Part shown: piece by piece, positions 1-64,000 of the stretch
Position numbering within the stretch: the stretch's first letter is position 1
Layout of the letters: every line of letters begins with the position of its first letter
Sequence record: OZ346219.1
DNA length: 64,000 bases
Reading direction: 5' to 3' (one strand)
From: a phage
Program-made: the position numbers and the translations under genes
Notes under the pieces: model-generated
What the model saw: the letters and a program-made list of their open reading frames with translations, nothing else
Told to the model about the DNA's origin: nothing
Database searches by the model: none

Positions 1-32
1 CACCCAACACCCGCCATTATACACACTTTATC

Positions 33-2711
33 TTAAATGTCAAACAGGTCTGTAAGAGATGCCACTTTTTCATATTGCAGCTTTGCAGCCGTGGTAATGT
101 TCTCCAGTGGTTTGACGAAAGTCTTATTAAACAACAAAGGCCAGTCCAACCACTTCAACACCTCTGATTCAATTTCTGGAGGAATACGAGTACCAGACAA
201 CCAACCAAAACAGATTTCTCCAAACGGATTTCGATCTTTCAGCGGTACAATCATAACCTTCTCGCCTTCACGAATCGGATCTAGTCCGAATTTTCGAGCA
301 TTACGATTATAACACAATACACTCTTAACCGCATATGGACAACCCTTAATCGGATACCCGTTTGAATCGCTGTATTTCTGTAGGTTGTTTGCAGATGATA
401 CCGCAGCAACCTCAAGATAATCAAGTTTTCTAAATTCTTGCTCAAAAATACCGTAGTATTCCTGCAATGACTCTTCACCTTCCTGCAACATACGGCGAAT
501 ACATTCTTTCAGTGATTTCTGACATGCTTTAGGGGTGGAGCTACGTTGCGTTTCCAAGCCCATGATTTTTAGCTTAGGTTCAGCAAAGCGCGTTCCTTCC
601 ATATCCCAAACATTAAGAGCATAACGCTTTTTACCAGTCCAGAATCCACCGATACCCGCAGATTTCAATGGAGGACCAGCAATTGCCTCACGGTCCATAA
701 ACATCAAGTGCTCATAGTTGTTCATGTACTCGCATAACTCGCGATATCCCTTGTCGATAATAGGTTCCATTCGATGTTTACCGAAATTATCAAGGAAGTC
801 AACAAGTTTTTCGGTATCGTCGAAACGGTCTTCCCCGCCAACCTTATCAACAACATTGTTAACCAGCACATAAACGGAGTCAGTATCACAATAACGAACA
901 TATGCAAAATCGGTTGTTCCACAAAGCTCGTTTAAGTATTCGTTAATCTTACGCTCAATCCACTGAATTGCAAGCTGACCAAACAAGGTGATCGCACTAG
1001 CGTTACGGAGATCATAAAAACGGAATTTAGGATTCCCCAACGCACCATAAAGGGAGTTGATCAAAACTTTACGAGAAAGCTGGTTTGTATTGCACAAGAT
1101 CGACTCGTCTTTACATTCTTCCAGCAATTTCTCTAAGGCATCTTTACTTAATTCAGAAAGCATCGATTTAAACGCTTCATCAAAGTCGTGACGCACTTCA
1201 ACGCTATAGTTAATGGTTCCTCCATAAACATGATTTTCATCGTGTAGAATCGCTTTACAGAGTTCAGCATTGCGATCACATGCCAACATCATGTTTTTGT
1301 ACTGCTTACGCTGATCGAATACCTTTTTAATCTCAATCGGTACGATACCGTGAATATCTTTTCTATACATCCATCCGTTAGGCGAGCAAGAATACTCATC
1401 ACTCGGACGTGGTGCAGTTTTATTGATATACTCGTGCATCGGTGCAGCATCAAAAGATCCAGCGATTGTTTCAGGCGAAATATTAACCTGTCGAATAATA
1501 GATGGGTACAGACTTGTTAAGTCAAAGCTCATCATCCAACGGTAAGCATTCGGCACAGGTTCTTTTACGAATGCGCCTGGATACGTCTGCTTAGGCTGTA
1601 TCTTATTTTCCGGTACTACTTTACCCTCAGCTTTCAGAGATCCGAAGATAATAGCATCCCATACTTTCATCGGGTTATAAACATGGTTAAATTTAATCTT
1701 TGCATAGAAACATAGACTATACACAAGATCGATAAATCCACGCTTTTTATCAATCGCCAGCACACGATCAACGTCGCCGATGTTATAATCGATGTAAAGT
1801 TGATGGTTGTCATCACGCAATTTCTTTAACGGACCATCATAATCAACCTTACCGATTCCTGTCTCATATTCAGCAACATAATCTAATGCATATGTTGGTT
1901 GAGTCGTAAAGCTAAATTTCTTGTACAGGTCAATATAATCAAGGCTTTCGATCCCCATGATCGTAAATGCTTCACGCTCGTTGCCAAAATCATCCTGTGA
2001 GATTCGGGATTTAATCTTACCGCACGGGCTTAGACGGTTAGCGGTTCTACTTCCGAACTTATTACTGATACGTTTAATGATATATGGAATATCGAATGTT
2101 TCTGTGTTCCAGCCAGTGAAACCAACGGGTCGGTTTTCCTCAAAGAATCGGATGTATTCTAACAGCAATTCATCTTCTGTGTCATAGACGTTATAAACAA
2201 CGCGCTCTACAATATCAGGTCGAAGAATAGACTTGCTTGCTTCCCAGATTTCACCGTTTTTTCCTTTCAAATCAAATACAAAGAAACGATCATGTACGGA
2301 ATCATAATGCGTAATTGCATCGATAGGATATTTCGCTTCTTCTGGTTTAGGAAATTCCGGTGCAGTGACCTCGATATCAACCCATGCTACACGGATTTTA
2401 TTTCGGTCATATCGAATCTCGCCTTTATATGTATCGGACAGATAGGAGATGATAAAATCATCCATCCCTAGTGCCTCCTGCCCCATTTCTCCCATCTTTT
2501 TACGCCATTTGTTGGCCTCGTTCATAGAGGGGAATTTTTTAGCAATGCAAGGCTTGCCATAGATATCTTTATAATTCGTAACCATACCAGGCGCGGCATG
2601 ATGAAATAAAGTTGGCGTATATTCAACGTAACGCTCTTGTTCTTGTCCAGCATCATCAATATAACGCTCGTAGATCTTATCACCTACTCGCTCACATGAC
2701 AGAAAATACAT
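33..2711 (-). CDS. 43: DNA polymerase, family B (T4 gp43-like)
   Basis: 892 aa; N-terminus MYFLSCERVGDKIYERYIDD and blocks SLYPSIIRQVNISPETI, YCDTDSVYV match recalled T4/RB69 gp43; AGGAG 8 nt upstream of ATG at 2711 (track start 2741 is GTG); tail ...SLTDLFDI resembles the clamp-binding peptide. Confidence 0.95.
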   Translation of the reverse strand: MYFLSCERVGDKIYERYIDDAGQEQERYVEYTPTLFHHAAPGMVTNYKDIYGKPCIAKKFPSMNEANKWRKKMGEMGQEALGMDDFIISYLSDTYKGEIRYDRNKIRVAWVDIEVTAPEFPKPEEAKYPIDAITHYDSVHDRFFVFDLKGKNGEIWEASKSILRPDIVERVVYNVYDTEDELLLEYIRFFEENRPVGFTGWNTETFDIPYIIKRISNKFGSRTANRLSPCGKIKSRISQDDFGNEREAFTIMGIESLDYIDLYKKFSFTTQPTYALDYVAEYETGIGKVDYDGPLKKLRDDNHQLYIDYNIGDVDRVLAIDKKRGFIDLVYSLCFYAKIKFNHVYNPMKVWDAIIFGSLKAEGKVVPENKIQPKQTYPGAFVKEPVPNAYRWMMSFDLTSLYPSIIRQVNISPETIAGSFDAAPMHEYINKTAPRPSDEYSCSPNGWMYRKDIHGIVPIEIKKVFDQRKQYKNMMLACDRNAELCKAILHDENHVYGGTINYSVEVRHDFDEAFKSMLSELSKDALEKLLEECKDESILCNTNQLSRKVLINSLYGALGNPKFRFYDLRNASAITLFGQLAIQWIERKINEYLNELCGTTDFAYVRYCDTDSVYVLVNNVVDKVGGEDRFDDTEKLVDFLDNFGKHRMEPIIDKGYRELCEYMNNYEHLMFMDREAIAGPPLKSAGIGGFWTGKKRYALNVWDMEGTRFAEPKLKIMGLETQRSSTPKACQKSLKECIRRMLQEGEESLQEYYGIFEQEFRKLDYLEVAAVSSANNLQKYSDSNGYPIKGCPYAVKSVLCYNRNARKFGLDPIREGEKVMIVPLKDRNPFGEICFGWLSGTRIPPEIESEVLKWLDWPLLFNKTFVKPLENITTAAKLQYEKVASLTDLFDI

Positions 2712-2793
2712 AATATAAACTCCTTCACTTACGAAAGACACTCATTATAGGGGAATCGACTTAGTTTGTCAATACCCCTATCCCATCAGTATC

Positions 2794-3156
2794 TTATCGC
2801 CCGATCTGATATTTCTCGATCAGCGTCCACTCTTCTTTCTGTTTGAAAGACAGTACACGGAAATTATTAACTTCGGTAGTTTCAAAATCACTATCAATCA
2901 GGGTACACAGATTCCACTGCGCCAGAAGTTTTGCAATGTTATTACGGCGTAATTCATCTTCCCACGTCATTTTAACACTACGACCATCTAATTTCAACAA
3001 CTCCTTGAAATGAACGATGTAATAGCGCCCCTTCTTCTGGAGAATATGACAAGACTGATACAGTGTCTTGTCTCGATTGTTGGCAATGCCGCAGCGGGTT
3101 AAAGTCTCCTTAATTTTAAGGAAGTTTTCAGGACTAATCAAATTAATTTCAATCAT
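2794..3156 (-). CDS. regA: RegA translational repressor
   Basis: 120 aa; KETLTRCGIANNRDKTLYQSCHILQKKGRYYIVHFKE matches recalled T4 RegA; sits between 62 and 43 as in T4. Confidence 0.85.
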   Translation of the reverse strand: MIEINLISPENFLKIKETLTRCGIANNRDKTLYQSCHILQKKGRYYIVHFKELLKLDGRSVKMTWEDELRRNNIAKLLAQWNLCTLIDSDFETTEVNNFRVLSFKQKEEWTLIEKYQIGR

Positions 3157-3157
3157 T

Positions 3158-3736
3158 TTACCACCTTTCTATAATCTTTTTAAGTCGTTTCCTTTCTGTC
3201 TGATTCTTAGTAACACCCGCCAAAAGTTCATCGGTCGCATACGGTTTAATGTGCTTCAATAACTTGTCCATATATCCCTTTTCATTAGCCAAATCGAGAT
3301 AAAACCGGGCGTCATCCATATTTACACAATATGCTTTCGCCACTGCCATTAAAACCAATTTTTGGTCCAATTCTTCTGTTAGTTTAGCCCATTTACCGTA
3401 TCGTTTCCCCTTAGAAATACTCTGTAAGAGATAATCAAAATGCATTTGATCTGGGAGGCCATGACCGATTAAATTCATCACATACGCGCTATATAGGCAA
3501 TCTGCGTGCTGGGAAAGAGCGGTGTTAATCCATCTCTGGTTATATGCAGAATTGTTTCCCACATTAACGCGCTGTTTATCTAAGGTGATATGATCCATCA
3601 GAGCAAATAATGCATTGTCGGTTTTCTCGGTGAATGTATCCGCTAATTCAGACACCTTTTCCCAATCACGAGAGCGCCATGCAATTTCATGCTCGTTTAA
3701 TTGTGTATCATCTTCACCGAAAAATTGACCTAACAT
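3158..3736 (-). CDS. 62: Clamp-loader small subunit (gp62-like)
   Basis: 192 aa; KRYGKWAKL and C-terminal KRLKKIIERW match recalled T4 gp62; start overlaps gene 44 stop. Confidence 0.8.
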   Translation of the reverse strand: MLGQFFGEDDTQLNEHEIAWRSRDWEKVSELADTFTEKTDNALFALMDHITLDKQRVNVGNNSAYNQRWINTALSQHADCLYSAYVMNLIGHGLPDQMHFDYLLQSISKGKRYGKWAKLTEELDQKLVLMAVAKAYCVNMDDARFYLDLANEKGYMDKLLKHIKPYATDELLAGVTKNQTERKRLKKIIERW

Positions 3737-4710
3737 TATACGAACTCCAATTCAACCATTAATTGCATTAACAAAAAGACAATGTGAATCTCTTTATCAG
3801 CCGCGTGTGCAAACATCTGATTATTTTCACCGATAATCTCGGTCAGACGGATAATCGACGCTGGCTTAACTTGAGTATACAACTCATTATAAAGTTTCTT
3901 GACAAATTGAGCGTATGTATTGGTATATCGCGGTGCAAGTTTACGCACATTAGCAAACTGTTTAGTTTTAAGTGCTTCCACCACATCTGTTACTTCGGTA
4001 TTGCTACTTTCGATAACCATGCTCAATACGCCAGCATCAATTTTGCCATGTTTAGCGTAGCGATCCAAAAGTTTCATTACGCGCCGGAAGTCTGGGAAGT
4101 TCTGCTTAACCAGTTCCGCTAATACGCGCATTTCTTCTACTGGCACACCTTCTTTATCAAGAATTGCTTTACACCGGACGATCATTTCTTTCATCATGCG
4201 AAGCTGATCATCTTTAGTCGGAGATCCAAACGTGATGGGGTCAAATCGAGATCGTAACGCTGGGATAATACCTTCTAGATCGTTTGCTGTGATAATGAAT
4301 GTCACGTTGTTTGAGTATGCCTCAGAGAAACTACGCAAGTGTCTTTGAGCATCAGCTAGCCCCGCTCGGTCATACTCATCGATAATAACAACTTTGCCTT
4401 TTTCTCTTTTTTCTTCATCGAGTGATACACTCTGCGCAAAGCGTGTAATCTCATCGCGGATAAAATCAATCTTACAATCTGCGCCGTTAACAAACAGATA
4501 ATCAACACCCACATCTTCGCAAAGCGCCTTAGCAACGGTTGTTTTACCAGTACCTGGCGATGGGCTATGCAGGATCATAGAAGGGATTCGGCCTTGCTTA
4601 ACAATCTGCGCGAAGATCTTTTTATCTGCTTCCGGCAGAATACATTCAGAAATTGATTTCGGACGGTATTTCTGTTCCCACTGAAACTCATTTTCATTAA
4701 CACTCAGCAT
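3736..4710 (-). CDS. 44: Clamp-loader ATPase (gp44-like, RFC family)
   Basis: Walker A SPSPGTGKTT, Walker B VIIDEYD; aligns to recalled T4 gp44; ATG 4710 with GAGGTGA SD (track start 4725 is GTG). Confidence 0.9.
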   Translation of the reverse strand: MLSVNENEFQWEQKYRPKSISECILPEADKKIFAQIVKQGRIPSMILHSPSPGTGKTTVAKALCEDVGVDYLFVNGADCKIDFIRDEITRFAQSVSLDEEKREKGKVVIIDEYDRAGLADAQRHLRSFSEAYSNNVTFIITANDLEGIIPALRSRFDPITFGSPTKDDQLRMMKEMIVRCKAILDKEGVPVEEMRVLAELVKQNFPDFRRVMKLLDRYAKHGKIDAGVLSMVIESSNTEVTDVVEALKTKQFANVRKLAPRYTNTYAQFVKKLYNELYTQVKPASIIRLTEIIGENNQMFAHAADKEIHIVFLLMQLMVELEFV

Positions 4711-4776
4711 ATAATCACCTCTCACAAATTACATCATTAAAACGGGGAGTATTTTATACTCCCCACAAACATTATA

Positions 4777-5463
4777 TTAGTCGGTGTAGCTGGAGTCAAG
4801 GTCACACGCGATCATATAAGATACGGTTTCACTTGCCAGCCATACAGCCTTACGGCGAGTGAAGCTCAGTTTGTAATCGCCGAAGTCAGTAGCAACCAGT
4901 TTCATGTTATCTTTACGAATAAAGAAATGGAAGTCTGCGGTTCCGGTATATTCGCCCATGTCAAGACAAAACATCTCATTAGGATTATTTTTGTCAATCT
5001 CTTCCCAACCTTTGATCATCAGACGACCATCAATCGGAAGAAATTCAAGGCGGTCCACTTTAAGCTGATTGCTCATTTTCATAAGCTGTTTCAGATCGTC
5101 GTTGCTCAGTTCGTAATCTACATCGCTTGCAGGTGGAGTAACTCGGCCTTTCGGTGATACGATAGCAGCAGCACTAGCACCAGGATAATTAATTTTCAGA
5201 CGATCATTAGACACACGAATGTTTCCGGTGCGGTCATCAACCGTAATATCTGCTTCATCGCCTACCAGATTCAGAATACCCAAGAAAGAGTTAAGATCAT
5301 AGATCCCAATTTCGTGTTCCAGTTCTTGATTCAGAGTCGCTTCACCATATACAACGTTTGTCATGTTTTTGGTGATCAGGACGTTTCCTTTTTTCAGGAT
5401 GATACCTGGGTTAATAGCGGAAAAGTTTTTCAGGGTAGCAATGGTTTCTTTAGTCAGTTTCAT
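4777..5463 (-). CDS. 45: Sliding clamp (gp45-like)
   Basis: 228 aa, same length as T4 gp45; MKLTKETIATLKNF aligns to T4 MKLSKDTTALLKNF; ATG 5463 with AGGTGA SD (track start TTG). Confidence 0.9.
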   Translation of the reverse strand: MKLTKETIATLKNFSAINPGIILKKGNVLITKNMTNVVYGEATLNQELEHEIGIYDLNSFLGILNLVGDEADITVDDRTGNIRVSNDRLKINYPGASAAAIVSPKGRVTPPASDVDYELSNDDLKQLMKMSNQLKVDRLEFLPIDGRLMIKGWEEIDKNNPNEMFCLDMGEYTGTADFHFFIRKDNMKLVATDFGDYKLSFTRRKAVWLASETVSYMIACDLDSSYTD

Positions 5464-5493
5464 CAAATCACCTTTATCATGTTAATCAATTAA

Positions 5494-5871
5494 TTACGGG
5501 TTTACTTCGTGCTCATTTTGAATCTTTAGCATTCTTTCGATAAATTTTTTCTCGGCTTCCTTGTCGGATGAGTGAGTATACTTCAATCCAATGTAAGCTG
5601 TCAAGTATTGTTGCAGAGCATAGACAGTAACAGGATTCTTTGCGGTCTTTTTGCCGTCGAGATATACCAGATCACCACGAACATCAAACGCAAGTTTACG
5701 ACGAATCACATCATCAACAAATTTATCTAGGACAAAATACCACTCAATACATTCTATCCCGTGACGGTAGTTCATTACATCATTATCTTTGATATAGTCA
5801 AACGGAATATGACATAATTTACGATTTTGTAGGATGAATAGCATTTGTTCTTTTAAGCTCATACGTTTCAT
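5494..5871 (-). CDS. Hypothetical protein
   Basis: Track ORF; ATG 5871 follows stop of upstream gene; no motif recognised. Confidence 0.4.
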   Translation of the reverse strand: MKRMSLKEQMLFILQNRKLCHIPFDYIKDNDVMNYRHGIECIEWYFVLDKFVDDVIRRKLAFDVRGDLVYLDGKKTAKNPVTVYALQQYLTAYIGLKYTHSSDKEAEKKFIERMLKIQNEHEVNP

Positions 5872-5875
5872 TCCA

Positions 5876-6253
5876 TCACTTCCCATCAGCAATTGCGATC
5901 AGACGAGTTACTACTACGCTAGCGGCTTCAATCAGCAGTTCATCAGTGTCAATCTGATAACCCTTTTCGAGAATATCTTTACCTCGAATAGTTTTAGCAC
6001 CTTTAGCAATTGAATCATCGTAATACTTGCGCATTGCCGCGATCCATTCTTTTTGCACCATATCATCAATATGCGCGTACAGTTCAAAGCGTGCTTGCTG
6101 CGGGATAACCTTCATTTTAGCTTTCTCGCTTTCTGGCATTTGTAGTACCCACGCTTTACGGATCTTGTTCATTGCTCGGTCAAATTCGAGACTGGTTTTC
6201 TTGTTCTGAATGTCTGCTACAGTAATTTTAGCCAGGTTTGCGGAAGTAGTCAT
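5876..6253 (-). CDS. Hypothetical protein at the position of T4 rpbA
   Basis: 125 aa from ATG 6253 with GGAG SD; lies between 45 and 46 where T4 has rpbA; assignment positional only. Confidence 0.4.
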   Translation of the reverse strand: MTTSANLAKITVADIQNKKTSLEFDRAMNKIRKAWVLQMPESEKAKMKVIPQQARFELYAHIDDMVQKEWIAAMRKYYDDSIAKGAKTIRGKDILEKGYQIDTDELLIEAASVVVTRLIAIADGK

Positions 6254-6283
6254 AATATTAATCTCCAAAATAAAATCAGTATA

Positions 6284-6514
6284 TCACGTTCTAAAGTTTG
6301 TTGCAACCCCAGCATCAGGGTAATCAAGTTTATCAAAGTTGGGGACCAGCATAAACTCATGATGACGGCAAGACAACATTTTTGTTATGTCTTCATCGCT
6401 GTATATGCTGTTTTTCATATCCCCCATACTAACTACATATTCTTCACCGGAATATAGATTGATTAATGTATACAATTCTAACTCCGGCTGCGTTACTCTG
6501 TCAAATGTTAACAT
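6284..6514 (-). CDS. Hypothetical small protein
   Basis: 76-aa track ORF; ATG overlaps last codons of gene 46; weak SD. Confidence 0.3.
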   Translation of the reverse strand: MLTFDRVTQPELELYTLINLYSGEEYVVSMGDMKNSIYSDEDITKMLSCRHHEFMLVPNFDKLDYPDAGVATNFRT

Positions 6515-8183
6515 TCATTTCAGTGAATCGCCCACGTTTAACCATCTTGAGATGACGGCTAAAATCATCAGGGTTATGGTCACGATGGCTGATAATATAC
6601 ACGTTATCATCTAACTTGTCAATGATGGAATCAAGTGCTTTTACGCCCTGAACGTCCGTAGCCCCATCATAAATTTCGTCGAGTACCAACAAAGAAATAT
6701 TAGTACCAGATACTTTACCAGCAACATCACGCCATGTAAAGAGCATCGCAAGGTCAATACGTGCTTTTTCGCCTTGACTGAATGATGTATACGAAAACGA
6801 TTCACGCCCCCGTGATTTGATTGTTTCGTTAAACTCTTCATCTAGCGTAAAGATATAATCCGCTTCCATGATATCTAGATAATACGCAATCCGATCATTG
6901 AAATATGGAATATATTTCTTGACGATAGACGCCTTAACACCGGAATCTTTCAACATTTCTGTTACAAATCCACGGTGATATTTTTCAAGAACTAGCTTTG
7001 ATTTTTCATTAGTGATCTCTACCAGTTCGTGTTCCAGTTTAGCAAGTTCTTCGGAATTGTCAACCCTTTCTTTTTGCAATTCTTGCATTGCTTTCTGGAT
7101 CTGTTTAGCCCGACCTACAGATGCCGTTAAATTCGCTCTCTGTGACTCTATAGCGCGTTTAATTTCCAAGACCTTAGTTTGTGCTGTCTGGAAAGAATTG
7201 GCTTTCTCTGCGTATTCTACGCGTTTCTCGTCAATAAGAGACAGTTTATGTTCGGCTTGTGCTTTTTGTTCGCGTACAGCCTGATCATTACCCTGAATGA
7301 TCGGTTGTGTGCACGTAGGACAGATCCCGCCTTTCTCGTGCATATGGATAACACGGTCAAAGTTCTGGATCTGCGCACCAATCTGTGCGATAGCAGTATT
7401 AATTTTAGCCAATGCTGCGCTAGGATCTTCCGGCATAACAACAGCCAATAGCTCATCGGTCAAGCGCGTTTCTTCGGCTTTAAACGCTTTAGCTGATTCT
7501 ACTTCTTTCTCGTACATATTCTGCAAACGCTGTAGATTCTCGGCACTCGCCTTGCTAGCGTCTTCTATGTACTTTTTATGAGTGTTGATTTGTTGCTGAA
7601 CGTGATTAGCTTTCATTTCCTGCATTTGGATATTCTGGGTAATCTCGCGCACATACGCTTTATTCAGTTTATCCATTTCGCCTAGCGTAGCAATATCAAG
7701 CAAATCCTCGACCAGTTTACGGCGACCCGCTGCCGGAAGACTCATAAACGGAACATAACCAGCAGTGCCTAAAACAACGATCTGTTTAAAGCTGGCTAGG
7801 TTCATTCCTATGATACCTTCAAAATATTCCTGAAAGTCTTTGGTGCTTGCGCTCTCGTCGATCTTTTGACCGTCGCGATGCACTTCGAAGACTTCCGGTT
7901 TTTGACCACGTTTGATATAAAACTCTTTTCCGTCCAGTTCAAACCAGACTTCGACTAACAGTTTCTTTTTGTTGACGCTGTTAATCAATTGGCCTTTCTT
8001 GATACTACGAAACGGTTTACCGAACAACACAAAGCAAAGCGCCTCGATCATTGTTGATTTACCAGCACCGTTAACACCAGTGATTAGTGTCTTTTTGAAT
8101 CCGTCTAGCTGAATCTCAACAGGTTCAGCACCCACGCTCATTATATTTTGATAGCGCAAGGTTTTAAAATTTAACTTTGCCAT
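6501..8183 (-). CDS. 46: Recombination/repair ATPase (gp46-like, SbcC/Rad50 family)
   Basis: 560 aa, same as T4 gp46; N-terminal Walker A TGVNGAGKST, C-terminal LLVLDEIYDG; long aligned blocks to recalled T4 gp46; ATG 8183 with GGAGTGGA SD. Confidence 0.9.
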   Translation of the reverse strand: MAKLNFKTLRYQNIMSVGAEPVEIQLDGFKKTLITGVNGAGKSTMIEALCFVLFGKPFRSIKKGQLINSVNKKKLLVEVWFELDGKEFYIKRGQKPEVFEVHRDGQKIDESASTKDFQEYFEGIIGMNLASFKQIVVLGTAGYVPFMSLPAAGRRKLVEDLLDIATLGEMDKLNKAYVREITQNIQMQEMKANHVQQQINTHKKYIEDASKASAENLQRLQNMYEKEVESAKAFKAEETRLTDELLAVVMPEDPSAALAKINTAIAQIGAQIQNFDRVIHMHEKGGICPTCTQPIIQGNDQAVREQKAQAEHKLSLIDEKRVEYAEKANSFQTAQTKVLEIKRAIESQRANLTASVGRAKQIQKAMQELQKERVDNSEELAKLEHELVEITNEKSKLVLEKYHRGFVTEMLKDSGVKASIVKKYIPYFNDRIAYYLDIMEADYIFTLDEEFNETIKSRGRESFSYTSFSQGEKARIDLAMLFTWRDVAGKVSGTNISLLVLDEIYDGATDVQGVKALDSIIDKLDDNVYIISHRDHNPDDFSRHLKMVKRGRFTEMNVNI

Positions 8184-8427
8184 TAATCCACTCCGCAATC
8201 ACACATTCCATAATATTAAATGCTAACACATCTTCATCAATATTGTAAACACTTGCCGCCTTCACTTTAACTAGTGTGTCTCTGCGATCTGGCAACATGA
8301 TCACATAATCCAGTGTCGCCGGATCATATGTCATAAAGGGATCAACATAAATCCCTTTATTCAATGCCAGATATTCGCGAAGACCTTCTATAACCCTGTG
8401 TCTAAGGTAGGTCATCGATAGAATCAT
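8164..8427 (-). CDS. Hypothetical protein
   Basis: 87-aa track ORF; ATG overlaps upstream stop (ATGA). Confidence 0.4.
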   Translation of the reverse strand: MILSMTYLRHRVIEGLREYLALNKGIYVDPFMTYDPATLDYVIMLPDRRDTLVKVKAASVYNIDEDVLAFNIMECVIAEWINGKVKF

Positions 8428-8984
8428 TTTAGTTTATGTTCCTCTAAAAATTCTTCAATTTCACCTTGCAGGTCTTCCGCTTGCTGTTCCAGAATATCGC
8501 GAAATTCACCTACAGTCAAGCGGTAATCGCATTTCACCAGTCGATGCGGGAGAATATACCCTTTATACATTGTCTCTGACGCTTCCAGGAATACCCCACT
8601 ATGCATGACAGAGATCCAACCTGTTAACGTCAATGGAGTATTCGGAAAATAATACTTGCCGGATTGTTTCCACTGTACGAAAGCACCATATACAATCGGA
8701 TTATATTCACCAACCACACTCTTAATAATGGATTCTACTTTGTCTTTTACAAAGTCGCCAATGTCCATAGTTATCATCAACTCTTTTGGATTAATGATTT
8801 TAAGGTAACGACGGTAGCCGTCATCATACCACATCTTAACAACTGACCGATCAATATTCGCTTTCAGATAGCCATAGATCGGATTCTTGTAATATGATTG
8901 TTTTAGTGTGTATGTGTGCACCAATTTAATAAAATGTTCCATTACCAACAAATCAGAATCAGCCGCGACCATAGTCGTATTCAT
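8424..8984 (-). CDS. Hypothetical protein
   Basis: ATG 8984 with GAGGAA SD; track start 9008 lacks SD. Confidence 0.45.
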   Translation of the reverse strand: MNTTMVAADSDLLVMEHFIKLVHTYTLKQSYYKNPIYGYLKANIDRSVVKMWYDDGYRRYLKIINPKELMITMDIGDFVKDKVESIIKSVVGEYNPIVYGAFVQWKQSGKYYFPNTPLTLTGWISVMHSGVFLEASETMYKGYILPHRLVKCDYRLTVGEFRDILEQQAEDLQGEIEEFLEEHKLK

Positions 8985-9276
8985 AATATGTTCCTCGTTC
9001 AATCTCATATTGTTTCAGGTCTTCTAAAAGTTCATCCACTGCTTGTTTCAGCACATGACGCAGCGTAAAGTAATAGCTTTCATCAAATTCTATTTCCGCG
9101 CGAGGAATAGAACGAAACTTACACTTAACCGTAGTATCGGTGAGTCGCTTTTCGACCATCATCCGAACTTCTTCATGCTCTTTGGAATACCATACATCAA
9201 CGGAGATCCCCTTGCGTCGAGCAAACATAGGCAATGCCGCATTAAATTCCATTACCTTTTGTGCAAGTGTTTTCAT
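8959..9276 (-). CDS. Hypothetical protein
   Basis: 105-aa track ORF; TGGAGT SD; ATGA overlap with upstream stop. Confidence 0.45.
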   Translation of the reverse strand: MKTLAQKVMEFNAALPMFARRKGISVDVWYSKEHEEVRMMVEKRLTDTTVKCKFRSIPRAEIEFDESYYFTLRHVLKQAVDELLEDLKQYEIERGTYYEYDYGRG

Positions 9277-9524
9277 CGTACAGACTCCATAGATCCACGC
9301 GCAATAACATTCTGGGTAATATCAGCAACCTTACGGGATACGATGTTTGTTAGCCCATCTTTGGTGATATTTTCACGATCAAATGGGATTTCGTCATGAG
9401 TCCACAAACCATAGTTAGATCGAAATGATAGCATATACTGACCATCTCGCACAACCTCAAATACATGGATCTTAGTGAATTTCGATAAACCTTCGTTGAT
9501 TTCTTTCAATGCATTAGTAATCAT
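9273..9524 (-). CDS. Hypothetical protein
   Basis: ATG 9524 with TGGAGG SD (track start TTG). Confidence 0.4.
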   Translation of the reverse strand: MITNALKEINEGLSKFTKIHVFEVVRDGQYMLSFRSNYGLWTHDEIPFDRENITKDGLTNIVSRKVADITQNVIARGSMESVR

Positions 9525-9578
9525 AACAACCTCCAATCAATTTTTAGAGAGTATAACGGGGATTTCTCCCCGCGTCAA

Positions 9579-10604
9579 CTAACTTTTTGCGCTATTTACC
9601 TCGGCTAAAAGTTCATCAGAAATACGCTTGACCGCCGCAAGTTCTTCCGGTTCTAGGTTTTGTTCTTCCAGATATTCATAGACCATCTGAATAGTGCTTT
9701 TAACTTCAATAACACCTGTTTCCTGTGATGCGCTACTCTCCAGCTTATGGACCACTTTTAGCTTGTGTACAACGGCCTCTAAAGCGCTTTCTAACTTAGT
9801 TAACCCATTATCAGCGACCGTTGCGATAAGACGCACACTAAGCCCCTTAAAGCGTTCTACATCGATTTTATCATCTGACGGGTAAGTGATACGCACATGA
9901 TAAGTTTTGTCATTCTGGATAAACTCCTTTTTGTGTGTATCGGTATCGAATACCCAAAAACCACGCGGATCGTTTTCGTCACCAGCCGTTAGTGTGTATG
10001 GTGTACCAATATACGTTACGTTACCGCCATCACTGATAGTATGAAAGTGACCAGAAAACACTTCACGGTATTTCTTGAGGAAGTCCGCGCTATAACCTTC
10101 TGATTTTAGACCTTTATAGAAATAGTAACCGGACAATTCCCAATGGCCTACACAATATTCGCTGAATGAGTTTTGAATAAACTCTAAAATCTCTGATTTA
10201 TTGTCATCACAAAACCACGGGAACAGATCAAATGATACACCATCAAAGGTGACTGTTTCCGGTTTATCGATAACCTTAATGCAATCATACTGGCTTAACA
10301 CTTCACGCGGTGCGTTAGGCTGGATCTTGTTTCGTTTAAACATATCATGGTTCCCGACCGTGATATAACAAGTAATTCCAGCCTCTTCCAGTAATGGGAT
10401 GACCTTAGTACGGTTAAATTTCATGGTTTCATGGGTAATTGCTTTTCGGCAATCAAACCAATCCCCTGTTTGAATCCATGTCTTAATATTATGCTCTTTG
10501 GAGTATTCAACCGCCTTCTTGATGGTATCAAGAATATACTCATGCACCCACGGATCATCGCCACCGATACCAGTATGCAGATCACCTAAAAGCAAAATTT
10601 TCAT
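9579..10604 (-). CDS. 47: Recombination nuclease (gp47-like, Mre11/SbcD family)
   Basis: 341 aa; calcineurin-like phosphoesterase motifs LLLGDLH and VGNHD; size and position as T4 gp47; GAGGAAGAG SD. Confidence 0.9.
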   Translation of the reverse strand: MKILLLGDLHTGIGGDDPWVHEYILDTIKKAVEYSKEHNIKTWIQTGDWFDCRKAITHETMKFNRTKVIPLLEEAGITCYITVGNHDMFKRNKIQPNAPREVLSQYDCIKVIDKPETVTFDGVSFDLFPWFCDDNKSEILEFIQNSFSEYCVGHWELSGYYFYKGLKSEGYSADFLKKYREVFSGHFHTISDGGNVTYIGTPYTLTAGDENDPRGFWVFDTDTHKKEFIQNDKTYHVRITYPSDDKIDVERFKGLSVRLIATVADNGLTKLESALEAVVHKLKVVHKLESSASQETGVIEVKSTIQMVYEYLEEQNLEPEELAAVKRISDELLAEVNSAKS

Positions 10605-10694
10605 AGTCTCTTCCTCTCTTCGTTTTCGATGCTCTCACTATATCACAGAAAAATAAAAAGGGAAACCCCTTTCAGAGTCTCCCCTATAAAGCCA

Positions 10695-10982
10695 TTACAG
10701 CATACTTAATACCGTTTGCCGTGTACTAATCCACATAGCAGAAAGCAGTTCTGGCGTGTGTGGCTGTTTGTAGATATCACGTAACTTTCCGATAGCGTAG
10801 ATATACGCATCACGGTTATCATCGATGATAGCTTGTTCAGCCCACCGCTTAAGGCGTGCAATCTCTCGCGAGTTCTTACGCAAGATCTTTTCCGCTTTCT
10901 TAGCGGCTTTAGCCTCTAGTTCTGCTTGTACTTTGTCTACTTCATTCACTGCAATCTGGTCATGCTGTTCATCGTAAGTCAT
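10695..10982 (-). CDS. Hypothetical protein
   Basis: 95-aa ORF with AAGGA SD; occupies the 47-55 interval where T4 has a-gt. Confidence 0.4.
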   Translation of the reverse strand: MTYDEQHDQIAVNEVDKVQAELEAKAAKKAEKILRKNSREIARLKRWAEQAIIDDNRDAYIYAIGKLRDIYKQPHTPELLSAMWISTRQTVLSML

Positions 10983-10983
10983 G

Positions 10984-11217
10984 TTATTTTCCTTCTGGGA
11001 TATAGTCGATGATTAAAGAAAATTCATCTTCTGATACATTATAGCTATGTGAGATTGTACCCGTAAAGACCTCAAGATCCGGTGATTTGATATTGCACGG
11101 ATCGATAATCACCGGAACGCCGCAATCTCTCAAAAATAATTTGGCGAAATACGGCACAAGGTCAGTTTCAAACTCTGCTTCTTCCAGCAAACGGGAAATG
11201 TTAATTTTCAATCTCAT
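10984..11217 (-). CDS. Hypothetical protein
   Basis: 77-aa ORF; start overlaps 3' end of gene 55; weak SD. Confidence 0.35.
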
Positions 11218-11734
11218 AAAATTGGTCCAAGCTAGGCAATTCCTCGGTCAATACATCTTCAACCTTTGGCGCTTTCGGTTTATTGACCGATTCCTCGTAG
11301 TTGTTGATTTTATCGTAAATGTCCTGTATGAATGCCTCATCAGCAATCTGGCACATATCAGCGTCGCGTTCGTCATATACATGATGCACAAAATATTTGT
11401 ATTTTGCGGCTGTCGCTGTTCTCTCTTTTTTAATGCGCTGTACAAAAGCATTAAAGCACGCTTGCGTGATGTAAGCATGAGGATTTTTATACTTTGTCTC
11501 GTCAAAATTAATCAAACCCTTGACCGCCGCTTCGATTCCGTCGTCGATCATTTCTTCGCGCCACGTTTGACTATAACCAGAAAAGTTAAAACGACGTGAT
11601 AGATTTTTAGAGATTTGCATAATTGCTAGGCCGATTTGATCGCTCATTGGAACTTGCCGACCTTCTGCTGCAATTTGTTGTTTCCAACGGCAAATTTCTT
11701 CGTAAAGCTCTTTATTGTTTACATAATCAGACAC
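11201..11734 (-). CDS. 55: Late-transcription sigma factor (gp55-like)
   Basis: 177 aa; [42 protein letters not shown] and tail [11 protein letters not shown] match recalled T4 gp55; apparent GTG start with GAGGGTG SD. Confidence 0.9.
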
Positions 11735-11774
11735 TTCGCACCCTCGCTATTATTTAGGAAATAACCCTTTCGGG

Positions 11775-13244
11775 CTATTCCCCATTACCATTATACTTTC
11801 TTTGCTTAGTTATCCACACTCTAACCATCTCTACAGATTCGCCGTCAGACGGATCAAGAGTTTTTCCTTTTTTCTTCATGCGGTACTTAAATCCGTTAAA
11901 TCTTGCATTCTCTTGCTCGTTAAAGTCGAACATCTTTTTAAATGATTTTCGCCCTTTACGTTCACCACATTCTAGCGGAATCATTCGATCTGTTATTACA
12001 TTGGCATTAGGCAGAAACGTTTTTAGATAATCCACCAACGCCCAATCAGGAACATATAGATTAACATTCTCCTTGCTCTCGTTGTCTCTCAGGTTACAAC
12101 GCAAACATAATTGAAATGCTGGTTCCAGATAATCAGACACATGACGCGCTTTCAAAAACTCGTTTGTCGGGAGATCACAACTATTAGCAAGACCTTTTAA
12201 AATATCAATCTCCCATCGTTGAGGGTTAAAGCTGAACATCACAGCAACATTTTTATGATGAATGTAAGAGTTAAGACCATAAGACCCGTAAGGTATCCGC
12301 TCACCAATACCATTTGTACACGCTTCACGGTCCCGATTCACGGTATAAATGAAGTCATCGCCACATTCATTTTTAACCATATCAACAAGACGTTCAAAGG
12401 TATTGTTTGTTTCTGACTGGTGACGCGACCATCGTTCAGAGTCCGTCATAAGGATGATATTAACTCTATCTGTATTTTTATACTCTTTGAAATATAGTCT
12501 GGATTCTAGCGCACTCGGAACAAAATCGCAATTTGCATAGTATCGTAGATACTTCCCACTATATGTATCAAAGAGATTTGCACATGCTATCGTAACCTTT
12601 TTAAAGTCTCCCCACGTACCGTGTTTGTTATCGTTCAAGAAAACAATTTTCGACCCATTCTTCCGGTGTCCTTCGTTATGTTTTACCATAACGTTGATTT
12701 TCTTCTCTAATAACGCCTCATAAAGCCCTCTAAGAGAAGAATCGATCATATCAGTACCATCCTTCGCACTTTCTATCTTTTCTTTGATAGCGGCCTTCTC
12801 AGAGTCTTTTAGAACTAAGTTCTGTAGGCATTCCGATTCGTCGGCGATTGGTTCGCAATGCTTAGTGATAAGTTCAAGATTAGACTTAAACGGATACTCA
12901 TTAAATTCAACCAGTTGAGGAACTTCATCAATGTAAAGAGCATAATCACCAAACATTTTTGAACGTTCCATATTAGATAACGCTGTATGTGTAATGAATA
13001 TCACATCAGCACCATCTTTAACTGATTGCATTATCGACGCTTGCACTGTCTTAAGGCTTCTTAGTCTTGTGCTATCAATCAAGACAGCACGACCGCCCAT
13101 TCTTTTAAACTTATTGTAAGATTGTTCACTTAAAACACGAGATGGCGAAGCAATAACCGCTTTTTCTTTTGTCTCTAGGACGTGGGAAAGTATAGCATCA
13201 GTTTTCCCCGCCGCTGGCAATGCGATTAATGTTTCAATCTTCAT
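11775..13244 (-). CDS. P-loop NTPase of unknown function
   Basis: 489 aa; N-terminal LPAAGKTDA (Walker A-like) and ALYIDEVPQ (Walker B/DExx-like); AAGGG SD; I recall no T4 counterpart at this position. Confidence 0.6.
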   Translation of the reverse strand: MKIETLIALPAAGKTDAILSHVLETKEKAVIASPSRVLSEQSYNKFKRMGGRAVLIDSTRLRSLKTVQASIMQSVKDGADVIFITHTALSNMERSKMFGDYALYIDEVPQLVEFNEYPFKSNLELITKHCEPIADESECLQNLVLKDSEKAAIKEKIESAKDGTDMIDSSLRGLYEALLEKKINVMVKHNEGHRKNGSKIVFLNDNKHGTWGDFKKVTIACANLFDTYSGKYLRYYANCDFVPSALESRLYFKEYKNTDRVNIILMTDSERWSRHQSETNNTFERLVDMVKNECGDDFIYTVNRDREACTNGIGERIPYGSYGLNSYIHHKNVAVMFSFNPQRWEIDILKGLANSCDLPTNEFLKARHVSDYLEPAFQLCLRCNLRDNESKENVNLYVPDWALVDYLKTFLPNANVITDRMIPLECGERKGRKSFKKMFDFNEQENARFNGFKYRMKKKGKTLDPSDGESVEMVRVWITKQRKYNGNGE

Positions 13245-13531
13245 TAGAAACCCTTACGTCGTTCTTTCTGGCATTTCTTGATCATTTTATCAGAAATTTC
13301 GCGCTTAGGTGCAATCTCTTTCACACCGAAAGCACTAATGCCAAATTCAGAGAGAATATATTCAACCAACAATTCACGCACACGCGCTTTACCGATATTC
13401 ACGCCGTTATTTTTCAGATATGTCTGGCCTTCGACTTGCATCAGATCTAAATCTGCGTCGGTAATATTGATTTCTTCCATGCGCCCAAATCGAGAATAAA
13501 CCATGTGTGCGATTGCATTGTGTACTAACAT
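13244..13531 (-). CDS. Hypothetical protein
   Basis: ATG 13531 with GAGGAA SD (track start TTG). Confidence 0.4.
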   Translation of the reverse strand: MLVHNAIAHMVYSRFGRMEEINITDADLDLMQVEGQTYLKNNGVNIGKARVRELLVEYILSEFGISAFGVKEIAPKREISDKMIKKCQKERRKGF

Positions 13532-13552
13532 AATATATTCCTCACTCAAGAA

Positions 13553-13660
13553 TTACTTAATGATACTTACTTTACCAGATCCATGACAATGAGCGCAACA
13601 CCCATCACCACGCAATCCTGTTCCGTTACAGTGTTTACACTTCTTCAACGGTAAAGCCAT
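13553..13660 (-). CDS. 35-aa microprotein with two CxxCxGxG zinc-finger motifs
   Basis: Read by hand, below track cut-off: MALPLKKCKHCNGTGLRGDGCCAHCHGSGKVSIIK; DnaJ-type periodicity; no clear SD. Confidence 0.35.
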   Translation of the reverse strand: MALPLKKCKHCNGTGLRGDGCCAHCHGSGKVSIIK

Positions 13661-13700
13661 TATAGCAAATAAAGCAATAATGAATACCGAAACTAAATTC

Positions 13701-13970
13701 TCAATAATCATAAATCGCCCTCAGTTCTTTATAGCCTCCAATGTGCTCGTTGTCAATGAATATCTGGGGGTATACAAACCGGAGGCTCTTTGAGTTCAGC
13801 CTCCCCGCCAGTTCTTCAATCATATCACGGTCGGGAATAATGTCAACCCCGACCTGCTTGAATACTGGTTTAAGTGTATATGGAATACCCAGATCATCCA
13901 GTAGCTTCATTGCACTAATACAACCATAACAATGATAAGCCTCTTTCGGTATACCGTATATCTCGATCAT
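13701..13970 (-). CDS. Glutaredoxin/thioredoxin-like protein (NrdC/NrdH-like)
   Basis: 89 aa; active-site CYGC near N-terminus, C-terminal IGGYKELRAIY; AAGG SD. Confidence 0.7.
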   Translation of the reverse strand: MIEIYGIPKEAYHCYGCISAMKLLDDLGIPYTLKPVFKQVGVDIIPDRDMIEELAGRLNSKSLRFVYPQIFIDNEHIGGYKELRAIYDY

Positions 13971-14443
13971 TTCTCAGCCTTTAATCTTTCTAGTTCTTCT
14001 TCCAGTTCCTTGATCCGTTGGTCACGTTCAAAGTCACGCTGCAACTTAGTGGCGAATACTCGTTTAAACTGATTGTAATCATCGATTTTAAACACTTCTT
14101 CTTCGCCATAGCGACGCACAGAAACTTCGTAGTTATTGAAGAATTGTTGCATCATTGCTTCGGATGATAGTTCTGCTGATACTACTTTAAAATATTGATC
14201 TTCGGTAGGTGAAAACCAATTACAAGCATAAAGATAAACCTTTTCATTGTCTGGACACTGGTAAGCCTTACCATCGATTTCAATCACAGAAACATATTCA
14301 GGTATAGTAGATGAATCAATAGCTAAGACTTTAAACTGACGGTCCCCGATAAACTCGGAGATCACACGATTCGCATCACTGGTTGCAAAGGCTTTACGCG
14401 CTTGTTCGTTTTTCCACTGATAGGTCATGCCAACAACAAACAT
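13967..14443 (-). CDS. WEVGKTY-family paralogue (coiled-coil C-terminus)
   Basis: ATG 14443 with GAGG SD; MTYQWKNEQARKAF module; C-terminal KELEEELERLKAEK. Confidence 0.5.
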   Translation of the reverse strand: MFVVGMTYQWKNEQARKAFATSDANRVISEFIGDRQFKVLAIDSSTIPEYVSVIEIDGKAYQCPDNEKVYLYACNWFSPTEDQYFKVVSAELSSEAMMQQFFNNYEVSVRRYGEEEVFKIDDYNQFKRVFATKLQRDFERDQRIKELEEELERLKAEK

Positions 14444-14444
14444 A

Positions 14445-15269
14445 TTACCAACCTCGCTCTTTACCAATCAAAAATTCAACTTCACGACGTTTAATGTCTT
14501 CTTGAAGGTCTTTAATCTTCTGGCGATCTTGCATTATTTCGTCCATCTTGTCAAGTGCTGCGATGAAATCATCGAAACGTTCAAAGGTTTTACCTTCATT
14601 TGCTTCGCTAAATTTAACCATTGTCAGGCCATAACGACTACTAAACAGACGTTTCAACTGTCCAACGATCTTAGAATCAGTGGTTATAACTTCCAATTCT
14701 TCTACTTCACGAAAGAATTTTCTATCAGAATCAATAAACCAGCTAGTTCCTTTATGGTCGCTATCTTCGGTTGCACTCATTAGAGTATGGTCTTTACCAT
14801 CAATTTCAATTACATTAACTTGCCCACATAGACTAACATTTTTAACAGTAAAAGGTCTATAATTTATTGCTCGTGCAATAACATAATTAAGGTTAGATAC
14901 GTTTTCAGCATAATGACAGAAGTCGGTCATAGCATTCGCATCTTTCCAAGTATAAGTTTTACCAACTTCCCATTTCTGGGGAACTTCTTCAACTTCACGA
15001 AAGAATTTTCGATCGAATGGACTAAAGAAATATGTTGCAGTCCAAATGTCTTTTCCTGTAGCAGTTTTCGCCGTATGATAAACACCGTCTAGCTCTATTG
15101 CATTAATCCAACCGTTACCCTCGATCTCGATGATGGTAAATGGCTTGTCACCAATAGCTGCACTAATATCGCTGTTAAGTGGAGAAAGAACACCTTCTCC
15201 GTTAGTAATAAACTCAGTTTTAGAGTTTTCATCTTTCCAAGTGTAAGTTTTACCAATTTCCCATTTCAT
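14445..15269 (-). CDS. WEVGKTY-family paralogue, internally duplicated
   Basis: 274 aa; two copies of the ~95-aa module (MKWEIGKTYTWKD and QKWEVGKTYTWKD, each followed by DRKFFREVEE); AAGGGG SD. Confidence 0.55.
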   Translation of the reverse strand: MKWEIGKTYTWKDENSKTEFITNGEGVLSPLNSDISAAIGDKPFTIIEIEGNGWINAIELDGVYHTAKTATGKDIWTATYFFSPFDRKFFREVEEVPQKWEVGKTYTWKDANAMTDFCHYAENVSNLNYVIARAINYRPFTVKNVSLCGQVNVIEIDGKDHTLMSATEDSDHKGTSWFIDSDRKFFREVEELEVITTDSKIVGQLKRLFSSRYGLTMVKFSEANEGKTFERFDDFIAALDKMDEIMQDRQKIKDLQEDIKRREVEFLIGKERGW

Positions 15270-15281
15270 AATATATTCCCC

Positions 15282-15746
15282 TTAACCGATTTTATCAAGT
15301 TCGTTTAATGCTTTCTCTGCTTCCGGTATAGCTTGCACCCTTTCCGGCATTTTGTCAAGAAAATCTTTCAACTCTTCAAAACTGGAGATATGACGCAAGG
15401 CATTAGCACCGATAGCCGCATGTGATTTGCATTCAAAGCGAATTTTATAATTATCCATAGCCAATTTGAGAAGATCAATTAGTTTAGATTCTTCTGGAAT
15501 AATAATTTCTTCAAATCTGCTACGGTCGTGACACAGAAACCAACAATATAGACCTACATCGGTTGAACTCATATAAGTTCCATCATGAAGATATACAGAT
15601 CGCACGTATCCTTTTTTCGCATCAACCGACGCAACTTTAAACGGTAATCTCAGATATTTCAAATAATCAACATCATACCATTTAAAAAATTGTTTTGCAT
15701 CTTTTACATCTTTCCACGCATAGGTCTTACCAACTTCCCATTTCAT
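15282..15746 (-). CDS. WEVGKTY-family paralogue
   Basis: ATG 15746 (MKWEVGKTYAWKD) 7 nt after upstream stop. Confidence 0.5.
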   Translation of the reverse strand: MKWEVGKTYAWKDVKDAKQFFKWYDVDYLKYLRLPFKVASVDAKKGYVRSVYLHDGTYMSSTDVGLYCWFLCHDRSRFEEIIIPEESKLIDLLKLAMDNYKIRFECKSHAAIGANALRHISSFEELKDFLDKMPERVQAIPEAEKALNELDKIG

Positions 15747-15750
15747 AATA

Positions 15751-16278
15751 TCATCTCTCATTTTTGATACGTGATTCTAATTGGATCATACGGTCGCGCG
15801 TTTGCTTATATTCTCGGATAGCACCGATCCGGCTAGGCATACCATCCAGTACGCTCTTAATACCTTCTAGGGTAGTGATTTTAGCAATGCTATTATGTAA
15901 CCCCATCTTATCGATCAACTGAATGTCGTAGGCTTCCATAAGCAGACCCAGGAGTTCTAAAGTTAGGTCTTCTTCTTTTTCTTCCGATTCTGGAATCTTA
16001 GGTTCAATAGTAACTTCGGTAAAGAAACGACGCTCACCAGACCAAAACCACACACCGGAACAGCCAATAGGGGATTCTTTTAACGTCATAGAGTCGTAAC
16101 CACTTCCGATAATAGTAATTTCTCTAACATCACCATCATCGTCAATGTCTTCTACCATAAACGGGCGACCAGCCAACAGGTCCACAATACATCTGTTAAT
16201 AGACGACGAAAATTTAGTCAGTTCGGCTTTCGACGCTTCACATTCAATCTTGTAAGTTTTACCAACTTCCCATTCCAT
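15751..16278 (-). CDS. WEVGKTY-family paralogue
   Basis: ATG 16278 (MEWEVGKTYKIE) with GAGGTGA SD overlapping nrdG stop. Confidence 0.5.
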   Translation of the reverse strand: MEWEVGKTYKIECEASKAELTKFSSSINRCIVDLLAGRPFMVEDIDDDGDVREITIIGSGYDSMTLKESPIGCSGVWFWSGERRFFTEVTIEPKIPESEEKEEDLTLELLGLLMEAYDIQLIDKMGLHNSIAKITTLEGIKSVLDGMPSRIGAIREYKQTRDRMIQLESRIKNER

Positions 16279-16288
16279 AATAATCACC

Positions 16289-16792
16289 TCAAATAATTTT
16301 CACTGGAATACTATTAACAATCTTGTATTGTACTTGATTGTCAGACCCCCGCCACGGCTTCTTCGTTGGCATATCTTTAATATAACGCCCATCGATGAAC
16401 ATGTCAACAGATTCTACAATTTTTCTTTGCTCATCATTCAATTGGTCAAGGGTATAACCAGACCATAGCCAAATATCTTTATTTGGCATCCATGATTTTA
16501 CTTCATCGATGATCCGCTGTACACCCTTTAAATTGCGTTTATACAATGGATCGCCACCTAAGAATGTTAGTCCCTGAATAAAATCAGGTCTAAGCAGATC
16601 CAGAATCAATCCCATTGTATCATCGGTGAATGGTTCCCCGTTCTTAGGATTGAGTAGGCTAGCATTAAAGCAACCATCACATGCGTGTGAACATCCGGTA
16701 ACGTAAAGGGAGACTCTCACTCCCTCACCGTTAACCATATCACAATCTTTAATATCGGCATAGCGTAGTTTGCCGTATGTATCAGAACTCAT
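16289..16792 (-). CDS. nrdG: Anaerobic ribonucleotide reductase activating protein (radical SAM)
   Basis: CSHACDGC cluster near N-terminus typical of NrdG; adjacent to nrdD as in T4; ATG 16792. Confidence 0.85.
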   Translation of the reverse strand: MSSDTYGKLRYADIKDCDMVNGEGVRVSLYVTGCSHACDGCFNASLLNPKNGEPFTDDTMGLILDLLRPDFIQGLTFLGGDPLYKRNLKGVQRIIDEVKSWMPNKDIWLWSGYTLDQLNDEQRKIVESVDMFIDGRYIKDMPTKKPWRGSDNQVQYKIVNSIPVKII

Positions 16793-16934
16793 ATTCAATT
16801 ACCCCGAACTCGTTTACAATCTGCGCTTTATAGTAACCACCGCGAGATGCTAATAGATAAGCTGGGCTTAGGTATTCGTATTCACGGATTTCTACTTGTG
16901 CGTTTTCAGTTTCCCAAATCAGTAAAGTCCACAT
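16782..16934 (-). CDS. Hypothetical small protein (50 aa)
   Basis: ATG 16934 with AGGAGAATCAAAT leader, directly downstream of promoter 16977-17005. Confidence 0.35.
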   Translation of the reverse strand: MWTLLIWETENAQVEIREYEYLSPAYLLASRGGYYKAQIVNEFGVIEYEF

Positions 16935-16976
16935 ATTTGATTCTCCTGTAAAGTTGTATCTCGTCTTGATGAATAT

Positions 16977-17005
16977 AGTATAGGGGATCTCGCGATCCCC
17001 GTCAA
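16977..17005 (-). promoter_or_regulatory. Sigma70-like early promoter with stem-loop spacer
   Basis: Minus strand TTGACG-GGGATCGCGAGATCCCC-TATACT; 17-nt palindromic spacer. Confidence 0.55.
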
Positions 17006-17009
17006 GCAT

Positions 17010-17537
17010 TTATTTTAAATTTTTTCGAATGTAGTCAGACCATTCCTTCCCTGTCAGTTCGGTCCCATTCTGGAAACTGAAATATTCATACGGCATCGAG
17101 TCAAGATAAAACAGGATCATACATCGCGCCATATAATACCAATCACGATTAAAGTAAACTACGTTATCGCCAGTACCATCAGCACCTTTATCATAACCAT
17201 CGCGGGTACGGGCGACCCATTGAATAGTATCATTTTTCTCACGGATCGTAACAGGTTCCCAATATCCAGCACATCCAGCATGACCACACGAACAAGTAAG
17301 GAAATATTGTCCTTTTGCTTTGTTGTCGTCCCATTCACGATGGATTGGTTCGATCTCGTGAAACAGTGCTAAGCAATCATGATTATGCAACACTGGCTTA
17401 CCATCAATCAATGCATGGAATGTATACAAACGACCCGTAGACAAATAGCTATCCTCACGCTCAACCAGTTCAATAGCAATCTTTTTAGCTCGTTCTTTGT
17501 GTCGTTGTGCTTTACGCTTACGGTTTAATGATTTCAT
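17010..17537 (-). CDS. Hypothetical protein
   Basis: ATG 17537 with GAGGTGA SD; basic N-terminus, Cys/His-rich middle. Confidence 0.45.
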   Translation of the reverse strand: MKSLNRKRKAQRHKERAKKIAIELVEREDSYLSTGRLYTFHALIDGKPVLHNHDCLALFHEIEPIHREWDDNKAKGQYFLTCSCGHAGCAGYWEPVTIREKNDTIQWVARTRDGYDKGADGTGDNVVYFNRDWYYMARCMILFYLDSMPYEYFSFQNGTELTGKEWSDYIRKNLK

Positions 17538-17554
17538 ATTCACCTCACACATTA

Positions 17555-18094
17555 TCAAAGGTCGCGATATAGTACATTATGAAAATGAGAACTTGCATTA
17601 CCAATATTGTAGATAATAAATTCTTCATCCGGCGCTTGCGCTACAAATTGAGTATGAGCAACCGCCACAACCTTAAAAATACGATCCGTGATCTTGTGTT
17701 TAATTTCTGCCCCTACTTCCATAGGAACATATTCATTTGTTTCTGTTTCAGTCGCAAAACAGCCATCTTCTTCATAAGCACGAACAAATCGATCGCAATC
17801 AGTACGCTTAACAAATTCAAGAGTATACAATTCTCGTGAATTGTCGGTATAGACCAATACAGAATTATTATGATAGCGAATCACATACAGGTTATTATCA
17901 TCGTCAATTACGCAAAAGCTACGGATTCCTTCGCCTTTACTCCAGCAGATATTAACCACCGTTCCTCTAATAAAAAAACTTTCCTTTAAATTAAAACTAG
18001 TCAATGTGCTAGCGTGCATTTTAACAACAACACCATCGCCAATTTCCAGTTTACGAAGTTTAACTTCTTTGTTCAGTACACAAAACATCATCAT
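17555..18094 (-). CDS. Hypothetical protein
   Basis: 179-aa ORF; GAGAGGA SD; first gene after promoter 18124-18151. Confidence 0.45.
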   Translation of the reverse strand: MMMFCVLNKEVKLRKLEIGDGVVVKMHASTLTSFNLKESFFIRGTVVNICWSKGEGIRSFCVIDDDNNLYVIRYHNNSVLVYTDNSRELYTLEFVKRTDCDRFVRAYEEDGCFATETETNEYVPMEVGAEIKHKITDRIFKVVAVAHTQFVAQAPDEEFIIYNIGNASSHFHNVLYRDL

Positions 18095-18123
18095 GTTGTC
18101 CTCTCGTTGTTTTCGATGTGAGC

Positions 18124-18151
18124 ATTATACATTAGCTAATCATGTTGTCAA
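18124..18151 (-). promoter_or_regulatory. Sigma70-like early promoter
   Basis: Minus strand TTGACA-N16-TATAAT immediately after the nrdD terminator. Confidence 0.6.
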
Positions 18152-18159
18152 CACCCCAA

Positions 18160-18190
18160 AACGAAAAAGCCGACCCTTTCGGATCGGCTG
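18160..18190 (-). terminator. Rho-independent terminator after nrdD
   Basis: Minus strand GCCGATCCGAAAGGGTCGGC then TTTTTCGTTTT. Confidence 0.65.
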
Positions 18191-18194
18191 AAAT

Positions 18195-20057
18195 TTACAT
18201 GTGCTTAACGCGGTTTACCATCTCGGAGTGTTTCCCGTGGTTGAATGGACGCAGATCAACAGATCCAAGATATCCACTAACGCGACGGATAACATTCATC
18301 TTTTCCAGATTGTCATTACCGCAATCAGGACAAACAAAACCAGACTCGGTCGCTCTCATTTCCTTAGTAGATCCGCATACATGACATACATCAGAAGGAG
18401 TATTAACACCGAAGTAGTGCAATTTATCCATTGCATAGTCTACTACAGTTTCAAGACCTTTCAGGTTGTTTTTCATGTCTGGGAACTCAACATAAGAGAT
18501 CATGCCACCGGACGCCAGCCAGTGATAATCTTTCTCAAAGTCAATTTTCTCAAATGGAGTGACTTTCCGGTCTACGTCAAGGTGGAATGAGTTGGTGTAC
18601 CAGTCTTTATCGGTAGCACCCTTAACAATACCAAATTGCTCTCGGTCCAGTCGATTAAATCGATAGCAAAGGCTCTCGGCTGGAGTGCCGTAAAGACTAA
18701 ACCCAAGTCCGGTTTCGTCCTTCCATTTTTCAGTATAATGACGCAAGATCTTAAGAATATGTTTACCGTATCGCTGCGCATCTTCCGAATCAAACGGATG
18801 AACACCAAACAGGACGCTCAATACCTCATGTAAACCAATATATCCAAGAGAGATACTAGCGCGACCATCTTTCAACACTTCCAAAATTTCATCGTTTTGA
18901 TGAATACGGAAAAACGCACCTTCGGTATACAGCACCGGAGCAACATTGGCTTTAGCCCCTTTTAAAGCGTCTACGCGACTCATGAGCGCATCAAAGCAAA
19001 TAGGCATACGATTGGCTAGCTCTTGTTCGAATAGCTCAATTCTGCGCATTACAGACGCTTTACCAGCACGACGCGCGGCAATAAGGGCAATACGCGGAAG
19101 ATTCAGGGTCACAACACCCAAGTTATTACGTCCGTCTAATACTTCTTCGCCTTTCTCATTATGCCACACACCCAGGAAGCTACGACAACCCATCGGGCTA
19201 ACCGGAACACTAGATCCGGTGATACTACGGTTATTCTTCGCAGAGATATAATCAGGGTAAAGACGCTTACTAGAACATTCCAATGCAAGTTGCTTAATGT
19301 CGTAGTTCGGATCTTCCGGTTTAAGGTTTAATCCTTCTTCTAAGAACATCACCAGCTTAGGAAACACCGGAGTGATACCATCTTTACCTAAACCTTTAGT
19401 TCGAACGTTCAGGATCGCTTTCTGAATCAGTTTTTCTTCCCAGCTAGTACCCATACCAAAGGTTAAAGTCACAAAAGGCGTTTGACCGTTGGTGGAGAAC
19501 AAAGTGTTGATTTCATATTCCAACGCTTGATACCCGTCTAAAGTTTCTTTTTCTGTCTTCTCTTGTGCATAGAGAGTATCAGCTTTGATTCCGTAGGTTT
19601 CGGCATCAGCAAGGTGTTTATGATATGTTTTCTCAACATACGGTGCTAACACCTGATCGATGTTTGCGATTGTGGTCCCGCCATATTGATGACTTGCCAC
19701 CTGTGCGATAATTTGAGCGGTTACAGCACAAGCAACGCCGATTGATTTCGGACTTTCGATTTGTGCGCTACCCAATTTAAAACCATTCTCTAACATGTCT
19801 TTGAGATTAACAAGACAGCAGTTAGTAAACGGCATAGCGGGTGCATAATCCATATCATGATAATGAATGTCACCGTCTACATGCGCTTTATAGATGTGCT
19901 CAGGTAACACGGTTTTAGCAATCTGTTTAGACACAGCACCAGCAATCAGATCTCGACGTGTCGGGAATGTTCGCGCGTCTTTGTTCGCGTTCTCTTTGCT
20001 TACTTCGTTTTCTTTACCCGTTGCGATCTCTGTAATGTCTTTGATTAGTTTTTCCAT
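18195..20057 (-). CDS. nrdD: Anaerobic ribonucleoside-triphosphate reductase (class III)
   Basis: 620 aa; C-terminal CPDCG zinc site and glycyl-radical region (RVSGYLG); uninterrupted; AGGTGA SD. Confidence 0.95.
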   Translation of the reverse strand: MEKLIKDITEIATGKENEVSKENANKDARTFPTRRDLIAGAVSKQIAKTVLPEHIYKAHVDGDIHYHDMDYAPAMPFTNCCLVNLKDMLENGFKLGSAQIESPKSIGVACAVTAQIIAQVASHQYGGTTIANIDQVLAPYVEKTYHKHLADAETYGIKADTLYAQEKTEKETLDGYQALEYEINTLFSTNGQTPFVTLTFGMGTSWEEKLIQKAILNVRTKGLGKDGITPVFPKLVMFLEEGLNLKPEDPNYDIKQLALECSSKRLYPDYISAKNNRSITGSSVPVSPMGCRSFLGVWHNEKGEEVLDGRNNLGVVTLNLPRIALIAARRAGKASVMRRIELFEQELANRMPICFDALMSRVDALKGAKANVAPVLYTEGAFFRIHQNDEILEVLKDGRASISLGYIGLHEVLSVLFGVHPFDSEDAQRYGKHILKILRHYTEKWKDETGLGFSLYGTPAESLCYRFNRLDREQFGIVKGATDKDWYTNSFHLDVDRKVTPFEKIDFEKDYHWLASGGMISYVEFPDMKNNLKGLETVVDYAMDKLHYFGVNTPSDVCHVCGSTKEMRATESGFVCPDCGNDNLEKMNVIRRVSGYLGSVDLRPFNHGKHSEMVNRVKHM

Positions 20058-20070
20058 TGTATCACCTATG

Positions 20071-20092
20071 AAAAAGCGGGATTTCTCCCGCT
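20071..20092 (-). terminator. Rho-independent terminator upstream of nrdD
   Basis: Minus strand GCGGGAGAAATCCCGC then TTTTT. Confidence 0.55.
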
Positions 20093-20101
20093 CGTTGATA
20101 G

Positions 20102-20596
20102 TTATTTTACCAGTTCTGCTAATTCTTTTTCTTTAGCTTCTAGTTCAGCTTTAAGCTGTTTAATCTCTTGTCGCTTCTTATTAGCGGCTTCCTGCTTACT
20201 ATTTCGGATAACCTGATCTAGATACAACTCCCAATCCTGAATATTTTTGATAATGTATCCGTCAACATTAATTGGTCGGAGATTCAGTACAGCTTCCAGT
20301 TTAGTCGCAAAAACTTTAATTGCTGGCGTGAAGTATTCATATTCGTTATCTTCAAACCAATAACCTAGACTTGCATTATCAATACGAAGACGAAGTTCAA
20401 GATCAAGGTCTTTATCTTCGGTGTAAAGATCTTTCACCTGACCCAGCGAACTAACAACAACTTTAAAACGAATTTTATCTACACCACCAAACACATCAGT
20501 AAGTATACCAGCAATTGAGCTATTAGCGCAAGATTGGTCGCTGAATGCGTCAAGGTTTTCTTTAGTTACAGTATACCAAACATCTTGTACCCACAT
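20102..20596 (-). CDS. WEVGKTY-family paralogue (coiled-coil C-terminus)
   Basis: 164 aa; resembles 13967-14443 (FATKLEAV / FATKLQRD; KQLKAELEAKEKELAELVK); driven by promoter 20628-20656. Confidence 0.5.
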   Translation of the reverse strand: MWVQDVWYTVTKENLDAFSDQSCANSSIAGILTDVFGGVDKIRFKVVVSSLGQVKDLYTEDKDLDLELRLRIDNASLGYWFEDNEYEYFTPAIKVFATKLEAVLNLRPINVDGYIIKNIQDWELYLDQVIRNSKQEAANKKRQEIKQLKAELEAKEKELAELVK

Positions 20597-20627
20597 AATA
20601 TAATCCTCTCGTTGTTTAGATGGGAGT

Positions 20628-20656
20628 ATCTTACTACTCCCGTTTCATCATGTCAA
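20628..20656 (-). promoter_or_regulatory. Sigma70-like early promoter with stem-loop over -10
   Basis: TTGACA-N17-TAAGAT; GGGAGTA/TACTCCC inverted repeat spans the -10. Confidence 0.5.
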
Positions 20657-21219
20657 GCGTTAAATGACTTTTGGATCTCTTTCAGTTCAGCTACTTTATC
20701 GGCGCTGAATTTAGCGTAGGTATCATGTCGAATAATTTCACTTTCAAGAAAGGTTTCCAGCCGAGATCTATTTTCAATAAGGAACTCTTTCAGGTCTTCC
20801 GCGTTCTTGATAAAGATTTTATTGTCGGTAATGTCATCTTCAATCGCAAAGGAGATAGAGCGAACTTTACCAAACAAGTTAATCAGATCTTCCAGAGATT
20901 CTTCTTTCTTAACTGGTTTCATTTCTTCAAACTGCTTTTTAGTGATGCGTTTAAAGTATTTGCGCTCGCTTGCATCAATCATGATTGACGCACCCTCATA
21001 ATCATGAGTTTCTACCAAATACACTTTACCCATAACATTAACCGTAAGAACTTTAAAGCCCCTGTGAAGCACACCATACAGGAACTTGTTATGTTGTGGG
21101 TAGCGTTTAACAAATTCCTCTGCGGACTCAGCATTACGGAAAGTGTAATAACGACCTCGTTCAAAAACAGCATCAGTTGAAGACTTAACCGGATACAATT
21201 TATACGTTTTCTGTACCAT
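20653..21219 (-). CDS. WEVGKTY-family paralogue (divergent)
   Basis: ATG 21219 with GAGGATTATATT leader; same three-part architecture as 15751-16278. Confidence 0.45.
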   Translation of the reverse strand: MVQKTYKLYPVKSSTDAVFERGRYYTFRNAESAEEFVKRYPQHNKFLYGVLHRGFKVLTVNVMGKVYLVETHDYEGASIMIDASERKYFKRITKKQFEEMKPVKKEESLEDLINLFGKVRSISFAIEDDITDNKIFIKNAEDLKEFLIENRSRLETFLESEIIRHDTYAKFSADKVAELKEIQKSFNA

Positions 21220-21233
21220 AATATAATCCTCTA

Positions 21234-21506
21234 TCATTTCACTAATTGAACAGCACGGAACAGAATGCGCTCACACGGAAGCAGCATAAATTCCCAACGC
21301 GGATCAAAGTCTTTAGCGGTGTATGTTTTCCCATCAACCGAGATTTCACTTACATAACCAACAGGTGACACTTTAAGAACAGTAAACCCATTCTTGATGA
21401 CTTCGTAGGTATCTTTCACCCCTTCGTATTCATCATCTAAGAAGTCTTTATGTGCTTGCTCAGATTTAAAAACATAGGCAACACCGGATTTAAACATCTT
21501 ACGCAT
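21234..21506 (-). CDS. WEVGKTY-family N-domain-only paralogue
   Basis: ATG 21506 with AAGGAGAATCAACA leader; VDGKTYTAKDFDPRWEF. Confidence 0.4.
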   Translation of the reverse strand: MRKMFKSGVAYVFKSEQAHKDFLDDEYEGVKDTYEVIKNGFTVLKVSPVGYVSEISVDGKTYTAKDFDPRWEFMLLPCERILFRAVQLVK

Positions 21507-21537
21507 TGTTGATTCTCCTTCTTGATTAGATGGGAGT

Positions 21538-21566
21538 ATTTTACTACTCCCATTTCTTATTGTCAA
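21538..21566 (-). promoter_or_regulatory. Sigma70-like early promoter with stem-loop over -10
   Basis: TTGACA-N17-TAAAAT; same GGGAGTA/TACTCCC hairpin as 20628-20656. Confidence 0.5.
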
Positions 21567-21569
21567 CTA

Positions 21570-22043
21570 CTATCTTAATCTTTGTATGAATTGTTTCTTA
21601 TACTTCTTCGTGATCTCTTCTCTTGTATCAGCGTCACAATAATCGAAACCTTCTGCGTCCATAATAGCAACCATCTCCGCGCGTGTCAAGCGTGAAAATC
21701 GTTTTACTTTATCAACAGCATATTGAGGATGTAAATGATTGTTGGTGTAGTCTCCTTTGATGTAATTAACATAGTTTGTAGCCCAAACAACGAAATCAGC
21801 ACCTAAAGCACCAACACCAAACCGTTTAAAGTCTCCGGTCAACGATCCTTCTAGGCGGTTGCAACACGAATGAAGCAATCCCCTTACGCGGCCTTGCCCT
21901 TTCCCATCTAGATCGTGGTCGTGGTCAAGATGGTTTTTGCTCATATCCTCAAAAAGTGGCAATTGACAAAGGGGGCAAATGCCCCCCTGTTTTTCGAATA
22001 GTTCTTGTTTGTACTCTTTAGCACTCTTAGCAGTCAGTAACAT
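21570..22043 (-). CDS. 49: Endonuclease VII (Holliday-junction resolvase)
   Basis: 157 aa from ATG 22043, same length as T4 endo VII; CPLCQ...HLDHDHDL...KVRGLL and C-terminal KKQ..R.L match recalled T4 gp49; GGAGGGTGA SD. Confidence 0.85.
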   Translation of the reverse strand: MLLTAKSAKEYKQELFEKQGGICPLCQLPLFEDMSKNHLDHDHDLDGKGQGRVRGLLHSCCNRLEGSLTGDFKRFGVGALGADFVVWATNYVNYIKGDYTNNHLHPQYAVDKVKRFSRLTRAEMVAIMDAEGFDYCDADTREEITKKYKKQFIQRLR

Positions 22044-22067
22044 AAATTCACCCTCCAAAGAAGGTAT

Positions 22068-22349
22068 TTAACCATTAATCTTGTTTTTGACTACAAAGGA
22101 TCGGAACTCATCAAAACCACCGATATAATCACCATCATAGAAAATCTGCGGCATGGTGGCAATAACTTCTACCCCTGCGCGATCCTGAATATCGGCAATG
22201 ATAGAATCAATCTTTACCGGACGACCGTTTTCGTCCACACCATCATTAACCGGAATGTAGATGTAAGGGATCTTACGCGATTCACAAAGGCGCTTTGCAT
22301 TCTGGCAATACTTACAGTTGTAACCTTCAAAACCAAAAATTTCTACCAT
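22068..22349 (-). CDS. Glutaredoxin-like protein
   Basis: CKYC active site, C-terminal GDYIGGFDEF; ATG 22349 with GAGGTAT SD. Confidence 0.7.
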   Translation of the reverse strand: MVEIFGFEGYNCKYCQNAKRLCESRKIPYIYIPVNDGVDENGRPVKIDSIIADIQDRAGVEVIATMPQIFYDGDYIGGFDEFRSFVVKNKING

Positions 22350-22357
22350 GTTATACC

Positions 22358-23170
22358 TCAATCTACGTTAGTTACATAAACTTCTTGTGTATCAGAAGAC
22401 TTGCCACCTGAACGATCTAGGCAATAGGTCTTATTCAACAGGACGCAGTTTAAATCATTCCGCTTGATAAAGTCAAGAAGATGATCATTTACCTTTCCCT
22501 TATGATGTGTGACATTACTTATACCAAACTGAAAACCACGCGCCATAATAGATTCTACCCACTGATAGAATTTAATCTCTTCCTCGTCACTCCAGAACTT
22601 ATTATATTCCGCAGAAGTGATAAGGTACGGCGGGTCCAAATAAACGAAATCACCTGGCAAGATCTCGATCTCGTCATAACGACCAGACGTAAAACTGATT
22701 CGACCGTCTTTGTTTTCTTCCTTAAAATTCAGGACACGCTCTACCGCGTTTTCGTTAAAAGTCCGGCGACCAAAATTAGCATTAAATTCGCCCTTCCTGT
22801 TATGACGGTTAATGTTGCTAAAACTGTGCTGAATCAGAACAAACAGAGATAGCGGATCTGGATTCTCATTATACTTCTTACGGAATGCCATGTAAGCATC
22901 TTTATCATCACGAGACAAACCATTTTCGGCAATAATCCTCTTGATCATAAAAACCGGATCAGGACACTCATCAATGACCTTGTAAGCGTCAATTAAGCGG
23001 TGATCATAGTCATTAGCCAGCACATCCCCTTCGACGTACAGAGACACGCTCAAGCCACCACAAAAGGCATCGACAAAGCGGTTATAGTGCTTAGGGAAAT
23101 ACTTACTAACACCAGGCAATAACTTTTCCTTATTGCCCGTATAGGGAATTAAACCTAATGCTTTCTTCAT
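22358..23170 (-). CDS. dam: DNA adenine methyltransferase (Dam-like)
   Basis: 270 aa; FVDAFCGGLSVSL (motif I) and DFVYLDPPY (motif IV); aligns to recalled T4 Dam. Confidence 0.9.
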   Translation of the reverse strand: MKKALGLIPYTGNKEKLLPGVSKYFPKHYNRFVDAFCGGLSVSLYVEGDVLANDYDHRLIDAYKVIDECPDPVFMIKRIIAENGLSRDDKDAYMAFRKKYNENPDPLSLFVLIQHSFSNINRHNRKGEFNANFGRRTFNENAVERVLNFKEENKDGRISFTSGRYDEIEILPGDFVYLDPPYLITSAEYNKFWSDEEEIKFYQWVESIMARGFQFGISNVTHHKGKVNDHLLDFIKRNDLNCVLLNKTYCLDRSGGKSSDTQEVYVTNVD

Positions 23171-23604
23171 TATCCCTTCCTCAAATAAGTTCTTTCAATT
23201 TCTACCAGTTCGAAAAATTCTTCCCAATCACACGGAAAATTGCAGTTTCCAAAATGGTCTTCATTGTAAAGTTCTTTACCGGATGGCAACTTAATATCTG
23301 TTACAGTATACCAACCGCAACAATCGCAATCACCCTCAGCAACAGAAACTTTCGTAGGAATTTGCATCATTGCAAGATACAAAGGCACGTCGGACTGTTC
23401 AAAGATCATGTAACCTTCATGGTCAAACGAAACAAAATTATCATCACCCAAAAAAGGGATATAGTGGTCATAGTCAGTAACAGGTTGACCGTGTAATTCC
23501 CATTCTACAATATTAATCTTACCGCTAAAAGTGATACCCATCATATCAACCATAAAATGGGTATCATCGATGTAAATCTTACTAGGAGTTGGATAAACCA
23601 TCAT
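23170..23604 (-). CDS. Hypothetical protein (Cys-rich)
   Basis: 144-aa ORF; GAGGATTATATT leader; CDCCGW and CNFPC. Confidence 0.45.
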   Translation of the reverse strand: MMVYPTPSKIYIDDTHFMVDMMGITFSGKINIVEWELHGQPVTDYDHYIPFLGDDNFVSFDHEGYMIFEQSDVPLYLAMMQIPTKVSVAEGDCDCCGWYTVTDIKLPSGKELYNEDHFGNCNFPCDWEEFFELVEIERTYLRKG

Positions 23605-23611
23605 ATAATCC

Positions 23612-23905
23612 TCATATCTCAGAGAATAGAATCTCTGTTAATCGTACTGACTGCTCTCTGAATGTTAGCGTATACTCGAAAGGAAAGTCAACACCTAATT
23701 TCATAAGAGAATAGCCTACCGCCTCTTTATGCTTGTCTGTTAGGGCAATCCTAACCAATTCCCGTTGAATCTCTTTAGGCGGTGAATGGATAGTAACACG
23801 GGTATCATGTAATGTCCAGTCACCATTTCGAATTAAGATTAACGGTTTATCATCATTGAAGATCACCGACCCCTTTCCGGTCGGTGAGTGTTTTATACTA
23901 ATCAT
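23612..23905 (-). CDS. Hypothetical protein
   Basis: ATG 23905; overlaps upstream stop; no SD. Confidence 0.35.
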   Translation of the reverse strand: MISIKHSPTGKGSVIFNDDKPLILIRNGDWTLHDTRVTIHSPPKEIQRELVRIALTDKHKEAVGYSLMKLGVDFPFEYTLTFREQSVRLTEILFSEI

Positions 23906-24119
23906 CAAATTCTAAGAAATATTCTGGAACGATATAACCGTTAAAGTCATTACACTTATAAAAATGTGGTGCATTTAATGCTGGATGAGCATTAGTAAAG
24001 AGTTTACCCTCTAGAAACAGAATGTAATTAATAGGTCTAATACCTACAGAATCAGGGTCTAAACCTTTTTCTTTCAGTTCAGCCAGCGTTAAAACTCGTC
24101 CAGATCGTAACTTAGCCAT
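23898..24119 (-). CDS. Hypothetical protein
   Basis: 73-aa ORF; AGGGGT SD. Confidence 0.35.
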   Translation of the reverse strand: MAKLRSGRVLTLAELKEKGLDPDSVGIRPINYILFLEGKLFTNAHPALNAPHFYKCNDFNGYIVPEYFLEFDD

Positions 24120-24405
24120 GATTTACCCCTAATTCATCAAGATTATGTCGCAGCATTTCAGAGTATTTTTCTACTTCCTTGATCTTAGTGTGGATCTCCA
24201 CGATCTCATCTTCACTATCAGATAGTTTAATGGCAATAGCGAGCGTGCTTTTACCAGCTTTCATAGTCTCTTTCCGTTCAACCAATAGATCCGCGTGTTT
24301 CAATAGCAATTCTTCACGTCGAACATAAGCGACGGTCAAAGCCTCATCAGCGATTTCTAAAGCATTTTCAGCGACACCAACAACCATTTTACGAGTAGAC
24401 AGCAT
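24112..24405 (-). CDS. Hypothetical protein
   Basis: 97-aa ORF; GAGGTGA SD. Confidence 0.4.
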   Translation of the reverse strand: MLSTRKMVVGVAENALEIADEALTVAYVRREELLLKHADLLVERKETMKAGKSTLAIAIKLSDSEDEIVEIHTKIKEVEKYSEMLRHNLDELGVNHG

Positions 24406-24419
24406 AAATTCACCTCACA

Positions 24420-24728
24420 TTATTTCACGTTAACGCCGTTATCAATCCAGCCGACGCTATTTGGTTTAACAGTTTTACCATAGGATGCATACTTAATCAA
24501 GCATGGTTTAACATCATTATCAAATCTTCCTAAACGTACTCCCAAATCAGGAATATCCATGTATGCGGCTTTATATCCCCATGTGCCATATTCAGAATCA
24601 ATCTCAACCGGACGGCCTTTAAAAGCATACACTACACCGTGACGGTCAACGATAACATAGCAATAACCAGCCGGAAGATACACAGTTTAGCCGTAAACTT
24701 TAACTGGAGTAGCAGAAGAGATAAACAT
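24420..24728 (-). pseudogene. Small gene interrupted by an in-frame TAA at codon 14
   Basis: ATG 24728 with GAGGATTATATT leader; reads MFISSATPVKVYG-TAA-TVYLPAGYCYVIVDRHG... in one frame; track ORF 24420-24683 starts at GTG 3 nt after the TAA. Confidence 0.4.
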
Positions 24729-24798
24729 AATATAATCCTCACATCGTTCATTTGATGCGGTCATTATATGATAACCGCATTTTCATGTCAACAGTTTT

Positions 24799-25137
24799 TT
24801 AAAAATCTTCTTCCGGTTTATATCGACCGTCATCGACTGGTTTTGGACTGAATCCTTTATGCGTGCGCGGCTTCGCTTCCGGTTTACCAGCAATCATCAA
24901 ACCAAAACATTTCAGCCCCTTATAACACATAACAATATCAACCACGGTCCACGTTATAGGCCAGACGATTGCAGCAATACAAAATGCTCCTGTATCGACC
25001 TCTTTGGTGTCCTTGTCGAATCTGGCATACAAGCAGAATACTAGATACGAGATCATTGCACCAGTAATCCAGATATAAAGTACATTAACAATATCTTGTG
25101 TTGTCAAATTGTCCTCCTTACATGTCTTGCAGTGCAT
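24799..25137 (-). CDS. Hypothetical membrane protein
   Basis: Hydrophobic helices (IVNVLYIWITGAMISYLVFCLY, AFCIAAIVWPITWTVV); start uncertain (track 25173 is TTG; ATG at 25161 or 25137). Confidence 0.35.
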   Translation of the reverse strand: MHCKTCKEDNLTTQDIVNVLYIWITGAMISYLVFCLYARFDKDTKEVDTGAFCIAAIVWPITWTVVDIVMCYKGLKCFGLMIAGKPEAKPRTHKGFSPKPVDDGRYKPEEDF

Positions 25138-25396
25138 AAAAGCATTTTTCTTCGTAGTCATAGAAAATGTCAAAGTATGCTTTTTCTACATACTCGCCAT
25201 TGATCCAAGCGGCAGTAACAATCAGAGTGGTCCAGGTAGATCCGCTCTCAACGGTAAAGGTTTTAATACCCAGCTTCGCTGCCAAGTCGAACGCAAACCG
25301 GACGCAACCACGACAGGAAGTGATGTTGGAAGTTTTGATTTTAAAGCCACCGCGAGTTTTAGAAATTTCTACTTTAGCGAAAGACAGGTTGCTCAT
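25118..25396 (-). CDS. Hypothetical protein
   Basis: ATG 25396 with AAGGAGAATCAAA leader downstream of promoter 25439-25467. Confidence 0.4.
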   Translation of the reverse strand: MSNLSFAKVEISKTRGGFKIKTSNITSCRGCVRFAFDLAAKLGIKTFTVESGSTWTTLIVTAAWINGEYVEKAYFDIFYDYEEKCFYALQDM

Positions 25397-25438
25397 TTTG
25401 ATTCTCCTTAAGAAAGTGTGTTTCGTTTTGATGTGTGT

Positions 25439-25467
25439 AGTATAGGGGATCACCGATCCCCTGTCAA
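25439..25467 (-). promoter_or_regulatory. Sigma70-like early promoter with stem-loop spacer
   Basis: TTGACA-GGGGATCGGTGATCCCC-TATACT. Confidence 0.55.
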
Positions 25468-25483
25468 CAACTTTTTTATGATT

Positions 25484-25738
25484 TTAGTGAATTAACTCTA
25501 CACCAAAATGAGGCACAGAGAACGCCTTACAAAACACATATTCATCATGTTTAGGAATCGCCCCTAACCGCTCTATTTCGCTCGCTAACACTATAAACTG
25601 TTTATCTGGTGCATATGCCTTGCGTGCTTCAACAACGCACGGAAAACGCGTTTTAGAGAGTTCTGGATAGTTTTCCGAATCCAGCAGGACAATGAATACC
25701 CTGTTACATTGATTGTAGAATCCTGTTTTTGATTTCAT
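25484..25738 (-). CDS. Hypothetical protein
   Basis: ATG 25738 with GAGGAA SD inside upstream gene end. Confidence 0.4.
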   Translation of the reverse strand: MKSKTGFYNQCNRVFIVLLDSENYPELSKTRFPCVVEARKAYAPDKQFIVLASEIERLGAIPKHDEYVFCKAFSVPHFGVELIH

Positions 25739-26042
25739 CAAGTTTTCCTCTCAGTACAATTCGTGAAATCTTCCCTTCATGATTTCGTTGGTTCTTGTCT
25801 TCACAGTTTACCCATTCAACAAGGTCTTTACCTAACTCGAAAGCCCATTCTCGGTCCTGCTTTACGTTTTGTAGGTATGGACTTTCTGACACTCTACGAA
25901 GTGATGTTGTCGTAACAAGAATGATCTCAGGAATGGTCGGATGTTCTTTTCCATATACAATAGGACGCGAGTCACTATCAATACCTTGTAAGAAGGTGTA
26001 TCCTGAATCACTTAGAATCATATACTTTTTCATTTCACACAT
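25704..26042 (-). CDS. Hypothetical protein
   Basis: ATG 26042 with GAGGAA SD; overlaps upstream stop by 1 nt. Confidence 0.4.
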   Translation of the reverse strand: MCEMKKYMILSDSGYTFLQGIDSDSRPIVYGKEHPTIPEIILVTTTSLRRVSESPYLQNVKQDREWAFELGKDLVEWVNCEDKNQRNHEGKISRIVLRGKLDEIKNRILQSM

Positions 26043-26299
26043 CACAGTTTCCTCAACCAGTTATTAAAGCTAGCAAACCATGATGCTTTTCGTGCTTCTT
26101 TTACTTTATGTGCACGTAAACCACTGAAACACCATTCATAATCATCACTGAAACATGATTCAACAGGAACACCCGCATTTCGTAGTTCTCTGGTCTTTAT
26201 CATGAATCCTTGACATAATGGGCGACCTTCAACAATGATAGGAAGTTTAACTTTTTCCATGAAAGTATACCCAGCACGGTCAATAATTTCAATCTTCAT
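26042..26299 (-). CDS. MKIEIID-family small protein
   Basis: MKIEIIDRAGYTFMEKVKLPIIVEGR; GAGGATTATATT leader; paralogue of 26318-26515 and 28632-28853. Confidence 0.45.
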   Translation of the reverse strand: MKIEIIDRAGYTFMEKVKLPIIVEGRPLCQGFMIKTRELRNAGVPVESCFSDDYEWCFSGLRAHKVKEARKASWFASFNNWLRKL

Positions 26300-26317
26300 A
26301 ATATAATCCTCAATTAG

Positions 26318-26515
26318 TTATACCGCCCAGGCTTCATTTGCACGAAAACACCATTCATATTCAGGAAAATAACCTTTAATTGGTACGCCAGCTTTTTGTA
26401 GTTCCTGCGTTTCTACAAGATAATCAAGCCCATAACGACGACCTTCCACGATGATAGGAAGTTTAACGCCATTCATGAAAGAAAATCCACCGTCATCAAT
26501 AATTTCAATTTTCAT
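26318..26515 (-). CDS. MKIEIID-family small protein
   Basis: MKIEIIDDGGFSFMNGVKLPIIVEGR; GGAG SD. Confidence 0.45.
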   Translation of the reverse strand: MKIEIIDDGGFSFMNGVKLPIIVEGRRYGLDYLVETQELQKAGVPIKGYFPEYEWCFRANEAWAV

Positions 26516-26759
26516 TTACATTGTCTCCATAGATCTTTCCAGCAATATCAATTTCACCAGCGCGAACATCTAGGATAAGATGCGGTAGGTGTATGCAGTT
26601 TTCCCACCCTACGCGCTTCATTTCTGAAACAGTGACGTAAGCCCATCCGTTCGCTGTAATAAAGTCTACTTCAACCTTGAGAGGAAAGCAAGACTTTTCT
26701 ATGTCTTCGAATCCGATAATGTGTTTTGTCGTTGAATATGGAATATATCCGGTGATCAT
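26505..26759 (-). CDS. Hypothetical protein
   Basis: 84-aa ORF; GGAG SD; ATGA overlap with upstream stop. Confidence 0.4.
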   Translation of the reverse strand: MITGYIPYSTTKHIIGFEDIEKSCFPLKVEVDFITANGWAYVTVSEMKRVGWENCIHLPHLILDVRAGEIDIAGKIYGDNVNEN

Positions 26760-27217
26760 TTTGTGATCTCCTTATACTCAACACACCATAAGCGGGTAGC
26801 CCATGATAAACGCTCATAACGCTGGCAGAAATCGGACCATAGATATTGTGCACCGTTCGGCATAGTTGAAATATGCGTTTTCTCTCCAACTTTCACGAAA
26901 GAAGTATTCGATTTTGTGATCTCGACCGGAGTATATCCGAAAGCGGGTTCCAAGCCAACATCTGAACTAAATGCCAATTTAACAGAATTTGTTTTTCTGA
27001 CCGCTGTCCGGTTTCCTTCTGGGTATAGTACAGCAGGTTTAGCGCCTAAGCGGATAAACTCAGTGTTTTTAATAAACAGAATATCATGATAACCGTCATA
27101 TTCCGACACTTCCATAGTAACAGGAAAATCGACATGTGCTAAACCTGGTAGATCTCGCATATCATGAAAGGTCGCCATCAACTTTTTCATTCTATATTCC
27201 TCACTCTTCTGTTTCAT
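26756..27217 (-). CDS. Hypothetical protein
   Basis: 153-aa track ORF. Confidence 0.4.
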   Translation of the reverse strand: MKQKSEEYRMKKLMATFHDMRDLPGLAHVDFPVTMEVSEYDGYHDILFIKNTEFIRLGAKPAVLYPEGNRTAVRKTNSVKLAFSSDVGLEPAFGYTPVEITKSNTSFVKVGEKTHISTMPNGAQYLWSDFCQRYERLSWATRLWCVEYKEITK

Positions 27218-27398
27218 TTCTTTTATATGGTACTATAACAGGATTAATACAGCAAGCACCAATTACGTTATGAGCACCACAATTTAAGCATTTATAATCA
27301 TGGAACTTATTAAGGAATCGCCCGAACTCATAACCGACTAGCGCCGCATGTACTTGAGTCTCGATCTCATCCATATCAGCCAATGTTTTAACCTTCAT
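27201..27398 (-). CDS. Hypothetical small Cys-containing protein
   Basis: ATG 27398 with GAGGATTATATT leader; CLNCG...ACC. Confidence 0.4.
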   Translation of the reverse strand: MKVKTLADMDEIETQVHAALVGYEFGRFLNKFHDYKCLNCGAHNVIGACCINPVIVPYKRNETEE

Positions 27399-27408
27399 AA
27401 TATAATCC

Positions 27409-27699
27409 TCAAATTGTAGTTTTGCGAAGATGGTCATTACATGCTTTTAATGCATCGGTCGCGGTGTCATAGCGAGTATTATCATAGCACCAATAACCAT
27501 CTGTCAACTGATAAATTAATCCATCCTTTTTAGCTTCGATGAAAGATAACTCTTTGAAAGTTTCTACTTTCTTTGCTGATAATCCACGGTCACGGCGCTT
27601 ATAGAGTTTAGCCAAAATGCGTTCAGCTTGTTCCTCTTTATCACCAGACAGATCCCAGATGATGTTTCGGATATGCTTGATTAATTGTTCAGTGGTCAT
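27409..27699 (-). CDS. Hypothetical protein
   Basis: ATG 27699 with AAGGAGAATCAAAG leader downstream of promoter 27729-27756. Confidence 0.45.
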   Translation of the reverse strand: MTTEQLIKHIRNIIWDLSGDKEEQAERILAKLYKRRDRGLSAKKVETFKELSFIEAKKDGLIYQLTDGYWCYDNTRYDTATDALKACNDHLRKTTI

Positions 27700-27728
27700 C
27701 TTTGATTCTCCTTAGTTGGTATGCGTGC

Positions 27729-27756
27729 ATTATAGCATTGTGATTATCTTTGTCAA
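27729..27756 (-). promoter_or_regulatory. Sigma70-like early promoter
   Basis: TTGACA-N16-TATAAT after terminator 27771-27795. Confidence 0.6.
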
Positions 27757-27770
27757 CACCCAAAAACAAA

Positions 27771-27795
27771 AAAGGCTACCCCGAAGGATAGCCCA
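27771..27795 (-). terminator. Rho-independent terminator after the Gly-rich gene
   Basis: Minus strand GGGCTATCCTTCGGGGTAGCC then TTTTTTGTTTTT. Confidence 0.6.
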
Positions 27796-27800
27796 TAAAA

Positions 27801-28577
27801 TTACACGCGAGCACCGTAGATCGTGCCTACTTTATCCCAGCGAGGGGCATTACCAGTAACAGCTTTACCCGCAGCACCACCGTTATATTCTGTACCGTTC
27901 CCCTGAGTATTACATCTTCCTCCAGCAGCACCAACGTTACCGCCCGCACCACCTGTATATGCACTAAGAGACCCCTTACCAACAGATCCTTTACCCGGAG
28001 CGGAAATGGAGCCAGCGGTTGCACCAGAACCCATATTAGAGGAAGACCCGGCAGCACCGAATGGGCGACCACCGCCGCCACCAAATACTAGTCGACCCCT
28101 GTTACCGCCGCCACCGCCACCACCGCCGCCAGCGATAGCACCGTTATTTGTAATTCGTAGACGTGTACCGATAGCGTTATTGATTGCGTTTCCACCAGCA
28201 GCGCCAGCAGCGTTACTACCACCATTACCCCCACGTCCGTAGACAGTCACACCGGAGTTAATGATCAATGTTACATATTCGTTTGTTAACGAGCTAGGGA
28301 AGTCAAGACAAGGAACGCCAGTAGATTGGGAAACAATATTACCTGTGATAGTAATTACTACCGGAGTAGATCCTTGTGCTTTCATCCAGTTAATAAGAGT
28401 GTCTTTATTGTAAGAGTTACTAGCACCAATGCTATAATGAATCTCTTTAGAACGTCCGACCATTGCTGACATATACGCCGGACGACCTAAGCGAACAGCT
28501 TGCATTGCGGCGCTCATCCACCGTTGACCAGTCTCGGACACAGCAGATGATCCTACCCATCCAGAAGATATTGCCAT
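27801..28577 (-). CDS. Glycine-rich protein of unknown function
   Basis: 258 aa; ~120-aa N-domain then ~140 aa of Gly-rich low complexity (GGGGGGGGGNRGRLVFGGGGG); GAGGAA SD; locally GC-rich. Confidence 0.55.
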   Translation of the reverse strand: MAISSGWVGSSAVSETGQRWMSAAMQAVRLGRPAYMSAMVGRSKEIHYSIGASNSYNKDTLINWMKAQGSTPVVITITGNIVSQSTGVPCLDFPSSLTNEYVTLIINSGVTVYGRGGNGGSNAAGAAGGNAINNAIGTRLRITNNGAIAGGGGGGGGGNRGRLVFGGGGGRPFGAAGSSSNMGSGATAGSISAPGKGSVGKGSLSAYTGGAGGNVGAAGGRCNTQGNGTEYNGGAAGKAVTGNAPRWDKVGTIYGARV

Positions 28578-28631
28578 AAAATTTCCTCACAAGAAAAGCC
28601 CCAATTAAGGGGCATTGATTGATAATATTAC

Positions 28632-28853
28632 TTAGATGACCTCTGCTTCACCATCCAGGAAGAAAGACCATGTTTTGTTAGGATAGCGAAGCGCCCATGA
28701 TTCAGCAGTTTTAACACCCGCTTCGAACAATTGACGGCTGGTTACTTTAGCCATACCATCTTCGATGGCAACGTTTTCAATAATCATCGGGTACTTAGCG
28801 CCACGCATGAAACCGAAACCAGCGGAAGATTTGATAATTTTAACAGTTGCCAT
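28632..28853 (-). CDS. MKIEIID-family small protein (divergent)
   Basis: MATVKIIKSSAGFGFMRGAKYPMIIENV; TAGGAGAATCAAAA leader downstream of promoter 28895-28923. Confidence 0.45.
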   Translation of the reverse strand: MATVKIIKSSAGFGFMRGAKYPMIIENVAIEDGMAKVTSRQLFEAGVKTAESWALRYPNKTWSFFLDGEAEVI

Positions 28854-28894
28854 TTTTGATTCTCCTAGAAAGTGTATCTCGTTTCGATGGGTGT

Positions 28895-28923
28895 ATTATG
28901 CAATAACACCGGATCGCTGTCAA
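28895..28923 (-). promoter_or_regulatory. Sigma70-like early promoter
   Basis: TTGACA-N17-CATAAT followed by conserved leader ACACCCATCGAAAC. Confidence 0.55.
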
Positions 28924-28940
28924 CACTTTCTAAGAAATTT

Positions 28941-29225
28941 TTAAACTAATCGAATATAGCCCAGAATTTCAGCACTTTTAGCCAGATCTAAAACTTCCCA
29001 TTCAAGGTCTCCATAGTCATAATTTGCAACCATCAACTGACCATTTTTCATGCAGCAATCATGAGAGAAAATTTGCCCCGCATAAACTACGATAGTGATA
29101 AACTTTCCTGATTCTGGCGGTGTGGAAGACAAAGCGACCATATGACCATTCAGCTTAGTCACCAGTGATGGAACAATAAAATTCGGGCTTACCTTAATAC
29201 CGTTAAATTCGTTTGTGTCTTTCAT
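28941..29225 (-). CDS. Hypothetical protein
   Basis: 94-aa track ORF. Confidence 0.4.
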   Translation of the reverse strand: MKDTNEFNGIKVSPNFIVPSLVTKLNGHMVALSSTPPESGKFITIVVYAGQIFSHDCCMKNGQLMVANYDYGDLEWEVLDLAKSAEILGYIRLV

Positions 29226-29572
29226 GCCAGACCTCGCAAAATACTAATAGCATAATCATGCTGGTTATTCATAATATCAATTGCATTGTGATAACGAGCT
29301 AAACCATCAAGGATAAATTCTTGTTTATCCTGTTTCAGTTTGGTATCACGCGCAGCCATAAGAGCATCAAGAACAGGTCCAAAGTGATTATCTAATTCAT
29401 CTTCGGTTGCAATATTTCCTATTGCCTCGTCGATCCGTGATTCTAATGCTTGCTTTTCGTTGATCACTTGCTGGGTATATTCCAACACATCAAGAATATC
29501 GCGGGTAACGTCGCCATGATAAGGTATTCCCGCATGAAGGTGATCAATTAGTCGTTGAATGTCAATGTTCAT
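29222..29572 (-). CDS. Hypothetical protein
   Basis: 116-aa track ORF. Confidence 0.4.
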   Translation of the reverse strand: MNIDIQRLIDHLHAGIPYHGDVTRDILDVLEYTQQVINEKQALESRIDEAIGNIATEDELDNHFGPVLDALMAARDTKLKQDKQEFILDGLARYHNAIDIMNNQHDYAISILRGLA

Positions 29573-29907
29573 TTGTAACCCTCCTCTGAAAGCACATCCC
29601 AGATCGTTGAGTCAAGGTGCATTAAATTCCACATAATAGAGTCATAACTAACGAAGCCAGAAGTAAAAATTACATCACACTGGCGATAGGTCTTATGAAA
29701 ATCGGTGGCTGTCTCTGCATCAATAGGCATATCGTCACCGGAAAGCACCAGACATTTAAGAATCATAACTCTGTTAGCCGTTGGCGCTTGCTTAGTCTTT
29801 TCAGCATATTTTTCGATGATCCGTTTTGCCTTTTCTTCTTTGATACGTCCAGACCAAATCCGGTTTCGGTATTGATTCATAATAATTTCAATCACATCAT
29901 TTTGCAT
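29569..29907 (-). CDS. Hypothetical protein
   Basis: 112-aa track ORF. Confidence 0.4.
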   Translation of the reverse strand: MQNDVIEIIMNQYRNRIWSGRIKEEKAKRIIEKYAEKTKQAPTANRVMILKCLVLSGDDMPIDAETATDFHKTYRQCDVIFTSGFVSYDSIMWNLMHLDSTIWDVLSEEGYK

Positions 29908-30106
29908 TCTTCACGGTCTCCATAATGGTTTTGTAAGCCAGTTTAAGATGATCACCGAAAAACTTTGCGGTGTTACCCTTCGGATCGCGGAGCATGGTTT
30001 CTACGATCTCATCGGCAGCAACAATTTCTCCTTTCTTTGCTGCATGTTCTACCATATACTTCAAAGTTTCTTCGGAAGCAAGTGCTGCGGCTACTGGATT
30101 AATCAT
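29897..30106 (-). CDS. Hypothetical small protein
   Basis: AAAGGAGAATCAAAA leader downstream of promoter 30136-30164. Confidence 0.4.
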   Translation of the reverse strand: MINPVAAALASEETLKYMVEHAAKKGEIVAADEIVETMLRDPKGNTAKFFGDHLKLAYKTIMETVKNAK

Positions 30107-30135
30107 TTTGATTCTCCTTTGTTGTCGATGTGTGC

Positions 30136-30164
30136 ATTATGATATACCCTATTCCGGTTGTCAA
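30136..30164 (-). promoter_or_regulatory. Sigma70-like early promoter
   Basis: TTGACA-N17-CATAAT after terminator 30172-30200. Confidence 0.55.
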
Positions 30165-30171
30165 CACCTAA

Positions 30172-30200
30172 AAACGAAAAAGCCACCCTTTCGGATGGCT
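30172..30200 (-). terminator. Rho-independent terminator
   Basis: Minus strand GCCATCCGAAAGGGTGGC then TTTTTCGTTTTT. Confidence 0.65.
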
Positions 30201-30433
30201 TTTGATTATATTTTATTCACGTCCATTTGTATAGTAGTGTTTGAATCGACCTTTGCTAAACTAGTTAAACATAGTAACCAATTCACCATCCCTTTCCAAT
30301 GATAACCCTTCCTCGTCTTAGACGGGTCTTCCGATTCGGCAGTAATTGAACACGCGAAAGTATGAGGAAGCCAAATAGTTGTGTTAATGCTAGTATTCTT
30401 TTACTTCTGGTATGCATCCCACGGTGACTAACA

Positions 30434-30832
30434 TTAAGACAGTCGAGTGAGTTTATAAATTGTTTTAAAACATAGAGCTTTGATATCGTCTAAAACGCTC
30501 TGTAACGAGCTATCAACATCATTATAAATCTCACTAGCCATTTGCGTTAACTCTTGCAAATAGGCAATTTCGCTAATCTCCTTGCGGACGACCAACGTTG
30601 GCTGATAACGACCAGTGATCCCAATATTGGTTTCAGTGAAATCATCAACCAATTCTTGCATTTCAAGATAGAACTCTTCTAGAGCCTTATGTTTTGCATA
30701 AGATCCAGGACCAGTTACCCCAAAATGCGCAGAATGCATATAAGTAACACTCATCAGACATTCACCGATAAAGCGGTCAACTTTATTAGCTTTCCCCTCT
30801 TCGGACGTCTTTAGAAAATCAATGAATTTCAT
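30434..30832 (-). CDS. Possible Dps/ferritin-like protein
   Basis: 132 aa from ATG 30832 (GGAGAA SD); YMHSAHFGVTGPGSYAKHKALEEFYLEMQELVDDF resembles the Dps helix-A/B signature (AHWNMRG..F..HE....); call is motif-level only. Confidence 0.35.
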   Translation of the reverse strand: MKFIDFLKTSEEGKANKVDRFIGECLMSVTYMHSAHFGVTGPGSYAKHKALEEFYLEMQELVDDFTETNIGITGRYQPTLVVRKEISEIAYLQELTQMASEIYNDVDSSLQSVLDDIKALCFKTIYKLTRLS

Positions 30833-31121
30833 GTTCTCTATTCTCCATATTATGCAACATAACAAACTGTTGTGCGGCATATTCCCCCATAATAAAACAC
30901 TGCTTAGAATCCATACATTTACTACGAGCATACATCTTCATAATATGGGCATGAAATTTCTGGCTGGTTTCAATGGAAGGAGATATTTTGTTTACATATA
31001 CTATCATTGCACCGTCGAAATAATCAGTAAAGTCACCAGTTGGATCATATTGATCAGCACTGACACTTCCGACCGCAGTCAAGCATATTGCCGCTGTTAG
31101 AGTTTTACGAATAAATGACAT
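30819..31121 (-). CDS. Secreted/periplasmic small protein
   Basis: 100 aa; N-terminal signal-peptide-like MSFIRKTLTAAICLTAVGSVSA; overlaps next gene start by 14 nt. Confidence 0.4.
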   Translation of the reverse strand: MSFIRKTLTAAICLTAVGSVSADQYDPTGDFTDYFDGAMIVYVNKISPSIETSQKFHAHIMKMYARSKCMDSKQCFIMGEYAAQQFVMLHNMENREHEIH

Positions 31122-31189
31122 AAGTCATTCCCCCAGATTTAAAATATTCAGTTATATTTATAATCTGGGGCTTTATTTATGATTAACTC

Positions 31190-31786
31190 TTAGTTGGTAG
31201 TGCCATCAATAAAATGTTTACGGCACACAGAAACATATTTATCCTCTGCACCAACTTCGATTTGAGCACCATCGCGAATAACATTACCCTCTTTATCTAC
31301 ACGAAGGACCATTGTTGCTTTCTTGCCACAATGACAAATACCCTTCATTTCGACCAGTTTATCAGCAAATGCCATCAATGCCGCAGATCCTTCAAATAGA
31401 TTGCCCTGAAAGTCAGTGCGAAGGCCATAGCACAGTACAGGGATATTTGCATCATCAACAAGCGCACACAAGCCTAAAACATGCTCTTTAGTCATAAATT
31501 GGGCTTCATCTACAAATACAGCATCAGGACGCCAGAGATCTGGTCTACGCTTACCTAACGATTCACGATAAACCAAGTCGAAAAGATCATCCGATTCCGT
31601 GAAGGTGATTGCGGGAGCACTTAGACCAATTCGTGAAACAACTTCACTTTCTGAATCTCGATTATCAATCGCTGGCTTAAGAATTAATACTCGCATATCA
31701 CGTTCGGTATAGTTATAAGCACTTTGTAACAGAGAAGTTGATTTGCCAGCGTTCATAGATGCATAGTAGAAATATAGTTGCGCCAT
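31190..31786 (-). CDS. tk: Thymidine kinase
   Basis: 198 aa; P-loop MNAGKSTSLL, VDEAQF, CHCGKKA zinc site; aligns to recalled T4 Tk; GGAG SD. Confidence 0.9.
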   Translation of the reverse strand: MAQLYFYYASMNAGKSTSLLQSAYNYTERDMRVLILKPAIDNRDSESEVVSRIGLSAPAITFTESDDLFDLVYRESLGKRRPDLWRPDAVFVDEAQFMTKEHVLGLCALVDDANIPVLCYGLRTDFQGNLFEGSAALMAFADKLVEMKGICHCGKKATMVLRVDKEGNVIRDGAQIEVGAEDKYVSVCRKHFIDGTTN

Positions 31787-32079
31787 TAATTAATCTCCAA
31801 AAATCCAGCAAGACCTAAACCGATATAAGTCCAGATACAAAGGAAAAAGAAGCAAACACCCATAGCAAAGATAAATCCGCGTAGTGTCTTTGGATAACCT
31901 ACCCAATATTCCCGACCATCTTCTAACCGGATCAACTTATTGCCTTGCGAGTCCATATCAACTACAACATGTTTATTTCGAGATTGCAATAGATATTGTT
32001 TTACAATCTCTACACCCGACATAATAACAATAACGAAAATAAAAATCCACACAACAAGATTAATGATAGTCTCAAGCAT
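31786..32079 (-). CDS. Hypothetical membrane protein
   Basis: 97 aa with two hydrophobic helices. Confidence 0.4.
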   Translation of the reverse strand: MLETIINLVVWIFIFVIVIMSGVEIVKQYLLQSRNKHVVVDMDSQGNKLIRLEDGREYWVGYPKTLRGFIFAMGVCFFFLCIWTYIGLGLAGFLEIN

Positions 32080-32314
32080 TTTCTATCACCTCCACCCAAT
32101 CAGGCGTTTCCTGAAAGACTCCTTCGCCTTCATGATGGTCGCAACCTTTATTGCTGCAATACATCCACCAATCCCACATTCCCCACGGTAAACGCTGCAT
32201 ATCGTCGTTACAGCAAGTGAAGATGATAGGCCAACCACATCTAACACATCGGCAGTTTTCTTTCATGTGAGCGGTATTAGGCTTCTTCATAGATGACTCC
32301 AATATAATCGACAT
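32072..32314 (-). CDS. Hypothetical Cys/Trp-rich protein
   Basis: 80-aa track ORF; CRCVRCGW...CCND...CSNKGCDHH. Confidence 0.35.
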   Translation of the reverse strand: MSIILESSMKKPNTAHMKENCRCVRCGWPIIFTCCNDDMQRLPWGMWDWWMYCSNKGCDHHEGEGVFQETPDWVEVIENA

Positions 32315-32517
32315 TTACATTTAGGGCAATGCGGTTCTTTAATATAATACCCGTCTGTCTTTGGAACACTAACAGGAGCGGTTTTTATATTGTATTCGGT
32401 GAAACAACGAAAACAAGTTACGTTTTCTACAGACTGACGTTTCACCCAATCACCGGAATATAGATCATTTTTATTTGTCATATTCAACCACCACAATGTT
32501 AATGTCTGGAGTAGCAA
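32287..32517 (-). CDS. Hypothetical zinc-ribbon-like protein
   Basis: 76-aa track ORF; CFRCF...CPKCKC. Confidence 0.35.
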   Translation of the reverse strand: MLLQTLTLWWLNMTNKNDLYSGDWVKRQSVENVTCFRCFTEYNIKTAPVSVPKTDGYYIKEPHCPKCKCRLYWSHL

Positions 32518-32926
32518 TATTAATGATCTCTTCTACACATTCCCACTCAAGGCCACCGATACCGCAACCGATTTTAGGAATATAGAAAGGCTGTATAGCA
32601 CCCTCAAAAACATCATTGAGAGACTCAAATCCTTTCAGGATAGCACCATATTCAGCATTTGGACCCGGTCGGAATTGGGTATAGAGATTCACCCCGCACC
32701 AGTTATAACCATTAACTTGATGCGTCCAGACACTAAACCCACCCAGCTTTTCGACCTTACCGCGAGAAGTTTGCTTGTCAATCTCTAACGCTTGCGGGAA
32801 CTCTTTCGCGATCTTCGCAGCAATACCAGCACCCATAGTATGAAAACAATTACAACCATGAATTAAATGACCGTTTCCTTGTTTAAACAGGGCGATGAGA
32901 TCGCCCTTTACAGTATCAATAATCAT
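32471..32926 (-). CDS. Macro-domain protein (ADP-ribose binding/hydrolase fold)
   Basis: 151 aa; IIDTVKGDLIALFKQGNGHLIHGCNCFHTMGAGIAAKI parallels the macro N-terminal signature (V.GDIT...VNAAN...GGGVDGAI); C-terminal PKIGCGIGGL parallels the P-loop-like IGTGVYG; GAGAGG SD. Confidence 0.55.
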   Translation of the reverse strand: MIIDTVKGDLIALFKQGNGHLIHGCNCFHTMGAGIAAKIAKEFPQALEIDKQTSRGKVEKLGGFSVWTHQVNGYNWCGVNLYTQFRPGPNAEYGAILKGFESLNDVFEGAIQPFYIPKIGCGIGGLEWECVEEIINIATPDINIVVVEYDK

Positions 32927-32941
32927 AATATAAACCTCTCA

Positions 32942-33301
32942 TTAGTCACGGGAAGACAACCCAGCCATAAAACGGCTTAACAGTGTGTCGCGATAAGCAA
33001 AGCATAATTGCTTATCAGGGGCAGTATCACACAGGTTACGTTTTGTTTTAGCAAAGCTGGCAATACTCAGATCCCACGCTCGATTTTTTCGTTTTTCGTC
33101 TCGACCTTGTTTGTATGCTTCATCAAGTTCGAGCGCGATAAAATCACTACACATGTTATCATCATCACAGAAAGTTTTAATGATCTTTTTGTTGATCTCA
33201 AATCCTTTGTATTCAAACTTTGGATAAGGGCGCTCATTACTAGCAAGCGCACCAGCAGAGAACATCATAGCAATCATAGCAATTATTGTCAACTTTTTCA
33301 T
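32942..33301 (-). CDS. Secreted/periplasmic protein
   Basis: 119 aa; signal-peptide-like MKKLTIIAMIAMMFSAGALAS; GAGGAA SD. Confidence 0.45.
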   Translation of the reverse strand: MKKLTIIAMIAMMFSAGALASNERPYPKFEYKGFEINKKIIKTFCDDDNMCSDFIALELDEAYKQGRDEKRKNRAWDLSIASFAKTKRNLCDTAPDKQLCFAYRDTLLSRFMAGLSSRD

Positions 33302-33308
33302 ATATTCC

Positions 33309-33899
33309 TCAATAGCGTTTAGTCTTAAGAATGCCTTTACTCTTTAGATGGTTAGCCTTTTTTAGTACGTCATCAGCATAACCTAATCCGGCTTTATAGT
33401 TCCATCCAGCATTGTAAGAAGCTAGCGCGAGTCGGATATTACCGTTTCGAACATCCAGCCAGTATGCTAACTCATCCATCGCGTAGAATGCAGAAACCTC
33501 GCGATTCATGATAAAGTTGATAGTCTGGCGATCACTCATTTTAACACCGCGCTTTGCATTTTTCGCTTTCACCGTTTTAAGGTAATTTTGAAATAATCCA
33601 TAAGCATGATGATTTTTCTTTGGTGCTAAGTTTGCACCCGCGCTTGATTCTTGCCATGCGATACCCGCCAGGATGTGACCTAAACCCTTTCCGTTATAGC
33701 GAATATTCGGATGGTCCTTTTTCAACTTACCGCTTTTCTCGAATTGTTCGCCGTATTGATAGGCGAAATGTAAATTATCTAGTTGGTGTGCTGTAAAGTT
33801 GTCTATCGGCGCTTTTTTGATCGGTGCGCTAGTCGATGCGTGTGTAGCACCAACGGCTAGTGACAGACTCAATACTATCGCTTTTAGAACTTTTAACAT
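33309..33899 (-). CDS. Lytic transglycosylase (SLT domain) with signal peptide
   Basis: 196 aa; signal-like N-terminus; SLT motifs IAWQESS, YGLFQ, SYNAGWN; AGGAGA SD. Confidence 0.65.
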   Translation of the reverse strand: MLKVLKAIVLSLSLAVGATHASTSAPIKKAPIDNFTAHQLDNLHFAYQYGEQFEKSGKLKKDHPNIRYNGKGLGHILAGIAWQESSAGANLAPKKNHHAYGLFQNYLKTVKAKNAKRGVKMSDRQTINFIMNREVSAFYAMDELAYWLDVRNGNIRLALASYNAGWNYKAGLGYADDVLKKANHLKSKGILKTKRY

Positions 33900-33984
33900 T
33901 AATTTCTCCTGTTTGGCTTAACTTTCTGATTCCATAATATAGCCATATCACCAGAAAGTCAAGCATTATTTTAACCAATCTCCA

Positions 33985-34407
33985 TTATTGGTCTACCTTC
34001 AAAACAACAGCCGACATTTTACCCGCCAGTCGTTTTGGATTCTCTATAATCATTCGGCAGCATAGACCGTGATATGGCTTACCCTCTTCGATTAGATCTA
34101 CTGTCATCCCGATCCACATGTTACCGTCAGTAATTTCTAATCGATTCGGTCGGTCTTCCATTTTCAGGAAGTCGAAGATCTCCGGCAAACGAGTTTCTAT
34201 CTTATTGAATAGTTCCATTGTCTTATGTTCATCGATATGACGATCGGTTAGACGGTCGATCATATGCGGACTAAAGCGAATGAAAATATACTCACCATAA
34301 CCATCATTCAAGCACTTTTCTTTGATCTTCGCATTGGTTTTGCGCATTTCGGTTTCGAAGAATCTACGCAGCTTACTACGGCGAACATGTACGTTAATTG
34401 TTTCCAT
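33985..34407 (-). CDS. Hypothetical protein
   Basis: ATG 34407 with AAGGA SD. Confidence 0.4.
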   Translation of the reverse strand: METINVHVRRSKLRRFFETEMRKTNAKIKEKCLNDGYGEYIFIRFSPHMIDRLTDRHIDEHKTMELFNKIETRLPEIFDFLKMEDRPNRLEITDGNMWIGMTVDLIEEGKPYHGLCCRMIIENPKRLAGKMSAVVLKVDQ

Positions 34408-34411
34408 TTTA

Positions 34412-34747
34412 TTATCCTTTCTTAAACAAATTGCGAATCCAGTATACAAACGGGATTTCTTTAAACTTGAATTTCTCTATAGTTAATTCTTTAGTAGCAA
34501 GATGAATACCATAAGCATCATGTGTCACGATATGCCATTTTCTATAGTCCAAATGTGAACAACCGTCTGGATCTAGGTTAATAAGAGTTTCTCGCTCACT
34601 AGGATTATTTTTCCACAATTTTGTAATAGGATCGCACATAATTCGACCTAGCGTACCATGAATAATCTCACAACGGTAAAGTTTTCCAGCAGTGAGATAG
34701 GCGCACCCGTCATAGTCGGTATAAACAAACACTTCTTTAACACTCAT
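34412..34747 (-). CDS. CSHL-family protein (long form)
   Basis: ATG 34747 with AAGGAG SD downstream of promoter 34776-34804; DPDGCSHLDYRKWHIV. Confidence 0.4.
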   Translation of the reverse strand: MSVKEVFVYTDYDGCAYLTAGKLYRCEIIHGTLGRIMCDPITKLWKNNPSERETLINLDPDGCSHLDYRKWHIVTHDAYGIHLATKELTIEKFKFKEIPFVYWIRNLFKKG

Positions 34748-34775
34748 TTTAATACTCCTTTGTTTCGATGGGGGT

Positions 34776-34804
34776 ATATTACTACCCCCGTTTTGTTGTG
34801 TCAA
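34776..34804 (-). promoter_or_regulatory. Sigma70-like early promoter with stem-loop over -10
   Basis: TTGACA-N17-TAATAT; GGGGGTA/TACCCCC hairpin. Confidence 0.5.
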
Positions 34805-35065
34805 CTACTTTTTCAAGATTTTTTTAATTGCGTTCCAAAGACCTTTATTCTCAGGTTGTTTTGGTTCTTCGATCAGTGTCCAGGTTCGACCGTCTAAGTG
34901 TGCGCAATTTTTAAGACAAATAAAAATCTGGTGTCCTTTATCATCACGGATATAACCACTATTCGCAAATCTTTCATGTGGTGTATATTCATACAGTGTA
35001 TTTGGTGTAATATACTTGCGGTTACTATAAGGTGTCATCACATACATCATGGTACTAACTCCCAA
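34805..35065 (-). CDS. CSHL-family small protein
   Basis: 86-aa track ORF; KNCAHLDGRTWTLI. Confidence 0.4.
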   Translation of the reverse strand: MGVSTMMYVMTPYSNRKYITPNTLYEYTPHERFANSGYIRDDKGHQIFICLKNCAHLDGRTWTLIEEPKQPENKGLWNAIKKILKK

Positions 35066-35241
35066 CGATCACCGCGAAGATGAGAACATCCACCATCAAG
35101 AAGGATCGTAATACGATAACCTATATCATCTTTGATGTAACCGATTGTCGGTGGATTTTCGTAGTCTCGTGTCGGGGTAAAATCATACATCTTTCCTGGC
35201 GTAATATCTTGTCCTTTATTGCTATTGGTATAAACTTTCAT
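35047..35241 (-). CDS. CSHL-family small protein
   Basis: 64-aa track ORF; DGGCSHLRGDRWELV. Confidence 0.4.
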   Translation of the reverse strand: MKVYTNSNKGQDITPGKMYDFTPTRDYENPPTIGYIKDDIGYRITILLDGGCSHLRGDRWELVP

Positions 35242-35262
35242 TTTCTTAATCTCCTATATTAA

Positions 35263-35709
35263 CTAACCACGGGTATAGTGTTCCAGAACAACGGTCAGAT
35301 GAATATATTCTAATAAATCTTTCCAAAAGTCAACATCTGGTTCTTCCGGCATACCGTTTTTCTTTGCCTCTTCACGAGCGAGTTTAACCCGCTCGTAGAG
35401 ATCTTTCAATTCTTCCCGCACATTATCAAAGGTTCTTTCTCCTAACTTACACGCTAAAATAGAAGAACGTCGCGCGAGCGGGAATTGTAGATCACCTGTC
35501 TGATAGATTTCAAGTAGCTGATAACCAACACGCAGAGCATGAGAAAGATCTTTCCAGTTACTGAAATACTTTTCAGATTTGGCTACCTGCTTTTTGAGAT
35601 AGCCAGACAAACCCCACATACCAACATGATAGAATTTATCTCGATGTGTTCGGATGTATTCCCATTCTCTGGAGGATTCAATCAACATGTTACTAGGAGC
35701 GTGCACCAT
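35263..35709 (-). CDS. Hypothetical protein
   Basis: 148-aa track ORF; no SD at either candidate ATG; 5' end overlapped by HNH gene. Confidence 0.35.
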   Translation of the reverse strand: MVHAPSNMLIESSREWEYIRTHRDKFYHVGMWGLSGYLKKQVAKSEKYFSNWKDLSHALRVGYQLLEIYQTGDLQFPLARRSSILACKLGERTFDNVREELKDLYERVKLAREEAKKNGMPEEPDVDFWKDLLEYIHLTVVLEHYTRG

Positions 35710-36140
35710 GTCAATTTAGCCATGTGATGCATTTCACCCCAACATTTATTAAGACCTGTCTCTTTAGCATGAATGAGATTTTCAGATTTGCTAGTCCATT
35801 CCAAATTATACAGGTCAAAATTTCTTTTGTTTCCATCCTTATGATTCACTTCCGGCAAATTATAAGGATTCGGTATAAACGCAACAGCAAGAACTCTATG
35901 CATATTTAAAGTTTGCTTTATTCCTAACGGTCGGTTACGAACAGTAAACTTTGCATAGTTGTTAGTCTCAGGAATCCATATAGAAATAAGATTACCGCTT
36001 TTCTTATTCCTGATTTTACCATAAGAACTAACTTCAAACAAGTCTATCGGGTGAAAATAATCAATAACTTTCCACTCTTCATCATGGTCATCACAATATC
36101 GTTTCACATCATACCCTCTTCTATAAAAACTTAAAAACAT
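35682..36140 (-). CDS. HNH homing endonuclease
   Basis: VNHKDGNKRNFDLYNLEWTSKSEN HNH core; ATG 36140 without SD, directly after terminator 36151-36183. Confidence 0.75.
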   Translation of the reverse strand: MFLSFYRRGYDVKRYCDDHDEEWKVIDYFHPIDLFEVSSYGKIRNKKSGNLISIWIPETNNYAKFTVRNRPLGIKQTLNMHRVLAVAFIPNPYNLPEVNHKDGNKRNFDLYNLEWTSKSENLIHAKETGLNKCWGEMHHMAKLTWCTLLVTC

Positions 36141-36150
36141 AATATCAGAT

Positions 36151-36183
36151 TTTATAGAAAAGGGCAACCCCTAAAGGTTGCCA
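36151..36183 (-). terminator. Terminator after the peptidase gene
   Basis: Minus strand GGCAACCTTTAGGGGTTGCC then CTTTTCT. Confidence 0.5.
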
Positions 36184-36189
36184 CATAGT

Positions 36190-36579
36190 TTATTTTGGAT
36201 CTTGGTATTTGCTGTGTGGTAGCTGAAAATGAACACCGTCTTTAAACGATACCCAATCCCCACCCCATTCAACAGGAACACCCAATTCTCGACCAGCTTG
36301 TTTAAATGCATCAGCGATCATGCGGTAGTATTTCATGTTCCATGTATCCTTATCTTTCGGATACGCCACAACGTCAACCGCGAAACCGTGAAGATGACGA
36401 GATTTCATAGTCTTAGATTTACCTTCCGCAACATATTTCTTTTGCGTTTCTAGACTACGCACACCTTCCGTAATACCAAAATCGACCGGAGTCAGTTCTA
36501 ATGCACGATGAACGACTTTTACCAGGTCTGGATGTACACCAACAAGCCGATCTTTGCTTCTTTGAGATAATTTAAACAT
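36190..36579 (-). CDS. L-alanyl-D-glutamate peptidase (M15-type endolysin candidate)
   Basis: 129 aa; SKDRLVGVHPDLV and HLHGFAVDV typical of zinc D-Ala-D-Ala carboxypeptidase/VanY-like phage endolysins; AGGGGGTGA SD. Confidence 0.7.
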   Translation of the reverse strand: MFKLSQRSKDRLVGVHPDLVKVVHRALELTPVDFGITEGVRSLETQKKYVAEGKSKTMKSRHLHGFAVDVVAYPKDKDTWNMKYYRMIADAFKQAGRELGVPVEWGGDWVSFKDGVHFQLPHSKYQDPK

Positions 36580-36607
36580 TATTCACCCCCTTTGTGAGTG
36601 ATAATAT

Positions 36608-36799
36608 TTAGATTCCGGCGATCCTGCATAGAGTTCTTGTATTAGCACCAATAAGGATAGCATTAACGACAACCATTCCCCAATCAACCCACTGATTATT
36701 ATAAATGCTAAACCCGTTTGCAAGACCAAATACAAGCATTCCGGTACACATACTCAGAGCAATAATCAACATCACGGTAAAACCAAATGCAAATCTCAT
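36608..36799 (-). CDS. Small membrane protein
   Basis: 63 aa, two predicted TM helices; AAGGA SD. Confidence 0.4.
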   Translation of the reverse strand: MRFAFGFTVMLIIALSMCTGMLVFGLANGFSIYNNQWVDWGMVVVNAILIGANTRTLCRIAGI

Positions 36800-36800
36800 A

Positions 36801-37016
36801 TTATTTTCCTTTTCTCTGTTTACGTTTATAAAAGTAATACATTACCTCATCGCGTCCAGTGACCCAACATGCTATGGCAGTAAACAGGTTTACAATTCCC
36901 AACACACCTACGGATGCGGCGCTGTCAACAGACATAGGAACAGTAAAGGCCATAGCTAACATAGCAACACCACAAATGACATTAAGCACCATTATAATAA
37001 GACCGAAGAAAACCAT
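36801..37016 (-). CDS. Small membrane protein
   Basis: ATG 37016 with GGAGG SD; hydrophobic core, basic C-terminus. Confidence 0.4.
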   Translation of the reverse strand: MVFFGLIIMVLNVICGVAMLAMAFTVPMSVDSAASVGVLGIVNLFTAIACWVTGRDEVMYYFYKRKQRKGK

Positions 37017-37018
37017 TG

Positions 37019-37210
37019 TCAATCCTCCGACACAAGAAAACCAACAATCACGCCAGTGATAATACATGATGCGCCGCTAATAAGACAACCCGCGCCAAGT
37101 GATTCCCACCAGATCAGAGAAGCGACAATAACACAGAATCCCCAGACTACCGCAATCACAACATAGGCAAGGGTCGCCCAAAACATATATTTGTTCATAA
37201 TAAATCCCAT
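37019..37210 (-). CDS. Small membrane protein
   Basis: 63-aa track ORF; start uncertain (37210 or 37198). Confidence 0.35.
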   Translation of the reverse strand: MGFIMNKYMFWATLAYVVIAVVWGFCVIVASLIWWESLGAGCLISGASCIITGVIVGFLVSED

Positions 37211-37383
37211 TCACCAAACAAATAAGAAAAAAGCCATATCAACAGAAACGAGGCAATTGATCCGGCAAGCAAAATGATATTAGAGAATCCGCCGTCTATC
37301 CAGGCGACAAAACAGAATACGCCAGTATAGAAGCATAAACCCAGTACAAAGCATACTATAAGCAACCATAGACAAAACGCCAT
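37195..37383 (-). CDS. Small membrane protein
   Basis: 62-aa track ORF, hydrophobic. Confidence 0.35.
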   Translation of the reverse strand: MAFCLWLLIVCFVLGLCFYTGVFCFVAWIDGGFSNIILLAGSIASFLLIWLFSYLFGEWDLL

Positions 37384-37605
37384 AGAAAGCCCTCCAGTGA
37401 GCTAATTTAGTGCGGGTAGTACATTACCCTACCCGTATTGTTAATCAACGCAGAGCTTCTTCTAGCGCGATCCCAAACCATCCACAAACAACGCCCATAC
37501 AGACAGCTACAAGAAGATTCATTCTCTCTTTAGGGATCATTGCAATCATAACAACAACCATACAGAAAGCCATTACCATTGAAGTTAACATTTGTTCAAC
37601 CATTA

Positions 37606-37944
37606 TCACACCTTTAAAGTCATAGACGCATAAACATTAATGCCAGGCCAGTTAGGATCGCAATTATACTCAACATCCCACAAATAAAGCGGTTTAGATG
37701 TATCAGCCAAGTTTTTAAAATCTTCCACCCACATTTCAAGGCTATATGATGGATAAACTAGGCTATCATATCCGCCGTAACGTTGGCCTACTGGTCGGTC
37801 AGTAAAAACTACCTCAAGATCCGGTAATTCTTTTTCAAGGATAACCGCCAGCGCATAAATCAGACGGTCTTCCTTGTTACGCTGCCGAAGGACCGTTGTC
37901 AGTTGGTTTTTCTGGTTCACTAGCAAGCACCTCCACATTTTCAC
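37606..37944 (-). CDS. Hypothetical protein
   Basis: 112-aa track ORF; overlaps upstream ORF by 68 nt, start uncertain. Confidence 0.3.
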   Translation of the reverse strand: MKMWRCLLVNQKNQLTTVLRQRNKEDRLIYALAVILEKELPDLEVVFTDRPVGQRYGGYDSLVYPSYSLEMWVEDFKNLADTSKPLYLWDVEYNCDPNWPGINVYASMTLKV

Positions 37945-38197
37945 AGAATGAAATTTTCACAGACACAATTTTACCATAAGTGAAGAATGAATATACATTA
38001 TCGAGATATTCAACGTCGCCTACAATCACATCAAACTGCGGATCAGCAACCGCCGCAACATATTCTACCAGTTCATCAAGAGAATGCAACTTAATTTCAT
38101 CAATTCGGCTGTATTTGGTTGCATCTTTAATTTTAAAACCACGTTCTTTCAGTTTGTCAATCAGAATTTCACGCGGAGTTTCAAACAGTTTGCTCAT
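37877..38197 (-). CDS. Hypothetical protein
   Basis: 106-aa track ORF. Confidence 0.35.
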   Translation of the reverse strand: MSKLFETPREILIDKLKERGFKIKDATKYSRIDEIKLHSLDELVEYVAAVADPQFDVIVGDVEYLDNVYSFFTYGKIVSVKISFCENVEVLASEPEKPTDNGPSAA

Positions 38198-38218
38198 AAT
38201 ATAATCCTCACATTAAAT

Positions 38219-38419
38219 CTAAAATTTGTTAACGACGAATTGCATAATTAGACTAATCACAAACATTGCAAACCAAGTATAAATGCAACAGATAAAAGCT
38301 ACATACAATTCAATCTGGTCAGAGAATACACCGGGTAAAAGCATTAGCAAAATAACAACAGTAAAGACGCTAGCGATACCCGCAACAAAACCAATATCAT
38401 TTTTACTAATCGTCATCAA
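38219..38419 (-). CDS. Small membrane protein
   Basis: 66-aa track ORF, hydrophobic. Confidence 0.35.
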   Translation of the reverse strand: MMTISKNDIGFVAGIASVFTVVILLMLLPGVFSDQIELYVAFICCIYTWFAMFVISLIMQFVVNKF

Positions 38420-38625
38420 GTCACCGTTTTGTAAAGAAACACAATAAAATCCAAGACAAGAAAGACAGTGTAAATGATCATCGTCAAGACAGTAAACACT
38501 GTCAAATTTTCATCGTTAGTTAATTCATAGTCGCCCATCCATACAATCACAAGATATAGCATTGAAAGAATGGAAGCACCTACGAAGTTAAAAAACATAT
38601 TCTTGAGCGTCATATTAACAACCAT
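38416..38625 (-). CDS. Small membrane protein
   Basis: 69-aa track ORF, hydrophobic. Confidence 0.35.
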   Translation of the reverse strand: MVVNMTLKNMFFNFVGASILSMLYLVIVWMGDYELTNDENLTVFTVLTMIIYTVFLVLDFIVFLYKTVT

Positions 38626-38797
38626 CGCGGCTTAAGTCAACAGCAATTGCATACAGCATAATGAATATGCTAGCAGATCCGAGAATCAATACACCCTCAC
38701 ATTTTGAAACTCGCTCATCAAAATGTAACATTATCCATCCGAGGATGTTAAAGGCGCAGACCGCGCCTATGTTCGCTAACCAATTAATCTTTTTCAT
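38615..38797 (-). CDS. Small membrane protein
   Basis: 60-aa track ORF, hydrophobic. Confidence 0.35.
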   Translation of the reverse strand: MKKINWLANIGAVCAFNILGWIMLHFDERVSKCEGVLILGSASIFIMLYAIAVDLSRDGC

Positions 38798-38805
38798 AAT
38801 ATACC

Positions 38806-39132
38806 TTAGAAAGAAACAGTTTTCAAGAAATCCAGATTTTCAGTGCCGAAAACAGAAAAGTAGTGTTTTCCTTTTTCGGTTTTAGAGAAAGCGATTGTCT
38901 TCTCTACATGGTGACGGAAGCCAGACAGACGATCACCCAGGTCAAGGCGGCAAGCGTAAGTAGTGCCGTTTTCGAAAGTAACCTCGATTTGAGTTTTGTC
39001 ATATTCGCTTTCATAGGCTTTTGCTGCCGCGTCCTGTGCTTTACGCTCGAAGTCTTCGAAGTGGAATACTTCGTTTGCGTTAGCGAATACAGAAGATTCA
39101 GAGAAGATAACTTTAACAGATACTGGTTTCAT
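38806..39132 (-). CDS. Hypothetical protein
   Basis: 108-aa ORF; AAGGAGTATCAAA leader downstream of promoter 39175-39203. Confidence 0.45.
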   Translation of the reverse strand: MKPVSVKVIFSESSVFANANEVFHFEDFERKAQDAAAKAYESEYDKTQIEVTFENGTTYACRLDLGDRLSGFRHHVEKTIAFSKTEKGKHYFSVFGTENLDFLKTVSF

Positions 39133-39174
39133 TTTGATACTCCTTAGTAGTTCGTGTTTCGTTTCGATGGGTGT

Positions 39175-39203
39175 ATTATGCTATACACCCTATCGCGTGT
39201 CAA
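39175..39203 (-). promoter_or_regulatory. Sigma70-like early promoter
   Basis: TTGACA-N17-CATAAT plus conserved leader. Confidence 0.55.
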
Positions 39204-39211
39204 CAACTTTT

Positions 39212-39400
39212 TTAGTCTTTTTTCAAAATTTTTAAGGCAGTTTCTACAGCACCTTTCCAACCCTCCCACATAATGGACATAGTAATGAAGTTAAAGCACC
39301 CGCAGGAATCAACCTTTTTAGAGATAAACCATTCAACAAATCCTTCGCTCATACCATGCTCTTTAGCGGATTCGCGTAATTGTTCAATTTGGTCTTCCAT
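39212..39400 (-). CDS. Hypothetical small protein
   Basis: 62-aa track ORF. Confidence 0.35.
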   Translation of the reverse strand: MEDQIEQLRESAKEHGMSEGFVEWFISKKVDSCGCFNFITMSIMWEGWKGAVETALKILKKD

Positions 39401-39409
39401 AGTATCACC

Positions 39410-39610
39410 TCAACACTTAACATTATTCAAACGATTTTGAAAGTACATATAGCAAGCATAATTTTGTTTTGGCTGTACCGTATCAGATAGACACGCTTTT
39501 GCAGCCTCGCGGTCCGATGGATCTACACCCTCAGCTTTAAGTAATGCTAAAATCTGGTTATAGCGTACTCTTAGCTGTACTAATGGTTTCTCTCCCATAA
39601 AACCCTCCAA
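39410..39610 (-). CDS. Hypothetical small protein
   Basis: 66-aa track ORF. Confidence 0.35.
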   Translation of the reverse strand: MEGFMGEKPLVQLRVRYNQILALLKAEGVDPSDREAAKACLSDTVQPKQNYACYMYFQNRLNNVKC

Positions 39611-39838
39611 TTAAAGTTGTTCTGCAATGTATGCGGTGCATTTGCGGAGTTTAGCCATAGCACCACCTTTCATGTCGCTTGCACCTACAAGGTTCATGAT
39701 CTCTAAGCGATCAGCCGGATTCAGTCTAGTAGCCCAGATCTGGTTAGCCAGTTCCATTTTACCCATCTGCGGTTCCATCTCAAACAGTTCGCGCTCAAAG
39801 TCGATAATTTCTTTTGCTGCGTCTTTAAAGTTAATCAT
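39611..39838 (-). CDS. Hypothetical small protein
   Basis: GGGAGAATCAAA leader downstream of promoter 39868-39896. Confidence 0.4.
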   Translation of the reverse strand: MINFKDAAKEIIDFERELFEMEPQMGKMELANQIWATRLNPADRLEIMNLVGASDMKGGAMAKLRKCTAYIAEQL

Positions 39839-39867
39839 TTTGATTCTCCCGTTTCGTTGATGGTTGT

Positions 39868-39896
39868 ATTGTAGGGGAGTTATCCTCCCCTGTCAA
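39868..39896 (-). promoter_or_regulatory. Sigma70-like early promoter with stem-loop spacer
   Basis: TTGACA-GGGGAGGATAACTCCCC-TACAAT. Confidence 0.55.
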
Positions 39897-39904
39897 CACT
39901 TTTA

Positions 39905-40090
39905 TCAGAAATATGCAATATAGTTTGCCAGTCCTACAGAGTCATCATTCGGCATTGCTTTTACTGCCAGTTCAAACCCTGCTTCAACTTTCTGTTTAGC
40001 GGATTCTTCGTTATAACCCCAGATTACCAGAATAGCTACTACGTTTTCTTTGCTTACTGCTTTCAGTGCTTTAGTGATGCGACGTGCCAT
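39905..40090 (-). CDS. Hypothetical small protein
   Basis: ACGGAGAATCAAATT leader downstream of promoter 40137-40165; begins MARR. Confidence 0.4.
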   Translation of the reverse strand: MARRITKALKAVSKENVVAILVIWGYNEESAKQKVEAGFELAVKAMPNDDSVGLANYIAYF

Positions 40091-40136
40091 AATTTGATTC
40101 TCCGTTTAAGAAAGTGTGTTTCGTTTCGATGGGTGT

Positions 40137-40165
40137 ATTATGCTATAGGCCGGATCTGGTGTCAA
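40137..40165 (-). promoter_or_regulatory. Sigma70-like early promoter
   Basis: TTGACA-N17-CATAAT after terminator 40187-40218. Confidence 0.55.
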
Positions 40166-40186
40166 CAACTTTTTTAAAAAAATTTT

Positions 40187-40218
40187 AGGCAATAAAAAAG
40201 CCACTCCGAAGAGTGGCT
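40187..40218 (-). terminator. Rho-independent terminator
   Basis: Minus strand GCCACTCTTCGGAGTGGC then TTTTTTATT. Confidence 0.65.
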
Positions 40219-40366
40219 TATAGGGAAGGTAGCGAATCTTCCTTGTCTCCAACCTGCTAGCGGCCTAGCAAGTTAATGCTTTAGCGTACCGGATCGCCCA
40301 TACGCCGCAATAAATGCGGCTAGGTGACGTCCAAATCATTCTAACCGCGCTGTCTTTAGTTCACTA

Positions 40367-40585
40367 TTATTTATATCGCTTTCTATCGCGACGTTTTTGG
40401 TCTTCTTCCTTGATAGAGTTAAATGCATCAAAAAGACACATGACACTAATAATAAACATAACCGTATTTTCTACGATATCCCACGGCTTCGCATCAGTAC
40501 AGATCCCCCAAACGGTAAGAAATGCAAATAAGGCAGAAGAGATCACAAGAATGATACTTGCTAAGATATAAAAAGTCATTTTCAT
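40367..40585 (-). CDS. Small membrane protein
   Basis: 72-aa track ORF, hydrophobic, basic C-terminus. Confidence 0.35.
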   Translation of the reverse strand: MKMTFYILASIILVISSALFAFLTVWGICTDAKPWDIVENTVMFIISVMCLFDAFNSIKEEDQKRRDRKRYK

Positions 40586-40776
40586 GGTTTTACCTCAATT
40601 CTTCGATATTCATCACACATCCACGCAGTAAGCAAGAATCCCAGCACATAAGAAACAAAATACGTTAATGCTTCTTCTGGTTTCGTGCTATGTATCATCA
40701 GTAAACCAGCGAGAACGGTCTTAACAATTACATTTAAAATAATTAGCCACGCAAATAATTTCATCGTTTGCCCCAT
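40582..40776 (-). CDS. Small membrane protein
   Basis: 64-aa track ORF, hydrophobic. Confidence 0.35.
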   Translation of the reverse strand: MGQTMKLFAWLIILNVIVKTVLAGLLMIHSTKPEEALTYFVSYVLGFLLTAWMCDEYRRIEVKP

Positions 40777-41000
40777 TTCGGTCGAGTCTTTTCAAACTTA
40801 TACATTCCGTAACAATCTCGAATCATCCACGTAACAAGAGCACCAGTCAACACAGACAATACACAGAAGAAGTAAAACGGTCCGGTTGCATTATCAACAT
40901 GAGCAAGCCAGGTAAAGAAAACACATGCTAAGAATGTAAAGAACATCATAAAACACAAGAAAGCAAAATATTTTATGCTACTCATAGCGCCACCATACAA
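40761..41000 (-). CDS. Small membrane protein
   Basis: 79-aa track ORF, hydrophobic. Confidence 0.35.
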   Translation of the reverse strand: MYGGAMSSIKYFAFLCFMMFFTFLACVFFTWLAHVDNATGPFYFFCVLSVLTGALVTWMIRDCYGMYKFEKTRPKWGKR

Positions 41001-41088
41001 CAGATCATAAGAAAACCAAACGCAATAAGAATTGCATCAAATTTAGTGAACTCAGGTCCACCTATCAACATCATTCGTTCTATTTCGT

Positions 41089-41286
41089 TCATAGCGTACA
41101 AAGCCATTTAAAAGCACCACATAAAGCGATCAAAAGACTAGGTATAAACGAGATTACAACAAGACCAAAAAAATCATCTAAGGTAACACCGGAATAGCTA
41201 CCTACTGTAACAACACCGATCATCAGACACAGAAAGAAAACAAATGCAAGCATAAACAAAGTATTGCTAAACAGTTTAGTGATCAT
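41089..41286 (-). CDS. Small membrane protein
   Basis: ATG 41286 with GTGGGGTG SD (track start 41331 overlaps upstream gene by 56 nt). Confidence 0.35.
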   Translation of the reverse strand: MITKLFSNTLFMLAFVFFLCLMIGVVTVGSYSGVTLDDFFGLVVISFIPSLLIALCGAFKWLCTL

Positions 41287-41479
41287 TAGACACCCCACGA
41301 CGATCAATTTCAAAAACTTTTTTATCATCAACGAAGCATGTCACAACTGCCTCGTTGACTTCCGCAAATTGTTGTGTTACCCACTTAAGGTCAGAGCGAA
41401 ACAATGTTCTATTAATAACAAATGTTTTACCGCTCTTATCCTTACCCATAAATTTTGCTTTAACCATATCAAATTCCAT
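41276..41479 (-). CDS. Hypothetical small protein
   Basis: 67-aa ORF; AAGGTGATA SD overlapping upstream stop. Confidence 0.4.
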   Translation of the reverse strand: MEFDMVKAKFMGKDKSGKTFVINRTLFRSDLKWVTQQFAEVNEAVVTCFVDDKKVFEIDRRGVSNDH

Positions 41480-41488
41480 ATTATCACC

Positions 41489-41647
41489 TTATTTGCTAAT
41501 CGCTAAACCCAATCCGAAGAGAGCACCCGATGCTACAGTATACCCGAAAGTTTCAAAGGCAGTAAAGATATCTAAGCCACCAGCTAACAGAGTTGCAGTA
41601 AACAGAGTACCAGCTACGAACATAAAAGTTTTACCGATAAATTTCAT
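41489..41647 (-). CDS. 52-aa membrane microprotein
   Basis: Read by hand, below track cut-off: MKFIGKTFMFVAGTLFTATLLAGGLDIFTAFETFGYTVASGALFGLGLAISK; AAAGGAGAATCAAA leader downstream of promoter 41679-41707. Confidence 0.4.
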   Translation of the reverse strand: MKFIGKTFMFVAGTLFTATLLAGGLDIFTAFETFGYTVASGALFGLGLAISK

Positions 41648-41678
41648 TTTGATTCTCCTTTCGTTTGTTTGTTGGGGT

Positions 41679-41707
41679 ATCTTACTACCCCCGTTTCATG
41701 TTGTCAA
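41679..41707 (-). promoter_or_regulatory. Sigma70-like early promoter with stem-loop over -10
   Basis: TTGACA-N17-TAAGAT; GGGGGTA/TACCCC hairpin. Confidence 0.5.
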
Positions 41708-41713
41708 CTATTT

Positions 41714-42088
41714 TTAAGAATATTTTACTTCGTCTACAATGTCTTTCATGACATTGATTTCCATTCCGGTCAGAACACGTTGGAACATGTGCTGAACATA
41801 CGCTTTCAGATATTCATTTGATGGCTTGCTATCAAAAGTCTTTTTAGTGTAGTAGTCATCACCGAAAGCTACTGTAATTACATTTTCGTCGTCGTTCCAA
41901 GCGATATAAGCAAATTTGCCGTTATCCCAGAAGCGAGCACTAATTGCTACTTTTGTTGAATCGAATCCTACTTCGCTGTGAGATTCAAGAACTACTTGCG
42001 TGCCAGTTTCTTTATGAATGTAGTAGCGGGATACTAAGTCAAAGTTACGGGTGTAGTGACATTCGAATTTATCTTTAAACAACATCAT
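41714..42088 (-). CDS. Hypothetical protein
   Basis: 124-aa ORF downstream of promoter 42127-42155. Confidence 0.45.
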   Translation of the reverse strand: MMLFKDKFECHYTRNFDLVSRYYIHKETGTQVVLESHSEVGFDSTKVAISARFWDNGKFAYIAWNDDENVITVAFGDDYYTKKTFDSKPSNEYLKAYVQHMFQRVLTGMEINVMKDIVDEVKYS

Positions 42089-42126
42089 TTTTGATTCTCC
42101 TAAGTGTGTTTCGTTTCGATATGTGC

Positions 42127-42155
42127 ATTATGCTATAGTCGTTTATGGTTGTCAA
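42127..42155 (-). promoter_or_regulatory. Sigma70-like early promoter
   Basis: TTGACA-N17-CATAAT after terminator 42166-42195. Confidence 0.55.
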
Positions 42156-42165
42156 CACCTAAAAA

Positions 42166-42195
42166 CAAAAAACCCCGAAAAATTTTTCGGGGTAT
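42166..42195 (-). terminator. Rho-independent terminator
   Basis: Minus strand ACCCCGAAAAATTTTTCGGGGT then TTTTTGTTTTT. Confidence 0.65.
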
Positions 42196-42199
42196 AGAA

Positions 42200-42664
42200 T
42201 TACAGTTTGGTCGTCCACTCCAGGTCTAGATCTTCGACATACTCATGAGATCGGACAATCTCTAAATCGAACTCTAGGTCAGTACCAAATTTACGCGCAC
42301 CAACATCATAAGAAAGCGTGATATGCGGTACATATTCAGGATAATCCCACGTCGCACCTAAAGCAGTGCCTATATCGTGTCTGAATTGCATGTAGTCGCT
42401 TTCAAATGCCAACACAAGCGCATTAGTACCGGATTGAGTTTCAAACACTTTAAGATGGCATAGAGAGCCTAAAAACTTTTCACCCTCTTCTGGTATAAAC
42501 GGAACATAGACACGAGAATATAAGATAGTGCTATGCAGTTTATCACGAGGAACGGCATTAGGCAGATCGTAGAACTCCTGCAATTTTTCAATGCGGTCTA
42601 GTGTATCCTCAGTGAATTTAACCGCCGCATATGTACCTTTAACGGATTCTCTAAACGGGGTCAT
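42200..42664 (-). CDS. 2H-phosphoesterase-like protein at the position of T4 57B (Acb1-like candidate)
   Basis: 154 aa from ATG 42664 (GGAGG SD); two H-x-T/S-x motifs (LHSTIL, PHITLS) ~70 aa apart; sits 57B-57A-1 as in T4. Confidence 0.55.
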   Translation of the reverse strand: MTPFRESVKGTYAAVKFTEDTLDRIEKLQEFYDLPNAVPRDKLHSTILYSRVYVPFIPEEGEKFLGSLCHLKVFETQSGTNALVLAFESDYMQFRHDIGTALGATWDYPEYVPHITLSYDVGARKFGTDLEFDLEIVRSHEYVEDLDLEWTTKL

Positions 42665-42666
42665 AA

Positions 42667-42918
42667 TCAAGCCTCCGTGATCAGTTCTACTTCCTCTTCC
42701 GCTGCGTCGTCTTTAGGGAGAAGTGCTTTCACTTCTTCGACAATAGCATCAAGGGAAACAGTCCCGTTTTCGTCTGGCTGAATACCCAGAATGCGTACCA
42801 GTTCCATCAATACACACTCACGATCTTTCAGTTGGCCTTCTAAGAATGCGGCCTTTTCTTGAGTGTCAAACAGACGTACTTTCAGGACATTAATCATTTG
42901 TTCATGCTGATTGGACAT
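42667..42918 (-). CDS. Small acidic coiled-coil protein at the position of T4 57A
   Basis: 83 aa from ATG 42918 (AGGAG SD); heptad-like N-terminus, acidic tail DDAAEEEVELITEA; positional assignment. Confidence 0.5.
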   Translation of the reverse strand: MSNQHEQMINVLKVRLFDTQEKAAFLEGQLKDRECVLMELVRILGIQPDENGTVSLDAIVEEVKALLPKDDAAEEEVELITEA

Positions 42919-42950
42919 ATTCACATCTCCTACTTGTTGATAACTTTTTA

Positions 42951-43607
42951 TTAAATGTTCGCGAGAATCGCGCTTTCAAATTCTTCTAATGTACCATTAT
43001 TTATGATAATGGTTTCACCGTCAATAGGCAAAATTCCTTTTTCGGTGGAGTGAGTAGATACAATACCAGTATCACGCTGAATATGCAACACCTTAGCACC
43101 CATAGCACGCATGAGAGCAATTTCAATAGGCTGACGCACATCAACCACTACAAAATACCCTTCTTCATTTTTGCGCTTCATAAACTCATCCACAAAGAGA
43201 TTACACCAATAAAGCGGATTGATCAAGTTAACCATTATATCAGTACCGAGAGTGGTTAACATGAGACGAATAGACCAGACGTTATTATGTTTTTCTCCGA
43301 TCTCATTAACAACCTTGTAAATCTCAGCCAGACGATCACAAGTAAAGGAACTACCGCCATACTTCGAATCTAGCATAAGCAGACACTGAATAAACCACTT
43401 ATGCGCGGTATATGTATCAATACCTAGATCGGCTTCTCTGTCACGCCCTAACCCATCAAAGTCAAGATAAGTCAGACCTAAGTCTGGTTGACATTCGCAT
43501 AAGATTTCTTTGATCGGTGCTGCCAGTTGATAACTATGTCCATCAATTATTAACGCGGCAGTGTCTTTTCCTACTCGCTTTTTACCACAAAGTGCAATCA
43601 GTTTCAT
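42951..43607 (-). CDS. 1: Deoxynucleoside monophosphate kinase (gp1-like)
   Basis: 218 aa; P-loop MKLIALCGKKRVGKDTAA aligns to T4 gp1 MKLIFLSGVKRSGKDTTA; also LMRAMGAKVLHIQR and C-terminal NNGTLEEFESAI; AAGAGG SD. Confidence 0.85.
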   Translation of the reverse strand: MKLIALCGKKRVGKDTAALIIDGHSYQLAAPIKEILCECQPDLGLTYLDFDGLGRDREADLGIDTYTAHKWFIQCLLMLDSKYGGSSFTCDRLAEIYKVVNEIGEKHNNVWSIRLMLTTLGTDIMVNLINPLYWCNLFVDEFMKRKNEEGYFVVVDVRQPIEIALMRAMGAKVLHIQRDTGIVSTHSTEKGILPIDGETIIINNGTLEEFESAILANI

Positions 43608-43622
43608 TATATAAGCCTCTTA

Positions 43623-44213
43623 TTACTTTCTAAAAGCAGGGTGCATAGCTTTAATACCTTCCACCCGCTGACGATCCGCCGCCTGAATTGCTGGGCGAGG
43701 AACGATCAGTTGACCATCACGTTCAATGCTCATTGTTTTAAAGGGAAGAATTGCAGTACACACCAGAGATTCATGCATATCATCGGTGTATGTTAACTCA
43801 AGTTCCCCCAATTGTGAACACCAACAACCATAAAAGTTAAAAGTGCACACAATGTTACGTCGTTCGTTGTCCATCATGTGAACTTGAACGGCTTCCGGCA
43901 TTGAATCCTTCCACGCAGTGGAGTTACCGTTATTGTAGTCTACTATAGAAAGCATCCATGTGTAAAGGTTTAGATAGCTTTCCAAATGCTCATCGACAAT
44001 AAACCGGACTACCAACGGGTCAAACTCCACATGACTAGACGGATAATCAGCGACCGCCAAACCATATTGACCAGCAACTTGCTTAGTCGGTGGAATGGTT
44101 ATAGCAGGAAGTGTAACACCTTGAGCATTTAAAGTAAAGCCTTTTGTTAGCTGTCCATCTGGAATATTGATCTGCCAGTTGCTAGGGTTAGCATAGTTAA
44201 AGAGATTAGACAT
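43623..44213 (-). CDS. Putative tail completion/sheath stabiliser (gp3-like by synteny)
   Basis: 196 aa; GAGGAA SD; lies between gene 1 and the gene-2 candidate as in T4; late-promoter-like AATAAATA upstream; no sequence-level confirmation. Confidence 0.45.
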   Translation of the reverse strand: MSNLFNYANPSNWQINIPDGQLTKGFTLNAQGVTLPAITIPPTKQVAGQYGLAVADYPSSHVEFDPLVVRFIVDEHLESYLNLYTWMLSIVDYNNGNSTAWKDSMPEAVQVHMMDNERRNIVCTFNFYGCWCSQLGELELTYTDDMHESLVCTAILPFKTMSIERDGQLIVPRPAIQAADRQRVEGIKAMHPAFRK

Positions 44214-44234
44214 TACTGATTCCTCAAATGAAAA

Positions 44235-44242
44235 TATTTATT
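44235..44242 (-). promoter_or_regulatory. Possible late promoter for the gene 3 candidate
   Basis: Minus-strand AATAAATA, one mismatch to TATAAATA, ~20 nt upstream of ATG 44213. Confidence 0.3.
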
Positions 44243-44250
44243 AACAATTG

Positions 44251-44275
44251 TCGCTTTGCGACGTGCCGTAGGCAC
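44251..44275. promoter_or_regulatory. Two adjacent short palindromes in a divergent intergenic region
   Basis: TCGCtttGCGA and GTGCCgtaGGCAC between divergent genes 43623-44213 and 44403-44657. Confidence 0.3.
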
Positions 44276-44402
44276 TGACTACTTTTTAACCGAAACAAAT
44301 TTTTATTATTCTAAAGATCTTTCTTCGTTTTGGTTATGTTTTAACCAATAACTATATTTTTATACAGTAATAAATAAAACGGGTACTATACGAGGACTTC
44401 TT

Positions 44403-44657
44403 ATGACAGAAGACATTTTGTTAAAACTCTATGATCGTCTGGATAACGAATTAGCAACATTGCGGGGTGAAGTTCTCTATTTGTCTAAATGCAATACAGA
44501 TCTGCTTAAGCAGATTGCAGAAAGGGATGATCAAATAAAATCCCTTTCAGGTGCATTACGTGATCGCGACAAGGCATTAGAGATTTTACAGCGTGTTACC
44601 AATAAGGAAGAATTAAAAGACTTCTTACATGGTTATGCTCATGCTATCGATCTATAA
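44403..44657 (+). CDS. Hypothetical coiled-coil protein
   Basis: 84 aa; only plus-strand gene inside the minus block; GAGGA SD; ends at bidirectional terminator 44657-44690. Confidence 0.4.
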   Translation: MTEDILLKLYDRLDNELATLRGEVLYLSKCNTDLLKQIAERDDQIKSLSGALRDRDKALEILQRVTNKEELKDFLHGYAHAIDL

Positions 44658-44690
44658 TAAAAAAGCCCGTCAATGACGGGCTTAATTTTT
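44657..44690. terminator. Bidirectional rho-independent terminator
   Basis: AAAAAAGCCCGTCAATGACGGGCTTAATTTTT; serves plus gene 44403-44657 and minus gene 44689-45741. Confidence 0.65.
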
Positions 44691-45741
44691 AATATGTATC
44701 AGCTAATTTAATTATGTTATCAAGTTCCGTGATTGGTAAAGTTTCTGTGTATCCATCTTTCAACATGGATTTATCAACAACGCCACAATGATAAGTTCTC
44801 TTTATTTCCTTTTCAAGTTCCCACGGAATCCAGCCATCAACACTTTGTTTGACGTAAACAAGTTTGTGAACAAACTTAGATTTCTGCATATGTTGTTTCA
44901 TTCTGGTTTCCGGTAATTCATTGGTTACACCAAACTTTATAAATTTATCATCTAACGTCTGGATATAAAAATATCCCATCTCAGATGGACGATAGCCAGA
45001 AGAACTACATTTCGGACACCCTTTAGCATTTCTGTTGAACGTACAATATCTTACGGAAAATTCTGCATCATGTTTTGTACATTTAAGTTTTATCCATGAA
45101 TTTGCAGTACCTATCCATTCACCATCGACACCTATATATTCATACCCTAACTTTTTACATTTATCTTCTATTCTAGATAGTGCATCTTCCACGGGAACGA
45201 CATATTCCATCTTAAATTGTTCAGCCGCGCATTTCTTACAACCACATGTACCATGATTTTTAAAATCAAAGAACTTTGTATTCTTCCAAATATGGTCATG
45301 TTTCTTGCATCTAAGAATCATCTTAGTAATTTGTGATTTCCACCCACCAACAAATCCCAAAAATTCATAATCAAGATCTTTACATTTTTCTTCAATGAAT
45401 TTGGTTGCTTCCTCTTCTGTCATAACTCCCCTACATTGAGGGCAACCAACAATAACCTTTTTAGCATAGAAACTATTACTGGAAACATCATAGACAGATC
45501 CATGCTTATTGCATTGGATAACAGATCTAGTCAATTTTCCTTTCCATTCTCCAGAAAATCCTAAAAATGTATGGTCGACAAGTTTACACCTCTCAATAAC
45601 TTTGTCCGCAAATTCTCTAGGAGATTTTGTTACTTTGTTTACTCTGTATTCTATTTCTTCCGGTTGACGAAGATCATAAACGTGGGGATTGCTCCCCACG
45701 GAATTAATATTAAGCATCCTTCCACACCTTCCTTGCATCAT
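44689..45741 (-). CDS. GIY-YIG/T5orf172-like nuclease-domain protein with three tandem Cys-rich repeats
   Basis: ATG 45741 (AAAGG SD; track start 45819 overlaps upstream gene); three ~60-aa repeats F.EKC..L.YEFLGF.GEWKG...C.KH...GCP.C then C-terminal GYFYIQTLDDKFIKFGVTNELPETR; sits between the gene 3 and gene 2 candidates. Confidence 0.5.
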   Translation of the reverse strand: MMQGRCGRMLNINSVGSNPHVYDLRQPEEIEYRVNKVTKSPREFADKVIERCKLVDHTFLGFSGEWKGKLTRSVIQCNKHGSVYDVSSNSFYAKKVIVGCPQCRGVMTEEEATKFIEEKCKDLDYEFLGFVGGWKSQITKMILRCKKHDHIWKNTKFFDFKNHGTCGCKKCAAEQFKMEYVVPVEDALSRIEDKCKKLGYEYIGVDGEWIGTANSWIKLKCTKHDAEFSVRYCTFNRNAKGCPKCSSSGYRPSEMGYFYIQTLDDKFIKFGVTNELPETRMKQHMQKSKFVHKLVYVKQSVDGWIPWELEKEIKRTYHCGVVDKSMLKDGYTETLPITELDNIIKLADTY

Positions 45742-46531
45742 AGTTTTTACCTTTAGAAACAAATTTATATGTGTTAAGGTAGATAATATTGCTCCAGTCT
45801 TTCGGGCTAATCTCAACAAGTTTTGTTTTAATGTGTCCAGGTAGATATGCTTTGATCATGTGATCACTTCCACGCATACCTTTTACATCGCTCCATTTGA
45901 TTTTTAAGCGTGTTTTATTGCTCAAGGTAGGAGTAGATGCATATTGCTTTAAAAGTGCCTCTAAAAACTGCTGACGGGCTTTAGGCGTTACATAGTGTAA
46001 GTTAAGACCCAGCATTACAGTATTACCCGCCTTTGTCTTAGAATCACCCAGACAAATGATCAGCGGGAAAACATCCCAATATGGCAAAGTGTCTTTATAC
46101 TTCGCATCATACATAAAGGTATAGATTCGCCCTACTTGCGGTTTTACAATCTGGTGTCCCTTTATTCCCGCTTTTATTGTTTTAGTAAACCACTCCTGTG
46201 ATTTTTCTTTAGGACGACTCTTTGATACAGCACGCATAGACGCACGAAAATCATTAATCATCATCATTGCGCGTTGCTGCTTATTGAGACCCTTTGCTCC
46301 TTTCCCTTTTAGTTTTTCAACTTCTATTGCTGTTTTAATTTCGCTGGCATAACGAGACATACTTTTAGTGAAAGTCGCATAGGCTATTCCCTTAGAATCT
46401 GCAAATGCTTTAGCTGTCATACCTTTGGCTTTTGCTTTCGCAAATTCTACACCCAATTCGACCCACTGTTTAGACTTTCGTTTTTGGGGAGACGGCTTTT
46501 CGTCTTCTGTGATTATTTCAAATACGCTCAT
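45710..46531 (-). CDS. Putative DNA end-protector (gp2-like by synteny and size)
   Basis: 273 aa (T4 gp2 is 274 aa), strongly basic; GAGGATAATATT leader; position between gene 4 and gene 3 candidates. Confidence 0.5.
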   Translation of the reverse strand: MSVFEIITEDEKPSPQKRKSKQWVELGVEFAKAKAKGMTAKAFADSKGIAYATFTKSMSRYASEIKTAIEVEKLKGKGAKGLNKQQRAMMMINDFRASMRAVSKSRPKEKSQEWFTKTIKAGIKGHQIVKPQVGRIYTFMYDAKYKDTLPYWDVFPLIICLGDSKTKAGNTVMLGLNLHYVTPKARQQFLEALLKQYASTPTLSNKTRLKIKWSDVKGMRGSDHMIKAYLPGHIKTKLVEISPKDWSNIIYLNTYKFVSKGKNYDARKVWKDA

Positions 46532-46542
46532 AATATTATCCT

Positions 46543-47016
46543 CTATTTGTTAAGACCTTTAAAGCCAAACACTTTCTTTAATGCATGTTCGGTGATGATC
46601 TTAAACTCCATGTTATGCTTTTGGCATAATTTCACGGCAGCTAACCATTTTTCAGTATTTTTTGTGTATGTCCATACTTCATGCATATATCGTTGCTTTG
46701 TCTTCGCGGTCATTCTTTTTGGCTTTTCCGGTGGCCTTGTCTCTTTAGCTGGTTTAACTTCCCATAAATGCTCCTTGCCATCATCAAACTTAACGTAAAA
46801 ATCCATAAAGTATCTGTGTCTTTTCCCGTCTGTTGATGACTCATAAGGAATTACTACGGTCTCAGATCCCCATTTTGCAACTCTAGGATTGCGGTCTAAA
46901 AATTTCATTATATGTAATTCCCAACTTGACCTGTAGACGATTTTTTTCAGGTCGCCTTTATACTTCTCCGGGTTTTCAGGTCTATATTTACCCTTATATG
47001 TGTTGCAATTACCCAT
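46543..47016 (-). CDS. Putative head completion protein (gp4-like by synteny); PD-(D/E)xK-like motif
   Basis: 157 aa (T4 gp4 ~150 aa); AAGGTGG SD; FMDFYVKF...HLWEVKP resembles a D...E.K nuclease motif. Confidence 0.45.
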   Translation of the reverse strand: MGNCNTYKGKYRPENPEKYKGDLKKIVYRSSWELHIMKFLDRNPRVAKWGSETVVIPYESSTDGKRHRYFMDFYVKFDDGKEHLWEVKPAKETRPPEKPKRMTAKTKQRYMHEVWTYTKNTEKWLAAVKLCQKHNMEFKIITEHALKKVFGFKGLNK

Positions 47017-47711
47017 TATACCACCTTCTTCTTGCAGTTGTCACCATGCCATCTAACATAATTTCCCTGATTGGCTGTTTTTCCACAATGAGGACAGGTG
47101 AAATACGGACGAGACTTTGACAATTCACTATATTTTTGTTTCATTTCTGGCGTGTTATGAATACGTTTCCATTTCTCTACGTTTTCTTGTGACAACTTTC
47201 TACCCTTACCCGCTTTAGAGATGTTGTCTCTCCATTCTTGTGTAATTTCTCTTGACGCAATATTTCTTTTATGTTCTTCTGTAAACACTCTACCTTTTAA
47301 TGAAGCAGATAATTTCTGTCGATGTTCCTCAGATAATTTAATTCCTTTTCTCTTTCCTTTAGTTGCTTCTGATATTCTGCGTCTAGTCTCTTCGGATCTT
47401 TTTCTTCCTGTATGAAATTTTCTTGAAGTCTCGACCGCAAGTTTTCTTACCCACTCAAATTGTTTATTGTTATAGTTGGTAGACCCCATCAATATTTTCG
47501 CCGCATGTACAATTCCGTGATGTGTTGGATGCATTTTTGCTAAAAGTTGATGAGCAACAAAATGTTCAGACCCCGTTAACTCAACTATATTTTCTGGACT
47601 ATCATCACCTCCCATACAACGAGGAATAATATGATGTTTTTCTTTATATCCTTCAAGCGTTCTATGCTTTGCGCGTTCAATTAATCGATCATAATGTTTT
47701 TGATAGTCCAT
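47016..47711 (-). CDS. HNH homing endonuclease (Mob-like) with basic repeat region and zinc finger
   Basis: 231 aa; HHIIPRCMGGDDSPENIVELTGSEHFVAH HNH core; repeated basic G[KR]..SEEH[KR] motifs; C-terminal CPHCG; divergent from gene 53 and shares its leader through a 14-bp inverted repeat. Confidence 0.75.
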   Translation of the reverse strand: MDYQKHYDRLIERAKHRTLEGYKEKHHIIPRCMGGDDSPENIVELTGSEHFVAHQLLAKMHPTHHGIVHAAKILMGSTNYNNKQFEWVRKLAVETSRKFHTGRKRSEETRRRISEATKGKRKGIKLSEEHRQKLSASLKGRVFTEEHKRNIASREITQEWRDNISKAGKGRKLSQENVEKWKRIHNTPEMKQKYSELSKSRPYFTCPHCGKTANQGNYVRWHGDNCKKKVV

Positions 47712-47769
47712 TTTAGCACCCTTTATTATAAATACATAATACTATTTATCAATTGAGGGTGCTAAAATG
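47709..47769. repeat. Perfect 14-bp inverted repeat containing both divergent start codons
   Basis: 47709-47722 CATTTTAGCACCCT and 47756-47769 AGGGTGCTAAAATG; includes HNH ATG (47711, minus) and gene 53 ATG (47767, plus); flanks late promoter. Confidence 0.7.
47727..47734 (+). promoter_or_regulatory. T4-type late promoter (TATAAATA) for gene 53
   Basis: Exact TATAAATA ~33 nt upstream of gene 53 ATG. Confidence 0.55.
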
Positions 47770-48321
47770 CTCTTTTCTTTCTTCCCTGCCATTGAATACA
47801 ACGGCAAGATGATTACTGACATTGTGCGCAATTACCGCGCATATTTCAACGCAATAATTTCTGATTATAACATACAAACATATTACATTCAAGGGAGTCC
47901 ACGACCGGAACAAGTTGCATATGAAGTATACGGAAACCAACAACTTTATTGGATCTTGCTGATGCTTAATGACGTATACGATCCGTTCCATGACTGGATC
48001 ACCGATCAAGAGACAGCATATGAATCAGCCGAACAGCGATATGCAAATGTAGGAGGAAATCAAGTATTATACCACGTTGATATTGACGGAAACAAGTATT
48101 GGAATCTTACCGAATATCCGAAAGGATCAAGCAATTGGTATGATAAAGGGGATATTCATCATCGTCATTTGCAGTTTCAAGGTGCACTATCGGCAGTAGA
48201 CACACTGGAAGATGCGATTCTCCGCAATGAGGAACGACGCAAGATCAAGATCATAGATCCTACACAAATTAAACAATTTATTAACGCATTCATTCGAGAA
48301 ATGGAAAAGGCTGATGTGTAA
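47767..48321 (+). CDS. 53: Baseplate wedge protein gp53
   Basis: 184 aa; MLFSFFPAIEY, YYIQGSPRPE, QLYWILLMLND, VDTLEDAIL align to recalled T4 gp53; late promoter TATAAATA at 47727-47734. Confidence 0.9.
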   Translation: MLFSFFPAIEYNGKMITDIVRNYRAYFNAIISDYNIQTYYIQGSPRPEQVAYEVYGNQQLYWILLMLNDVYDPFHDWITDQETAYESAEQRYANVGGNQVLYHVDIDGNKYWNLTEYPKGSSNWYDKGDIHHRHLQFQGALSAVDTLEDAILRNEERRKIKIIDPTQIKQFINAFIREMEKADV

Positions 48322-48332
48322 GGTGATTAATT

Positions 48333-50132
48333 ATGCTAATGTTTAATAACTCCGTTAAATGGTTTACCGGAATTGTAGAAAACAGGGAAGACCCGTTAAT
48401 GCTGGGGCGTGTTCAGGTTAGGATTCATGGTATACATCCCTCGCTATCCGCGCACGGTGACATTCAAGGTCTTCCAACAGAAGATCTATTATGGATTACG
48501 CCAATACAAGATATTACAAGCGCGGCGATCTCCGGTATAGGTCAAAGCCCTACTGGTATTGTTGAAGGTTCAATGGTATTTGGTTTGGCTTTAGATGAAC
48601 GTTATTTAAACTGCGTTATTCTGGGTACTATTGCCGGACAATATACAGAGAAACCACTCACTACAGAAGGTTTTTGCGACCCTTCTGGTGCATATCCTCG
48701 TTATATTGGTAATGATGTTAATATTCTTGCTCGTGGCGGTATTAACCCAGAAACCGGACAAACAACAAAACCTGATAGTGTCTATATTCGAGATGAAAAC
48801 ACTGGAGTTGCAGTAAATCCAGACGACGAGCCATTAGACCAAATTCCGGTTGATGATAATCCTGATTTTACAATAGAAAAAATGCTGCGGGGCGATGAGG
48901 GATATCGCGAGAAATGGTATCTTGATTCAGAAGGATATCCGACAATAGGCATCGGGCATTTGATCATTTATAAGAAAACCAGTGATCTTGGTATTATCAA
49001 TAATGAACTTTCTAAGCTGGTAGGGCGTGAAGTTACAAACGGAAGACTTACCGCCGAAGAAGTTAGTAAAGTATTTGCTGACGATATAGAAAAGACTCGT
49101 CGTGATATGCGCAAACATCCACGAATTGCACCTGTCTATAATAAATGTAATGCCTCACGTCGTATGGCATTAGAAAATATGGCGTTTCAAATGGGTGTTG
49201 GAGGATTGGGTAAATTTAAGAATAGTCTTGCTGCGATGTTAGCGGAAGAATGGAAACAAGCCTATGATGGATTACGTCAATCGGTATGGGCTAACCAAAC
49301 TCCAGGACGCTCCAGCCGTGTTTCTAAAATTATTTTAACTGGTAACTTAGAATCATATGGCGTAATTGCTCCAAAGAAAGAGGAATCAATTTCGGATGAT
49401 CCGCGAGCACGTTTGAGAAATGCCCGTATTGCTGCCTATAAGACGCAGAGAGCAGAAGAAGACCCAGAAGCACCGTTTACCCCACAAGACACACGAATCA
49501 TGTTTAAAGAGCCTAAGAGTTCGTATTCTGCGAGGTATCCTTATAACCATGTGTACGAGTCAGAGAGCGGTCATATTATCGAGATTGATGATACTCCTTC
49601 TCATGAGCGATATCATCGCAAACATCCTTCTGGTACATTTGAAGAAACCAGACCGGACGGAACGAGGGTAGAAAAGATTGAAGGCGATGATTATCTGATC
49701 GTTAAACAAGGCCGGAAAGTAAACGTTAAGGGTAATTTGCAAGTTGTTGTTGAAGGTGACGCGCAAGTTTATTATATGGGTAATGTGATGCAAACCGTTG
49801 ATGGTAACGTCACGGAATTTATTCGTGGTAATGTTAATCAGACCGTTGAGGGTACAGCTAATATGCATGTTGTAGGTGATGTTACCGCTCAACTTGACGC
49901 TAATTTAACGGCTAATGTCAAGGGTAATGCTGAATTAATGATCGAGGGCAACACTACCGAAACAATTAAAGGTAACTATGATTTAACCGTTGAGGGTAAT
50001 TTTAATATGACCGTCAATGGCACTAAATCAGATCAGGTTAATGGTGACTGGTCCCGTAATTGTGGTGCAAGCGTTAAAGATATTGCATCTGGTACAGTTA
50101 AAATTGATGGTAGCCGTATTGATCTTGGGTGA
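48333..50132 (+). CDS. 5: Baseplate hub/tail lysozyme gp5
   Basis: 599 aa; OB-fold N-terminus, lysozyme motif EGYPTIGIGHL, C-terminal beta-helix repeats; AAGGTGA SD. Confidence 0.9.
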   Translation: MLMFNNSVKWFTGIVENREDPLMLGRVQVRIHGIHPSLSAHGDIQGLPTEDLLWITPIQDITSAAISGIGQSPTGIVEGSMVFGLALDERYLNCVILGTIAGQYTEKPLTTEGFCDPSGAYPRYIGNDVNILARGGINPETGQTTKPDSVYIRDENTGVAVNPDDEPLDQIPVDDNPDFTIEKMLRGDEGYREKWYLDSEGYPTIGIGHLIIYKKTSDLGIINNELSKLVGREVTNGRLTAEEVSKVFADDIEKTRRDMRKHPRIAPVYNKCNASRRMALENMAFQMGVGGLGKFKNSLAAMLAEEWKQAYDGLRQSVWANQTPGRSSRVSKIILTGNLESYGVIAPKKEESISDDPRARLRNARIAAYKTQRAEEDPEAPFTPQDTRIMFKEPKSSYSARYPYNHVYESESGHIIEIDDTPSHERYHRKHPSGTFEETRPDGTRVEKIEGDDYLIVKQGRKVNVKGNLQVVVEGDAQVYYMGNVMQTVDGNVTEFIRGNVNQTVEGTANMHVVGDVTAQLDANLTANVKGNAELMIEGNTTETIKGNYDLTVEGNFNMTVNGTKSDQVNGDWSRNCGASVKDIASGTVKIDGSRIDLG

Positions 50133-50140
50133 GGTAACTA

Positions 50141-50707
50141 ATGGTTGAAATTCTTCCGATGAGTTCAAAATTGGAGGATATCAGCGAGCGAGAAATCTTT
50201 GAGGTGGTGTTCTCTTATAAAGCAACGCCACCGGATGCAAATACCACATACACGATTAAAGAGTTTAAGATCAGCGAGTATCGCCCTAATAAGGGCGTTA
50301 CCGTTGAAGAAACTAAAATATCTGGTGAGTATCGGGATAGTTTTTCGCTTGGCGCGGATTCTCTTAAATATATAACGAAAGATCGAATTAAAAAATCTGC
50401 CGGAAGTTTTGATGATTTACCAGATCCAACTACCGCAGATCTATATTATTTTAACGCTCCTACACGTCTACAGGAGGTTTATACTTATAAAGTCACCCTA
50501 ACCTATATCCAATCTGTTTCAGAGTCTTCTGGTGGTTCTGGTGAAGGAAATAGTGGTGGTTCCAATAGCCGAGAGGGTGCTGGTGAAACTAATCCGCCTC
50601 CGGTAGTAACCGAACACACAATAGAGAAAGTTTATACTCAAACCGTTTTTGGAAATTGGGATGAGTGGGCGCAGCAACTAAGAGATTATGTACATAGGGG
50701 TGTTTAA
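50141..50707 (+). CDS. Hypothetical protein at the position of T4 5.1
   Basis: 188 aa; GAGGT SD; Ser/Gly-rich linker; positional only. Confidence 0.45.
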
Positions 50708-51000
50708 TGGCTGGATTATCCTACGATAAAGCTAAAACTACAGGGCACGGAAACTACCCACCTACGGTAATTAATGCAACTCAATCTAAGGTATTTGTTG
50801 AGGGTATCCCTGTATTAGTCGAAGGAGACCCAATTACACCACATACAAAAACAACAAAGCCTTATGATACACACGGGGGAACTACGGTCGCCAGTACCCC
50901 GAAAGTATTTGTTACCGGAAAGAAAGCAATTCAAATGGCAGATCGTATTAGCTGTGGCGATACCGTCGCTATGGCATCACCGAAGGTATTCATAAAATGA
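50707..51000 (+). CDS. 5.4: PAAR-like baseplate spike tip (gp5.4-like)
   Basis: 97 aa, size of T4 gp5.4; [18 protein letters not shown] and [19 protein letters not shown] are PAAR-like; immediately after gene 5. Confidence 0.7.
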
Positions 51001-52901
51001 CAAAGCAAAAGATTACACAAATTCCTGATATTTTTAATGCTGCTACATTCGATGAAATTAAAAGCGCATTAACAGACTGGATGAGAAACCAGGAAGAATT
51101 TAAAGATTTTGATTTTAATGGTGCTGGTATTAACGTATTGATGGACTTGCTCGCATATAACACTCTGTATATTCAGCAATTCGCTAACGCCGCGCTATAT
51201 GAATCTTTTATCAGAACGGCAATTAAGCGTAGTTCAGTTGTTCAAGCCGCGCAAGATTTAGGATATTTGCCAGCAAGTAAAACTAGTGCATCGACTACAA
51301 TTATGTTGCACGTAACACATCCGCGAAATCCGGCAAGTATTCGAATCCCACGAGGAACTAAATTTATTGCAAGTGTGGATCGCCAGACTTCTTACCCGTT
51401 TGTGACTACAGAAGACGTTGTGAGCGTTTTAGGTTCAAATGGTTTATATACGCCTATGCTTAAAGTCGCACAAGGTCGTATTGTTCGTACAGAAATGTTA
51501 TTTGATCCGAAGAAACAAATTCTGATCCGCGATCCTGATATTGACCGCGCTCAGGTTAAGTTGTGGGTAGATGGTGCTGAATGGAAAGACTGGACGCGAG
51601 AAAGTATTGTTAATGCAACTGGCGCTAGTAATATTTTCTATATGCGTGAAACCGTAGACGGACATACTGAAATTTTCTTTGGTGAGGGTGAATCAACTTT
51701 ATCTGCCGCTGGCGGTGCACTGGAAGCAAATTATATTGGTGGACTTAAGCCGTCAACTGGTGCTAATATTGTTATCGAATATATCAGCACTAAAGGCGCG
51801 GAAGCAAACGGTTCAGTTAATTTCACATACGCGGATACATTGGCATCAATTTCTATTGTTAAAATTATTGAGAATCCGACAAATGATCGTGATTATGTCG
51901 GTGCAGATGGTGGTGGTGATCCTGAATCAATCGAACGTATCCGTGAACTTGCTCCGGTAATGCGTGAATCTCAGCGTCGTTGTGTGACTGCTTCCGACTA
52001 TGAGGCTTTTGTGTCTAGCCGTTTTGGTAGTATTGTTCAGGCGGTACAATGTTTCACCGACCGAGAAAAACCGGGTTATGCTTTTGTTGCTGTTAAGCCT
52101 AAATCTGGCTTGCGCTTGACAACCGTTCAAAAAGAAGATATGCGGGATTATCTGGCAAAATATAACCTTGCCCCTATCACGCCGAGCATCATTGACCCTA
52201 ACTATCTGTATATTAAACAGAATATTAAAGTTTCCTATTCAATCAACGACTTGTCAGAATCAGAGCAGTGGTTGCGCGGTGCGGTTATTGATCAGATTGA
52301 TGCATATTATACCGACGAAGTGGAAATTTTTAACCAGACCTTTAGTAAGTCTAAAATGCTTGCGCGTATTGACAAAGCTGATGTATCTGTGATAGGTTCT
52401 AGTGCAGAAATCGAGATGGTGCGAGAGATCGACAACTTCTATAAAGCACCGATGGCTGGAATCAAGTTTTTAAACCAGTATAAGAGCGGAATCAAGTCTA
52501 GTTCATTCAACTTCGAAAAGGACGACAAGCAATATCCAATCCATTATGTAAGTACAGAAATGAACAAAGAATCCGGTTTAGCTAAATTGCTGGTTGGACC
52601 TTTCCCTGTTGATTCTACAATCGCTTTACCGCACTATTCCGGCACTGATTTTGATAAAGAGGTTATTGACGGGGCGGACCTATACTTTGAGGTTGGAGAG
52701 GTTCAGCATTATGACGACCTTATTTCATGGGATCTGGGTAAACTGAATATCAATAGCGATCGCTTTACTGGTTCATATATTGAGTTGACAGCTAAACCGA
52801 TTGCTGATAACATCTTTACTAAAGACGGTTCTTTGATCGTGTTTGAAAACGATCTCCGTCCTCAGTACACAACTATTAGTCTGGAGGCAATTGCTCAATG
52901 A
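50997..52901 (+). CDS. 6: Baseplate wedge protein gp6
   Basis: 634 aa (T4 gp6 ~660); position between 5.4 and 7; start overlaps upstream stop. Confidence 0.8.
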
Positions 52902-55900
52902 TTAAAGCGCCTAGTGTAACTAGCTTGACAATAGAAAAATTGTCTGCTAATCAGGCGTATATCACATGGGATGACGTAGGCGAAAACTTCTTTTATTTTG
53001 TGGAGTTAGCCGAAACCAGAACACGAGACGGGGAGATCATCCCCGTCGATGAGTTAAGCTGGGTAAACCTGGGATATACTGCCGAACAAAACTGGTTTGA
53101 GGATAAAAACCTTTTTCCAGAATATTATTACAAGTTTCGTGTAGCAGTAGCCGCAGAAGGATTTGAACAAAGTAAATGGGTTGAGACAGAAGAGTTTCAG
53201 ACATTTAAAACAAACGCATATAATTTTTCTATGATGCGAGAGTTCAACCTTGCAAACGAGTTTATAAAGGAAAAATTTACATACGATAATCGAGAGTATG
53301 TCAAGTTTAATACTGACCTGATTCAAGCATCATTGATGAAGGAAGATTTTGTCTTTAGTCCTGAATATGCAAACATGACAAATATCTCAAACTACATTGT
53401 AGTTGATGAGAACTTTCATGAAATACAGGACCACATAGAAAAAGTTTGTACTGATATAAACCGCACTATGTTAGCGGAAATGAACGGTGTTTTGTACCTT
53501 TTCGAACGGTTCCAGCCGATCGTGAAAGTGTCAAATGATAAAGGCCAATCATGGAAAGCATACAAGGCTTTTAATGACCGTGTAGGCAATCCAGTTTCCC
53601 GTACATGCGTTTATCAGTCTAAAACCACTACTTACGTTTTAGGATATGATCGAATCTTTTACGGACGACAAGCGAGCGATACTCGATGGAGAGCGGACGA
53701 TGTTCGATTTAGTGATGATACGATCACTTTTGCAAAGGTCGGTGACGAAAACGATTTAGGCTTTGACGTTGAGGTCTTTGGTGTATTTTCCAGATTAACA
53801 GGTGATACCACAAAATACGCCGAAGCTATGGCGTGTAGTGATGACTATTTGTGGGTTGGTGCTAAAGATGTTATTCGCAGGATTCGTCTTAAGAATACTC
53901 CTGTTGATACCGTACAGGGTTCGCCTACGTTTGGAGAAAAAATATTCGATCCTGATGTTATCCGAGTAACAGGAAATGATAAAGCTGTCATTCAGAAAAT
54001 GGATGTGATCGACGGTAAATTGCTTGTATTTGTTACGGGTGAAGTTAAACAGCGTTATCAAGATCCAACTAAACCAGAAAACGTTGTTCCGTCAGATGAT
54101 GCTGGTGTATACTTAATAGGGAGTGATGGTCTGTCTTTTCAGAGAGTATTTGGCAACACTCCGCAGGAAAGGGAATATATTCAGCATGGGTTCAGTAATA
54201 TGTCAACCAATGGTGATGAGGTGTTCATAAGCCATTATAATCATCACTTCGAAAGCATTTTACCTGATCCAGAAACTGCCGAGAAATATGAATTGGGCGA
54301 AGCTGTAAAATATTCTCAGGAGCCAACTTATCTAACTGATAAGAAAATACATCAAACTACTTTCAGAGCAAGTTATGATGATTTGCGTATTTGGGAGTTA
54401 GGACCGCAAGCGTATTATAACGAGGCTGATTATACATGGATGCGTCGAAACGGTGTCCGTGTGTGGATCACAAATGATAATCGCCCGTTGGTTGTTTATC
54501 CAGAGGTTATCTATACTCAAGAAGTTGATACGTCTGGCATTCTTGACCAAAATAGGGTCAACCGAGAAGTTTATGATAAAGGGACCGTGACCTGTTATCT
54601 TAACAATGTTAAATTTGAAGGATTCAAACAATATGCATCCGGTGTAATGTTCCATAAAAACACAGGAGAGATCATAGGATTCTATCAATTTAATTATCGT
54701 GTTCGTGATCAGGTTGGTGTATATTGGAAACCTACAAATGTAGCATTTGTTGCTGAATTGCAAAATCAGGTTCGAGAGGTTCCCTGGGTTCCGGTTCACT
54801 ACGATCGAGAGCAAGATCCAGATTTGCGGCCTTTACTGAATAAGATGACGCCGGATAGCTTTTTACTTGAGAACGAAAATTTCAGAAAATTCTCTGAATA
54901 TTATCTGCAATTCTTAAGCGATGGTTCAGGAACATATTATAATAAACTAAAAAATCTGATTAAAAACAAATATCCACGCGAGAAAGATGCATATGAGTAT
55001 CTTTGGTCAGAGATGAACAAACGAAACATATATGCAGATAAAAACAAGCGAGATGCGGTAGTAAGATTCTTTGAATCCCGCAAATCAGATTTTTATTCCA
55101 CTAAGGGTGTGGAGGCTTCTTATAAGTTCTTGTTTAAGTTACTTTATAATGAAGATGTGGAAATTGAGGTTGAATCACAAGCCGGACTAGAGTATGATAT
55201 TGTTGTTAGTTCAACGAACATTGACGAGGATATCGTAGGTCGCACGATTTATACTCCGACCGGACGGGCTAACGTGACTTACCTTGAAAGGGAATATGAA
55301 GGTGGTCGCCTACGCTGGCGAGTAACCATTCATAACCTGATCGGGCGGTTCGAAGAAGGTCAAGTGATCAAATCAGAGAAAACAGCGTTTGAAGGGATGA
55401 TCCTTGTTGGTGTTCGTGGTAAAGAGTTGTTGAGTAGTTCAATCGACTATATCAACCGCTCACGAAGCCAATACACCATGAAGATTAAAAGTGCATTGCC
55501 AGTTTCGCGCTATGCAAATGATGTAATGCGATTCGTTCATCCTGTCGGCTTTGGGTTTATCGGTGTTACCCTGCTTACAATGTTCATTAACAGCGGGTTA
55601 AGCATGAAGCACACCGAGACTATAATTCAATCTCTGAAAAATTATAAGTTTGACAGCGGATTGCCTAGCGTGTATCCTGATCGGGTGGCAGACCTTGACG
55701 TTGACGGAAACATTAAGAAAGACCCGCTTACCGGAAAAGCATTATATTTGACTTCACCTTTAATTGGTGAAGAATTTCCGGTTCCCCCTGAATATGATCA
55801 GGAGAACAGCGAATTGTTCCACGGACTTAAAGCAAGCGAACGAAGATTTGCAATGAGTCCACTGTTTGACCAGTCGGCGGTAACATTCTCTATGTTCCGT

Positions 55901-55984
55901 GAACTTGTGGATAAACGGTTGAAGGATAATATAGGGAATCCACGCGATCCGAAGAATCCGACACAGAGGAAAATTAATGGCTAA
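52898..55984 (+). CDS. 7: Baseplate wedge protein gp7
   Basis: 1028 aa (T4 gp7 ~1032); position between 6 and 8. Confidence 0.8.
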   Translation: MIKAPSVTSLTIEKLSANQAYITWDDVGENFFYFVELAETRTRDGEIIPVDELSWVNLGYTAEQNWFEDKNLFPEYYYKFRVAVAAEGFEQSKWVETEEFQTFKTNAYNFSMMREFNLANEFIKEKFTYDNREYVKFNTDLIQASLMKEDFVFSPEYANMTNISNYIVVDENFHEIQDHIEKVCTDINRTMLAEMNGVLYLFERFQPIVKVSNDKGQSWKAYKAFNDRVGNPVSRTCVYQSKTTTYVLGYDRIFYGRQASDTRWRADDVRFSDDTITFAKVGDENDLGFDVEVFGVFSRLTGDTTKYAEAMACSDDYLWVGAKDVIRRIRLKNTPVDTVQGSPTFGEKIFDPDVIRVTGNDKAVIQKMDVIDGKLLVFVTGEVKQRYQDPTKPENVVPSDDAGVYLIGSDGLSFQRVFGNTPQEREYIQHGFSNMSTNGDEVFISHYNHHFESILPDPETAEKYELGEAVKYSQEPTYLTDKKIHQTTFRASYDDLRIWELGPQAYYNEADYTWMRRNGVRVWITNDNRPLVVYPEVIYTQEVDTSGILDQNRVNREVYDKGTVTCYLNNVKFEGFKQYASGVMFHKNTGEIIGFYQFNYRVRDQVGVYWKPTNVAFVAELQNQVREVPWVPVHYDREQDPDLRPLLNKMTPDSFLLENENFRKFSEYYLQFLSDGSGTYYNKLKNLIKNKYPREKDAYEYLWSEMNKRNIYADKNKRDAVVRFFESRKSDFYSTKGVEASYKFLFKLLYNEDVEIEVESQAGLEYDIVVSSTNIDEDIVGRTIYTPTGRANVTYLEREYEGGRLRWRVTIHNLIGRFEEGQVIKSEKTAFEGMILVGVRGKELLSSSIDYINRSRSQYTMKIKSALPVSRYANDVMRFVHPVGFGFIGVTLLTMFINSGLSMKHTETIIQSLKNYKFDSGLPSVYPDRVADLDVDGNIKKDPLTGKALYLTSPLIGEEFPVPPEYDQENSELFHGLKASERRFAMSPLFDQSAVTFSMFRELVDKRLKDNIGNPRDPKNPTQRKING

Positions 55985-56972
55985 TGAAAATAGTGTGATC
56001 TATCGCTCAATCATTACTAGTAAATTCAGAACGGAAAAACTTCTGAATTTCTATAATTCTGTAGGCGATGGGGCAAATCAAATTACAATTTATGGAACGT
56101 TTGGACGTTCGGAGCCGTGGTCAGAAAACGAAAAAGAGGTGGGCTTTGCCCCACCTTATCCGACCGATTCAACGGCTGGTGTTGTTGACATGTGGACCCA
56201 TATGATGGGGGCGGTTAAGATTAACAAATCACTTCTTGATGCGGTTATCCCTCGTAAAGATTGGGGTGATACCGGACAGGATAACCCGCGCACATTCTTT
56301 ATCAATGACATTGTTGTTGTCAACTCAGCACCATATAACCGAACTGATGTTGGTAGCGGCTGGATGGTGTATCGCGTAACCGATGTTCCTGATCGCGGTT
56401 ACTGCTCGATTTCAAGCATTGACGCTAAAGTAGAGTGTTTGAAGTTGGGCGGAAAGTGGACACCAACTCATGAATCAATCGCGCCACCAGTCGGGAAAGG
56501 CGATTCTATTGATATGGGTGACGGATATCGTTGGGAATATCTGTACACAATTCCACCTGATGCGGCGATCAACCGTTGCACCAATGAACATATTGTTGTA
56601 CCGTTCCCCGATGAACTGCGACAAGATCCGGCGCGTTGGGGCTATGACAATGTGATCACCTGGTATAATGACTATAATCTGCTTTATCGGCTGAAAGTAG
56701 TAACTTTGCGTTTTCAGGCTTATATGGACTCTGCGCAATTCCCAACTACCGCGTTAGTGGGTAATACTGGTTTCCGTCAGTTAAGCATTATCCTTAACCC
56801 ATTGGAAAAGAAAGCACGCCCTAGCGATCCAGACGTTAAAGCGGTCAAAGATAAGTACCGACCGCAAGACTTAGAGCCACACTCAGGCGAAATGATCTAC
56901 ATGGAAAACCGACAACCTATCGTTCGGTCATTAGATCAAACAGAACTTGTTTCTGTATTGTTTGAGTTCTAA
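55977..56972 (+). CDS. 8: Baseplate wedge protein gp8
   Basis: 331 aa; VIYRSIITSKFRTEKLLNFYNS, GFAPPYPTDS, CLKLGGKWTP, HSGEMIYMENR align to recalled T4 gp8. Confidence 0.9.
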   Translation: MANENSVIYRSIITSKFRTEKLLNFYNSVGDGANQITIYGTFGRSEPWSENEKEVGFAPPYPTDSTAGVVDMWTHMMGAVKINKSLLDAVIPRKDWGDTGQDNPRTFFINDIVVVNSAPYNRTDVGSGWMVYRVTDVPDRGYCSISSIDAKVECLKLGGKWTPTHESIAPPVGKGDSIDMGDGYRWEYLYTIPPDAAINRCTNEHIVVPFPDELRQDPARWGYDNVITWYNDYNLLYRLKVVTLRFQAYMDSAQFPTTALVGNTGFRQLSIILNPLEKKARPSDPDVKAVKDKYRPQDLEPHSGEMIYMENRQPIVRSLDQTELVSVLFEF

Positions 56973-56985
56973 GTGTATGATTTAA

Positions 56986-57016
56986 AAGCCAATTCTAGAG
57001 AGTTGGCTTTTTCTAT
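56986..57016 (+). terminator. Terminator after gene 8
   Basis: AAGCCAATTCTAGAGAGTTGGCTTTTTCTATTTT. Confidence 0.55.
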
Positions 57017-57024
57017 TTTGGGTG

Positions 57025-57052
57025 TTGACAATCTTGTCTGATAAGGTATAAT
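57025..57052 (+). promoter_or_regulatory. Sigma70-like early promoter inside the late baseplate operon
   Basis: Plus strand TTGACA-N16-TATAAT then leader GCTCACATCTAAACAACGGAGGA, same family as the leader at 18124-18151. Confidence 0.6.
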
Positions 57053-57081
57053 GCTCACATCTAAACAACGGAGGATAAATT

Positions 57082-57339
57082 ATGGCACGTCGTAAATTTA
57101 CAGATAATTGTGAAGCAATTCAGGTATCCCCTTGCGGTTGGGATGTGATCGCGAACGGTGAAAAGATCGGAGAGATCATCGATCATACTCATTCATCACT
57201 AGCCGATTACACCGATGAACTATGGGAGGGTATCAACTTCATGAATGACACTAAACGATTCAAGACTATCGACGAAGCTATCTATTTTGTGTATAATCCA
57301 ACTTTCGGTATGTGGGGAACTAGAAAATGGCACGCGTAA
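57082..57339 (+). CDS. Hypothetical protein (cassette ORF 1)
   Basis: 85 aa; GGAGGATAAATT SD; begins MARR. Confidence 0.45.
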   Translation: MARRKFTDNCEAIQVSPCGWDVIANGEKIGEIIDHTHSSLADYTDELWEGINFMNDTKRFKTIDEAIYFVYNPTFGMWGTRKWHA

Positions 57340-57659
57340 ACATTAAACTACACTACACAATGGGTAAAGCTAAGTTCCCAATGCAAAAGCATTACTATGG
57401 TCTACGTGCACAAGATCCAAAACTCTATGGTACTCATTGGTTTTGTAAACATGATAACCAATGGCACACATACGAAGAAATGCACGAGATGATGAAACAG
57501 GGTATTGAATTGAGTTATTCTAATTATGACCATCGTATAACTTGCATTCGAAAATTGAAACGATGGATTCGTAAGAATCCGCAATTTAAAAACTTTGTGT
57601 TCTTTATGTCTCATGTTTATTTGGGACATAGCGTTACCGTCACAGCAAAGGTTAAATAA
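57327..57659 (+). CDS. Hypothetical protein (cassette ORF 2)
   Basis: 110 aa; basic, His/Trp-rich; overlaps ORF 1 by 13 nt. Confidence 0.45.
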   Translation: MARVNIKLHYTMGKAKFPMQKHYYGLRAQDPKLYGTHWFCKHDNQWHTYEEMHEMMKQGIELSYSNYDHRITCIRKLKRWIRKNPQFKNFVFFMSHVYLGHSVTVTAKVK

Positions 57660-58498
57660 TGGCACGACTTTCTAAACAAGAACAAAAATTACACGATCGG
57701 GTGATGGAGTTGATTAATTCAGATCGCCCATTGACATATGAAGAAAAAGAATTTTGCTATAATAACTATCATGGCGATGGTCTAGGCGGTTCAGGTGCAT
57801 TCTTTACCCCAGAAGGGCTTGCACGGGATTTTACCATCGATGCACATTGCACAGGAAAAGTATTAGATCTTTGTGCTGGGATCGGTCGCTTATCTTTTTG
57901 TATGTTACATCGTTGTAAGCCAGAAAAGATCGTATGCATCGAACTCAATCCAGAATTTGCGCGGATTGGCAAGCGACTATTACCGGAGGCAGAATGGATC
58001 ACCAGCGATGTATTCGAATTTGAGTCAAACGAAAAATTCGATGTGGTGATCAGCAATCCACCCTTCGGGAAAATCAATACAACCGACACAAAGGATGTAT
58101 TTGAGTACACTGGCGGTGAGTTTGAATTTAAGGTTATGACGCTAGGGCAAAAGTTTGCTGATGTTGGCTATTTTATTGTTCCTGTGGGTTCCGCTGGTTT
58201 TGCTTATTCCGGCAGACCTTATTATGACGGGACCATGAAGTCTAATAAATATCTAAAATGGAGCAAACAAACTGGTTTGGTGACTTATGCCGGATGTGGG
58301 ATCGATACATCAATCTATCGCGATGAATGGCACAGTACCAACGTTTTAACAGAAGTGGTTGAGGTTCGGTATTACGAGAAAGAAGCCGTAGAAGCGCCTA
58401 AATCACGCCCTAACGAACAAATAGAAGAAAGTAAGGAGATTACCTTACCGAAACAGGAAAGCGAGTCTGGGACGCTCTCAGATTTGTTTGACATTTAA
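57659..58498 (+). CDS. N6-adenine methyltransferase-like protein (gamma-class motif order) with clamp-binding-like tail
   Basis: 279 aa; motif X GAFFTPEGLARDF, motif I VLDLCAGIGRL, motif IV ISNPPFG; tail ...TLSDLFDI nearly identical to gp43 tail ...SLTDLFDI. Confidence 0.7.
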   Translation: MARLSKQEQKLHDRVMELINSDRPLTYEEKEFCYNNYHGDGLGGSGAFFTPEGLARDFTIDAHCTGKVLDLCAGIGRLSFCMLHRCKPEKIVCIELNPEFARIGKRLLPEAEWITSDVFEFESNEKFDVVISNPPFGKINTTDTKDVFEYTGGEFEFKVMTLGQKFADVGYFIVPVGSAGFAYSGRPYYDGTMKSNKYLKWSKQTGLVTYAGCGIDTSIYRDEWHSTNVLTEVVEVRYYEKEAVEAPKSRPNEQIEESKEITLPKQESESGTLSDLFDI

Positions 58499-58501
58499 TT
58501 A

Positions 58502-58529
58502 TAAGCCGTCCTTGTGGGCGGCTTTTTTG
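58502..58529 (+). terminator. Terminator closing the methyltransferase cassette
   Basis: AAGCCGTCCTTGTGGGCGGCTTTTTTG. Confidence 0.6.
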
Positions 58530-58538
58530 TATGTATTT

Positions 58539-58546
58539 TATAAATA
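58539..58546 (+). promoter_or_regulatory. T4-type late promoter (TATAAATA) for gene 9
   Basis: Exact TATAAATA ~28 nt upstream of gene 9 ATG, just after cassette terminator. Confidence 0.55.
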
Positions 58547-58573
58547 ATACATCATAACATGAGGAATTAAACA

Positions 58574-59428
58574 ATGGCACAAGTTCCAAAGAAAAGAATA
58601 GACACAGGTACTGTCGGCAATCCATCGACTGGCGATATCTTATATGATGGTGGTAATAAAATTAACGATAACTTTGATTCAATATATGACGCATTTGCTG
58701 ATCAGCGGTTTAAAGACGTAGACCACGGAGTGGGAAGAATGGTTATTCATGCAACCGGATACTATCAGAAGCATCCACGTCAAAGCTACGCGGGTTCCGC
58801 TGTTGAGATTGGGAGTCTACACGATATCGATACAACTCAAGGCGCACTTATTGCTATTCTACCTAAAGCAAAGGTCGGCGAGGGTGTTGTATTCATAAAT
58901 AGTAACGGTAGCCTTTCAACGACGACACCGCTCAATATTCGAACTCAAGCAGGTGATTCTATTAGCGGTTATTCCGGTGATGCTACAATAACACAACCAT
59001 TTTCAAAAGTCACTGTTTGGTGTACTGCCGTTGAAGGTAGTCGCGTAACATGGCGATTGGGTATCGAAAGTATGTTTACCGATACAACAACGCCATTAGA
59101 TAAAACAGTTAACGTAACTGGAGTAGCAACAAACGTTGCTATTGCCGCAAAAACAGAATATGTTTCCATCAAATTATTAACTACCGCTAGCAATACATCC
59201 GGTTCAAAAATGCGTTCAAGTGAAACGCTACTGATGATTGATTCTAAAGCCGGAAAAGTTTATGCGACGGAATATGCAGTTTTGCAGAAGACAGAAGATG
59301 AACTATACACGGTTCGTTATTTCATCGGTTCCGGCGATAAAGTATATGCAGAGTATAAGGCTACTGGCGAAAATATTCGTTTAGCAGTTAAAGCCGTAGA
59401 CACTATTAAAATCGGGGTTGCTACATGA
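58574..59428 (+). CDS. 9: Baseplate wedge / long-fibre attachment protein gp9
   Basis: 284 aa; KKRIDTGTVGNPSTGDILYDGGNKIN, HATGYYQKH, FINSNGS, KIGVA align to recalled T4 gp9; late promoter TATAAATA at 58539-58546. Confidence 0.85.
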   Translation: MAQVPKKRIDTGTVGNPSTGDILYDGGNKINDNFDSIYDAFADQRFKDVDHGVGRMVIHATGYYQKHPRQSYAGSAVEIGSLHDIDTTQGALIAILPKAKVGEGVVFINSNGSLSTTTPLNIRTQAGDSISGYSGDATITQPFSKVTVWCTAVEGSRVTWRLGIESMFTDTTTPLDKTVNVTGVATNVAIAAKTEYVSIKLLTTASNTSGSKMRSSETLLMIDSKAGKVYATEYAVLQKTEDELYTVRYFIGSGDKVYAEYKATGENIRLAVKAVDTIKIGVAT

Positions 59429-61227
59429 AACAATTAATTAATATCGGTAACGTTGTTGATGACGGTACAGGTGATTATCTAAGAAAAGGCGGTCAAAAGA
59501 TTAATGACAACTTTTCTGAACTTTATACTAAGCTGGGGGATGGTGATATCCCTCATGCATCCGGCGCGTGGAAAACTCACACACAACCAGTATTAAAACC
59601 AAATTTTGGTGATGCATGGGCGATTAATACAACGAACAACGCTGTTTCTGTTGAATTGCCTAAAGGAAGCGCGAGCGATTATAATAAAACAATTAAACTT
59701 CGTGATGTTTGGCGCTCATGGGCTGCACATAACGTAACGTTGAAGCCAGCACAAGGTGATACCATTAAGGGATCTCCAATCGACCGTGAGTTGTATAAAG
59801 ATTTCATGGATGTTGAATTGGTTTATTGTGCGCCTGGACGTTGGGAATATGTCGAAAATAAACGAGTAGATACTATCACCACTTCCGATTTAAGCACAGT
59901 CGCTAAGGAAGTTTATATTGCAACCGAAGGACAAACAGACTTCCCTAATGTGTTTGGTTCCAATACTTACAATATTCGAAATGTTGAAGTGTATTATCGC
60001 GGTAACTTGCTTTATTATGGCAAGGATTTAACCGATGATTCTAACTATGGTTCAATCGGTGAAAACGGTGATATTGTTCCTCTGGACGGTAAAAGCATTA
60101 AATTACGCTTCCCTTGTTCGGCGGGTGATACCATTCAAATCATCACTTATATGGACGGTATCGCATCCTTCCGGTCAAGCTATATTACTCATACAATCCG
60201 CGTTTATGAAACAGGAATGACCACTTTGGAATCCATCCCTGGTGAAGTTTGGGTCGGTGAACTTGCTAATAAGAAAGAGTTTACTAATGCTGAATTAGGC
60301 GTAAGTAAGCGAGATCTTATTAATCCAAATTCATTTGAATTGCTGATCAACGGCACACAAATGATTAAAGCGGGTGATGCGGATTTACCTTCCTTTATTT
60401 GTGAAGGTGCTGACGGTGAAACGGAAGAAAGCTGCGTACTTGCTGGCGGTCAATGGGTGGAATCTGGTGAAGATTATTCATTAATGTTTGACGAAAACAG
60501 CGTGGTGACTGGTATTAAATTATCTAAAGCACTAGATAACCGAGACACTATCACAATTCGCTGGTTTAATAATGATATCGGAACATTAATGGAATGGGAC
60601 GGTGTAGGCGGTATTAAAGAAAAAGCAGATAAAATCTATCTTAATAACGAAGATGAAGTTACTCTGACAAATCGAATTGAATATACCGATTTCCAGAATC
60701 CAAGCCAAGCAACTAAACGCCCAATGGAAGATTATACAGGTCGTGTGATGGATATCTATTCCATCTTTGATATTTTCCATCCTATAGGCACAATTTATGA
60801 AAACGCGCATAACCCAGCTAACCCGGCGACATATATGGGAATTGGTACATGGGTACGTTATGCGGAAGGAGAATTTCTGGCTGGTTGGTCTTCTGACGCA
60901 AGCGATCAAAACTTCGCACTAAACAACAACGATCTTGATACACATGGTCAACCTACACACACCGCAGGTGGTAACGGTGGTGATGTTGCATACCAGATCA
61001 AGAAAAATATGATTCCTGAATTACAGAGCAACGATCGAGTTCTTGTAAAAGATGATAACGGAAATATTATTATCGGTGGTTGTCAGGTAGACCCTGATGC
61101 AGTAGGTCCAGCGTTTACCAAATATCGAGAAGATAATGTTAAGGTTAATCAGGGAAATACCGATCCATCAATGATGGGTATTCTTCCTCCATACAGAACT
61201 GTCTATCGTTGGCTAAGGGTAGGTTAA
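59425..61227 (+). CDS. 10: Baseplate wedge protein gp10
   Basis: 600 aa (T4 gp10 ~602); position between 9 and 11. Confidence 0.8.
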   Translation: MKQLINIGNVVDDGTGDYLRKGGQKINDNFSELYTKLGDGDIPHASGAWKTHTQPVLKPNFGDAWAINTTNNAVSVELPKGSASDYNKTIKLRDVWRSWAAHNVTLKPAQGDTIKGSPIDRELYKDFMDVELVYCAPGRWEYVENKRVDTITTSDLSTVAKEVYIATEGQTDFPNVFGSNTYNIRNVEVYYRGNLLYYGKDLTDDSNYGSIGENGDIVPLDGKSIKLRFPCSAGDTIQIITYMDGIASFRSSYITHTIRVYETGMTTLESIPGEVWVGELANKKEFTNAELGVSKRDLINPNSFELLINGTQMIKAGDADLPSFICEGADGETEESCVLAGGQWVESGEDYSLMFDENSVVTGIKLSKALDNRDTITIRWFNNDIGTLMEWDGVGGIKEKADKIYLNNEDEVTLTNRIEYTDFQNPSQATKRPMEDYTGRVMDIYSIFDIFHPIGTIYENAHNPANPATYMGIGTWVRYAEGEFLAGWSSDASDQNFALNNNDLDTHGQPTHTAGGNGGDVAYQIKKNMIPELQSNDRVLVKDDNGNIIIGGCQVDPDAVGPAFTKYREDNVKVNQGNTDPSMMGILPPYRTVYRWLRVG

Positions 61228-61228
61228 T

Positions 61229-61873
61229 ATGATTTCTAAAACACGTTCAAAAGCTAGTGTATTTTCCAGCGATGCGGCGTTTATTTCATACGATCCAGGA
61301 TCGAAAGATCCTGTTATCGGTGGTTCTCGTCCAATTGGTGGCGTTAATGTCGATCAATCAAGAAAAGGTTCCTATGTAAACAACGTTCAATCTGCAATTG
61401 ATGACCTTTATTCATTGTCAATGATCCGAATTGGTGATGTGTTGGTTACAACCAACTCAACTCCACCACAAGCCGCAGGACAGATTGAAACTCTGTCATT
61501 TTCTGGTTCTGTTAACAATCAGCATAATCCAGACGCAAACAAAGTATTAATTGATGTTTTGGGTTATCCATTTATTGTTGATGTTGGGTCTTCCGGCGTT
61601 TCTCTATGTGAGAAAGTAACGGAAAAATTTACCGAACTAATGAATAAAAACATTATGTTCAAAGAAGTAAAAAGAAAAGGAAGTAGCAACGACCAATTAG
61701 AAATTCATTATATCGATTCTCTTGAACACCCACCAACCGATATTAACAAGTACGGAATTACAATCACAGGAAATGTTGATTCTCCTGCTCGTGTTGGTTA
61801 TGGTTCATGGTCTCGAATGGGTACAGAAGAGAAATTTGGAACTACCCTATATTATTTCAAACGTATTGCATAA
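61229..61873 (+). CDS. 11: Baseplate wedge / short-fibre attachment protein gp11
   Basis: 214 aa (T4 gp11 ~219); position. Confidence 0.8.
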   Translation: MISKTRSKASVFSSDAAFISYDPGSKDPVIGGSRPIGGVNVDQSRKGSYVNNVQSAIDDLYSLSMIRIGDVLVTTNSTPPQAAGQIETLSFSGSVNNQHNPDANKVLIDVLGYPFIVDVGSSGVSLCEKVTEKFTELMNKNIMFKEVKRKGSSNDQLEIHYIDSLEHPPTDINKYGITITGNVDSPARVGYGSWSRMGTEEKFGTTLYYFKRIA

Positions 61874-61884
61874 GGTGATGTATA

Positions 61885-63285
61885 ATGGCAAACAATACTA
61901 TTAACCATGTAAAAGACGATGCTCAATACGTCAAGTTTAACCCTGTAAATGATTGGCCTCAAAGCATTACCAACGTACAAGCGGCTTTAGCCGCTATTAA
62001 TGGCTTTGCCGTAAATGGATTACCGGACGCTACGGAAGATACAGCCGGGATCGCTGCAATCGCAACTCAGGAAGAAGTAAACGACGGCACTGTAGACAAT
62101 AAGATCGTGACTCCAAAAACACTAGCTGTTAAAATGTCACGTCCAGATGCTACAAAAGAAGTAAAAGGCATTACCCGATTTGCCACGATGGAAGAATCGC
62201 TGCAAGAGAGCAACGAGAACATGGCAATCGGTCCAGACACACTAAACCATTACTTCACCACTAAAAAGGCGTCAGAGAGCGTTCAGGGGACTATTAAGAT
62301 ATGTTCTCTTGAGGCGGCAAAGATTGGCAGTGATGACACAATGGCAGTAACACCGAAAAAGATGCACACTGCCATTGCACAGATTGTGCCGGGATTAATT
62401 CCAGATCAAAACACAGCAACCGAAAGCGCACAGGGTTTAGTTCAGTTAGCAACTAATGCGCAGGTTTTACAAGGCCAGATTCGAGAAGGTTTTGCAATTA
62501 GCCCTTATGCATTTGCAAATGCTCGCGCCAATGAGAATCAGGCGGGTACTGTTAAGATCGCCAGCCAGTCACAGATGAATGCTGGTTCAGATGATACTGT
62601 AGTTGTTTCTGCTAAGAAGTTTGCAAGCACTAAGGCAACAACGTCTCAATACGGCATTGTTAAACTACGAGACACCGTAGGAAGTGAGGCTAACGCTGCA
62701 CTATCAGCAAATGCTAAGGTTCTTCCTAGCACTGGCGGTACGGTAAGCGGAAACGTCTATAAAGGTTCAAACTCAGACGGCAACCAGTTTGTTACTAAAA
62801 ATGAATTAGCGAATCACGCAATGCCAATTGGTGGTATTATCCTTTCTGGATTCAATGCCGATCGAGGTGACTTTCTGATCTGTAATGGTCGTTCACTGAA
62901 TAAAAATCAATATCCGCAATTATTTTCTGCGATTGGTTATACCTTTGGTGGTTCAGGTGACAATTTTAATCTTCCTGATATGCGCGGTTTAGTTGCTCGT
63001 GGTTGCGATCATGGAAGAAACCTTGATCCAGGTCGTCGATTTGGTTCTTATCAAGAAGACGCAATGCAGAGAATTACTGGTAAATTCCCTGTAGCTGACC
63101 GCTGGCGCGGTTGGTATGGTGGAGCATTTACCGCACAGCGCGGTCAATGGAGCACGAACTATAAAAACGGTGGTGGTGATGATTGGGGCTCTACTGTTAA
63201 CTTTGATTCAGGAAGATCCGTAAGAACGGCTAACGAGACTCGCGTCAAGAGTCTGGCATTAAACTATATCATAAGGGTGCGCTAA
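61885..63285 (+). CDS. 12: Short tail fibre protein gp12
   Basis: 466 aa (shorter than T4 gp12); position between 11 and wac; Gly-rich C-terminal region. Confidence 0.75.
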   Translation: MANNTINHVKDDAQYVKFNPVNDWPQSITNVQAALAAINGFAVNGLPDATEDTAGIAAIATQEEVNDGTVDNKIVTPKTLAVKMSRPDATKEVKGITRFATMEESLQESNENMAIGPDTLNHYFTTKKASESVQGTIKICSLEAAKIGSDDTMAVTPKKMHTAIAQIVPGLIPDQNTATESAQGLVQLATNAQVLQGQIREGFAISPYAFANARANENQAGTVKIASQSQMNAGSDDTVVVSAKKFASTKATTSQYGIVKLRDTVGSEANAALSANAKVLPSTGGTVSGNVYKGSNSDGNQFVTKNELANHAMPIGGIILSGFNADRGDFLICNGRSLNKNQYPQLFSAIGYTFGGSGDNFNLPDMRGLVARGCDHGRNLDPGRRFGSYQEDAMQRITGKFPVADRWRGWYGGAFTAQRGQWSTNYKNGGGDDWGSTVNFDSGRSVRTANETRVKSLALNYIIRVR

Positions 63286-64000
63286 TGATTGAACAATTAA
63301 ACATCCACGAGATCCCACATGTTGACGGTGTACCAAGCGAAGGACAGCACCGTATTAACTGGATCAAGAATGGCGAATGTTTAAGCGCAGCAACGACACA
63401 GACTGGCAATGACGGGACGCTTAACCGCGCCCCTGTTGCAATTCAAGAAAACGTTGCACGCGTAAACGAAAACGCAAAATCAACCGTCGCTAAAGTTAAC
63501 GAGGTTGTAACGGCGGTTAACGATATTAAAACAACTTTAGGGGTAATTTCTGACGGAAGTATCATTGATGTGGTTAACCAGACTGTCGCAAAAGTTGAAT
63601 CCGTCGAAGATAACTTAGGAGAAACAGCAAGAACTCTACAAACAACGGTAGACGCTGTATCAGAACTTAACGTCAAGATTGGTGATCGCCCCGCTGCCGA
63701 TCCGAGCACAAGAACAATCTATGATGACATTTCTTTCATCAAACAAGAAATGGGTTCTTATCCTAACTTTAATATCAATGGTTCCCCTGATGCTGGCAGT
63801 TCCGGTTCTGGCATCAAATACCGAGTTATTCAGAATACCGCAGCATTAAATGACCACGGTCGCCGAATCGTTCAGCTTGAAAACGACTGGCAAGATTCTG
63901 ACGTAGGCGAGTTAACAAAACAAGTTAACAAAATGCGCAGTGAGATCGGCGACACGTCTCTTGCAACACAAGAAAATGTGTATGTTCGTCTCCGCACCAA
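63285..64000 (+). CDS. wac: Fibritin (wac), 5' part; continues beyond window
   Basis: ATG 63285 overlaps gene 12 stop (TAATG); HEIPHVDGVPSEGQHRINWIKNGE aligns to recalled T4 Wac N-terminus; no stop before window end. Confidence 0.75.
   Translation, partial: MIEQLNIHEIPHVDGVPSEGQHRINWIKNGECLSAATTQTGNDGTLNRAPVAIQENVARVNENAKSTVAKVNEVVTAVNDIKTTLGVISDGSIIDVVNQTVAKVESVEDNLGETARTLQTTVDAVSELNVKIGDRPAADPSTRTIYDDISFIKQEMGSYPNFNINGSPDAGSSGSGIKYRVIQNTAALNDHGRRIVQLENDWQDSDVGELTKQVNKMRSEIGDTSLATQENVYVRLRT

Follow-up and report, generated by a model that had tools for sequence, protein, structure and literature searches.

A putative SF2 helicase of XPD/DinG-like predicted architecture encoded between genes 55.2 and 55 of a Krischvirus

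The window analyzed here, a stretch of phage DNA of 64,000 nucleotides (OZ346219.1), comes from a Krischvirus (RB49/Phi1/JSE-type) genome. On the minus strand, positions 11775 to 13244 hold one ORF that runs from an ATG to a TAG (stop codon at 11775-11777) and encodes 489 aa, corresponding to ORF044 (phi1p044) of phage Phi1; the plus-strand frame over the same positions contains many stops. Over the 4 kb around the gene, identity was 99.8% to phage kaaroe and 98.7-99.5% to RB49, Phi1, GEC-3S, and others. The gene and the window differ little in GC content (38.8% and 40.2%, respectively), which gives no sign of recent import. A large protein collection yielded 42 full-length homologues with 31-99% identity, and because the reading frame is kept in relatives of such low identity, the sequences indicate that the ORF is not due to chance.

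The gene is set within the 46/47-55-nrd DNA-metabolism region. Upstream lies a gp55.2 homologue on the same strand (13244..13531, minus strand; 42% identity to T4 gp55.2, E 3e-20). The gp55.2 of T4 binds DNA and specifically blocks the relaxation of negative supercoils by Escherichia coli topoisomerase I (PMC4396842). The TAA stop of the 55.2 homologue overlaps the ATG of the 489-aa gene (TAATG), and a Shine-Dalgarno-like AAGGG is located 6 nt upstream of this ATG, an arrangement that would be compatible with translational coupling. Gene 55, encoding the late sigma factor with a GTG start (11201..11734, minus strand; phrog_234, E 4e-63), comes 40 nt later in the direction of transcription, in agreement with an earlier note, made from the sequence by a model, that placed the ORF immediately upstream of gene 55.

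A sigma-70-like promoter, recognized by consensus match only (TTGTCA, 18 nt, TATCAT; 13560..13589, minus strand), is present just upstream of 55.2. The region contained 29 such matches compared to 21.3 ± 4.3 expected, an enrichment that was not significant, and the match is a weak candidate for the promoter of a unit of 55.2, the 489-aa gene, and 55. Terminator-like hairpins on the strand of the gene were detected only beyond a-gt.4 (10685-10654), and the T4 late-promoter consensus TATAAATA was not found near the gene. Because a promoter match precedes 55.2, the hairpins stand beyond a-gt.4, and no late promoter was seen, the sequence weakly suggests a pre-late transcription unit comprising 55.2, the 489-aa gene, 55, a-gt.5, and a-gt.4.

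The same neighborhood was observed in IMG/VR loci encoding relatives of the protein. In 28 of 29 loci, the gene was preceded by a 55.2 homologue of the same orientation, which abutted or overlapped it in about 21; gene 55 followed directly in 21 of 29. The exceptions to a downstream gene 55 included the RB43 and RB16 records and similar loci, together with one locus that stopped at a contig edge. In the RB43/RB16-like loci, tail-fiber gene 34 came after the 489-aa gene, as seen in RB16 and a Klebsiella phage. T4-like gene order is broadly conserved, so that the gene may stay next to 55.2 and 55 for historical and not functional reasons. A neighboring gene in Aeromonas phage 25 described as DprA-like was rejected as functional evidence, as it received no support from Pfam.

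In T4, the interval from gene 47 to gene 55 includes a-gt, mobB, and a-gt.2 to a-gt.5, and 55.1 is the sole gene that separates 55.2 from 55. Phi1, which is near-identical to the window, retains from this a-gt/mobB set only homologues of a-gt.4 and a-gt.5, and the corresponding ORFs of the window matched phrog_951 and phrog_1169; a-gt is therefore missing between 47 and 55, as the earlier note had stated. T4 gp55.1 shares the slot of the 489-aa protein but has 87 aa and no similarity to it. The possibility that 55.1 is a helicase remnant was ruled out (best BLASTP E 1.6).

Residues are given here in the true numbering of the protein; the alignment and the model used a reference without Met1 and are numbered one lower. 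Walker A (motif I, LPAAGKT) was found at aa 9-15 (13200..13220, minus strand, as are all the following features) and Walker B (motif II, YIDEVPQ) 95 residues further on at aa 104-110 (12915..12935), as first described. Between them are a motif Ia-like segment (ASPSRVLSEQS, aa 32-42, 13119..13151), which stands opposite PTRELAAQ of the DEAD-box protein RhlE, and a motif Ib-like segment (VIFITHTAL, aa 81-89, 12978..13004), which was identified in both the family and the RhlE alignments; in the family these read ASxSRxLSxQS and IFITHxAL, and both face the equivalent RhlE motifs. The roughly 350 aa that follow had been thought to lack recognizable motifs, whereas the alignment and the model resolved them into an insertion of about 100 aa (approximately aa 111-213, 12606..12914) between motif II and a motif III-like strand, that strand (VTIACANL, aa 217-224, 12573..12596), a second RecA-like domain (approximately aa 225-411, 12012..12572), and a basic helical C-terminal tail (aa 412-489, 11778..12011) assigned from the model and the composition. 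The second RecA-like domain contains the family motifs WSR, FIYTxN, (P/G)xxGLNxY, and FSFNP and the motif VI-like FQLCLRCNLR (aa 377-386, 12087-12116), with the family form QxxxRxxxR. The tail has a pI of 9.8, and the final 80 residues of the protein include 18 lysines and arginines.

An alignment of 39 homologues with 32-74% identity to the query demonstrated 55 invariant columns, including P10, G13, K14, and T15 of motif I, D106, E107, and P109 of motif II, and Q378, R382, and R386 of the motif VI-like segment. The match to phrog_2467, a family of unknown function, spanned the full length of the protein (E 2.9e-175), with aa 1-489 aligned to positions 8-502 of the 502-position profile. The match to Pfam DEAD (PF00270) was marginal (aa 11-130, E 3.4e-6), its 27.3 bits lying just above the threshold of 26, and 17 of the 39 family members matched this family at E ≤ 1. 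No match was obtained in NCBIfam. In the PDB, the single sequence matched nothing and the family profile matched only one IclR chain (E 0.49). Alignment of the family profile with a single RhlE sequence by hhalign gave a probability of approximately 1%, the method being too insensitive to discriminate. In public records, the gene is annotated variously as "hypothetical protein" (Phi1 ORF044), "putative helicase" (one record), and "DNA primase" (RB43-type, PP889458.1). No study of the gene was found in the literature on Krischvirus/RB49 helicases and on phage XPD/DinG-like helicases, or by looking up terms in the Phi1/RB49 paper and in the Petrov review, and no biochemical or genetic data were located for any family member.

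An AlphaFold2 model built from the family alignment was of high confidence (mean pLDDT 88.2, pTM 0.76). The model consists, in order, of a first RecA-like domain, the insertion after the motif II strand, the VTIACANL strand, a second RecA-like domain ending with the QxxxRxxxR helix, and the basic helical tail; the insertion is predicted to be an alpha/beta domain of three to four strands and two long helices. The predicted fold thus contains the two tandem RecA-like domains expected of an SF2 helicase, with the motif VI arginines supplied by domain 2, and the sequence contains the expected Walker A (GK[T/S]) and Walker B (DExx). Together with the Pfam DEAD match above threshold and the invariant SF2 motifs, these results bear out the helicase- or ATPase-like P-loop core that had been proposed, and the protein is very probably an SF2 helicase-like ATPase.

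The Foldseek search of a predicted structure that the earlier note had recommended placed XPD/DinG-type SF2 helicases first. The top ranks in the PDB were CasDinG, archaeal XPD, Staphylococcus aureus DinG, and Hna (E 1.5e-10 to 1e-6), with modest TM-scores (0.41-0.52) and high rmsd. In a structure comparison, F. magna DinG and XPD (3crv) each scored 18.2 with 355 and 328 residues aligned, respectively, followed by CasDinG (17.7, 340 residues), Rad3 (17.4, 332 residues), and Xpd4 (17.2, 316 residues), whereas the best other SF2 protein, ERCC6, scored 14.6 over 255 residues, ahead of Snf2-type and other proteins, and T4 UvsW scored 12.3 over 158 residues. Because the XPD/DinG proteins aligned over 316-355 residues compared to about 255 for other SF2 proteins, the model suggests that the insertion of about 100 aa corresponds to the XPD/DinG Arch domain in a compact form, a putative equivalence judged from aligned lengths.

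DinG-like proteins are defined by two motor domains, the first of which is interrupted by an Arch domain, and by 5'->3' translocation, usually together with an Fe-S or pseudo-Fe-S domain placed between beta3 and beta4; the sDinG subgroup has neither the Fe-S region nor a pseudo-Fe-S domain, and its ATPase capacity has been doubted (PMC11981726, a 2025 review). All proteins covered there are bacterial, whereas the protein of the window is phage-encoded. Compared to XPD/DinG (Rad3) proteins of about 550-740 aa, the phage protein has only 489 aa, a much smaller insertion domain, and no Fe-S or pseudo-Fe-S domain: the model has only about 10 residues at its place, and the only invariant cysteines of the 39 sequences, C130 and C380, are far apart. 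Its nearest kin by build within XPD/DinG are the Fe-S-less members CasDinG and sDinG. Pfam DEAD_2 (PF06733) and Helicase_C_2 (PF13307) were not matched by the query (E ≤ 10) and were not among the families listed for the 39 members (E ≤ 1), and hhalign of the family profile against E. coli DinG gave a probability of 0.6%, which is uninformative given the insensitivity of the method. The XPD/DinG-like call comes solely from the predicted structure, from which such an architecture appears likely; by sequence, the protein would be an SF2 helicase that is no member of the DinG family.

The lack of an Fe-S or pseudo-Fe-S domain, as in sDinG, would also suit a degenerate, catalytically inactive helicase fold acting as a scaffold. 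We consider this very unlikely, as K14, T15, D106, E107, Q378, R382, and R386 are all invariant in the family and are kept in the long-form relatives described below. The adjacency of gene 55 could instead point to an RNA helicase or transcription-coupled motor that remodels RNA, displaces RNA polymerase, or aids the gp55-dependent late switch, a role that fits neither the structural ranking nor the RB43-type gene order and is quite improbable.

To define the distribution of the gene, tblastn was performed against 50,697 phage records, which identified 244 records at E ≤ 1e-5 and 247 at E ≤ 10. Fifty-nine of the 244, with at least 95% identity, constituted the Krischvirus group. Approximately 185 records at 34-42% identity included phages of Proteus, Morganella, Serratia, Erwinia, Cronobacter, Citrobacter, Enterobacter, and Klebsiella, as well as RB43/RB16 and every kind of Aeromonas T4-like phage. 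Weak matches also came from a few large phages unrelated to these (Atu_ph07, Salicola SCTP-2, and two Pseudoalteromonas phages). The records listed included no T-even phage, even at E ≤ 10, which, along with the unrelated gp55.1 in the same slot, upholds the view that T4 has no counterpart at this position. The gene is nonetheless a conserved hypothetical (phrog_2467) in many non-T-even Straboviridae.

The survey of presence and absence in related phages, likewise recommended by the earlier note, used the records bearing the adjacent gp55 as the denominator (n = 1,881), of which about 244, roughly 13% or one in eight, carried the gene. It accompanied gp55 in 59 of 59 records at Krischvirus-level identity (at least 95%) and in 77 of 77 Aeromonas phage records, compared to 54 of 612 Escherichia and 9 of 278 Klebsiella phage records. 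Synechococcus (280 gp55 records), Acinetobacter (70), and Vibrio (51) were not among the ten commonest genera listed for the gene. Since the T-even phages and most other T4-like phages are without it, the basic scheme of T4 replication does not depend on the gene. According to PMC2993671, Aeromonas phages 44RR, 31, and 25 have gene 42; these phages also carry the helicase gene, and a strict anti-correlation with hydroxymethylcytosine was rejected on this basis.

Phi1 also carries dda, 41, 61, and uvsW, and the gene would therefore encode an additional helicase and no substitute; replacement of a missing Dda or UvsW was ruled out, as Phi1 has both. The protein was not orthologous to T4 UvsW. 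UvsW (SF2) and Dda (SF1B) are likewise non-replicative accessory DNA helicases encoded alongside gp41, and Dda translocates 5'->3', the polarity proposed for the protein of the window.

More distant relatives, 1,328 cluster representatives in all (E ≤ 0.001), were found by an exhaustive search with the family profile. A large number of them span 750-890 aa, the helicase module being N-terminal. The phage family aligned with 32 of the long forms over phage-family columns 1-450 (hhalign probability 100%, E 9.6e-53) and covered only columns 9-464 of the 866-column long-form profile, so that the tail was aligned over its first 40 or so residues only, to about aa 450. Judged from these profiles, the whole motor including the insertion is common to the phage family and the long forms, which share the family motifs PHGLN, ALNP, and QxxxRxxxR. 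The long forms (phrog_31024; Atu_ph07 gp191; Mesorhizobium, Bosea, Azospirillum, and others) have about 800 aa, and in place of the short basic tail of the phage protein they carry approximately 340 additional aa comprising a primase-like region and a PriCT-like end. The extension contains the conserved motifs WLDNDGG, PRxRVFIPT, and HGFDxSK and ends with GxGNxxFFxLxxxLxxAG. All 12 isolated extensions matched phrog_9765, annotated as DNA primase (best E 9.7e-10); Pfam PriCT_1 was touched by 6 of 32 long forms and RepB_primase_C by 2 of 32, all below threshold, and no solved structure was matched in a sequence search with the extension. The extension is also present in the 762-aa gp191 of the Agrobacterium jumbo phage Atu_ph07 (probability 99.5%).

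Wherever the source of a bacterial long form was named, it belonged to the Alphaproteobacteria. At two loci (L012 and L013), the long form came directly after a P4-type tyrosine integrase and an AlpA-like HTH_17 gene, and an integrase fragment was near the long form in other loci. In P4-type integrative elements, the slot after integrase and AlpA is the site of primase-helicase replication genes, and the primases in such fusions are usually paired with SF3, SF4, or MCM helicases; to our knowledge, a fusion of an SF2 helicase with a primase has not been described before. The sequence homology to the long forms suggests DNA replication as the setting, and because the module is fused to a primase-like domain elsewhere, the stand-alone version would most likely be an accessory in replication, recombination, or restart.

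This homology of the helicase module, along with the annotation of PP889458.1, could be taken to mean that the phage protein is itself a DNA primase. The homology to the helicase-primase fusions stops at about aa 450, however, and the protein contains no primase catalytic domain. No ORF of the window matched the profile of the extension, a full-length long form matched each listed T4-like genome at one place over its first 480 or so residues only, that is, the helicase part, and Phi1 already has the gp61 primase. A primase identity is thus extremely unlikely, and the data contradict both this reading and that of an inactive scaffold.

A role in counter-defense or inter-phage competition, in which a helicase-like ATPase would strip or block host immune complexes or exclude competitors, was also considered. 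The gene is accessory, clade-restricted, and in a variable region, the immunity helicases CasDinG, Hna, and DdmD are among the structural neighbors of the model, and in T4 the adjacent small ORF 55.2 acts on a host protein. Two long-form loci moreover adjoin GmrSD-, AAA_21/UvrD-, and methyltransferase-type genes, yet long forms with a primase-like domain after integrase and AlpA fit the replication of a defense-carrying island. Searches against the PADLOC-DB defense models yielded nothing significant (best RTasSLATT, E 0.0089, 13.6 bits, 60 residues), and neither a nuclease nor any other effector domain was found in the protein by Pfam or in the predicted model. Unlike fast-turnover anti-defense genes, this gene keeps a fixed position among DNA-metabolism genes in different genera whose proteins share 35% identity. 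Counter-defense is accordingly an unlikely function.

The explanation that we favor, with somewhat more confidence than doubt, is an accessory ATP-driven SF2 DNA helicase of XPD/DinG-like build with a role in replication, recombination, or restart; taken separately, a role in DNA replication or recombination has about an even chance. ATPase and helicase activity, the DNA substrate, polarity, expression timing, and biological role are all inferred from the sequence and the model. K14 and T15 of Walker A and D106 and E107 of Walker B would bind ATP, and Q378, R382, and R386 of domain 2 would sense it. ATP hydrolysis would open and close the interdomain cleft and thereby move the enzyme along single-stranded DNA, presumably 5'->3' by analogy with XPD/DinG. 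The enzyme may unwind duplex or hybrid structures in phage replication, recombination, or restart, adding a fourth helicase to gp41, Dda, and UvsW, and would probably be expressed before the late phase along with gp55.2, a modulator of DNA topology. In phages of the T4 type, R-loops are the starting point of origin replication. More speculatively, inhibition of topoisomerase I by gp55.2 should favor negative supercoiling and R-loops, a possible substrate for a DinG-type helicase, as helicases of this type have been reported to resolve R-loops (PMC11981726).

The gene is already known from public records, one of which labels it a putative helicase. The predicted Fe-S-less XPD/DinG-like architecture appears to be new, as do the sharp clade distribution, coupled to a near-obligatory linkage to 55.2, and the relation to SF2-helicase/primase fusions; no paper mentioning any of them was found. 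The protein is a divergent member of a known enzyme type with a presumed role, and not a new kind of system. An SF2 helicase with XPD/DinG-like architecture is a testable annotation that replaces the mixture of "hypothetical," "putative helicase," and "DNA primase," and the gene is now tied to the SF2-helicase/primase fusions of mobile elements. Its practical importance is modest, the gene being accessory and its role inferred.

For phage DNA replication, T4 serves as the reference system, and gp41, Dda, and UvsW make up its well-defined helicase set. The gene adds an extra, well-conserved but unstudied motor to the DNA metabolism of a sizeable T4-like branch that includes every Krischvirus and Aeromonas T4-like record of the phage collection. 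A bolder reading, which we regard as rather improbable, is that the protein may be the motor, standing alone, of a hitherto undescribed group of replication proteins that join an Fe-S-less XPD/DinG-like SF2 helicase to a primase, and that it works with gp55.2. If this were true, the helicase/primase class would serve integrative elements and jumbo phages, whereas RB49-, RB43-, and Aeromonas-type phages would pair the module with a translationally coupled gp55.2, and R-loops or hypernegative supercoils would be exploited or resolved at replication initiation by a route absent from T-even phages.

The minus strand between window positions 10500 and 17500 carries terminator-like sites only as overlapping predictions at 10654-10685, between gene 47 and the a-gt.4 homologue; the hairpin predicted there is strong, with a stem of 12 bp and a T-run after it. 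A 52-aa ORF at 13553-13711 on the same strand encodes a hydrophobic N-terminal helix followed by CKHCNGTGLRGDGCCAHCHGSGK, in which the CxxCxGxG repeat occurs twice, a sequence pattern resembling a DnaJ-type zinc finger. The ORF matched phrog_3931, and its counterpart in phage W115 is labelled 'putative membrane protein'.

Between nrdH and nrdG, four successive minus-strand ORFs (13967-14467, 14445-15269, 15282-15761 and 15751-16287) share the N-terminal module 'M(K/E)WE(V/I)GKTYxWKD', and the 274-aa ORF among them contains two copies. The region 13967-16287 looks like a tandem paralogue array; in the two of four ORFs scanned, phrog_5347 and goF-like PHROGs were matched.

Distant relatives of the helicase-like protein encoded at 11775-13244 include long forms of about 800 aa, in which the XPD/DinG-like SF2 helicase module of the window protein is fused to a primase-like domain with a PriCT-like end. 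The primase-like domain matched phrog_9765, a family labelled 'DNA primase', in 12 of 12 cases. The long forms include gp191 of Agrobacterium jumbo phage Atu_ph07 (L007 5995-8283), the genes at L012 8001-10445 and L013 7856-10300, each directly following an integrase and an AlpA-like gene, and further proteins in loci L008-L011. To our knowledge, such a helicase-primase architecture has not been described. The long-form islands of L009 and L010 also bear defence-type cargo (L009 7472-10125; L010 16751-18517), comprising a GmrSD_N protein, AAA_21 ATPases, a UvrD-like helicase and two N6_N4 methyltransferases; the pairing of AAA_21 ATPase and UvrD-like helicase recalls Gabija.

Annotations in other phages were also considered. 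In Aeromonas phage 25, ORF050c (L003 3429-4004) overlaps the start of the helicase gene. RefSeq calls ORF050c a 'DprA-like DNA recombination-mediator protein', but a Pfam search with it gave no match at E <= 0.01. The RB43-type helicase homologue of Klebsiella phage phi1_146002 (PP889458.1; L014 3001-4428) is labelled 'DNA primase'. Because the phage short-form protein lacks the primase-like extension of the long forms, this label was probably over-transferred from the fused helicase-primase relatives.

Follow-up and report, generated by a model that had tools for sequence, protein, structure and literature searches.

Promoter and stem-loop cassettes in the early region of an RB49-like Krischvirus

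The early region of this phage holds a series of similar promoters, many with a hairpin in or beside them, which raises the question of whether they are copies of one known kind of cassette or strong promoters that happen to look alike. The first-pass annotation had counted about 15 of them between 16977 and 42155 and likened them to the promoter early stem-loops (PeSLs) of T4-type phages. The window (i.e., the whole 64,000-nt stretch of record OZ346219.1 that was analysed) comes from a Krischvirus, an RB49-like T4-type coliphage, with 96-99% identity to kaaroe, RB49, Phi1 and GEC-3S. The likeness holds: with a probability of roughly 0.93, the repeated units are PeSLs, cassettes in which RB49-type T4-like phages combine a terminator with a promoter. 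Given PeSLs were described in RB49 and phi1 in 2010, and the phage studied here is a close relative of both, this is a correct rediscovery with nothing new in kind.

A repeated promoter family

Near-consensus sigma-70 promoters are approximately 20-40 times commoner in the window than expected by chance. The pattern TTGACA-N15-18-TATAAT has six exact matches against 0.14 expected, and TTGACA-N15-18-YAWAAT has 12 against 0.6, counts that were reached in none of 100 shuffles. The catalogue comprises 21 cassettes (Table 1), 16 of which lie within 16.9-42.2 kb. All sites named in the first-pass annotation, including the plus-strand one at 57025-57052, have their TTGACA and (T/C)ATAAT-like boxes where it placed them, although the series extends beyond its range, to 9550, 2744, 16 and 47725.

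In the anchored alignment, the -35 box is TTGACA in 16 of the 21 sites and one mismatch away from it in the other five, and the spacer measures 16-17 nt throughout. The copies have up to ~85-95 bp in common, well beyond the hexamers, with conservation starting ~10 nt before the -35 and covering the leader and the ribosome-binding site (RBS). What they share begins with A/T-rich DNA, then TTGACA, N17 and (T/C)ATAAT, and continues past a discriminator rich in C to the leader ATCGAAACGAAACAC and GGAGAATCAAAATG; immediately 5' of TTGACA stand A or T runs plus a conserved AAAAAGTTG or TTTTTAGGTG. An unbiased repeat search returned the cassettes as its top dispersed families (D1, D2, D5, D7 and D8), with 77-90% similarity along 61 nt for copies separated by kilobases. 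The cassettes belong to no described RNA family, since Rfam, searched at gathering thresholds over the whole window, gave no match; ARAGORN found no tRNA there.

The cassettes fill intergenic gaps of 54-111 nt, one cassette per gap, in the order upstream stop codon, A/T-rich UP-like stretch, promoter, C-rich discriminator, stereotyped leader (25-45 nt), and equally stereotyped RBS with start codon, the 3' end reading GGAG...ATG. Copies are in direct orientation, one per 0.3-4.6 kb. The ORFs behind the sites have 50-196 aa and a hypothetical annotation in relatives; the one behind 24763 has a premature stop in this phage, and the 85-aa ORF 3' of 57025(+) has no Pfam match. Gene 43 (family B DNA polymerase, ORF 33-2711; Pfam DNA_pol_B) has a cassette on either side, at sites 16 and 2744, and site 47725 is overlapped by TATAAATA, a plus-strand late-promoter motif that precedes gene 53. 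The GEC-3S annotation places promoters at the orthologues of 16977 and 33934. Most Krischvirus genome records leave the cassettes unmarked.

Five further near-consensus sites (16379, 21661, 33264, 36994 and 13819) were excluded, being inside genes and having no stem-loop, leader/RBS homology or GEC-3S promoter annotation. The site at 35687-35714 (TTGACA-N16-TAACAT) is likewise not a cassette, as it lies within the nrdC.11 coding sequence and has no hairpin.

These promoters and terminators might be ordinary ones that evolved independently, alike through selection for the sigma-70 consensus and with no special part in shuffling. Selection for strong promoters would produce such hexamers, four of the sites just excluded (16379, 21661, 33264 and 36994) show that near-consensus sites also arise inside genes, and most indels of the window are unconnected with cassettes. 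However, the similarity goes far beyond the hexamers, taking in the leader and the RBS with its ATG on one side and AAAAAGTTG or TTTTTAGGTG on the other, and the 25439 cassette is near-identical over ~85 nt to RB49 PeSL211/210, a copy from another region of the genome. Together with the clean exchange between two copies and the movement of loop alleles described below, this makes independent origin scarcely credible.

Table 1. Cassettes of the window, named by site, with extent, strand and main features.
Site	Extent	Strand	Features
16	16..43	-	Perfect TTGACA-N16-TATAAT, TG before -10; just 3' of DNA polymerase gene; remainder beyond window
2744	2709..2799	-	Upstream of gene 43; perfect TTGACA-N17-TATAAT
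9550	9522..9584	-	Spacer hairpin, TTGACG CGGGGAgaaaTCCCCG T TATACT; -15.4 kcal/mol, z -3.7
16977	16932..17015	-	Spacer hairpin (GGGGATCgcgaGATCCCC); upstream of 50-aa ORF
18124	18092..18200	-	Upstream terminator (18168-18189) + TTGACA-N16-TATAAT; after nrdD
20628	20594..20658	-	Hairpin across -10; chimera of two frd.2-flanking PeSLs
21538	21504..21575	-	Hairpin across -10, 9-bp stem
24763	24726..24804	-	Perfect consensus promoter; 10-bp hairpin encloses -10 (AUGCGGUUAU/AUGACCGCAU)
25439	25394..25489	-	Spacer hairpin (GGGGATCggtGATCCCC); near-identical to RB49 PeSL206/205 and PeSL211/210
27729	27697..27806	-	Upstream terminator (27773-27794); after gp38 adhesin gene
28895	28851..28946	-	Weak, non-significant hairpin over -10 (GGUGU/ACACC), z -0.35
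30136	30104..30210	-	Upstream terminator (30178-30203)
33934	33897..33990	-	Weaker member, TTGACT-N17-TATTAT; between regB and vs.1
34776	34745..34810	-	Hairpin across -10 (GGGGGUA/UACCCCC)
39175	39130..39217	-	8+4-bp hairpin encloses -10 (GGGUGUAU/AUACACCC); -16.1 kcal/mol, z -3.6
39868	39836..39910	-	Spacer hairpin (GGGGAGgataaCTCCCC), z -5.5
40137	40088..40225	-	Upstream terminator (40198-40219), 33 nt A/T, then promoter; spacer fold z +0.6
41679	41645..41719	-	Hairpin across -10; 6 bp here, 7 bp in relatives
42127	42086..42205	-	Upstream terminator (42172-42193)
47725	47709..47763	-	Early-type TTGATA-N16-TATAAT within 8-bp inverted repeat (AGCACCCT/AGGGTGCT)
57025	56967..57084	+	Upstream terminator; inside baseplate gene block

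Stem-loops of the cassettes

One clear stem-loop is present in 18 of the 20 scorable cassettes. Four have it in the spacer and seven across the -10/discriminator; in one it lies around the -35, and in six it is a canonical terminator upstream of the promoter. Hence 12 cassettes have an internal hairpin, six an upstream terminator, two neither, and none both (Fisher p = 0.0007). For 11 of the 12 internal hairpins the fold has z <= -2.1, and their MFE ranges from -10.6 to -29.4 kcal/mol; the six upstream terminators have z values of -1.8 to -3.1. The value of -29.4 kcal/mol (z -5.9) belongs to site 2744, whose long stem-loop straddles the -35 and the spacer and appears only with the upstream flank included in the fold.

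The first-pass annotation had recognised seven hairpin sites. Its three palindromic spacers (16977-17005, 25439-25467 and 39868-39896) fold as 7-8 bp G/C stems of -13.9, -13.8 and -21.0 kcal/mol, respectively (z -2.3 to -5.5), and its four GGG(G/A)GTA...TAC(T/C)CCC hairpins across the -10 (20628, 21538, 34776 and 41679) fold at -10.6 to -15.3 kcal/mol (z -2.1 to -3.9). The stem at 41679 is as short as it is because the window has ACCCCA where four relatives have ACCCCC. Seven is nevertheless too few, as the same range contains at least 9-10 internal hairpins, with 24763 (-12.9 kcal/mol, z -3.5) and 39175 added and a weaker case at 33934, where a moderate stem covers the spacer, the -10 and the start region (z -2.4). 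The statement that the rest directly follow a terminator is correct for 18124, 27729, 30136, 42127 and 57025(+), but not for 24763, 28895, 33934 and 39175; at 40137 the terminator exists, though ~33 nt upstream. The spacer of 40137 resembles the 39175 hairpin in decayed form. Given the phage encodes Dam, the paired GATC of two spacer palindromes was also considered, and is not special: GATC is over-represented window-wide (362 occurrences, 229 expected) and is absent from two of the four spacer hairpins.

In a comparison of five genomes, 7 of 166 stem positions are variable, against 14 of 83 spacer positions of terminator-class promoters (p = 0.0013), and the changes seen in stems preserve pairing (G-U to A-U at 24763 and 21538). 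Since these genomes are 94-99% identical, orthologues showed one-sided changes only, and compensatory changes are readable only between paralogous copies: GGGAGTA/TACTCCC vs GGGGGTA/TACCCCC, and CGGGGA/TCCCCG vs GGGATC/GATCCC. These values provide evidence that the stems are under purifying selection.

The six upstream stem-loops have the G/C stem and U-tract of an intrinsic terminator, whereas the internal hairpins do not: by our own count, those across the -10 are followed by 0-2 U in 8 nt, and the spacer-class stem by UAUACU. The hairpins across the -10 could, then, be something other than sense terminators, stopping antisense (plus-strand) transcripts or merely stabilising processed 3' ends. 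Plus-strand U-rich tracts do follow the hairpins, giving terminator-like sites at 34767-34792, 21528-21555 and 41674-41691, with 3-6 U in the next 8 nt on the antisense side vs 0-2 on the sense side (own count), and the Makalu_003 annotation has two plus-strand terminators in gaps holding orthologous cassettes. Yet the plus strand of 16-42 kb has no evident promoter, plus-strand late-promoter motifs were found at 47727 and 58539 only, and the A-rich spacer behind the antisense U-tract also occurs in hairpin-less cassettes. Moreover, internal hairpins are missing exactly where a sense-strand terminator exists, an argument for the equivalence of hairpin and terminator in sense transcription. We therefore consider an antisense or stabilising role unlikely. 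Because they have no U-tracts, the internal G/C hairpins may also be taken together as a distinct insulator class, those across the -10 stopping antisense transcripts or capping processed 3' ends, with selection for one structure per cassette. This seems quite improbable; if true, it would explain hairpin loss beside a canonical terminator and the later decay of the spacer (39175 vs 40137).

As PeSLs, the cassettes would be fired by unmodified host RNA polymerase at the start of infection, as shown elsewhere for near-identical copies. Judging by the geometry, the single stem-loop would be transcribed only by polymerase arriving from upstream, and would therefore not be a leader structure of the cassette's own transcript. 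It would end, attenuate or cap the upstream transcript, after which the cassette would restart transcription, so that the small ORFs would sit in insulated units. This role is based on published reporter data for one spacer-class copy, and the distribution of hairpins and terminators in the window supports it; our results support the action on upstream transcripts that has been published for the stem-loop. The first-pass annotation would have regarded its proposal as refuted if the hairpins acted only as terminators of upstream genes. Given that upstream termination is the published function of PeSL stem-loops, such an outcome would not refute the PeSL identification.

Recombination between cassettes

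The suggestion that these repeats drive modular shuffling is borne out by one clear case. The cassette at 20628 is a recombinant of the two PeSLs flanking frd.2 in RB49, Phi1, GEC-3S and Makalu_003, and this 1.17-kb gene is precisely deleted here (1170 nt). At the junction, the upstream part of the frd.2 PeSL is joined to the start of ORF057, with the crossover inside a 23-nt identical leader/RBS/ATG segment. An insert is kept at the frd.2 position in 59 of 59 database relatives with a match, and the deletion junction was found in one piece in no database record. In principle, the loss could be an assembly collapse across the 65-bp repeat. The orthologous 25439 hairpin has differing loop alleles in relatives, one of which equals the PeSL211/210 copy; loop alleles are exchanged between copies. 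Makalu_003 has a diverged allele of the upstream gene (RB49p054) that ends at the 16977 cassette, its divergence starting ~30 nt before the -35.

Most indels with respect to relatives lie off PeSLs, however, and represent either homing-endonuclease insertions or exchanges at short repeats of other kinds; hence PeSL recombination is one contributor to plasticity in the window, not the main one. One indel breakpoint, the end of an inserted HNH gene, falls exactly at the rejected site 35687-35714.

Given ~85-95-bp direct-orientation copies recur every 0.3-4.6 kb, the homologous recombination machinery could delete, insert or swap ORFs between cassettes, as in the single case seen here and, by extension, in general. 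A different possibility is that the G-run/C-run stem-loops act mainly as DNA, being the target of a dedicated binding or recombination protein that makes mini-circles in an integron-like manner, with termination a side effect. It was raised by the authors of the PeSL study, who report encapsidated mini-circles (PMC2839356), and the stems' outer GGGG/CCCC is conserved beyond what base pairing by itself requires. Nonetheless, the frd.2 crossover lies in the leader/RBS segment rather than in the stem-loop, and upstream-terminator cassettes belong to the same repeat family although they have no G-run/C-run hairpin. The stems also differ in sequence from copy to copy yet remain paired, suggesting a structure rather than a sequence-specific site. 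Finally, no integrase or recombinase was found among eight window ORFs screened against Pfam, and none is reported for the RB49/phi1 group (PMC2839356). A dedicated DNA target thus appears highly improbable, and homologous exchange between PeSLs is preferred.

PeSLs were already known: the 2010 work in this phage group described and named them, tested them in part and put them forward as shuffling drivers, and the 2014 work added other T4-like phages. The contribution of the window is modest, namely a clean new natural PeSL-PeSL exchange with loss of a gene conserved in relatives, a quantitative sign of exactly one stem-loop per cassette, and the evidence of purifying selection on stems. The results are useful for Krischvirus genome annotation.

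Comparison with known systems

The closest system is that of RB49 and phi1 (Arbiol, Comeau, Kutateladze, Adamia and Krisch 2010, Genome Biol Evol 2:140; PMC2839356), members of the same genus in which PeSLs were first defined and of which 51 and 52, respectively, are reported. Both sets combine the same TTGACA-N17-TATAAT with the same G-run/loop/C-run stems, placed in the spacer, over the -10, over the -35 or upstream; the published definition also admits a downstream stem-loop (PMC2839356). In both, copies share the A/T-rich upstream region, the RBS and the 3' ATG, are conserved over a long stretch (~100 bp in the published definition, up to ~85-95 bp in the window), occupy intergenic positions before small ORFs of unknown function in the hyperplastic region, flank gene 43 on both sides, and are associated with indels. 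Individual window copies are orthologous or near-identical to RB49 ones, and 25439 matches PeSL206/205 and PeSL211/210 almost base for base.

Promoter and terminator activity in vivo, as well as mini-circles, are reported for RB49 copies (PMC2839356). As a promoter, PeSL206/205 gives ~13,000 Miller units; the PeSL211/210 stem-loop, the one spacer-class stem-loop for which termination is demonstrated, terminates about as well as rrnB T1 in a plasmid reporter (PMC2839356). The RB49 early consensus is consistent with 5'-end mapping of early transcripts (PMC1524935). Where the T-even early consensus has GTTTAC at the -35, with T at -33, the window cassettes have TTGACA, with G at the equivalent position, which is a known RB49 deviation (PMC1524935).

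The PeSLs/PmSLs of PST/T4 and nt-1/KVP40 (Comeau, Arbiol and Krisch 2014; PMC4122927) have the same terminator-promoter architecture and indel association, but differ in their promoters (TTTACW...TAYWAT and TTGYVH...TAWWAT), their A/T-richer stems, and a stem-loop just upstream of the promoter. By these features, the window cassettes are assigned to the RB49 type and not to the PST/T4 or nt-1/KVP40 types. Specific to the window are the frd.2 deletion and the weakened 41679 stem.

Integrons require an integrase and attC sites, whereas in the window the homology is supplied by the repeated regulatory cassette itself. Integron cassettes and phage "morons" (Hendrix et al. 2000) are otherwise alike in that a small gene travels with its own promoter and terminator.

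Promoter cassettes of the early region

When 16-40 kb and 40-64 kb of the window were compared with the phage collection by megablast, 96-98% of the query aligned at 96-99% identity. Top matches are Escherichia phages kaaroe, RB49, Phi1, GEC-3S, ECD7 and FL37/38, which all belong to the "pseudo-T-even" RB49 group, genus Krischvirus. Judging by GC skew and ORF orientation, genes switch from the minus to the plus strand at ~47.75 kb. The interval highlighted by the first-pass annotation runs from nrdG/nrdD to gene 57B and contains many small hypothetical ORFs. The phage encodes a Dam methylase (22358-23170), and GATC is over-represented in the whole window (362 occurrences vs 229 expected from base composition).

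Exact TTGACA-N15-18-TATAAT was observed six times against 0.14 expected, and TTGACA-N15-18-YAWAAT twelve times against 0.6 expected. Neither count was matched by any of 100 shuffles, and all but one of the matches sit on the early-region coding strand. Cassettes (i.e., intergenic early promoter and stem-loop units) were located by simple ORF tiling, which delimits intergenic gaps, and by anchoring on both hexamers. This produced 21 cassettes, 16 of which lie within 16.9-42.2 kb, and every site named among the roughly 15 initially proposed is present. Orthologous positions in the GEC-3S record carry promoter and terminator annotations.

Coordinates of cassettes, by stem-loop class, and of insertions and deletions away from cassettes. 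Cassettes are labeled by the low coordinate of the -10 box and come from hexamer anchoring and the gap map.
Feature	Position	Strand	Remarks
Spacer hairpin	9550, 16977, 25439, 39868	-	7-8 bp G/C stems
Hairpin across -10 and discriminator	20628, 21538, 34776, 41679, 24763, 39175, 33934	-	10 bp at 24763; 8+4 bp at 39175; weaker at 33934
Hairpin straddling -35	2744	-	z -5.9
Canonical upstream terminator with U-tract	18124, 27729, 30136, 40137, 42127; 57025	-; + (57025)	~33 nt upstream at 40137
No clear class	28895, 47725	-	28895: weak stem only; 47725: 8-bp inverted repeat around it, 33-nt loop
Not scorable	16	-	remainder of cassette beyond window edge
HNH gene in RB49	10601		not at cassette
HNH gene in GEC-3S	between nrdC and dam		not at cassette
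NUMOD4/HNH_3 ORF, 141 aa, window-specific	35682-36107	-	homing-endonuclease type
NUMOD3 ORF with HNH-like sequence, 231 aa	47016-47711	-	ahead of gene 4; not in RB49, Phi1
342-aa ORF, CapR homology domain	44689-45717	-	between gene 2 and bidirectional terminator
Small Makalu_003 ORF			bracketed by 27-nt repeat of ribosome-binding region; not at cassette

When the anchored copies are compared, the likeness between cassettes reaches well past the hexamers. In order, a cassette comprises an A/T-rich stretch ending in AAAAAGTTG or TTTTTAGGTG, TTGACA, a spacer of 16-17 nt, (T/C)ATAAT, a C-rich discriminator (A/G)CACCC, a motif beginning CATCGAAACGAAACAC, and GGAGAATCAA(A)ATG. The element GGAGAATCAA occurs 11 times in the window, on the minus strand every time. 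An unbiased repeat search returned the cassettes as the top dispersed repeat families (D1, D2, D5, D7 and D8), with 61-90% identity over 45-61 nt.

Translation starts of another stereotyped type, GAGGATTATATTATG, which differs from the GGAGAATCAAAATG that most cassettes carry, lie on the minus strand, with six exact copies at 20594, 21217, 24726, 26297, 27396 and 38195 and one further copy with a single mismatch at 32924. Cassette 24763, whose promoter is a perfect consensus, precedes the orthologue of RB49p068 (102 aa); in this phage that ORF has a nonsense codon at position 14 (GAA to TAA, 24699-24701, minus strand). Near-consensus sigma-70 sites also occur within coding sequences (16379-16407, 21661-21689, 33264-33292 and 36994-37022, minus strand), agreeing at 11 of 12 hexamer positions. 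All four lack both a hairpin and leader homology and are unannotated in relatives; each may be a chance match or a promoter internal to the gene.

Stem-loop classes and their conservation

The cassettes were assigned to classes by RNA folding against shuffled controls, which sorts more of them into hairpin classes than the seven first counted; that number is thus too low, given internal hairpins also at 24763, 39175 and 33934 and, outside the interval first highlighted, at 9550 and 2744. The accompanying statement that the remaining promoters directly follow a terminator holds for the terminator-class sites other than 40137, where ~33 nt intervene, and fails for 24763, 28895, 33934 and 39175. 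In the six upstream-terminator cassettes the core is unstructured (MFE -2.3 to -3.7 kcal/mol, z at least +0.1), and an internal hairpin is present in 12 of the 14 cassettes that have no terminator (Fisher p = 0.0007). The spacers of 40137, 42127 and 30136 resemble a decayed 39175 hairpin.

Stem variability was assessed in the window, GEC-3S, RB49, Phi1 and Makalu_003. Variable columns number 7/166 in stems, 13/80 in the non-stem spacer of the same promoters, 14/83 in the spacers of terminator-class promoters, and 1/134 in the hexamers; stems and terminator-class spacers differ with p = 0.0013. Stem changes between genomes keep pairing (e.g., at 24763 G-U becomes A-U, and at 21538 A-U becomes G-U). 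Compensatory pairs are seen between paralogous copies in the same register, GGGAGTA/TACTCCC vs GGGGGTA/TACCCCC, and between CGGGGA/TCCCCG at 9550 and GGGATC/GATCCC at 16977.

Spacer hairpins and those across the -10 lie upstream of their own promoter's start site or are interrupted by it, and can therefore form only in DNA or in RNA reading through from upstream. The either/or relation to true terminators, together with stem conservation, supports a role on upstream transcripts. Internal hairpins have no U-tract (by our own count, those of the class across the -10 have 0-2 U in the 8 nt that follow), and because of this classical intrinsic termination is not established for that class. A minor alternative is that the hairpins serve antisense termination or 3'-end capping: on the antisense strand they score as terminator-like, with U-rich tracts after them, and the Makalu_003 annotation places two plus-strand terminators in intergenic gaps of orthologous cassettes, yet no plus-strand promoter motif is evident within 16-42 kb.

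The hairpin GGGGAGTAtaaaaTACTCCCC at 4720-4775 (minus strand; z -3.6), with GUUUU after it, has the stem sequence of the hairpins across the -10 but lacks a -35 box; it may represent half a PeSL (promoter-early stem-loop) or a plain terminator. At 47709-47763, divergent promoters overlap: TTGATA-N16-TATAAT on the minus strand uses the same bases as the late motif TATAAATA on the plus strand (47727-47734, ahead of gene 53), and the whole unit is bracketed by the 8-bp inverted repeat AGCACCCT/AGGGTGCT.

Between a small ORF and the terminator of cassette 40137, ~175 nt are non-coding (40195-40375, minus strand). Three hairpins and the terminator make up its fold (MFE -64.9 kcal/mol, z -4.0; none of 200 shuffles was as stable). 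The stretch is 97.5-99% identical across four relatives and has the late-promoter motif TATAAATA immediately ahead (40368-40375). No Rfam family reached threshold (top match 23.6 bits, E 0.054), and the stretch is a candidate late-expressed small RNA. Ahead of the 30136 terminator, ~260 nt are unannotated and moderately structured (30175-30436, minus strand; z -2.2); in Phi1 the 42-aa ORF084.1 is annotated there, with 153 nt in place of a 71-nt segment.

Exchange at cassettes and elsewhere

The window was aligned to RB49, Phi1, GEC-3S and Makalu_003. At 20594-20658, a 65-nt overlap junction, all four relatives hold an extra 1170 nt, the frd.2 gene, which in RB49 is flanked by a PeSL on each side. 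In the window, the frd.2 PeSL contributes its upstream flank, promoter and hairpin, which are fused to the first codon of ORF057, and the crossover lies inside 23-nt AACAACGAGAGGATTATATTATG, identical between both PeSL copies. It also falls within the translation-start motif GAGGATTATATTATG. The unbroken junction was found in no record of the phage collection; all 59 with a match show the halves apart or one half. Given that the gene is present in all relatives examined, the simpler reading of the alignment is that frd.2 was deleted in this phage's lineage.

At the orthologous 25439 site, the window and RB49 share the hairpin loop GGT, Makalu_003 has GCC, and GEC-3S and Phi1 have ACGT, the PeSL211/210 allele. 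In Makalu_003, RB49p054, the gene upstream of cassette 16977, is a diverged allele whose divergence begins ~30 nt upstream of the -35. Both are further traces of exchange.

Several indels fall elsewhere. The 141-aa ORF and a new terminator (36163-36182) stand in place of 1.4 kb in RB49, Phi1 and GEC-3S, comprising vs.6, a small ORF, vs.8 and the 5' part of nrdC.11, which appears truncated. The 231-aa ORF sits exactly between the promoter, ribosome-binding site and ATG and the gene 4 body, the gene 4 ATG being captured. The 342-aa ORF is present in Phi1 as ORF130.1 and missing in RB49 and Makalu_003; its junctions are at a short TTAA-type repeat beside two different hairpins. Hence, of the proposed modular shuffling, exchange at PeSLs is real in the window (frd.2), yet it is one mechanism among several, as a 2014 paper likewise states (PMC4122927).

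Direct repeats in coding sequence at 14697-16276 and 26223-26515 (families D3, D12 and D6) point to tandem paralogous small genes. At 38219-38625, the window has two 65-69-aa ORFs vs a single ORF in Makalu_003.

Comparison with published PeSL elements

PeSLs, described in RB49 and phi1, combine a promoter of sigma-70 consensus with A/T-rich sequence upstream and a G-run/C-run stem-loop at one of five positions; they reach from the stop codon upstream to the downstream Shine-Dalgarno and ATG, with ~100 bp conserved, and number ~51-52 per genome, mainly in hyperplastic regions ahead of ORFans (PMC2839356; PMC4122927). All defining features are matched, which supports the PeSL-like reading of the first-pass annotation: PeSL-type cassettes were already known, and the observation is confirmed with corrections. 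Mapped 5' ends of early transcripts are reported to fit the RB49 early consensus, including its T or C at -12 and its C at -3 to -1 (PMC1524935).

Two RB49 copies were assayed: PeSL206/205 showed promoter activity of ~13,000 Miller units, and the stem-loop of PeSL211/210 terminated about as well as rrnB T1 (PMC2839356). The PeSL206/205 core TTGACAGGGGATCGGTGATCCCCTATAAT is the 25439 core but for one -10 base, and PeSL211/210 has ~85 nt in common with the 25439 cassette, the main difference being the hairpin loop. The exact spacer-class core is found in only two IMG/VR contigs, with 4-5 copies each. In RB49 and phi1, gene 43 has PeSLs on both sides (PMC2839356; PMC4122927), as does the window's family B DNA polymerase ORF (892 aa, 33-2711), which lies between cassettes 2744 and 16. 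The agreement is point for point, and the window cassettes are PeSL elements of the RB49 and phi1 type.

Follow-up and report, generated by a model that had tools for sequence, protein, structure and literature searches.

What becomes of a small phage gene that has a strong promoter and a good ribosome-binding site, and meets an in-frame stop codon after only 13 sense codons? Such a locus lies at 24420..24728 on the minus strand of the window, by which we mean the whole 64-kb stretch of phage DNA that was analysed (64,000 nt of record OZ346219.1). The original prediction left three options: a pseudogene created by a nonsense mutation, termination followed by reinitiation at a GTG just downstream, and stop-codon readthrough. 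To these we add an erroneous base in the record. Our comparison with related phages favours the first option, one base away from a GAA codon, at a probability of roughly 0.7: a genuine ochre mutation, private to this strain, that inactivates an accessory early gene wholly or nearly so. Readthrough as a designed mechanism did not hold up, and a restart at the GTG, though its geometry is possible, found no support.

Layout of the locus

All features described here are on the minus strand. The locus matches RB49p068, a gene of phage RB49, collinearly and over the full length (102 codons plus stop), with a single internal stop. Its native ATG (24728-24726) does have the standard leader attributed to it, GAGGATTATATT, with the Shine-Dalgarno (SD) motif GAGG at 24737..24740, 8 nt 5' of the ATG. 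The predicted duplex of this motif with the anti-SD has an energy of -6.0 kcal/mol, typical of the real starts in the window. Farther upstream lies a sigma-70-type early promoter (24763..24791), in which TTGACA (24791-24786) and TATAAT (24768-24763), separated by a 17-nt spacer, match the consensus at 12 of 12 positions. Both hexamers are invariant across six aligned genomes, and the record of phage GEC-3S annotates a promoter at the same site.

From the native ATG, 13 sense codons can still be read (MFISSATPVKVYG; 24690..24728). Codon 14 is the ochre stop TAA at 24687..24689, exactly where it had been reported. It is followed by an ACT codon (24686-24684) and by the in-frame GTG (24681..24683), which lies 3 nt past the TAA and is the Val16 codon of the intact gene. 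The last 86 codons, together with the native TAA at 24422-24420, are in frame and intact (24420..24680), so that the list of open reading frames (ORFs) contains the 87-codon frame noticed earlier, an 87-aa ORF from GTG 24683 to the native terminator. A frameshift at the stop in either direction (+1/-1) was considered and rejected, the +1 frame being a 39-aa ORF (24751-24632) that ends 18 codons on and does not return to the protein frame.

Two further observations concern the leader. A 7-bp inverted repeat noticed by eye, ATGCGGT (24780-24774) and ACCGCAT (24761-24755), flanks the -10 hexamer; a hairpin would be expected only in transcripts arriving from upstream, and a few of the stem positions differ in divergent genomes. 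In the records of pEJ01, FL04, W115 and AV108 the orthologue is annotated as a protein of 114 aa starting at an ATG 36 nt upstream (24687-24764 region). This longer form is probably an annotation artefact, because its ATG overlaps the -10 hexamer (TATAATG) and has no SD.

Identity of the interrupted gene

The window belongs to a Krischvirus, an RB49-like T-even-type coliphage. Fifty-nine phage records matched a 421-nt query around the gene at 95-99.3% identity, and the best match of a 25-kb stretch was phage kaaroe (98.6%). The interrupted gene is the orthologue of RB49p068, which encodes a hypothetical protein of 102 aa; it matches phrog_16340 over residues 1-102 of 102 (E = 1.9e-70), and a Pfam search matched no family. 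The reading of the two sides of the stop as one protein was borne out, since both parts align end to end with RB49p068: stop aside, 99 of the 102 residues are identical (97.1%), and 100 of 102 are identical to the best records.

Synteny is kept as well, with the gene sitting between the orthologues of p069 and p067 within a block of small early ORFs without known function, upstream of dam. In the records of RB49, TB34, phiS, SSG23 and Makalu_002 it is annotated as one 309-nt coding sequence (CDS), not as the two separate genes that would have spoken against an interrupted frame. RB49p068, a small early accessory gene, occurs in Krischvirus and in the one more distant relative that was located. 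Nearby, the orthologues of RB49p073 and p074 (26042-26299 and 26318-26515, minus strand; 85 and 65 aa) are adjacent paralogues with 53% identity, a tandem duplication in the early region.

The stop codon is private to this record

Whether a sense codon is conserved at position 14 was answered by the relatives. In the alignment with RB49, TB34, phiS, SSG23 and Makalu_002 the codon is GAA (Glu) throughout, and the window differs by G to T at position 24689, where the coding strand has T in place of the G of all relatives. We extended this comparison to phage records with a 74-nt query that begins at the start codon and extends past the stop, searched both as it stands and with the T replaced by G. 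The replacement raised the match of all 59 records by exactly one position and left their listing order unchanged: identity rose from 98.6 to 100% in 9 records, from 97.3 to 98.6% in 18, from 95.9 to 97.3% in 25, from 94.6 to 95.9% in 6 and from 93.2 to 94.6% in 1. Thus, all 59 carry G. Among the records of the phage collection there was no exact match to the 74-nt stretch.

Metagenomic and genomic collections gave the same picture. An exact-pattern scan for the TAA allele returned 0 hits in IMG/VR, the JGI metagenomes and the GTDB genomes, and a control pattern with N at the variable base matched 5 contigs, all with G. We also looked up the p064 orthologue, the most distinctive neighbouring protein in the window (86% identical to that of RB49), which returned 23 contigs; the 9 fetched loci with this allele that cover the p068 position all have GAA and encode the intact protein. 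Altogether, GAA was present in 19 of 19 orthologous loci read directly, these 9 included. At the protein level, the listed members of a 90%-identity cluster with 103 members are 102 aa long, or 114 aa where the upstream ATG is used, and a collection of about 15 billion proteins does not contain the 87-aa product starting at the GTG.

Apart from the nonsense change, the gene carries no private change. We had considered Asn97 (AAC in place of GAC), the only other difference from most relatives in the 3' part, as a second private change hinting at decay; it proved to be common to FL38 and three metagenomic contigs. Across the region, 64 private substitutions were counted in 9,575 aligned positions (0.67%; window versus four relatives), so that about 2 per 309 nt are expected anyway. 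As Asn97 is a standing polymorphism and as private changes are expected at this rate, the argument from relaxed constraint was dropped.

Mutation or consensus error

The family is well conserved. Across 14 distinct orthologue sequences, the mean pairwise pS was 0.108 and pN 0.017 (ratio 0.16), and this substitution pattern marks RB49p068 as a true coding gene that is subject to purifying selection in the genus. We found no sign of long-standing pseudogenisation in the window copy, which fits a recent mutation and a base-call error alike. The main rival to a private mutation is accordingly a sequencing, assembly or consensus-calling error, in which case the phage itself would have GAA and the T at 24689 would be an artefact or a promoted minority variant. 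Such an error would account for a single substitution seen in no other sequence, for its position in a gene whose copies elsewhere are all intact and selectively constrained, and for the lack of a second private change in the gene that would suggest long-standing decay.

The quality of the record argues against it. We translated 126 CDSs of RB49 and compared them with the window, in which 110 have full-length matches. An internal stop was found in 1 of these 110 genes, RB49p068, and the other 109 contain neither internal stop nor frameshift. Thus, the record is not error-ridden and its genetic code is standard. Furthermore, consensus-level substitution errors are rare in modern assemblies, and genuine private substitutions occur in the region at a rate that would by itself place about two in a gene of this length. 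We therefore regard an error as unlikely, and the private mutation as the better account of the T at 24689. Sporadic gene disruptions or assembly errors do occur elsewhere among the public sequences of the genus: in two metagenomic Krischvirus contigs, L015 (3435-4247) and L019 (2313-3069), the dam methyltransferase is called as two ORFs (46 + 221 aa and 98 + 100 aa, respectively).

Readthrough of the stop codon

A frame that is open and conserved on both sides of a stop is also what readthrough would leave, with a suppressor or near-cognate tRNA decoding UAA, in a programmed or host-dependent manner, to give the full-length protein; an ochre-suppressing propagation host is conceivable. Known cases in phages are the A1 read-through protein of Q-beta and the phages that encode suppressor tRNAs and have recoded TAG or TGA. 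The window resembles them in having an in-frame stop with conserved coding sequence on either side. It differs in that its stop is absent from every orthologue, is UAA rather than UGA or UAG, and affects 1 of 110 genes, and in that the window has neither a suppressor tRNA nor a stimulatory structure. Of the stop codons, UAA is the least leaky, and both release factors recognise it.

In the window, TAA genuinely terminates 62 of the 110 genes, and in 14 of these an A follows, as it does here (TAA-A). Internal stops are missing from all the other genes, so that the code is not reassigned. A stretch of 111 nt, taken around the stop and downstream of it, showed no readthrough-stimulating RNA structure, being no more structured than shuffled sequences (z = 0.14); moreover, no element can have evolved to serve this stop, because it is absent from all relatives. 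The earlier report of no suppressor tRNA in the window was upheld by ARAGORN, which found 0 tRNA genes in the 64 kb, and the whole genome of RB49 encodes no tRNA (PMC1524935, Table 1). Programmed readthrough is effectively excluded, and readthrough of any kind, host-dependent suppression included, appears extremely improbable beside a plain loss of the protein by nonsense mutation.

Fold of the protein and its distant relatives

The consequences of a start at Val16 depend on what the first 15 residues contribute. An exhaustive HMMER search found 13 distant relatives of RB49p068, some of them single-domain proteins of 86-97 aa and others large proteins with 2-7 copies of the module. In an alignment of six sequences that includes such homologues, residues from about 7 onwards are similar; Val9 never changes, whereas position 14 may be E, V, M, Q or I. 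An AlphaFold model from the single sequence was unusable (mean pLDDT 37.6). A model from this six-sequence alignment (mean pLDDT 67, pTM 0.61, residues 11-40 at about 80) was used for strand positions only. It is all-beta, with beta1 at residues 7-11 and beta2 at 14-18, and a product starting at residue 16 would therefore, on this model, lack beta1 and part of beta2.

A Foldseek search against the PDB found no similar solved structure (best E = 3.5), and a fold search of BFVD found similarity (TM about 0.5) only to uncharacterized small proteins of T4-like and other phages. The N-terminal module of RB49p068, about 50 residues long, occurs in 2-7 tandem copies in large proteins (P0017, P0019, P0021 and P0022), some of which end in a dCMP/cytidine deaminase domain or in the N-terminal domain of a dATP/dGTP diphosphohydrolase. 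This repeat module is uncharacterized and is associated with enzymes of nucleotide metabolism.

Reinitiation at the GTG

The gene might stay active if ribosomes that terminate at codon 14 restarted at GTG 24683 and produced a functional protein of 87 aa, beginning (f)Met-YLPAGYCYVIVDR. No other in-frame restart candidate lies nearby. Classical precedents that speak for such a rescue are the restarts after early nonsense codons in lacI and T4 rIIB. The window shares with them a near-N-terminal stop and an in-frame GUG within a few nucleotides. It departs from them in that no SD-like sequence precedes the GUG, that the arrangement is an accident of one mutation and is not conserved, and that the putative restart product would be without the conserved strand.

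The same geometry fits the scanning model of Adhin and van Duin 1990, as presented in section 19 of PMC5972666. According to that section, which also cites Yamamoto et al. 2016, a ribosome that has terminated scans more than 40 nt in either direction, and its restart takes place at the first start codon that has an SD-like sequence before it. The GTG, 3 nt past the TAA, is within scanning distance. However, it lacks the SD-like sequence that this section calls for. As the original prediction held, it has no SD of its own: its anti-SD duplex energy of -1.7 kcal/mol is weaker than that of 99% of 98 orthologue-supported starts (median -6.4) and on a par with random positions (median -1.9). Within range, an SD backs only one start, the native ATG 39 nt upstream.

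Two features of the gene add to this. The GTG is merely the Val16 codon of the intact gene and is GTA in phiS. A product started there would lose residues 1-15, including the conserved N-terminal strand, and any restart would be inefficient and its product probably defective. We consider a restart that keeps the gene functional to be improbable. A weaker form, in which SD-independent reinitiation at codon 16 yields enough of the 87-residue protein for partial function, would be a natural case in which a restart rescues an early ochre mutation of a wild T-even-type phage; we think it very doubtful. Under the private ochre mutation that we prefer, occasional restarts at GTG 24683 would be unselected, inefficient leakage of a product without its first beta-strand, not a designed mechanism.

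Other differences between the window and RB49

The comparison with RB49 brought up several further differences. An ORF of 161 aa with NUMOD4 and HNH_3 domains (35682-36167, minus strand), probably a homing endonuclease, occupies the site of RB49 vs.6, p100, vs.8 and the 5' end of nrdC.11. Of the nrdC.11 nucleotidyltransferase, only residues 81-232 are left, in a 148-aa ORF (35263-35709, minus strand) that is 98.7% identical to RB49; a Pfam search of this remnant gave no hit. nrdC.11 is the second truncated gene in the window, and the cause is an insertion or replacement, not a point mutation. Between the orthologues of gp4 and gp53, an ORF of 231 aa that is absent from RB49 (47016-47711, minus strand) has a NUMOD3 motif according to Pfam and, by eye, an HNH-like motif (HHIIPRCMGG...); it is probably another homing endonuclease.

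Between the orthologues of p130 and gp2 the window carries about 1 kb of DNA more than RB49 (44689-45819, minus strand), with an ORF of 376 aa that contains two CapR homology domains (E = 1.1e-14). The TTG at which it is listed to start overlaps the 3' end of gene 2, so that the true start probably lies further in. Conversely, no orthologues were found in the window of RB49p058 (frd.2, 392 aa; corresponding to about 20600-21200) and RB49p040 (an HNH/AP2 endonuclease; 10604-10698), presence/absence differences of the kind typical of T-even plastic regions.

Discussion

The evidence points to the following course of events. A single G-to-T transversion would have turned GAA (Glu14) into TAA. Ribosomes would still start normally at ATG 24728, served by the strong promoter and SD, stop at codon 14 and release a peptide of 13 residues. 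With termination there, the full-length protein of 102 aa would not be made at meaningful levels, and the allele would therefore be null or a severe hypomorph. The existence of the phage suggests that plaque formation on the isolation host, at least, does not require the gene, and a plaque-purification bottleneck would easily fix such a mutation. As for the genes downstream, the 267 nt left untranslated contain 41 C and 67 G; because this stretch is G-rich and not C-rich, a good rut site, from which Rho-dependent polarity could spread, is not predicted. The next gene downstream has its own GAGG SD.

Events of this kind are ordinary and already known. The collections of amber and ochre mutants in T4 rII are the classical nonsense mutants of T-even phage genes. 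Like the ochre mutants among them, the window shows a one-base change that makes an early UAA, a wild-type codon that is recoverable from relatives, and an otherwise intact gene. Unlike them, it is the genome record of a natural isolate, not a laboratory-selected mutant, and the change lies in an accessory gene. Compared with its own family (phrog_16340), small all-beta proteins of Krischvirus, the window gene has the same position, promoter and SD; its copy is broken at codon 14, whereas all other members are intact.

We recommend annotating the locus as a disrupted orthologue of RB49p068, not as a new 87-aa gene with a GTG start or as a recoding site, and position 24689 offers a single, easily checked base for quality control of the assembly. 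The finding itself carries little biological weight, as mutation and plaque-purification bottlenecks routinely leave a private premature stop in a non-core accessory gene. If the allele is true, however, the isolate would be a ready-made natural knockout for probing this conserved early protein of Krischvirus.

Follow-up and report, generated by a model that had tools for sequence, protein, structure and literature searches.

A glycine-rich gene, clearly richer in GC than its neighbours, lies in an AT-rich early region of the phage sequence record OZ346219.1, which raises the questions of what its product does and where the gene came from. A first-pass annotation of the 64,000-nucleotide stretch analysed here (the window) had considered bacteriocin translocation domains, RGG RNA-binding proteins and some fibres as possible relatives, and had taken the high GC content as a sign of horizontal acquisition. 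Taken as a whole, the evidence is best explained by the ORF being gene 38 (g38) of an RB49-like coliphage (Krischvirus, Straboviridae), almost certainly encoding gp38, the adhesin that caps the long tail fibre at its tip.

The g38 locus and its flanking elements

The 258-aa reading frame reported earlier was recovered on the minus strand with an ATG start, and the elements around it are the following:

27801..28577, minus strand: gene 38, long-tail-fibre adhesin gp38 of the T2/T6/S16 type; ATG start, 258 aa plus stop
28584..28588, minus strand: Shine-Dalgarno sequence GAGGA, seen in the sequence 6 nt 5' of the g38 ATG
27794..27773, minus strand: strong intrinsic terminator ending the g38 transcript; 9-bp stem, UUCG loop, U-tract
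28598..28613, minus strand: weak GC hairpin GCCCC-TTAATT-GGGGC followed by UUUUCUU, between the 73-aa ORF and g38
28632..28853, minus strand: 73-aa ORF directly 5' of g38, phrog_7345, function unknown
28895..28923, minus strand: sigma-70-like early promoter TTGACA-17-CATAAT, 11/12 match, ahead of the 73-aa ORF
27729..27756, minus strand: perfect sigma-70 promoter TTGACA-16-TATAAT, TG-extended, 12/12 match, just past the g38 terminator

The good ribosome-binding site and the terminator described before are both borne out. GAGGA is kept in RB49 and GEC-3S, and the 3' terminator has a folding energy of -14.7 kcal/mol (z=-4.04) and was also predicted in RB49, at 45339-45360 (Nolan 2006 supplement). 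The hairpin on the 5' side has a stem of only five GC-rich base pairs, and the 63-nt upstream stretch that holds it gives z=-1.2; its RB49 counterpart was predicted as a terminator (46164-46179, 5 bp, confidence 90; Nolan 2006 supplement), and it is probably a partial terminator or attenuator. We likewise found no promoter consensus between this hairpin and the ATG, as had been noted, the closest same-strand promoter 5' of g38 being that at 28923..28895, which is annotated in the GEC-3S record and kept in both RB49 and GEC-3S. The 73-aa ORF and g38 are probably carried on one transcript if the hairpin is read through. On the other side, the promoter at 27729..27756 starts the next early unit and bounds the g38 cassette on the right.

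The early character ascribed to this region also holds, since the small neighbouring ORFs, also on the minus strand, follow sigma-70-like promoters, of which positions 27000-30500 contain 15, compared with 8.6±2.2 expected. The syntenic stretch of GEC-3S runs from dam through g38 to rI, tk and vs. A plus-strand ORF antisense to g38 (28006..28242, 78 aa, poly-Pro) was rejected as a gene, as it simply mirrors the GGN codons.

Several other features of the window were recorded. The 73-aa ORF is one of three paralogues of 73, 65 and 85 aa (28632-28853, 26318-26515 and 26042-26299, all on the minus strand), which all belong to phrog_7345 (function unknown; E 5e-34 to 6e-39) and have the N-terminal motif MKIEIID..G..FM.G.K.P.I.E in common; only one of them lies directly 5' of g38. 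A DUF5856 protein (30434-30931, minus strand, 6e-21) is rI.-1 in RB49 and is called a 'starvation-inducible transcriptional regulator' in MIZ5; its longest reading frame shares about 110 nt with rI, and the true start is probably further downstream. On the plus strand, a 279-aa ORF resembling SAM-dependent methyltransferases (57659-58498; Pfam MTS 2e-09, Eco57I 4e-06) stands among late baseplate-type genes just before a gp9/10-like gene (58574-59428), an arrangement that we take not to be the T4 gene order. In T4 a cluster of tRNA genes is found beyond tk; an ARAGORN scan of the window from 1 to 64000, which includes rI and tk and reaches well past both, found no tRNA.

Identification of the gene product as the adhesin gp38

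The protein matches the Pfam family PF05268 GP38 ('Phage tail fibre adhesin Gp38') with an E-value of 5.3e-72 over aa 45-258 and the complete model (1-218/218), and its 242.6 bits against a cut-off of 25 place it within the adhesin family. The first 40 residues match PF21721 Gp38_N, again over the whole model (1-40/40; 3.9e-18; 65.6 bits, cut-off 25), and the protein as a whole matches PHROG 2056, 'tail fiber protein; host specificity' (2.3e-98). At the sequence level it also matches two solved adhesins, the gp38 of Salmonella phage S16 (PDB 6F45_D, 1e-49, aa 1-256) and the PP01 gp38 (PDB 9V85, 2e-34). The N-domain is therefore that of a known structural protein, a result that the first-pass annotation had itself listed as one that would count against its reading, and of its three suggestions it is the fibres that proved right, as Pfam, PHROG, the PDB matches and the fold all point to a long-tail-fibre tip adhesin. 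Over the 2.5 kb around the gene, the DNA has 97-99% identity to the Krischvirus coliphages ELT3, KFS-EC, RB49, JSE and Phi1, and Krischvirus genomes annotate the matching ORF as gp38 adhesin or receptor-recognizing protein.

The records of RB49, JSE and GEC-3S give the product another name, 'distal long tail fiber assembly catalyst', which would make it a T4-type gp38, that is, a chaperone of fibre assembly that stays outside the virion. This name was inherited from T4 via the gene number, and the full-length match to adhesin families and adhesin crystal structures stands against it. The T4 gp38 is not in the virion, receptor binding in T4 being done by the gp37 tip itself (PMC6851490); it is very different in sequence and has a folding role only, while the S16/T2/T6-type protein is an adhesin (PMC6851490, PMC3157838). 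Consistently, a Pfam scan of the 258-aa protein at E<=1 returned no family beyond GP38 and Gp38_N, both adhesin families, and detected no likeness to the T4 gp38, with which the protein shares no more than a gene number and a link to tail fibres. A T4-type chaperone is thus highly improbable.

As an adhesin gene, g38 is already known: its family has been characterised, its genomic position is known and near-identical alleles have been published. The RB49 gp38 (AAL15128.2) is encoded at the same site, has the same 258 aa and is 98.4% identical, differing by S4K, S5A, A176G and K201E (window residue first), and the hairpin, Shine-Dalgarno sequence, terminator and promoters that flank it are the same as in the window. 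The KFS-EC gp38 is 99.6% identical, and the same gene occupies the same site in the Krischvirus alleles Phi1, JSE, Cognac49, Whisky49 and KFS-EC. With 98-99.6% identity to adhesins of characterised or sequenced phages, the window copy of gp38 in itself adds nothing new.

Fold and domain architecture

An AlphaFold2 model was built on an alignment of 64 homologues; the model and the first row of the alignment begin after Met1, so that the true residue number is the model number plus one. The model has a mean pLDDT of 94.7, a pTM of 0.87 and no residue below 70. In a Foldseek search of the PDB it matched 6F45_D (E=3e-22, TM 0.81/0.84) and the receptor-binding domain of 9V85 (TM 0.76/0.88), and nothing else at E<2. 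The protein can be divided as follows:

28458..28577, minus strand: N-terminal gp37-attachment domain, aa 1-40, helices alpha1-alpha3; PF21721
27804..28241, minus strand: C-terminal receptor-recognition region, aa 113-258, in which conserved glycine-rich motifs (GRMs) and hypervariable segments (HVSs) alternate
28104..28130, minus strand: Gly9 run (aa 150-158), counterpart of the long central polyglycine-II (PGII) helix (GRM 3) of S16 gp38

The closest structural reference is the S16 gp38, solved in its tip complex with gp37 (PDB 6F45, Dunne et al. 2018), which shows the same three domains at 41% identity, with the central glycine run at the same position. In S16, three N-terminal helices put conserved tryptophans into pockets of gp37, one gp38 monomer capping each gp37 trimer (PMC6851490). 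The modelled helices span model residues 7-15, 20-26 and 35-38, and among the 64 homologues W7 is kept in 60 and W20 in 59, while position 35 is a Trp in 34 and a Tyr in 15. The third anchoring aromatic is Y35 in the window protein, compared with a Trp in S16. With the anchors W7, W20 and Y35 present, the attachment domain is predicted, by analogy with these homologues, to bind gp37: the helical bundle (aa 1 to about 40) would plug into the end of gp37 once the C-terminal chaperone domain of the latter had cleaved itself off. Such a chaperone domain, Peptidase_S74, is found at aa 871-930 (1.4e-11) in the gp37 of RB49, a phage that is 97% identical to the window.

Beyond this domain, the S16 gp38 consists of a five-ring beta-helix with two long excursions that form ten polyglycine-II helices in three layers, its five distal hypervariable loops being the receptor-binding face (PMC6851490). 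The window protein would likewise continue into a short beta-helix with two long excursions carrying the glycine-rich motifs, and its distal hypervariable loops would bind the host receptor and so set the host range. The alternation of GRMs and HVSs, a design described for gp38 adhesins by Trojet 2011 (PMC3157838), was called from the entropy of each column across the 64 homologues. The conserved glycine blocks are YGRGGNGG, INNAIGTRLRITNNGAIAGGGGGGGGG, GGGGGRPFG, GGAGGNVGAAGG and GGAAGKAVTG, and the variable blocks, which hold nearly all indels, lie at about aa 121-126, 159-165, 178-186, 194-208 and 220-232; most of the gp38 indels among these homologues fall after aa 158. The glycine run itself is 7-10 residues long in 62 of the 64, and the S16 segment '151-GGGGGGGG-158' is helix 3 of the polyglycine sandwich (PMC6851490). 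The hypervariable loops of S16 differ from those of the window protein, and therefore so does its receptor specificity.

Could the glycine-rich half instead be disordered, as in a bacteriocin-like translocation protein or an RNA-binding protein of the RGG type, taken up as an early accessory gene? Its composition and its place among early accessory ORFs are what one would expect from such a protein. There are nine consecutive glycines at aa 150-158, as first described, a further five at aa 166-170, and RGG, RGR and GGR motifs at aa 115, 160, 169 and 219. The earlier description of this half as mostly glycine with alanine, asparagine and serine was right as to the four residues, which make up 64% of aa 121-258 (32% Gly, 16% Ala, 9% Asn and 7% Ser), and overstated as to glycine itself. 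Against disorder, no columns in this deep family of phage adhesins are better conserved than the glycine tracts, which have pLDDT values of 93-98 in the model and superpose on the crystallographic PGII sandwich. Their residue-for-residue alignment with the folded sandwich of solved gp38 structures speaks against both a bacteriocin translocation domain and an RGG RNA-binding protein; no colicin, pyocin or RNA-binding Pfam family matched at E<=1. A disordered protein of either kind is therefore scarcely credible, and the model indicates that the glycine motifs of this adhesin pack as polyglycine-II helices in a rigid three-layer sandwich, with no disordered linker.

Origin of the GC excess

The gene is indeed richer in GC than its surroundings, with about 0.505 and a peak of 0.56 over 300 nt, against 0.36-0.44 in its neighbours and 0.40 in the window as a whole. 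The inference of horizontal acquisition drawn from this difference does not survive a check of codon usage. GC at the three codon positions is 0.55/0.62/0.34, so that the excess is confined to positions 1 and 2, and the GC3 of 0.344 is close to the mean of 34 further genes in the window (0.35±0.05, range 0.25-0.43). The choice of glycine codon is similar as well, GGT making up 58% of the glycine codons in g38 and 52% elsewhere. When each codon was redrawn from the window's own usage with the amino-acid sequence fixed, the expected GC was 0.509±0.009, compared with an observed value of 0.506 (z=-0.25). The excess is purely compositional, arising from Gly and Ala codons, and since GC matches the compositional expectation it is no evidence of foreign origin. 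A GC spike made by Gly and Ala codons should accordingly not be taken as horizontal transfer.

Mosaicism of the adhesin gene

Exchange between phages is visible in another form, the alleles being mosaic. Identity in the N- and C-terminal domains is uncoupled: the homologue P0019 is 100% identical in the N-domain and 77% in the C-domain, and P0053 46% and 83%, respectively. The GEC-3S gp38 does not differ anywhere in aa 1-107, and its 39 differences all come after aa 108. Conversely, from about aa 150 to 258 the protein is 85-100% identical to the gp38 of the Mosigvirus FL18, and in DNA the C-terminal cassette of g38 has 85-97% identity to FL18 against 48-65% in the N-terminal part. The T2/T6/PP01-type gp38 of Tequatrovirus and Mosigvirus belongs to the same family and follows the same GRM/HVS design (PMC3157838), while its N-terminal attachment domain is just 25-50% identical to that of the window and fits a different gp37 tip. 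As read from these alignments, it is mosaicism rather than GC that shows the C-terminal specificity region to be exchanged between phage genera, and modular swapping of adhesin specificity is already known (PMC3157838).

Together with the GC of 0.505 against 0.40, the 85-97% nucleotide identity between the C-terminal cassette and a Mosigvirus adhesin could be read as recent acquisition of the whole gene from a GC-richer source. GC3, glycine codon choice and the z-score of -0.25 are all ordinary for the window, and the N-domain is specific to the genus and does not differ between divergent alleles of Krischvirus, all of which makes such an acquisition very unlikely; the mobile part is a specificity cassette smaller than the gene, moving among T-even-like phages of similar GC.

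Displaced position of g38 and empty sites

In FL18, g38 directly follows g37, as in Tevenvirinae (PMC3157838), and in T2/T6/PP01-type phages it belongs to the late operon of the tail fibres, next to the holin gene t. This arrangement does not hold here, where g38 occupies a hyperplastic stretch between dam and rI/tk (as annotated in GEC-3S) and gene 37 is absent from the 64,000-nt window. In RB49 the two genes are not adjacent either (g37 at 151717-154656, g38 at 45367-46143), g37 being followed by ORF251w and then by holin gene t; in the present phage they are about 58 kb apart on the circular map. The distance between g38 and g37 is a published peculiarity of RB49-type phages (Trojet 2011 PMC3157838; PMC12032242). 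Within Krischvirus, g38 lies away from the holin gene in FL37 and FL38 and not away from it in FL04, FL15 and FL20 (2025 study, PMC12032242). Placement of g38 is a trait of synteny rather than of the protein family, and membership among the adhesins is therefore unaffected.

The filled g38 site was found in 44 phage records, while about 15 Krischvirus records match the flanks only. In MIZ5 (2201-2261) and FL20 (2429-2489, both in locus numbering), compared with 27729-28631 of the window, the flanking ORFs are 61 bp apart with no g38 between them. This 61-bp empty site contains a sigma-70 promoter with the stem-loop CGGGGA-GAAA-TCCCCG between its -35 and -10 elements, resembling a promoter-stem-loop (PeSL) element, and homology with it resumes at the TTGACA of the promoter at 27729..27756. 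The filled site has a spacer unlike that of the empty site and has no TTGACA 5' of the hairpin. Insertion of the g38 cassette into the PeSL element, or its deletion from it, by simple repeat recombination was considered, and comparison of the MIZ5 and FL20 sites with the filled site revealed no clean duplicated junction; the PeSL paper of Arbiol 2010 does not mention g38. In MIZ5, g38 directly follows g37, and after the g38 stop lie the 13 final nucleotides of a g37 of RB49 type (TAAAAAGAATTAA), here non-coding (compared, in locus numbering, over MIZ5 11707-11770 and RB49 16645-16699). Because of this 13-nt remnant, the sequence suggests that a g37'-g38 module of the MIZ5 type was imported into an RB49-type locus.

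Transcription of g38

In RB49-type phages g38 forms a self-contained cassette of hairpin, Shine-Dalgarno sequence, gene and terminator, to which no late promoter belongs. On the minus strand of 28578-29265 there is no T4-type late promoter TATAAATA, either as an exact copy or with a single mismatch. Exact copies in the 64 kb are found at 31155-31162 and 40368-40375 on the minus strand and at 47727-47734 and 58539-58546 on the plus strand, a count of 4 against a mean of 6.0 in shuffled sequence; variants with one mismatch are likewise fewer than expected (86 vs 133±13). The closest minus-strand copy to g38 is that at 31155-31162, before rI. The published list of RB49 late promoters agrees, with none near g38 and the closest minus-strand site before rI, 2.6 kb upstream. 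RB49 has neither a motA orthologue nor a middle-promoter consensus (PMC1524935), and its g38 is flanked by two predicted terminators (Nolan 2006 supplement).

We infer that transcription of g38 would depend on partial read-through of the weak hairpin at 28613..28598 by transcripts begun at the early promoter of sigma-70 type (28923..28895), at the late one that lies before rI, 2.6 kb upstream, or at both. Attenuated read-through of this kind would suit the six gp38 copies of a virion. GC hairpins between the g37 stop and the g38 Shine-Dalgarno sequence are also present in MIZ5 (10888-10923) and FL18 (4470-4500, both in locus numbering); a hairpin just 5' of g38 seems to recur whatever the location of the gene, and perhaps sets the ratio of gp37 to gp38. 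A bolder proposal, which we hold only tentatively and consider somewhat doubtful, is that early transcripts supply most of the adhesin through attenuated read-through of the 5-bp hairpin, with the cassette maybe also being what is gained or lost upon a swap of the tail-fibre tip module. If this were true, it would be the partial terminator, and not the strength of a late promoter, that keeps the stoichiometry low, at one gp38 for each gp37 trimer.

Receptor and host range

The RB49 gp38 is reported to use some O-antigens and OmpA as receptors, with the host-range mutations E230K and Y231S (PMC9569957). These sites map to the following feature:

27885..27890, minus strand: E230-Y231, last hypervariable loop; sites of the RB49 changes E230K and Y231S

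Both E230 and Y231 are present in the window gp38. The FL18 gp38 is of 'type 2' and OmpA-dependent by experiment (PMC12032242). Because the RB49 gp38 is near-identical and the segment from about aa 150 to 258 is FL18-like, the receptor of the window allele is most likely OmpA plus certain O-antigens, a prediction made by homology. K201E falls in a hypervariable segment, and the fine host range could for this reason differ slightly from that of RB49.

The long glycine runs of this protein are to be read as a folded polyglycine-II scaffold rather than as disorder. In general, gp38 is the main host-range determinant in most T-even-like phages, so the allele that a phage carries predicts its receptor, which bears on the choice of therapeutic phages.
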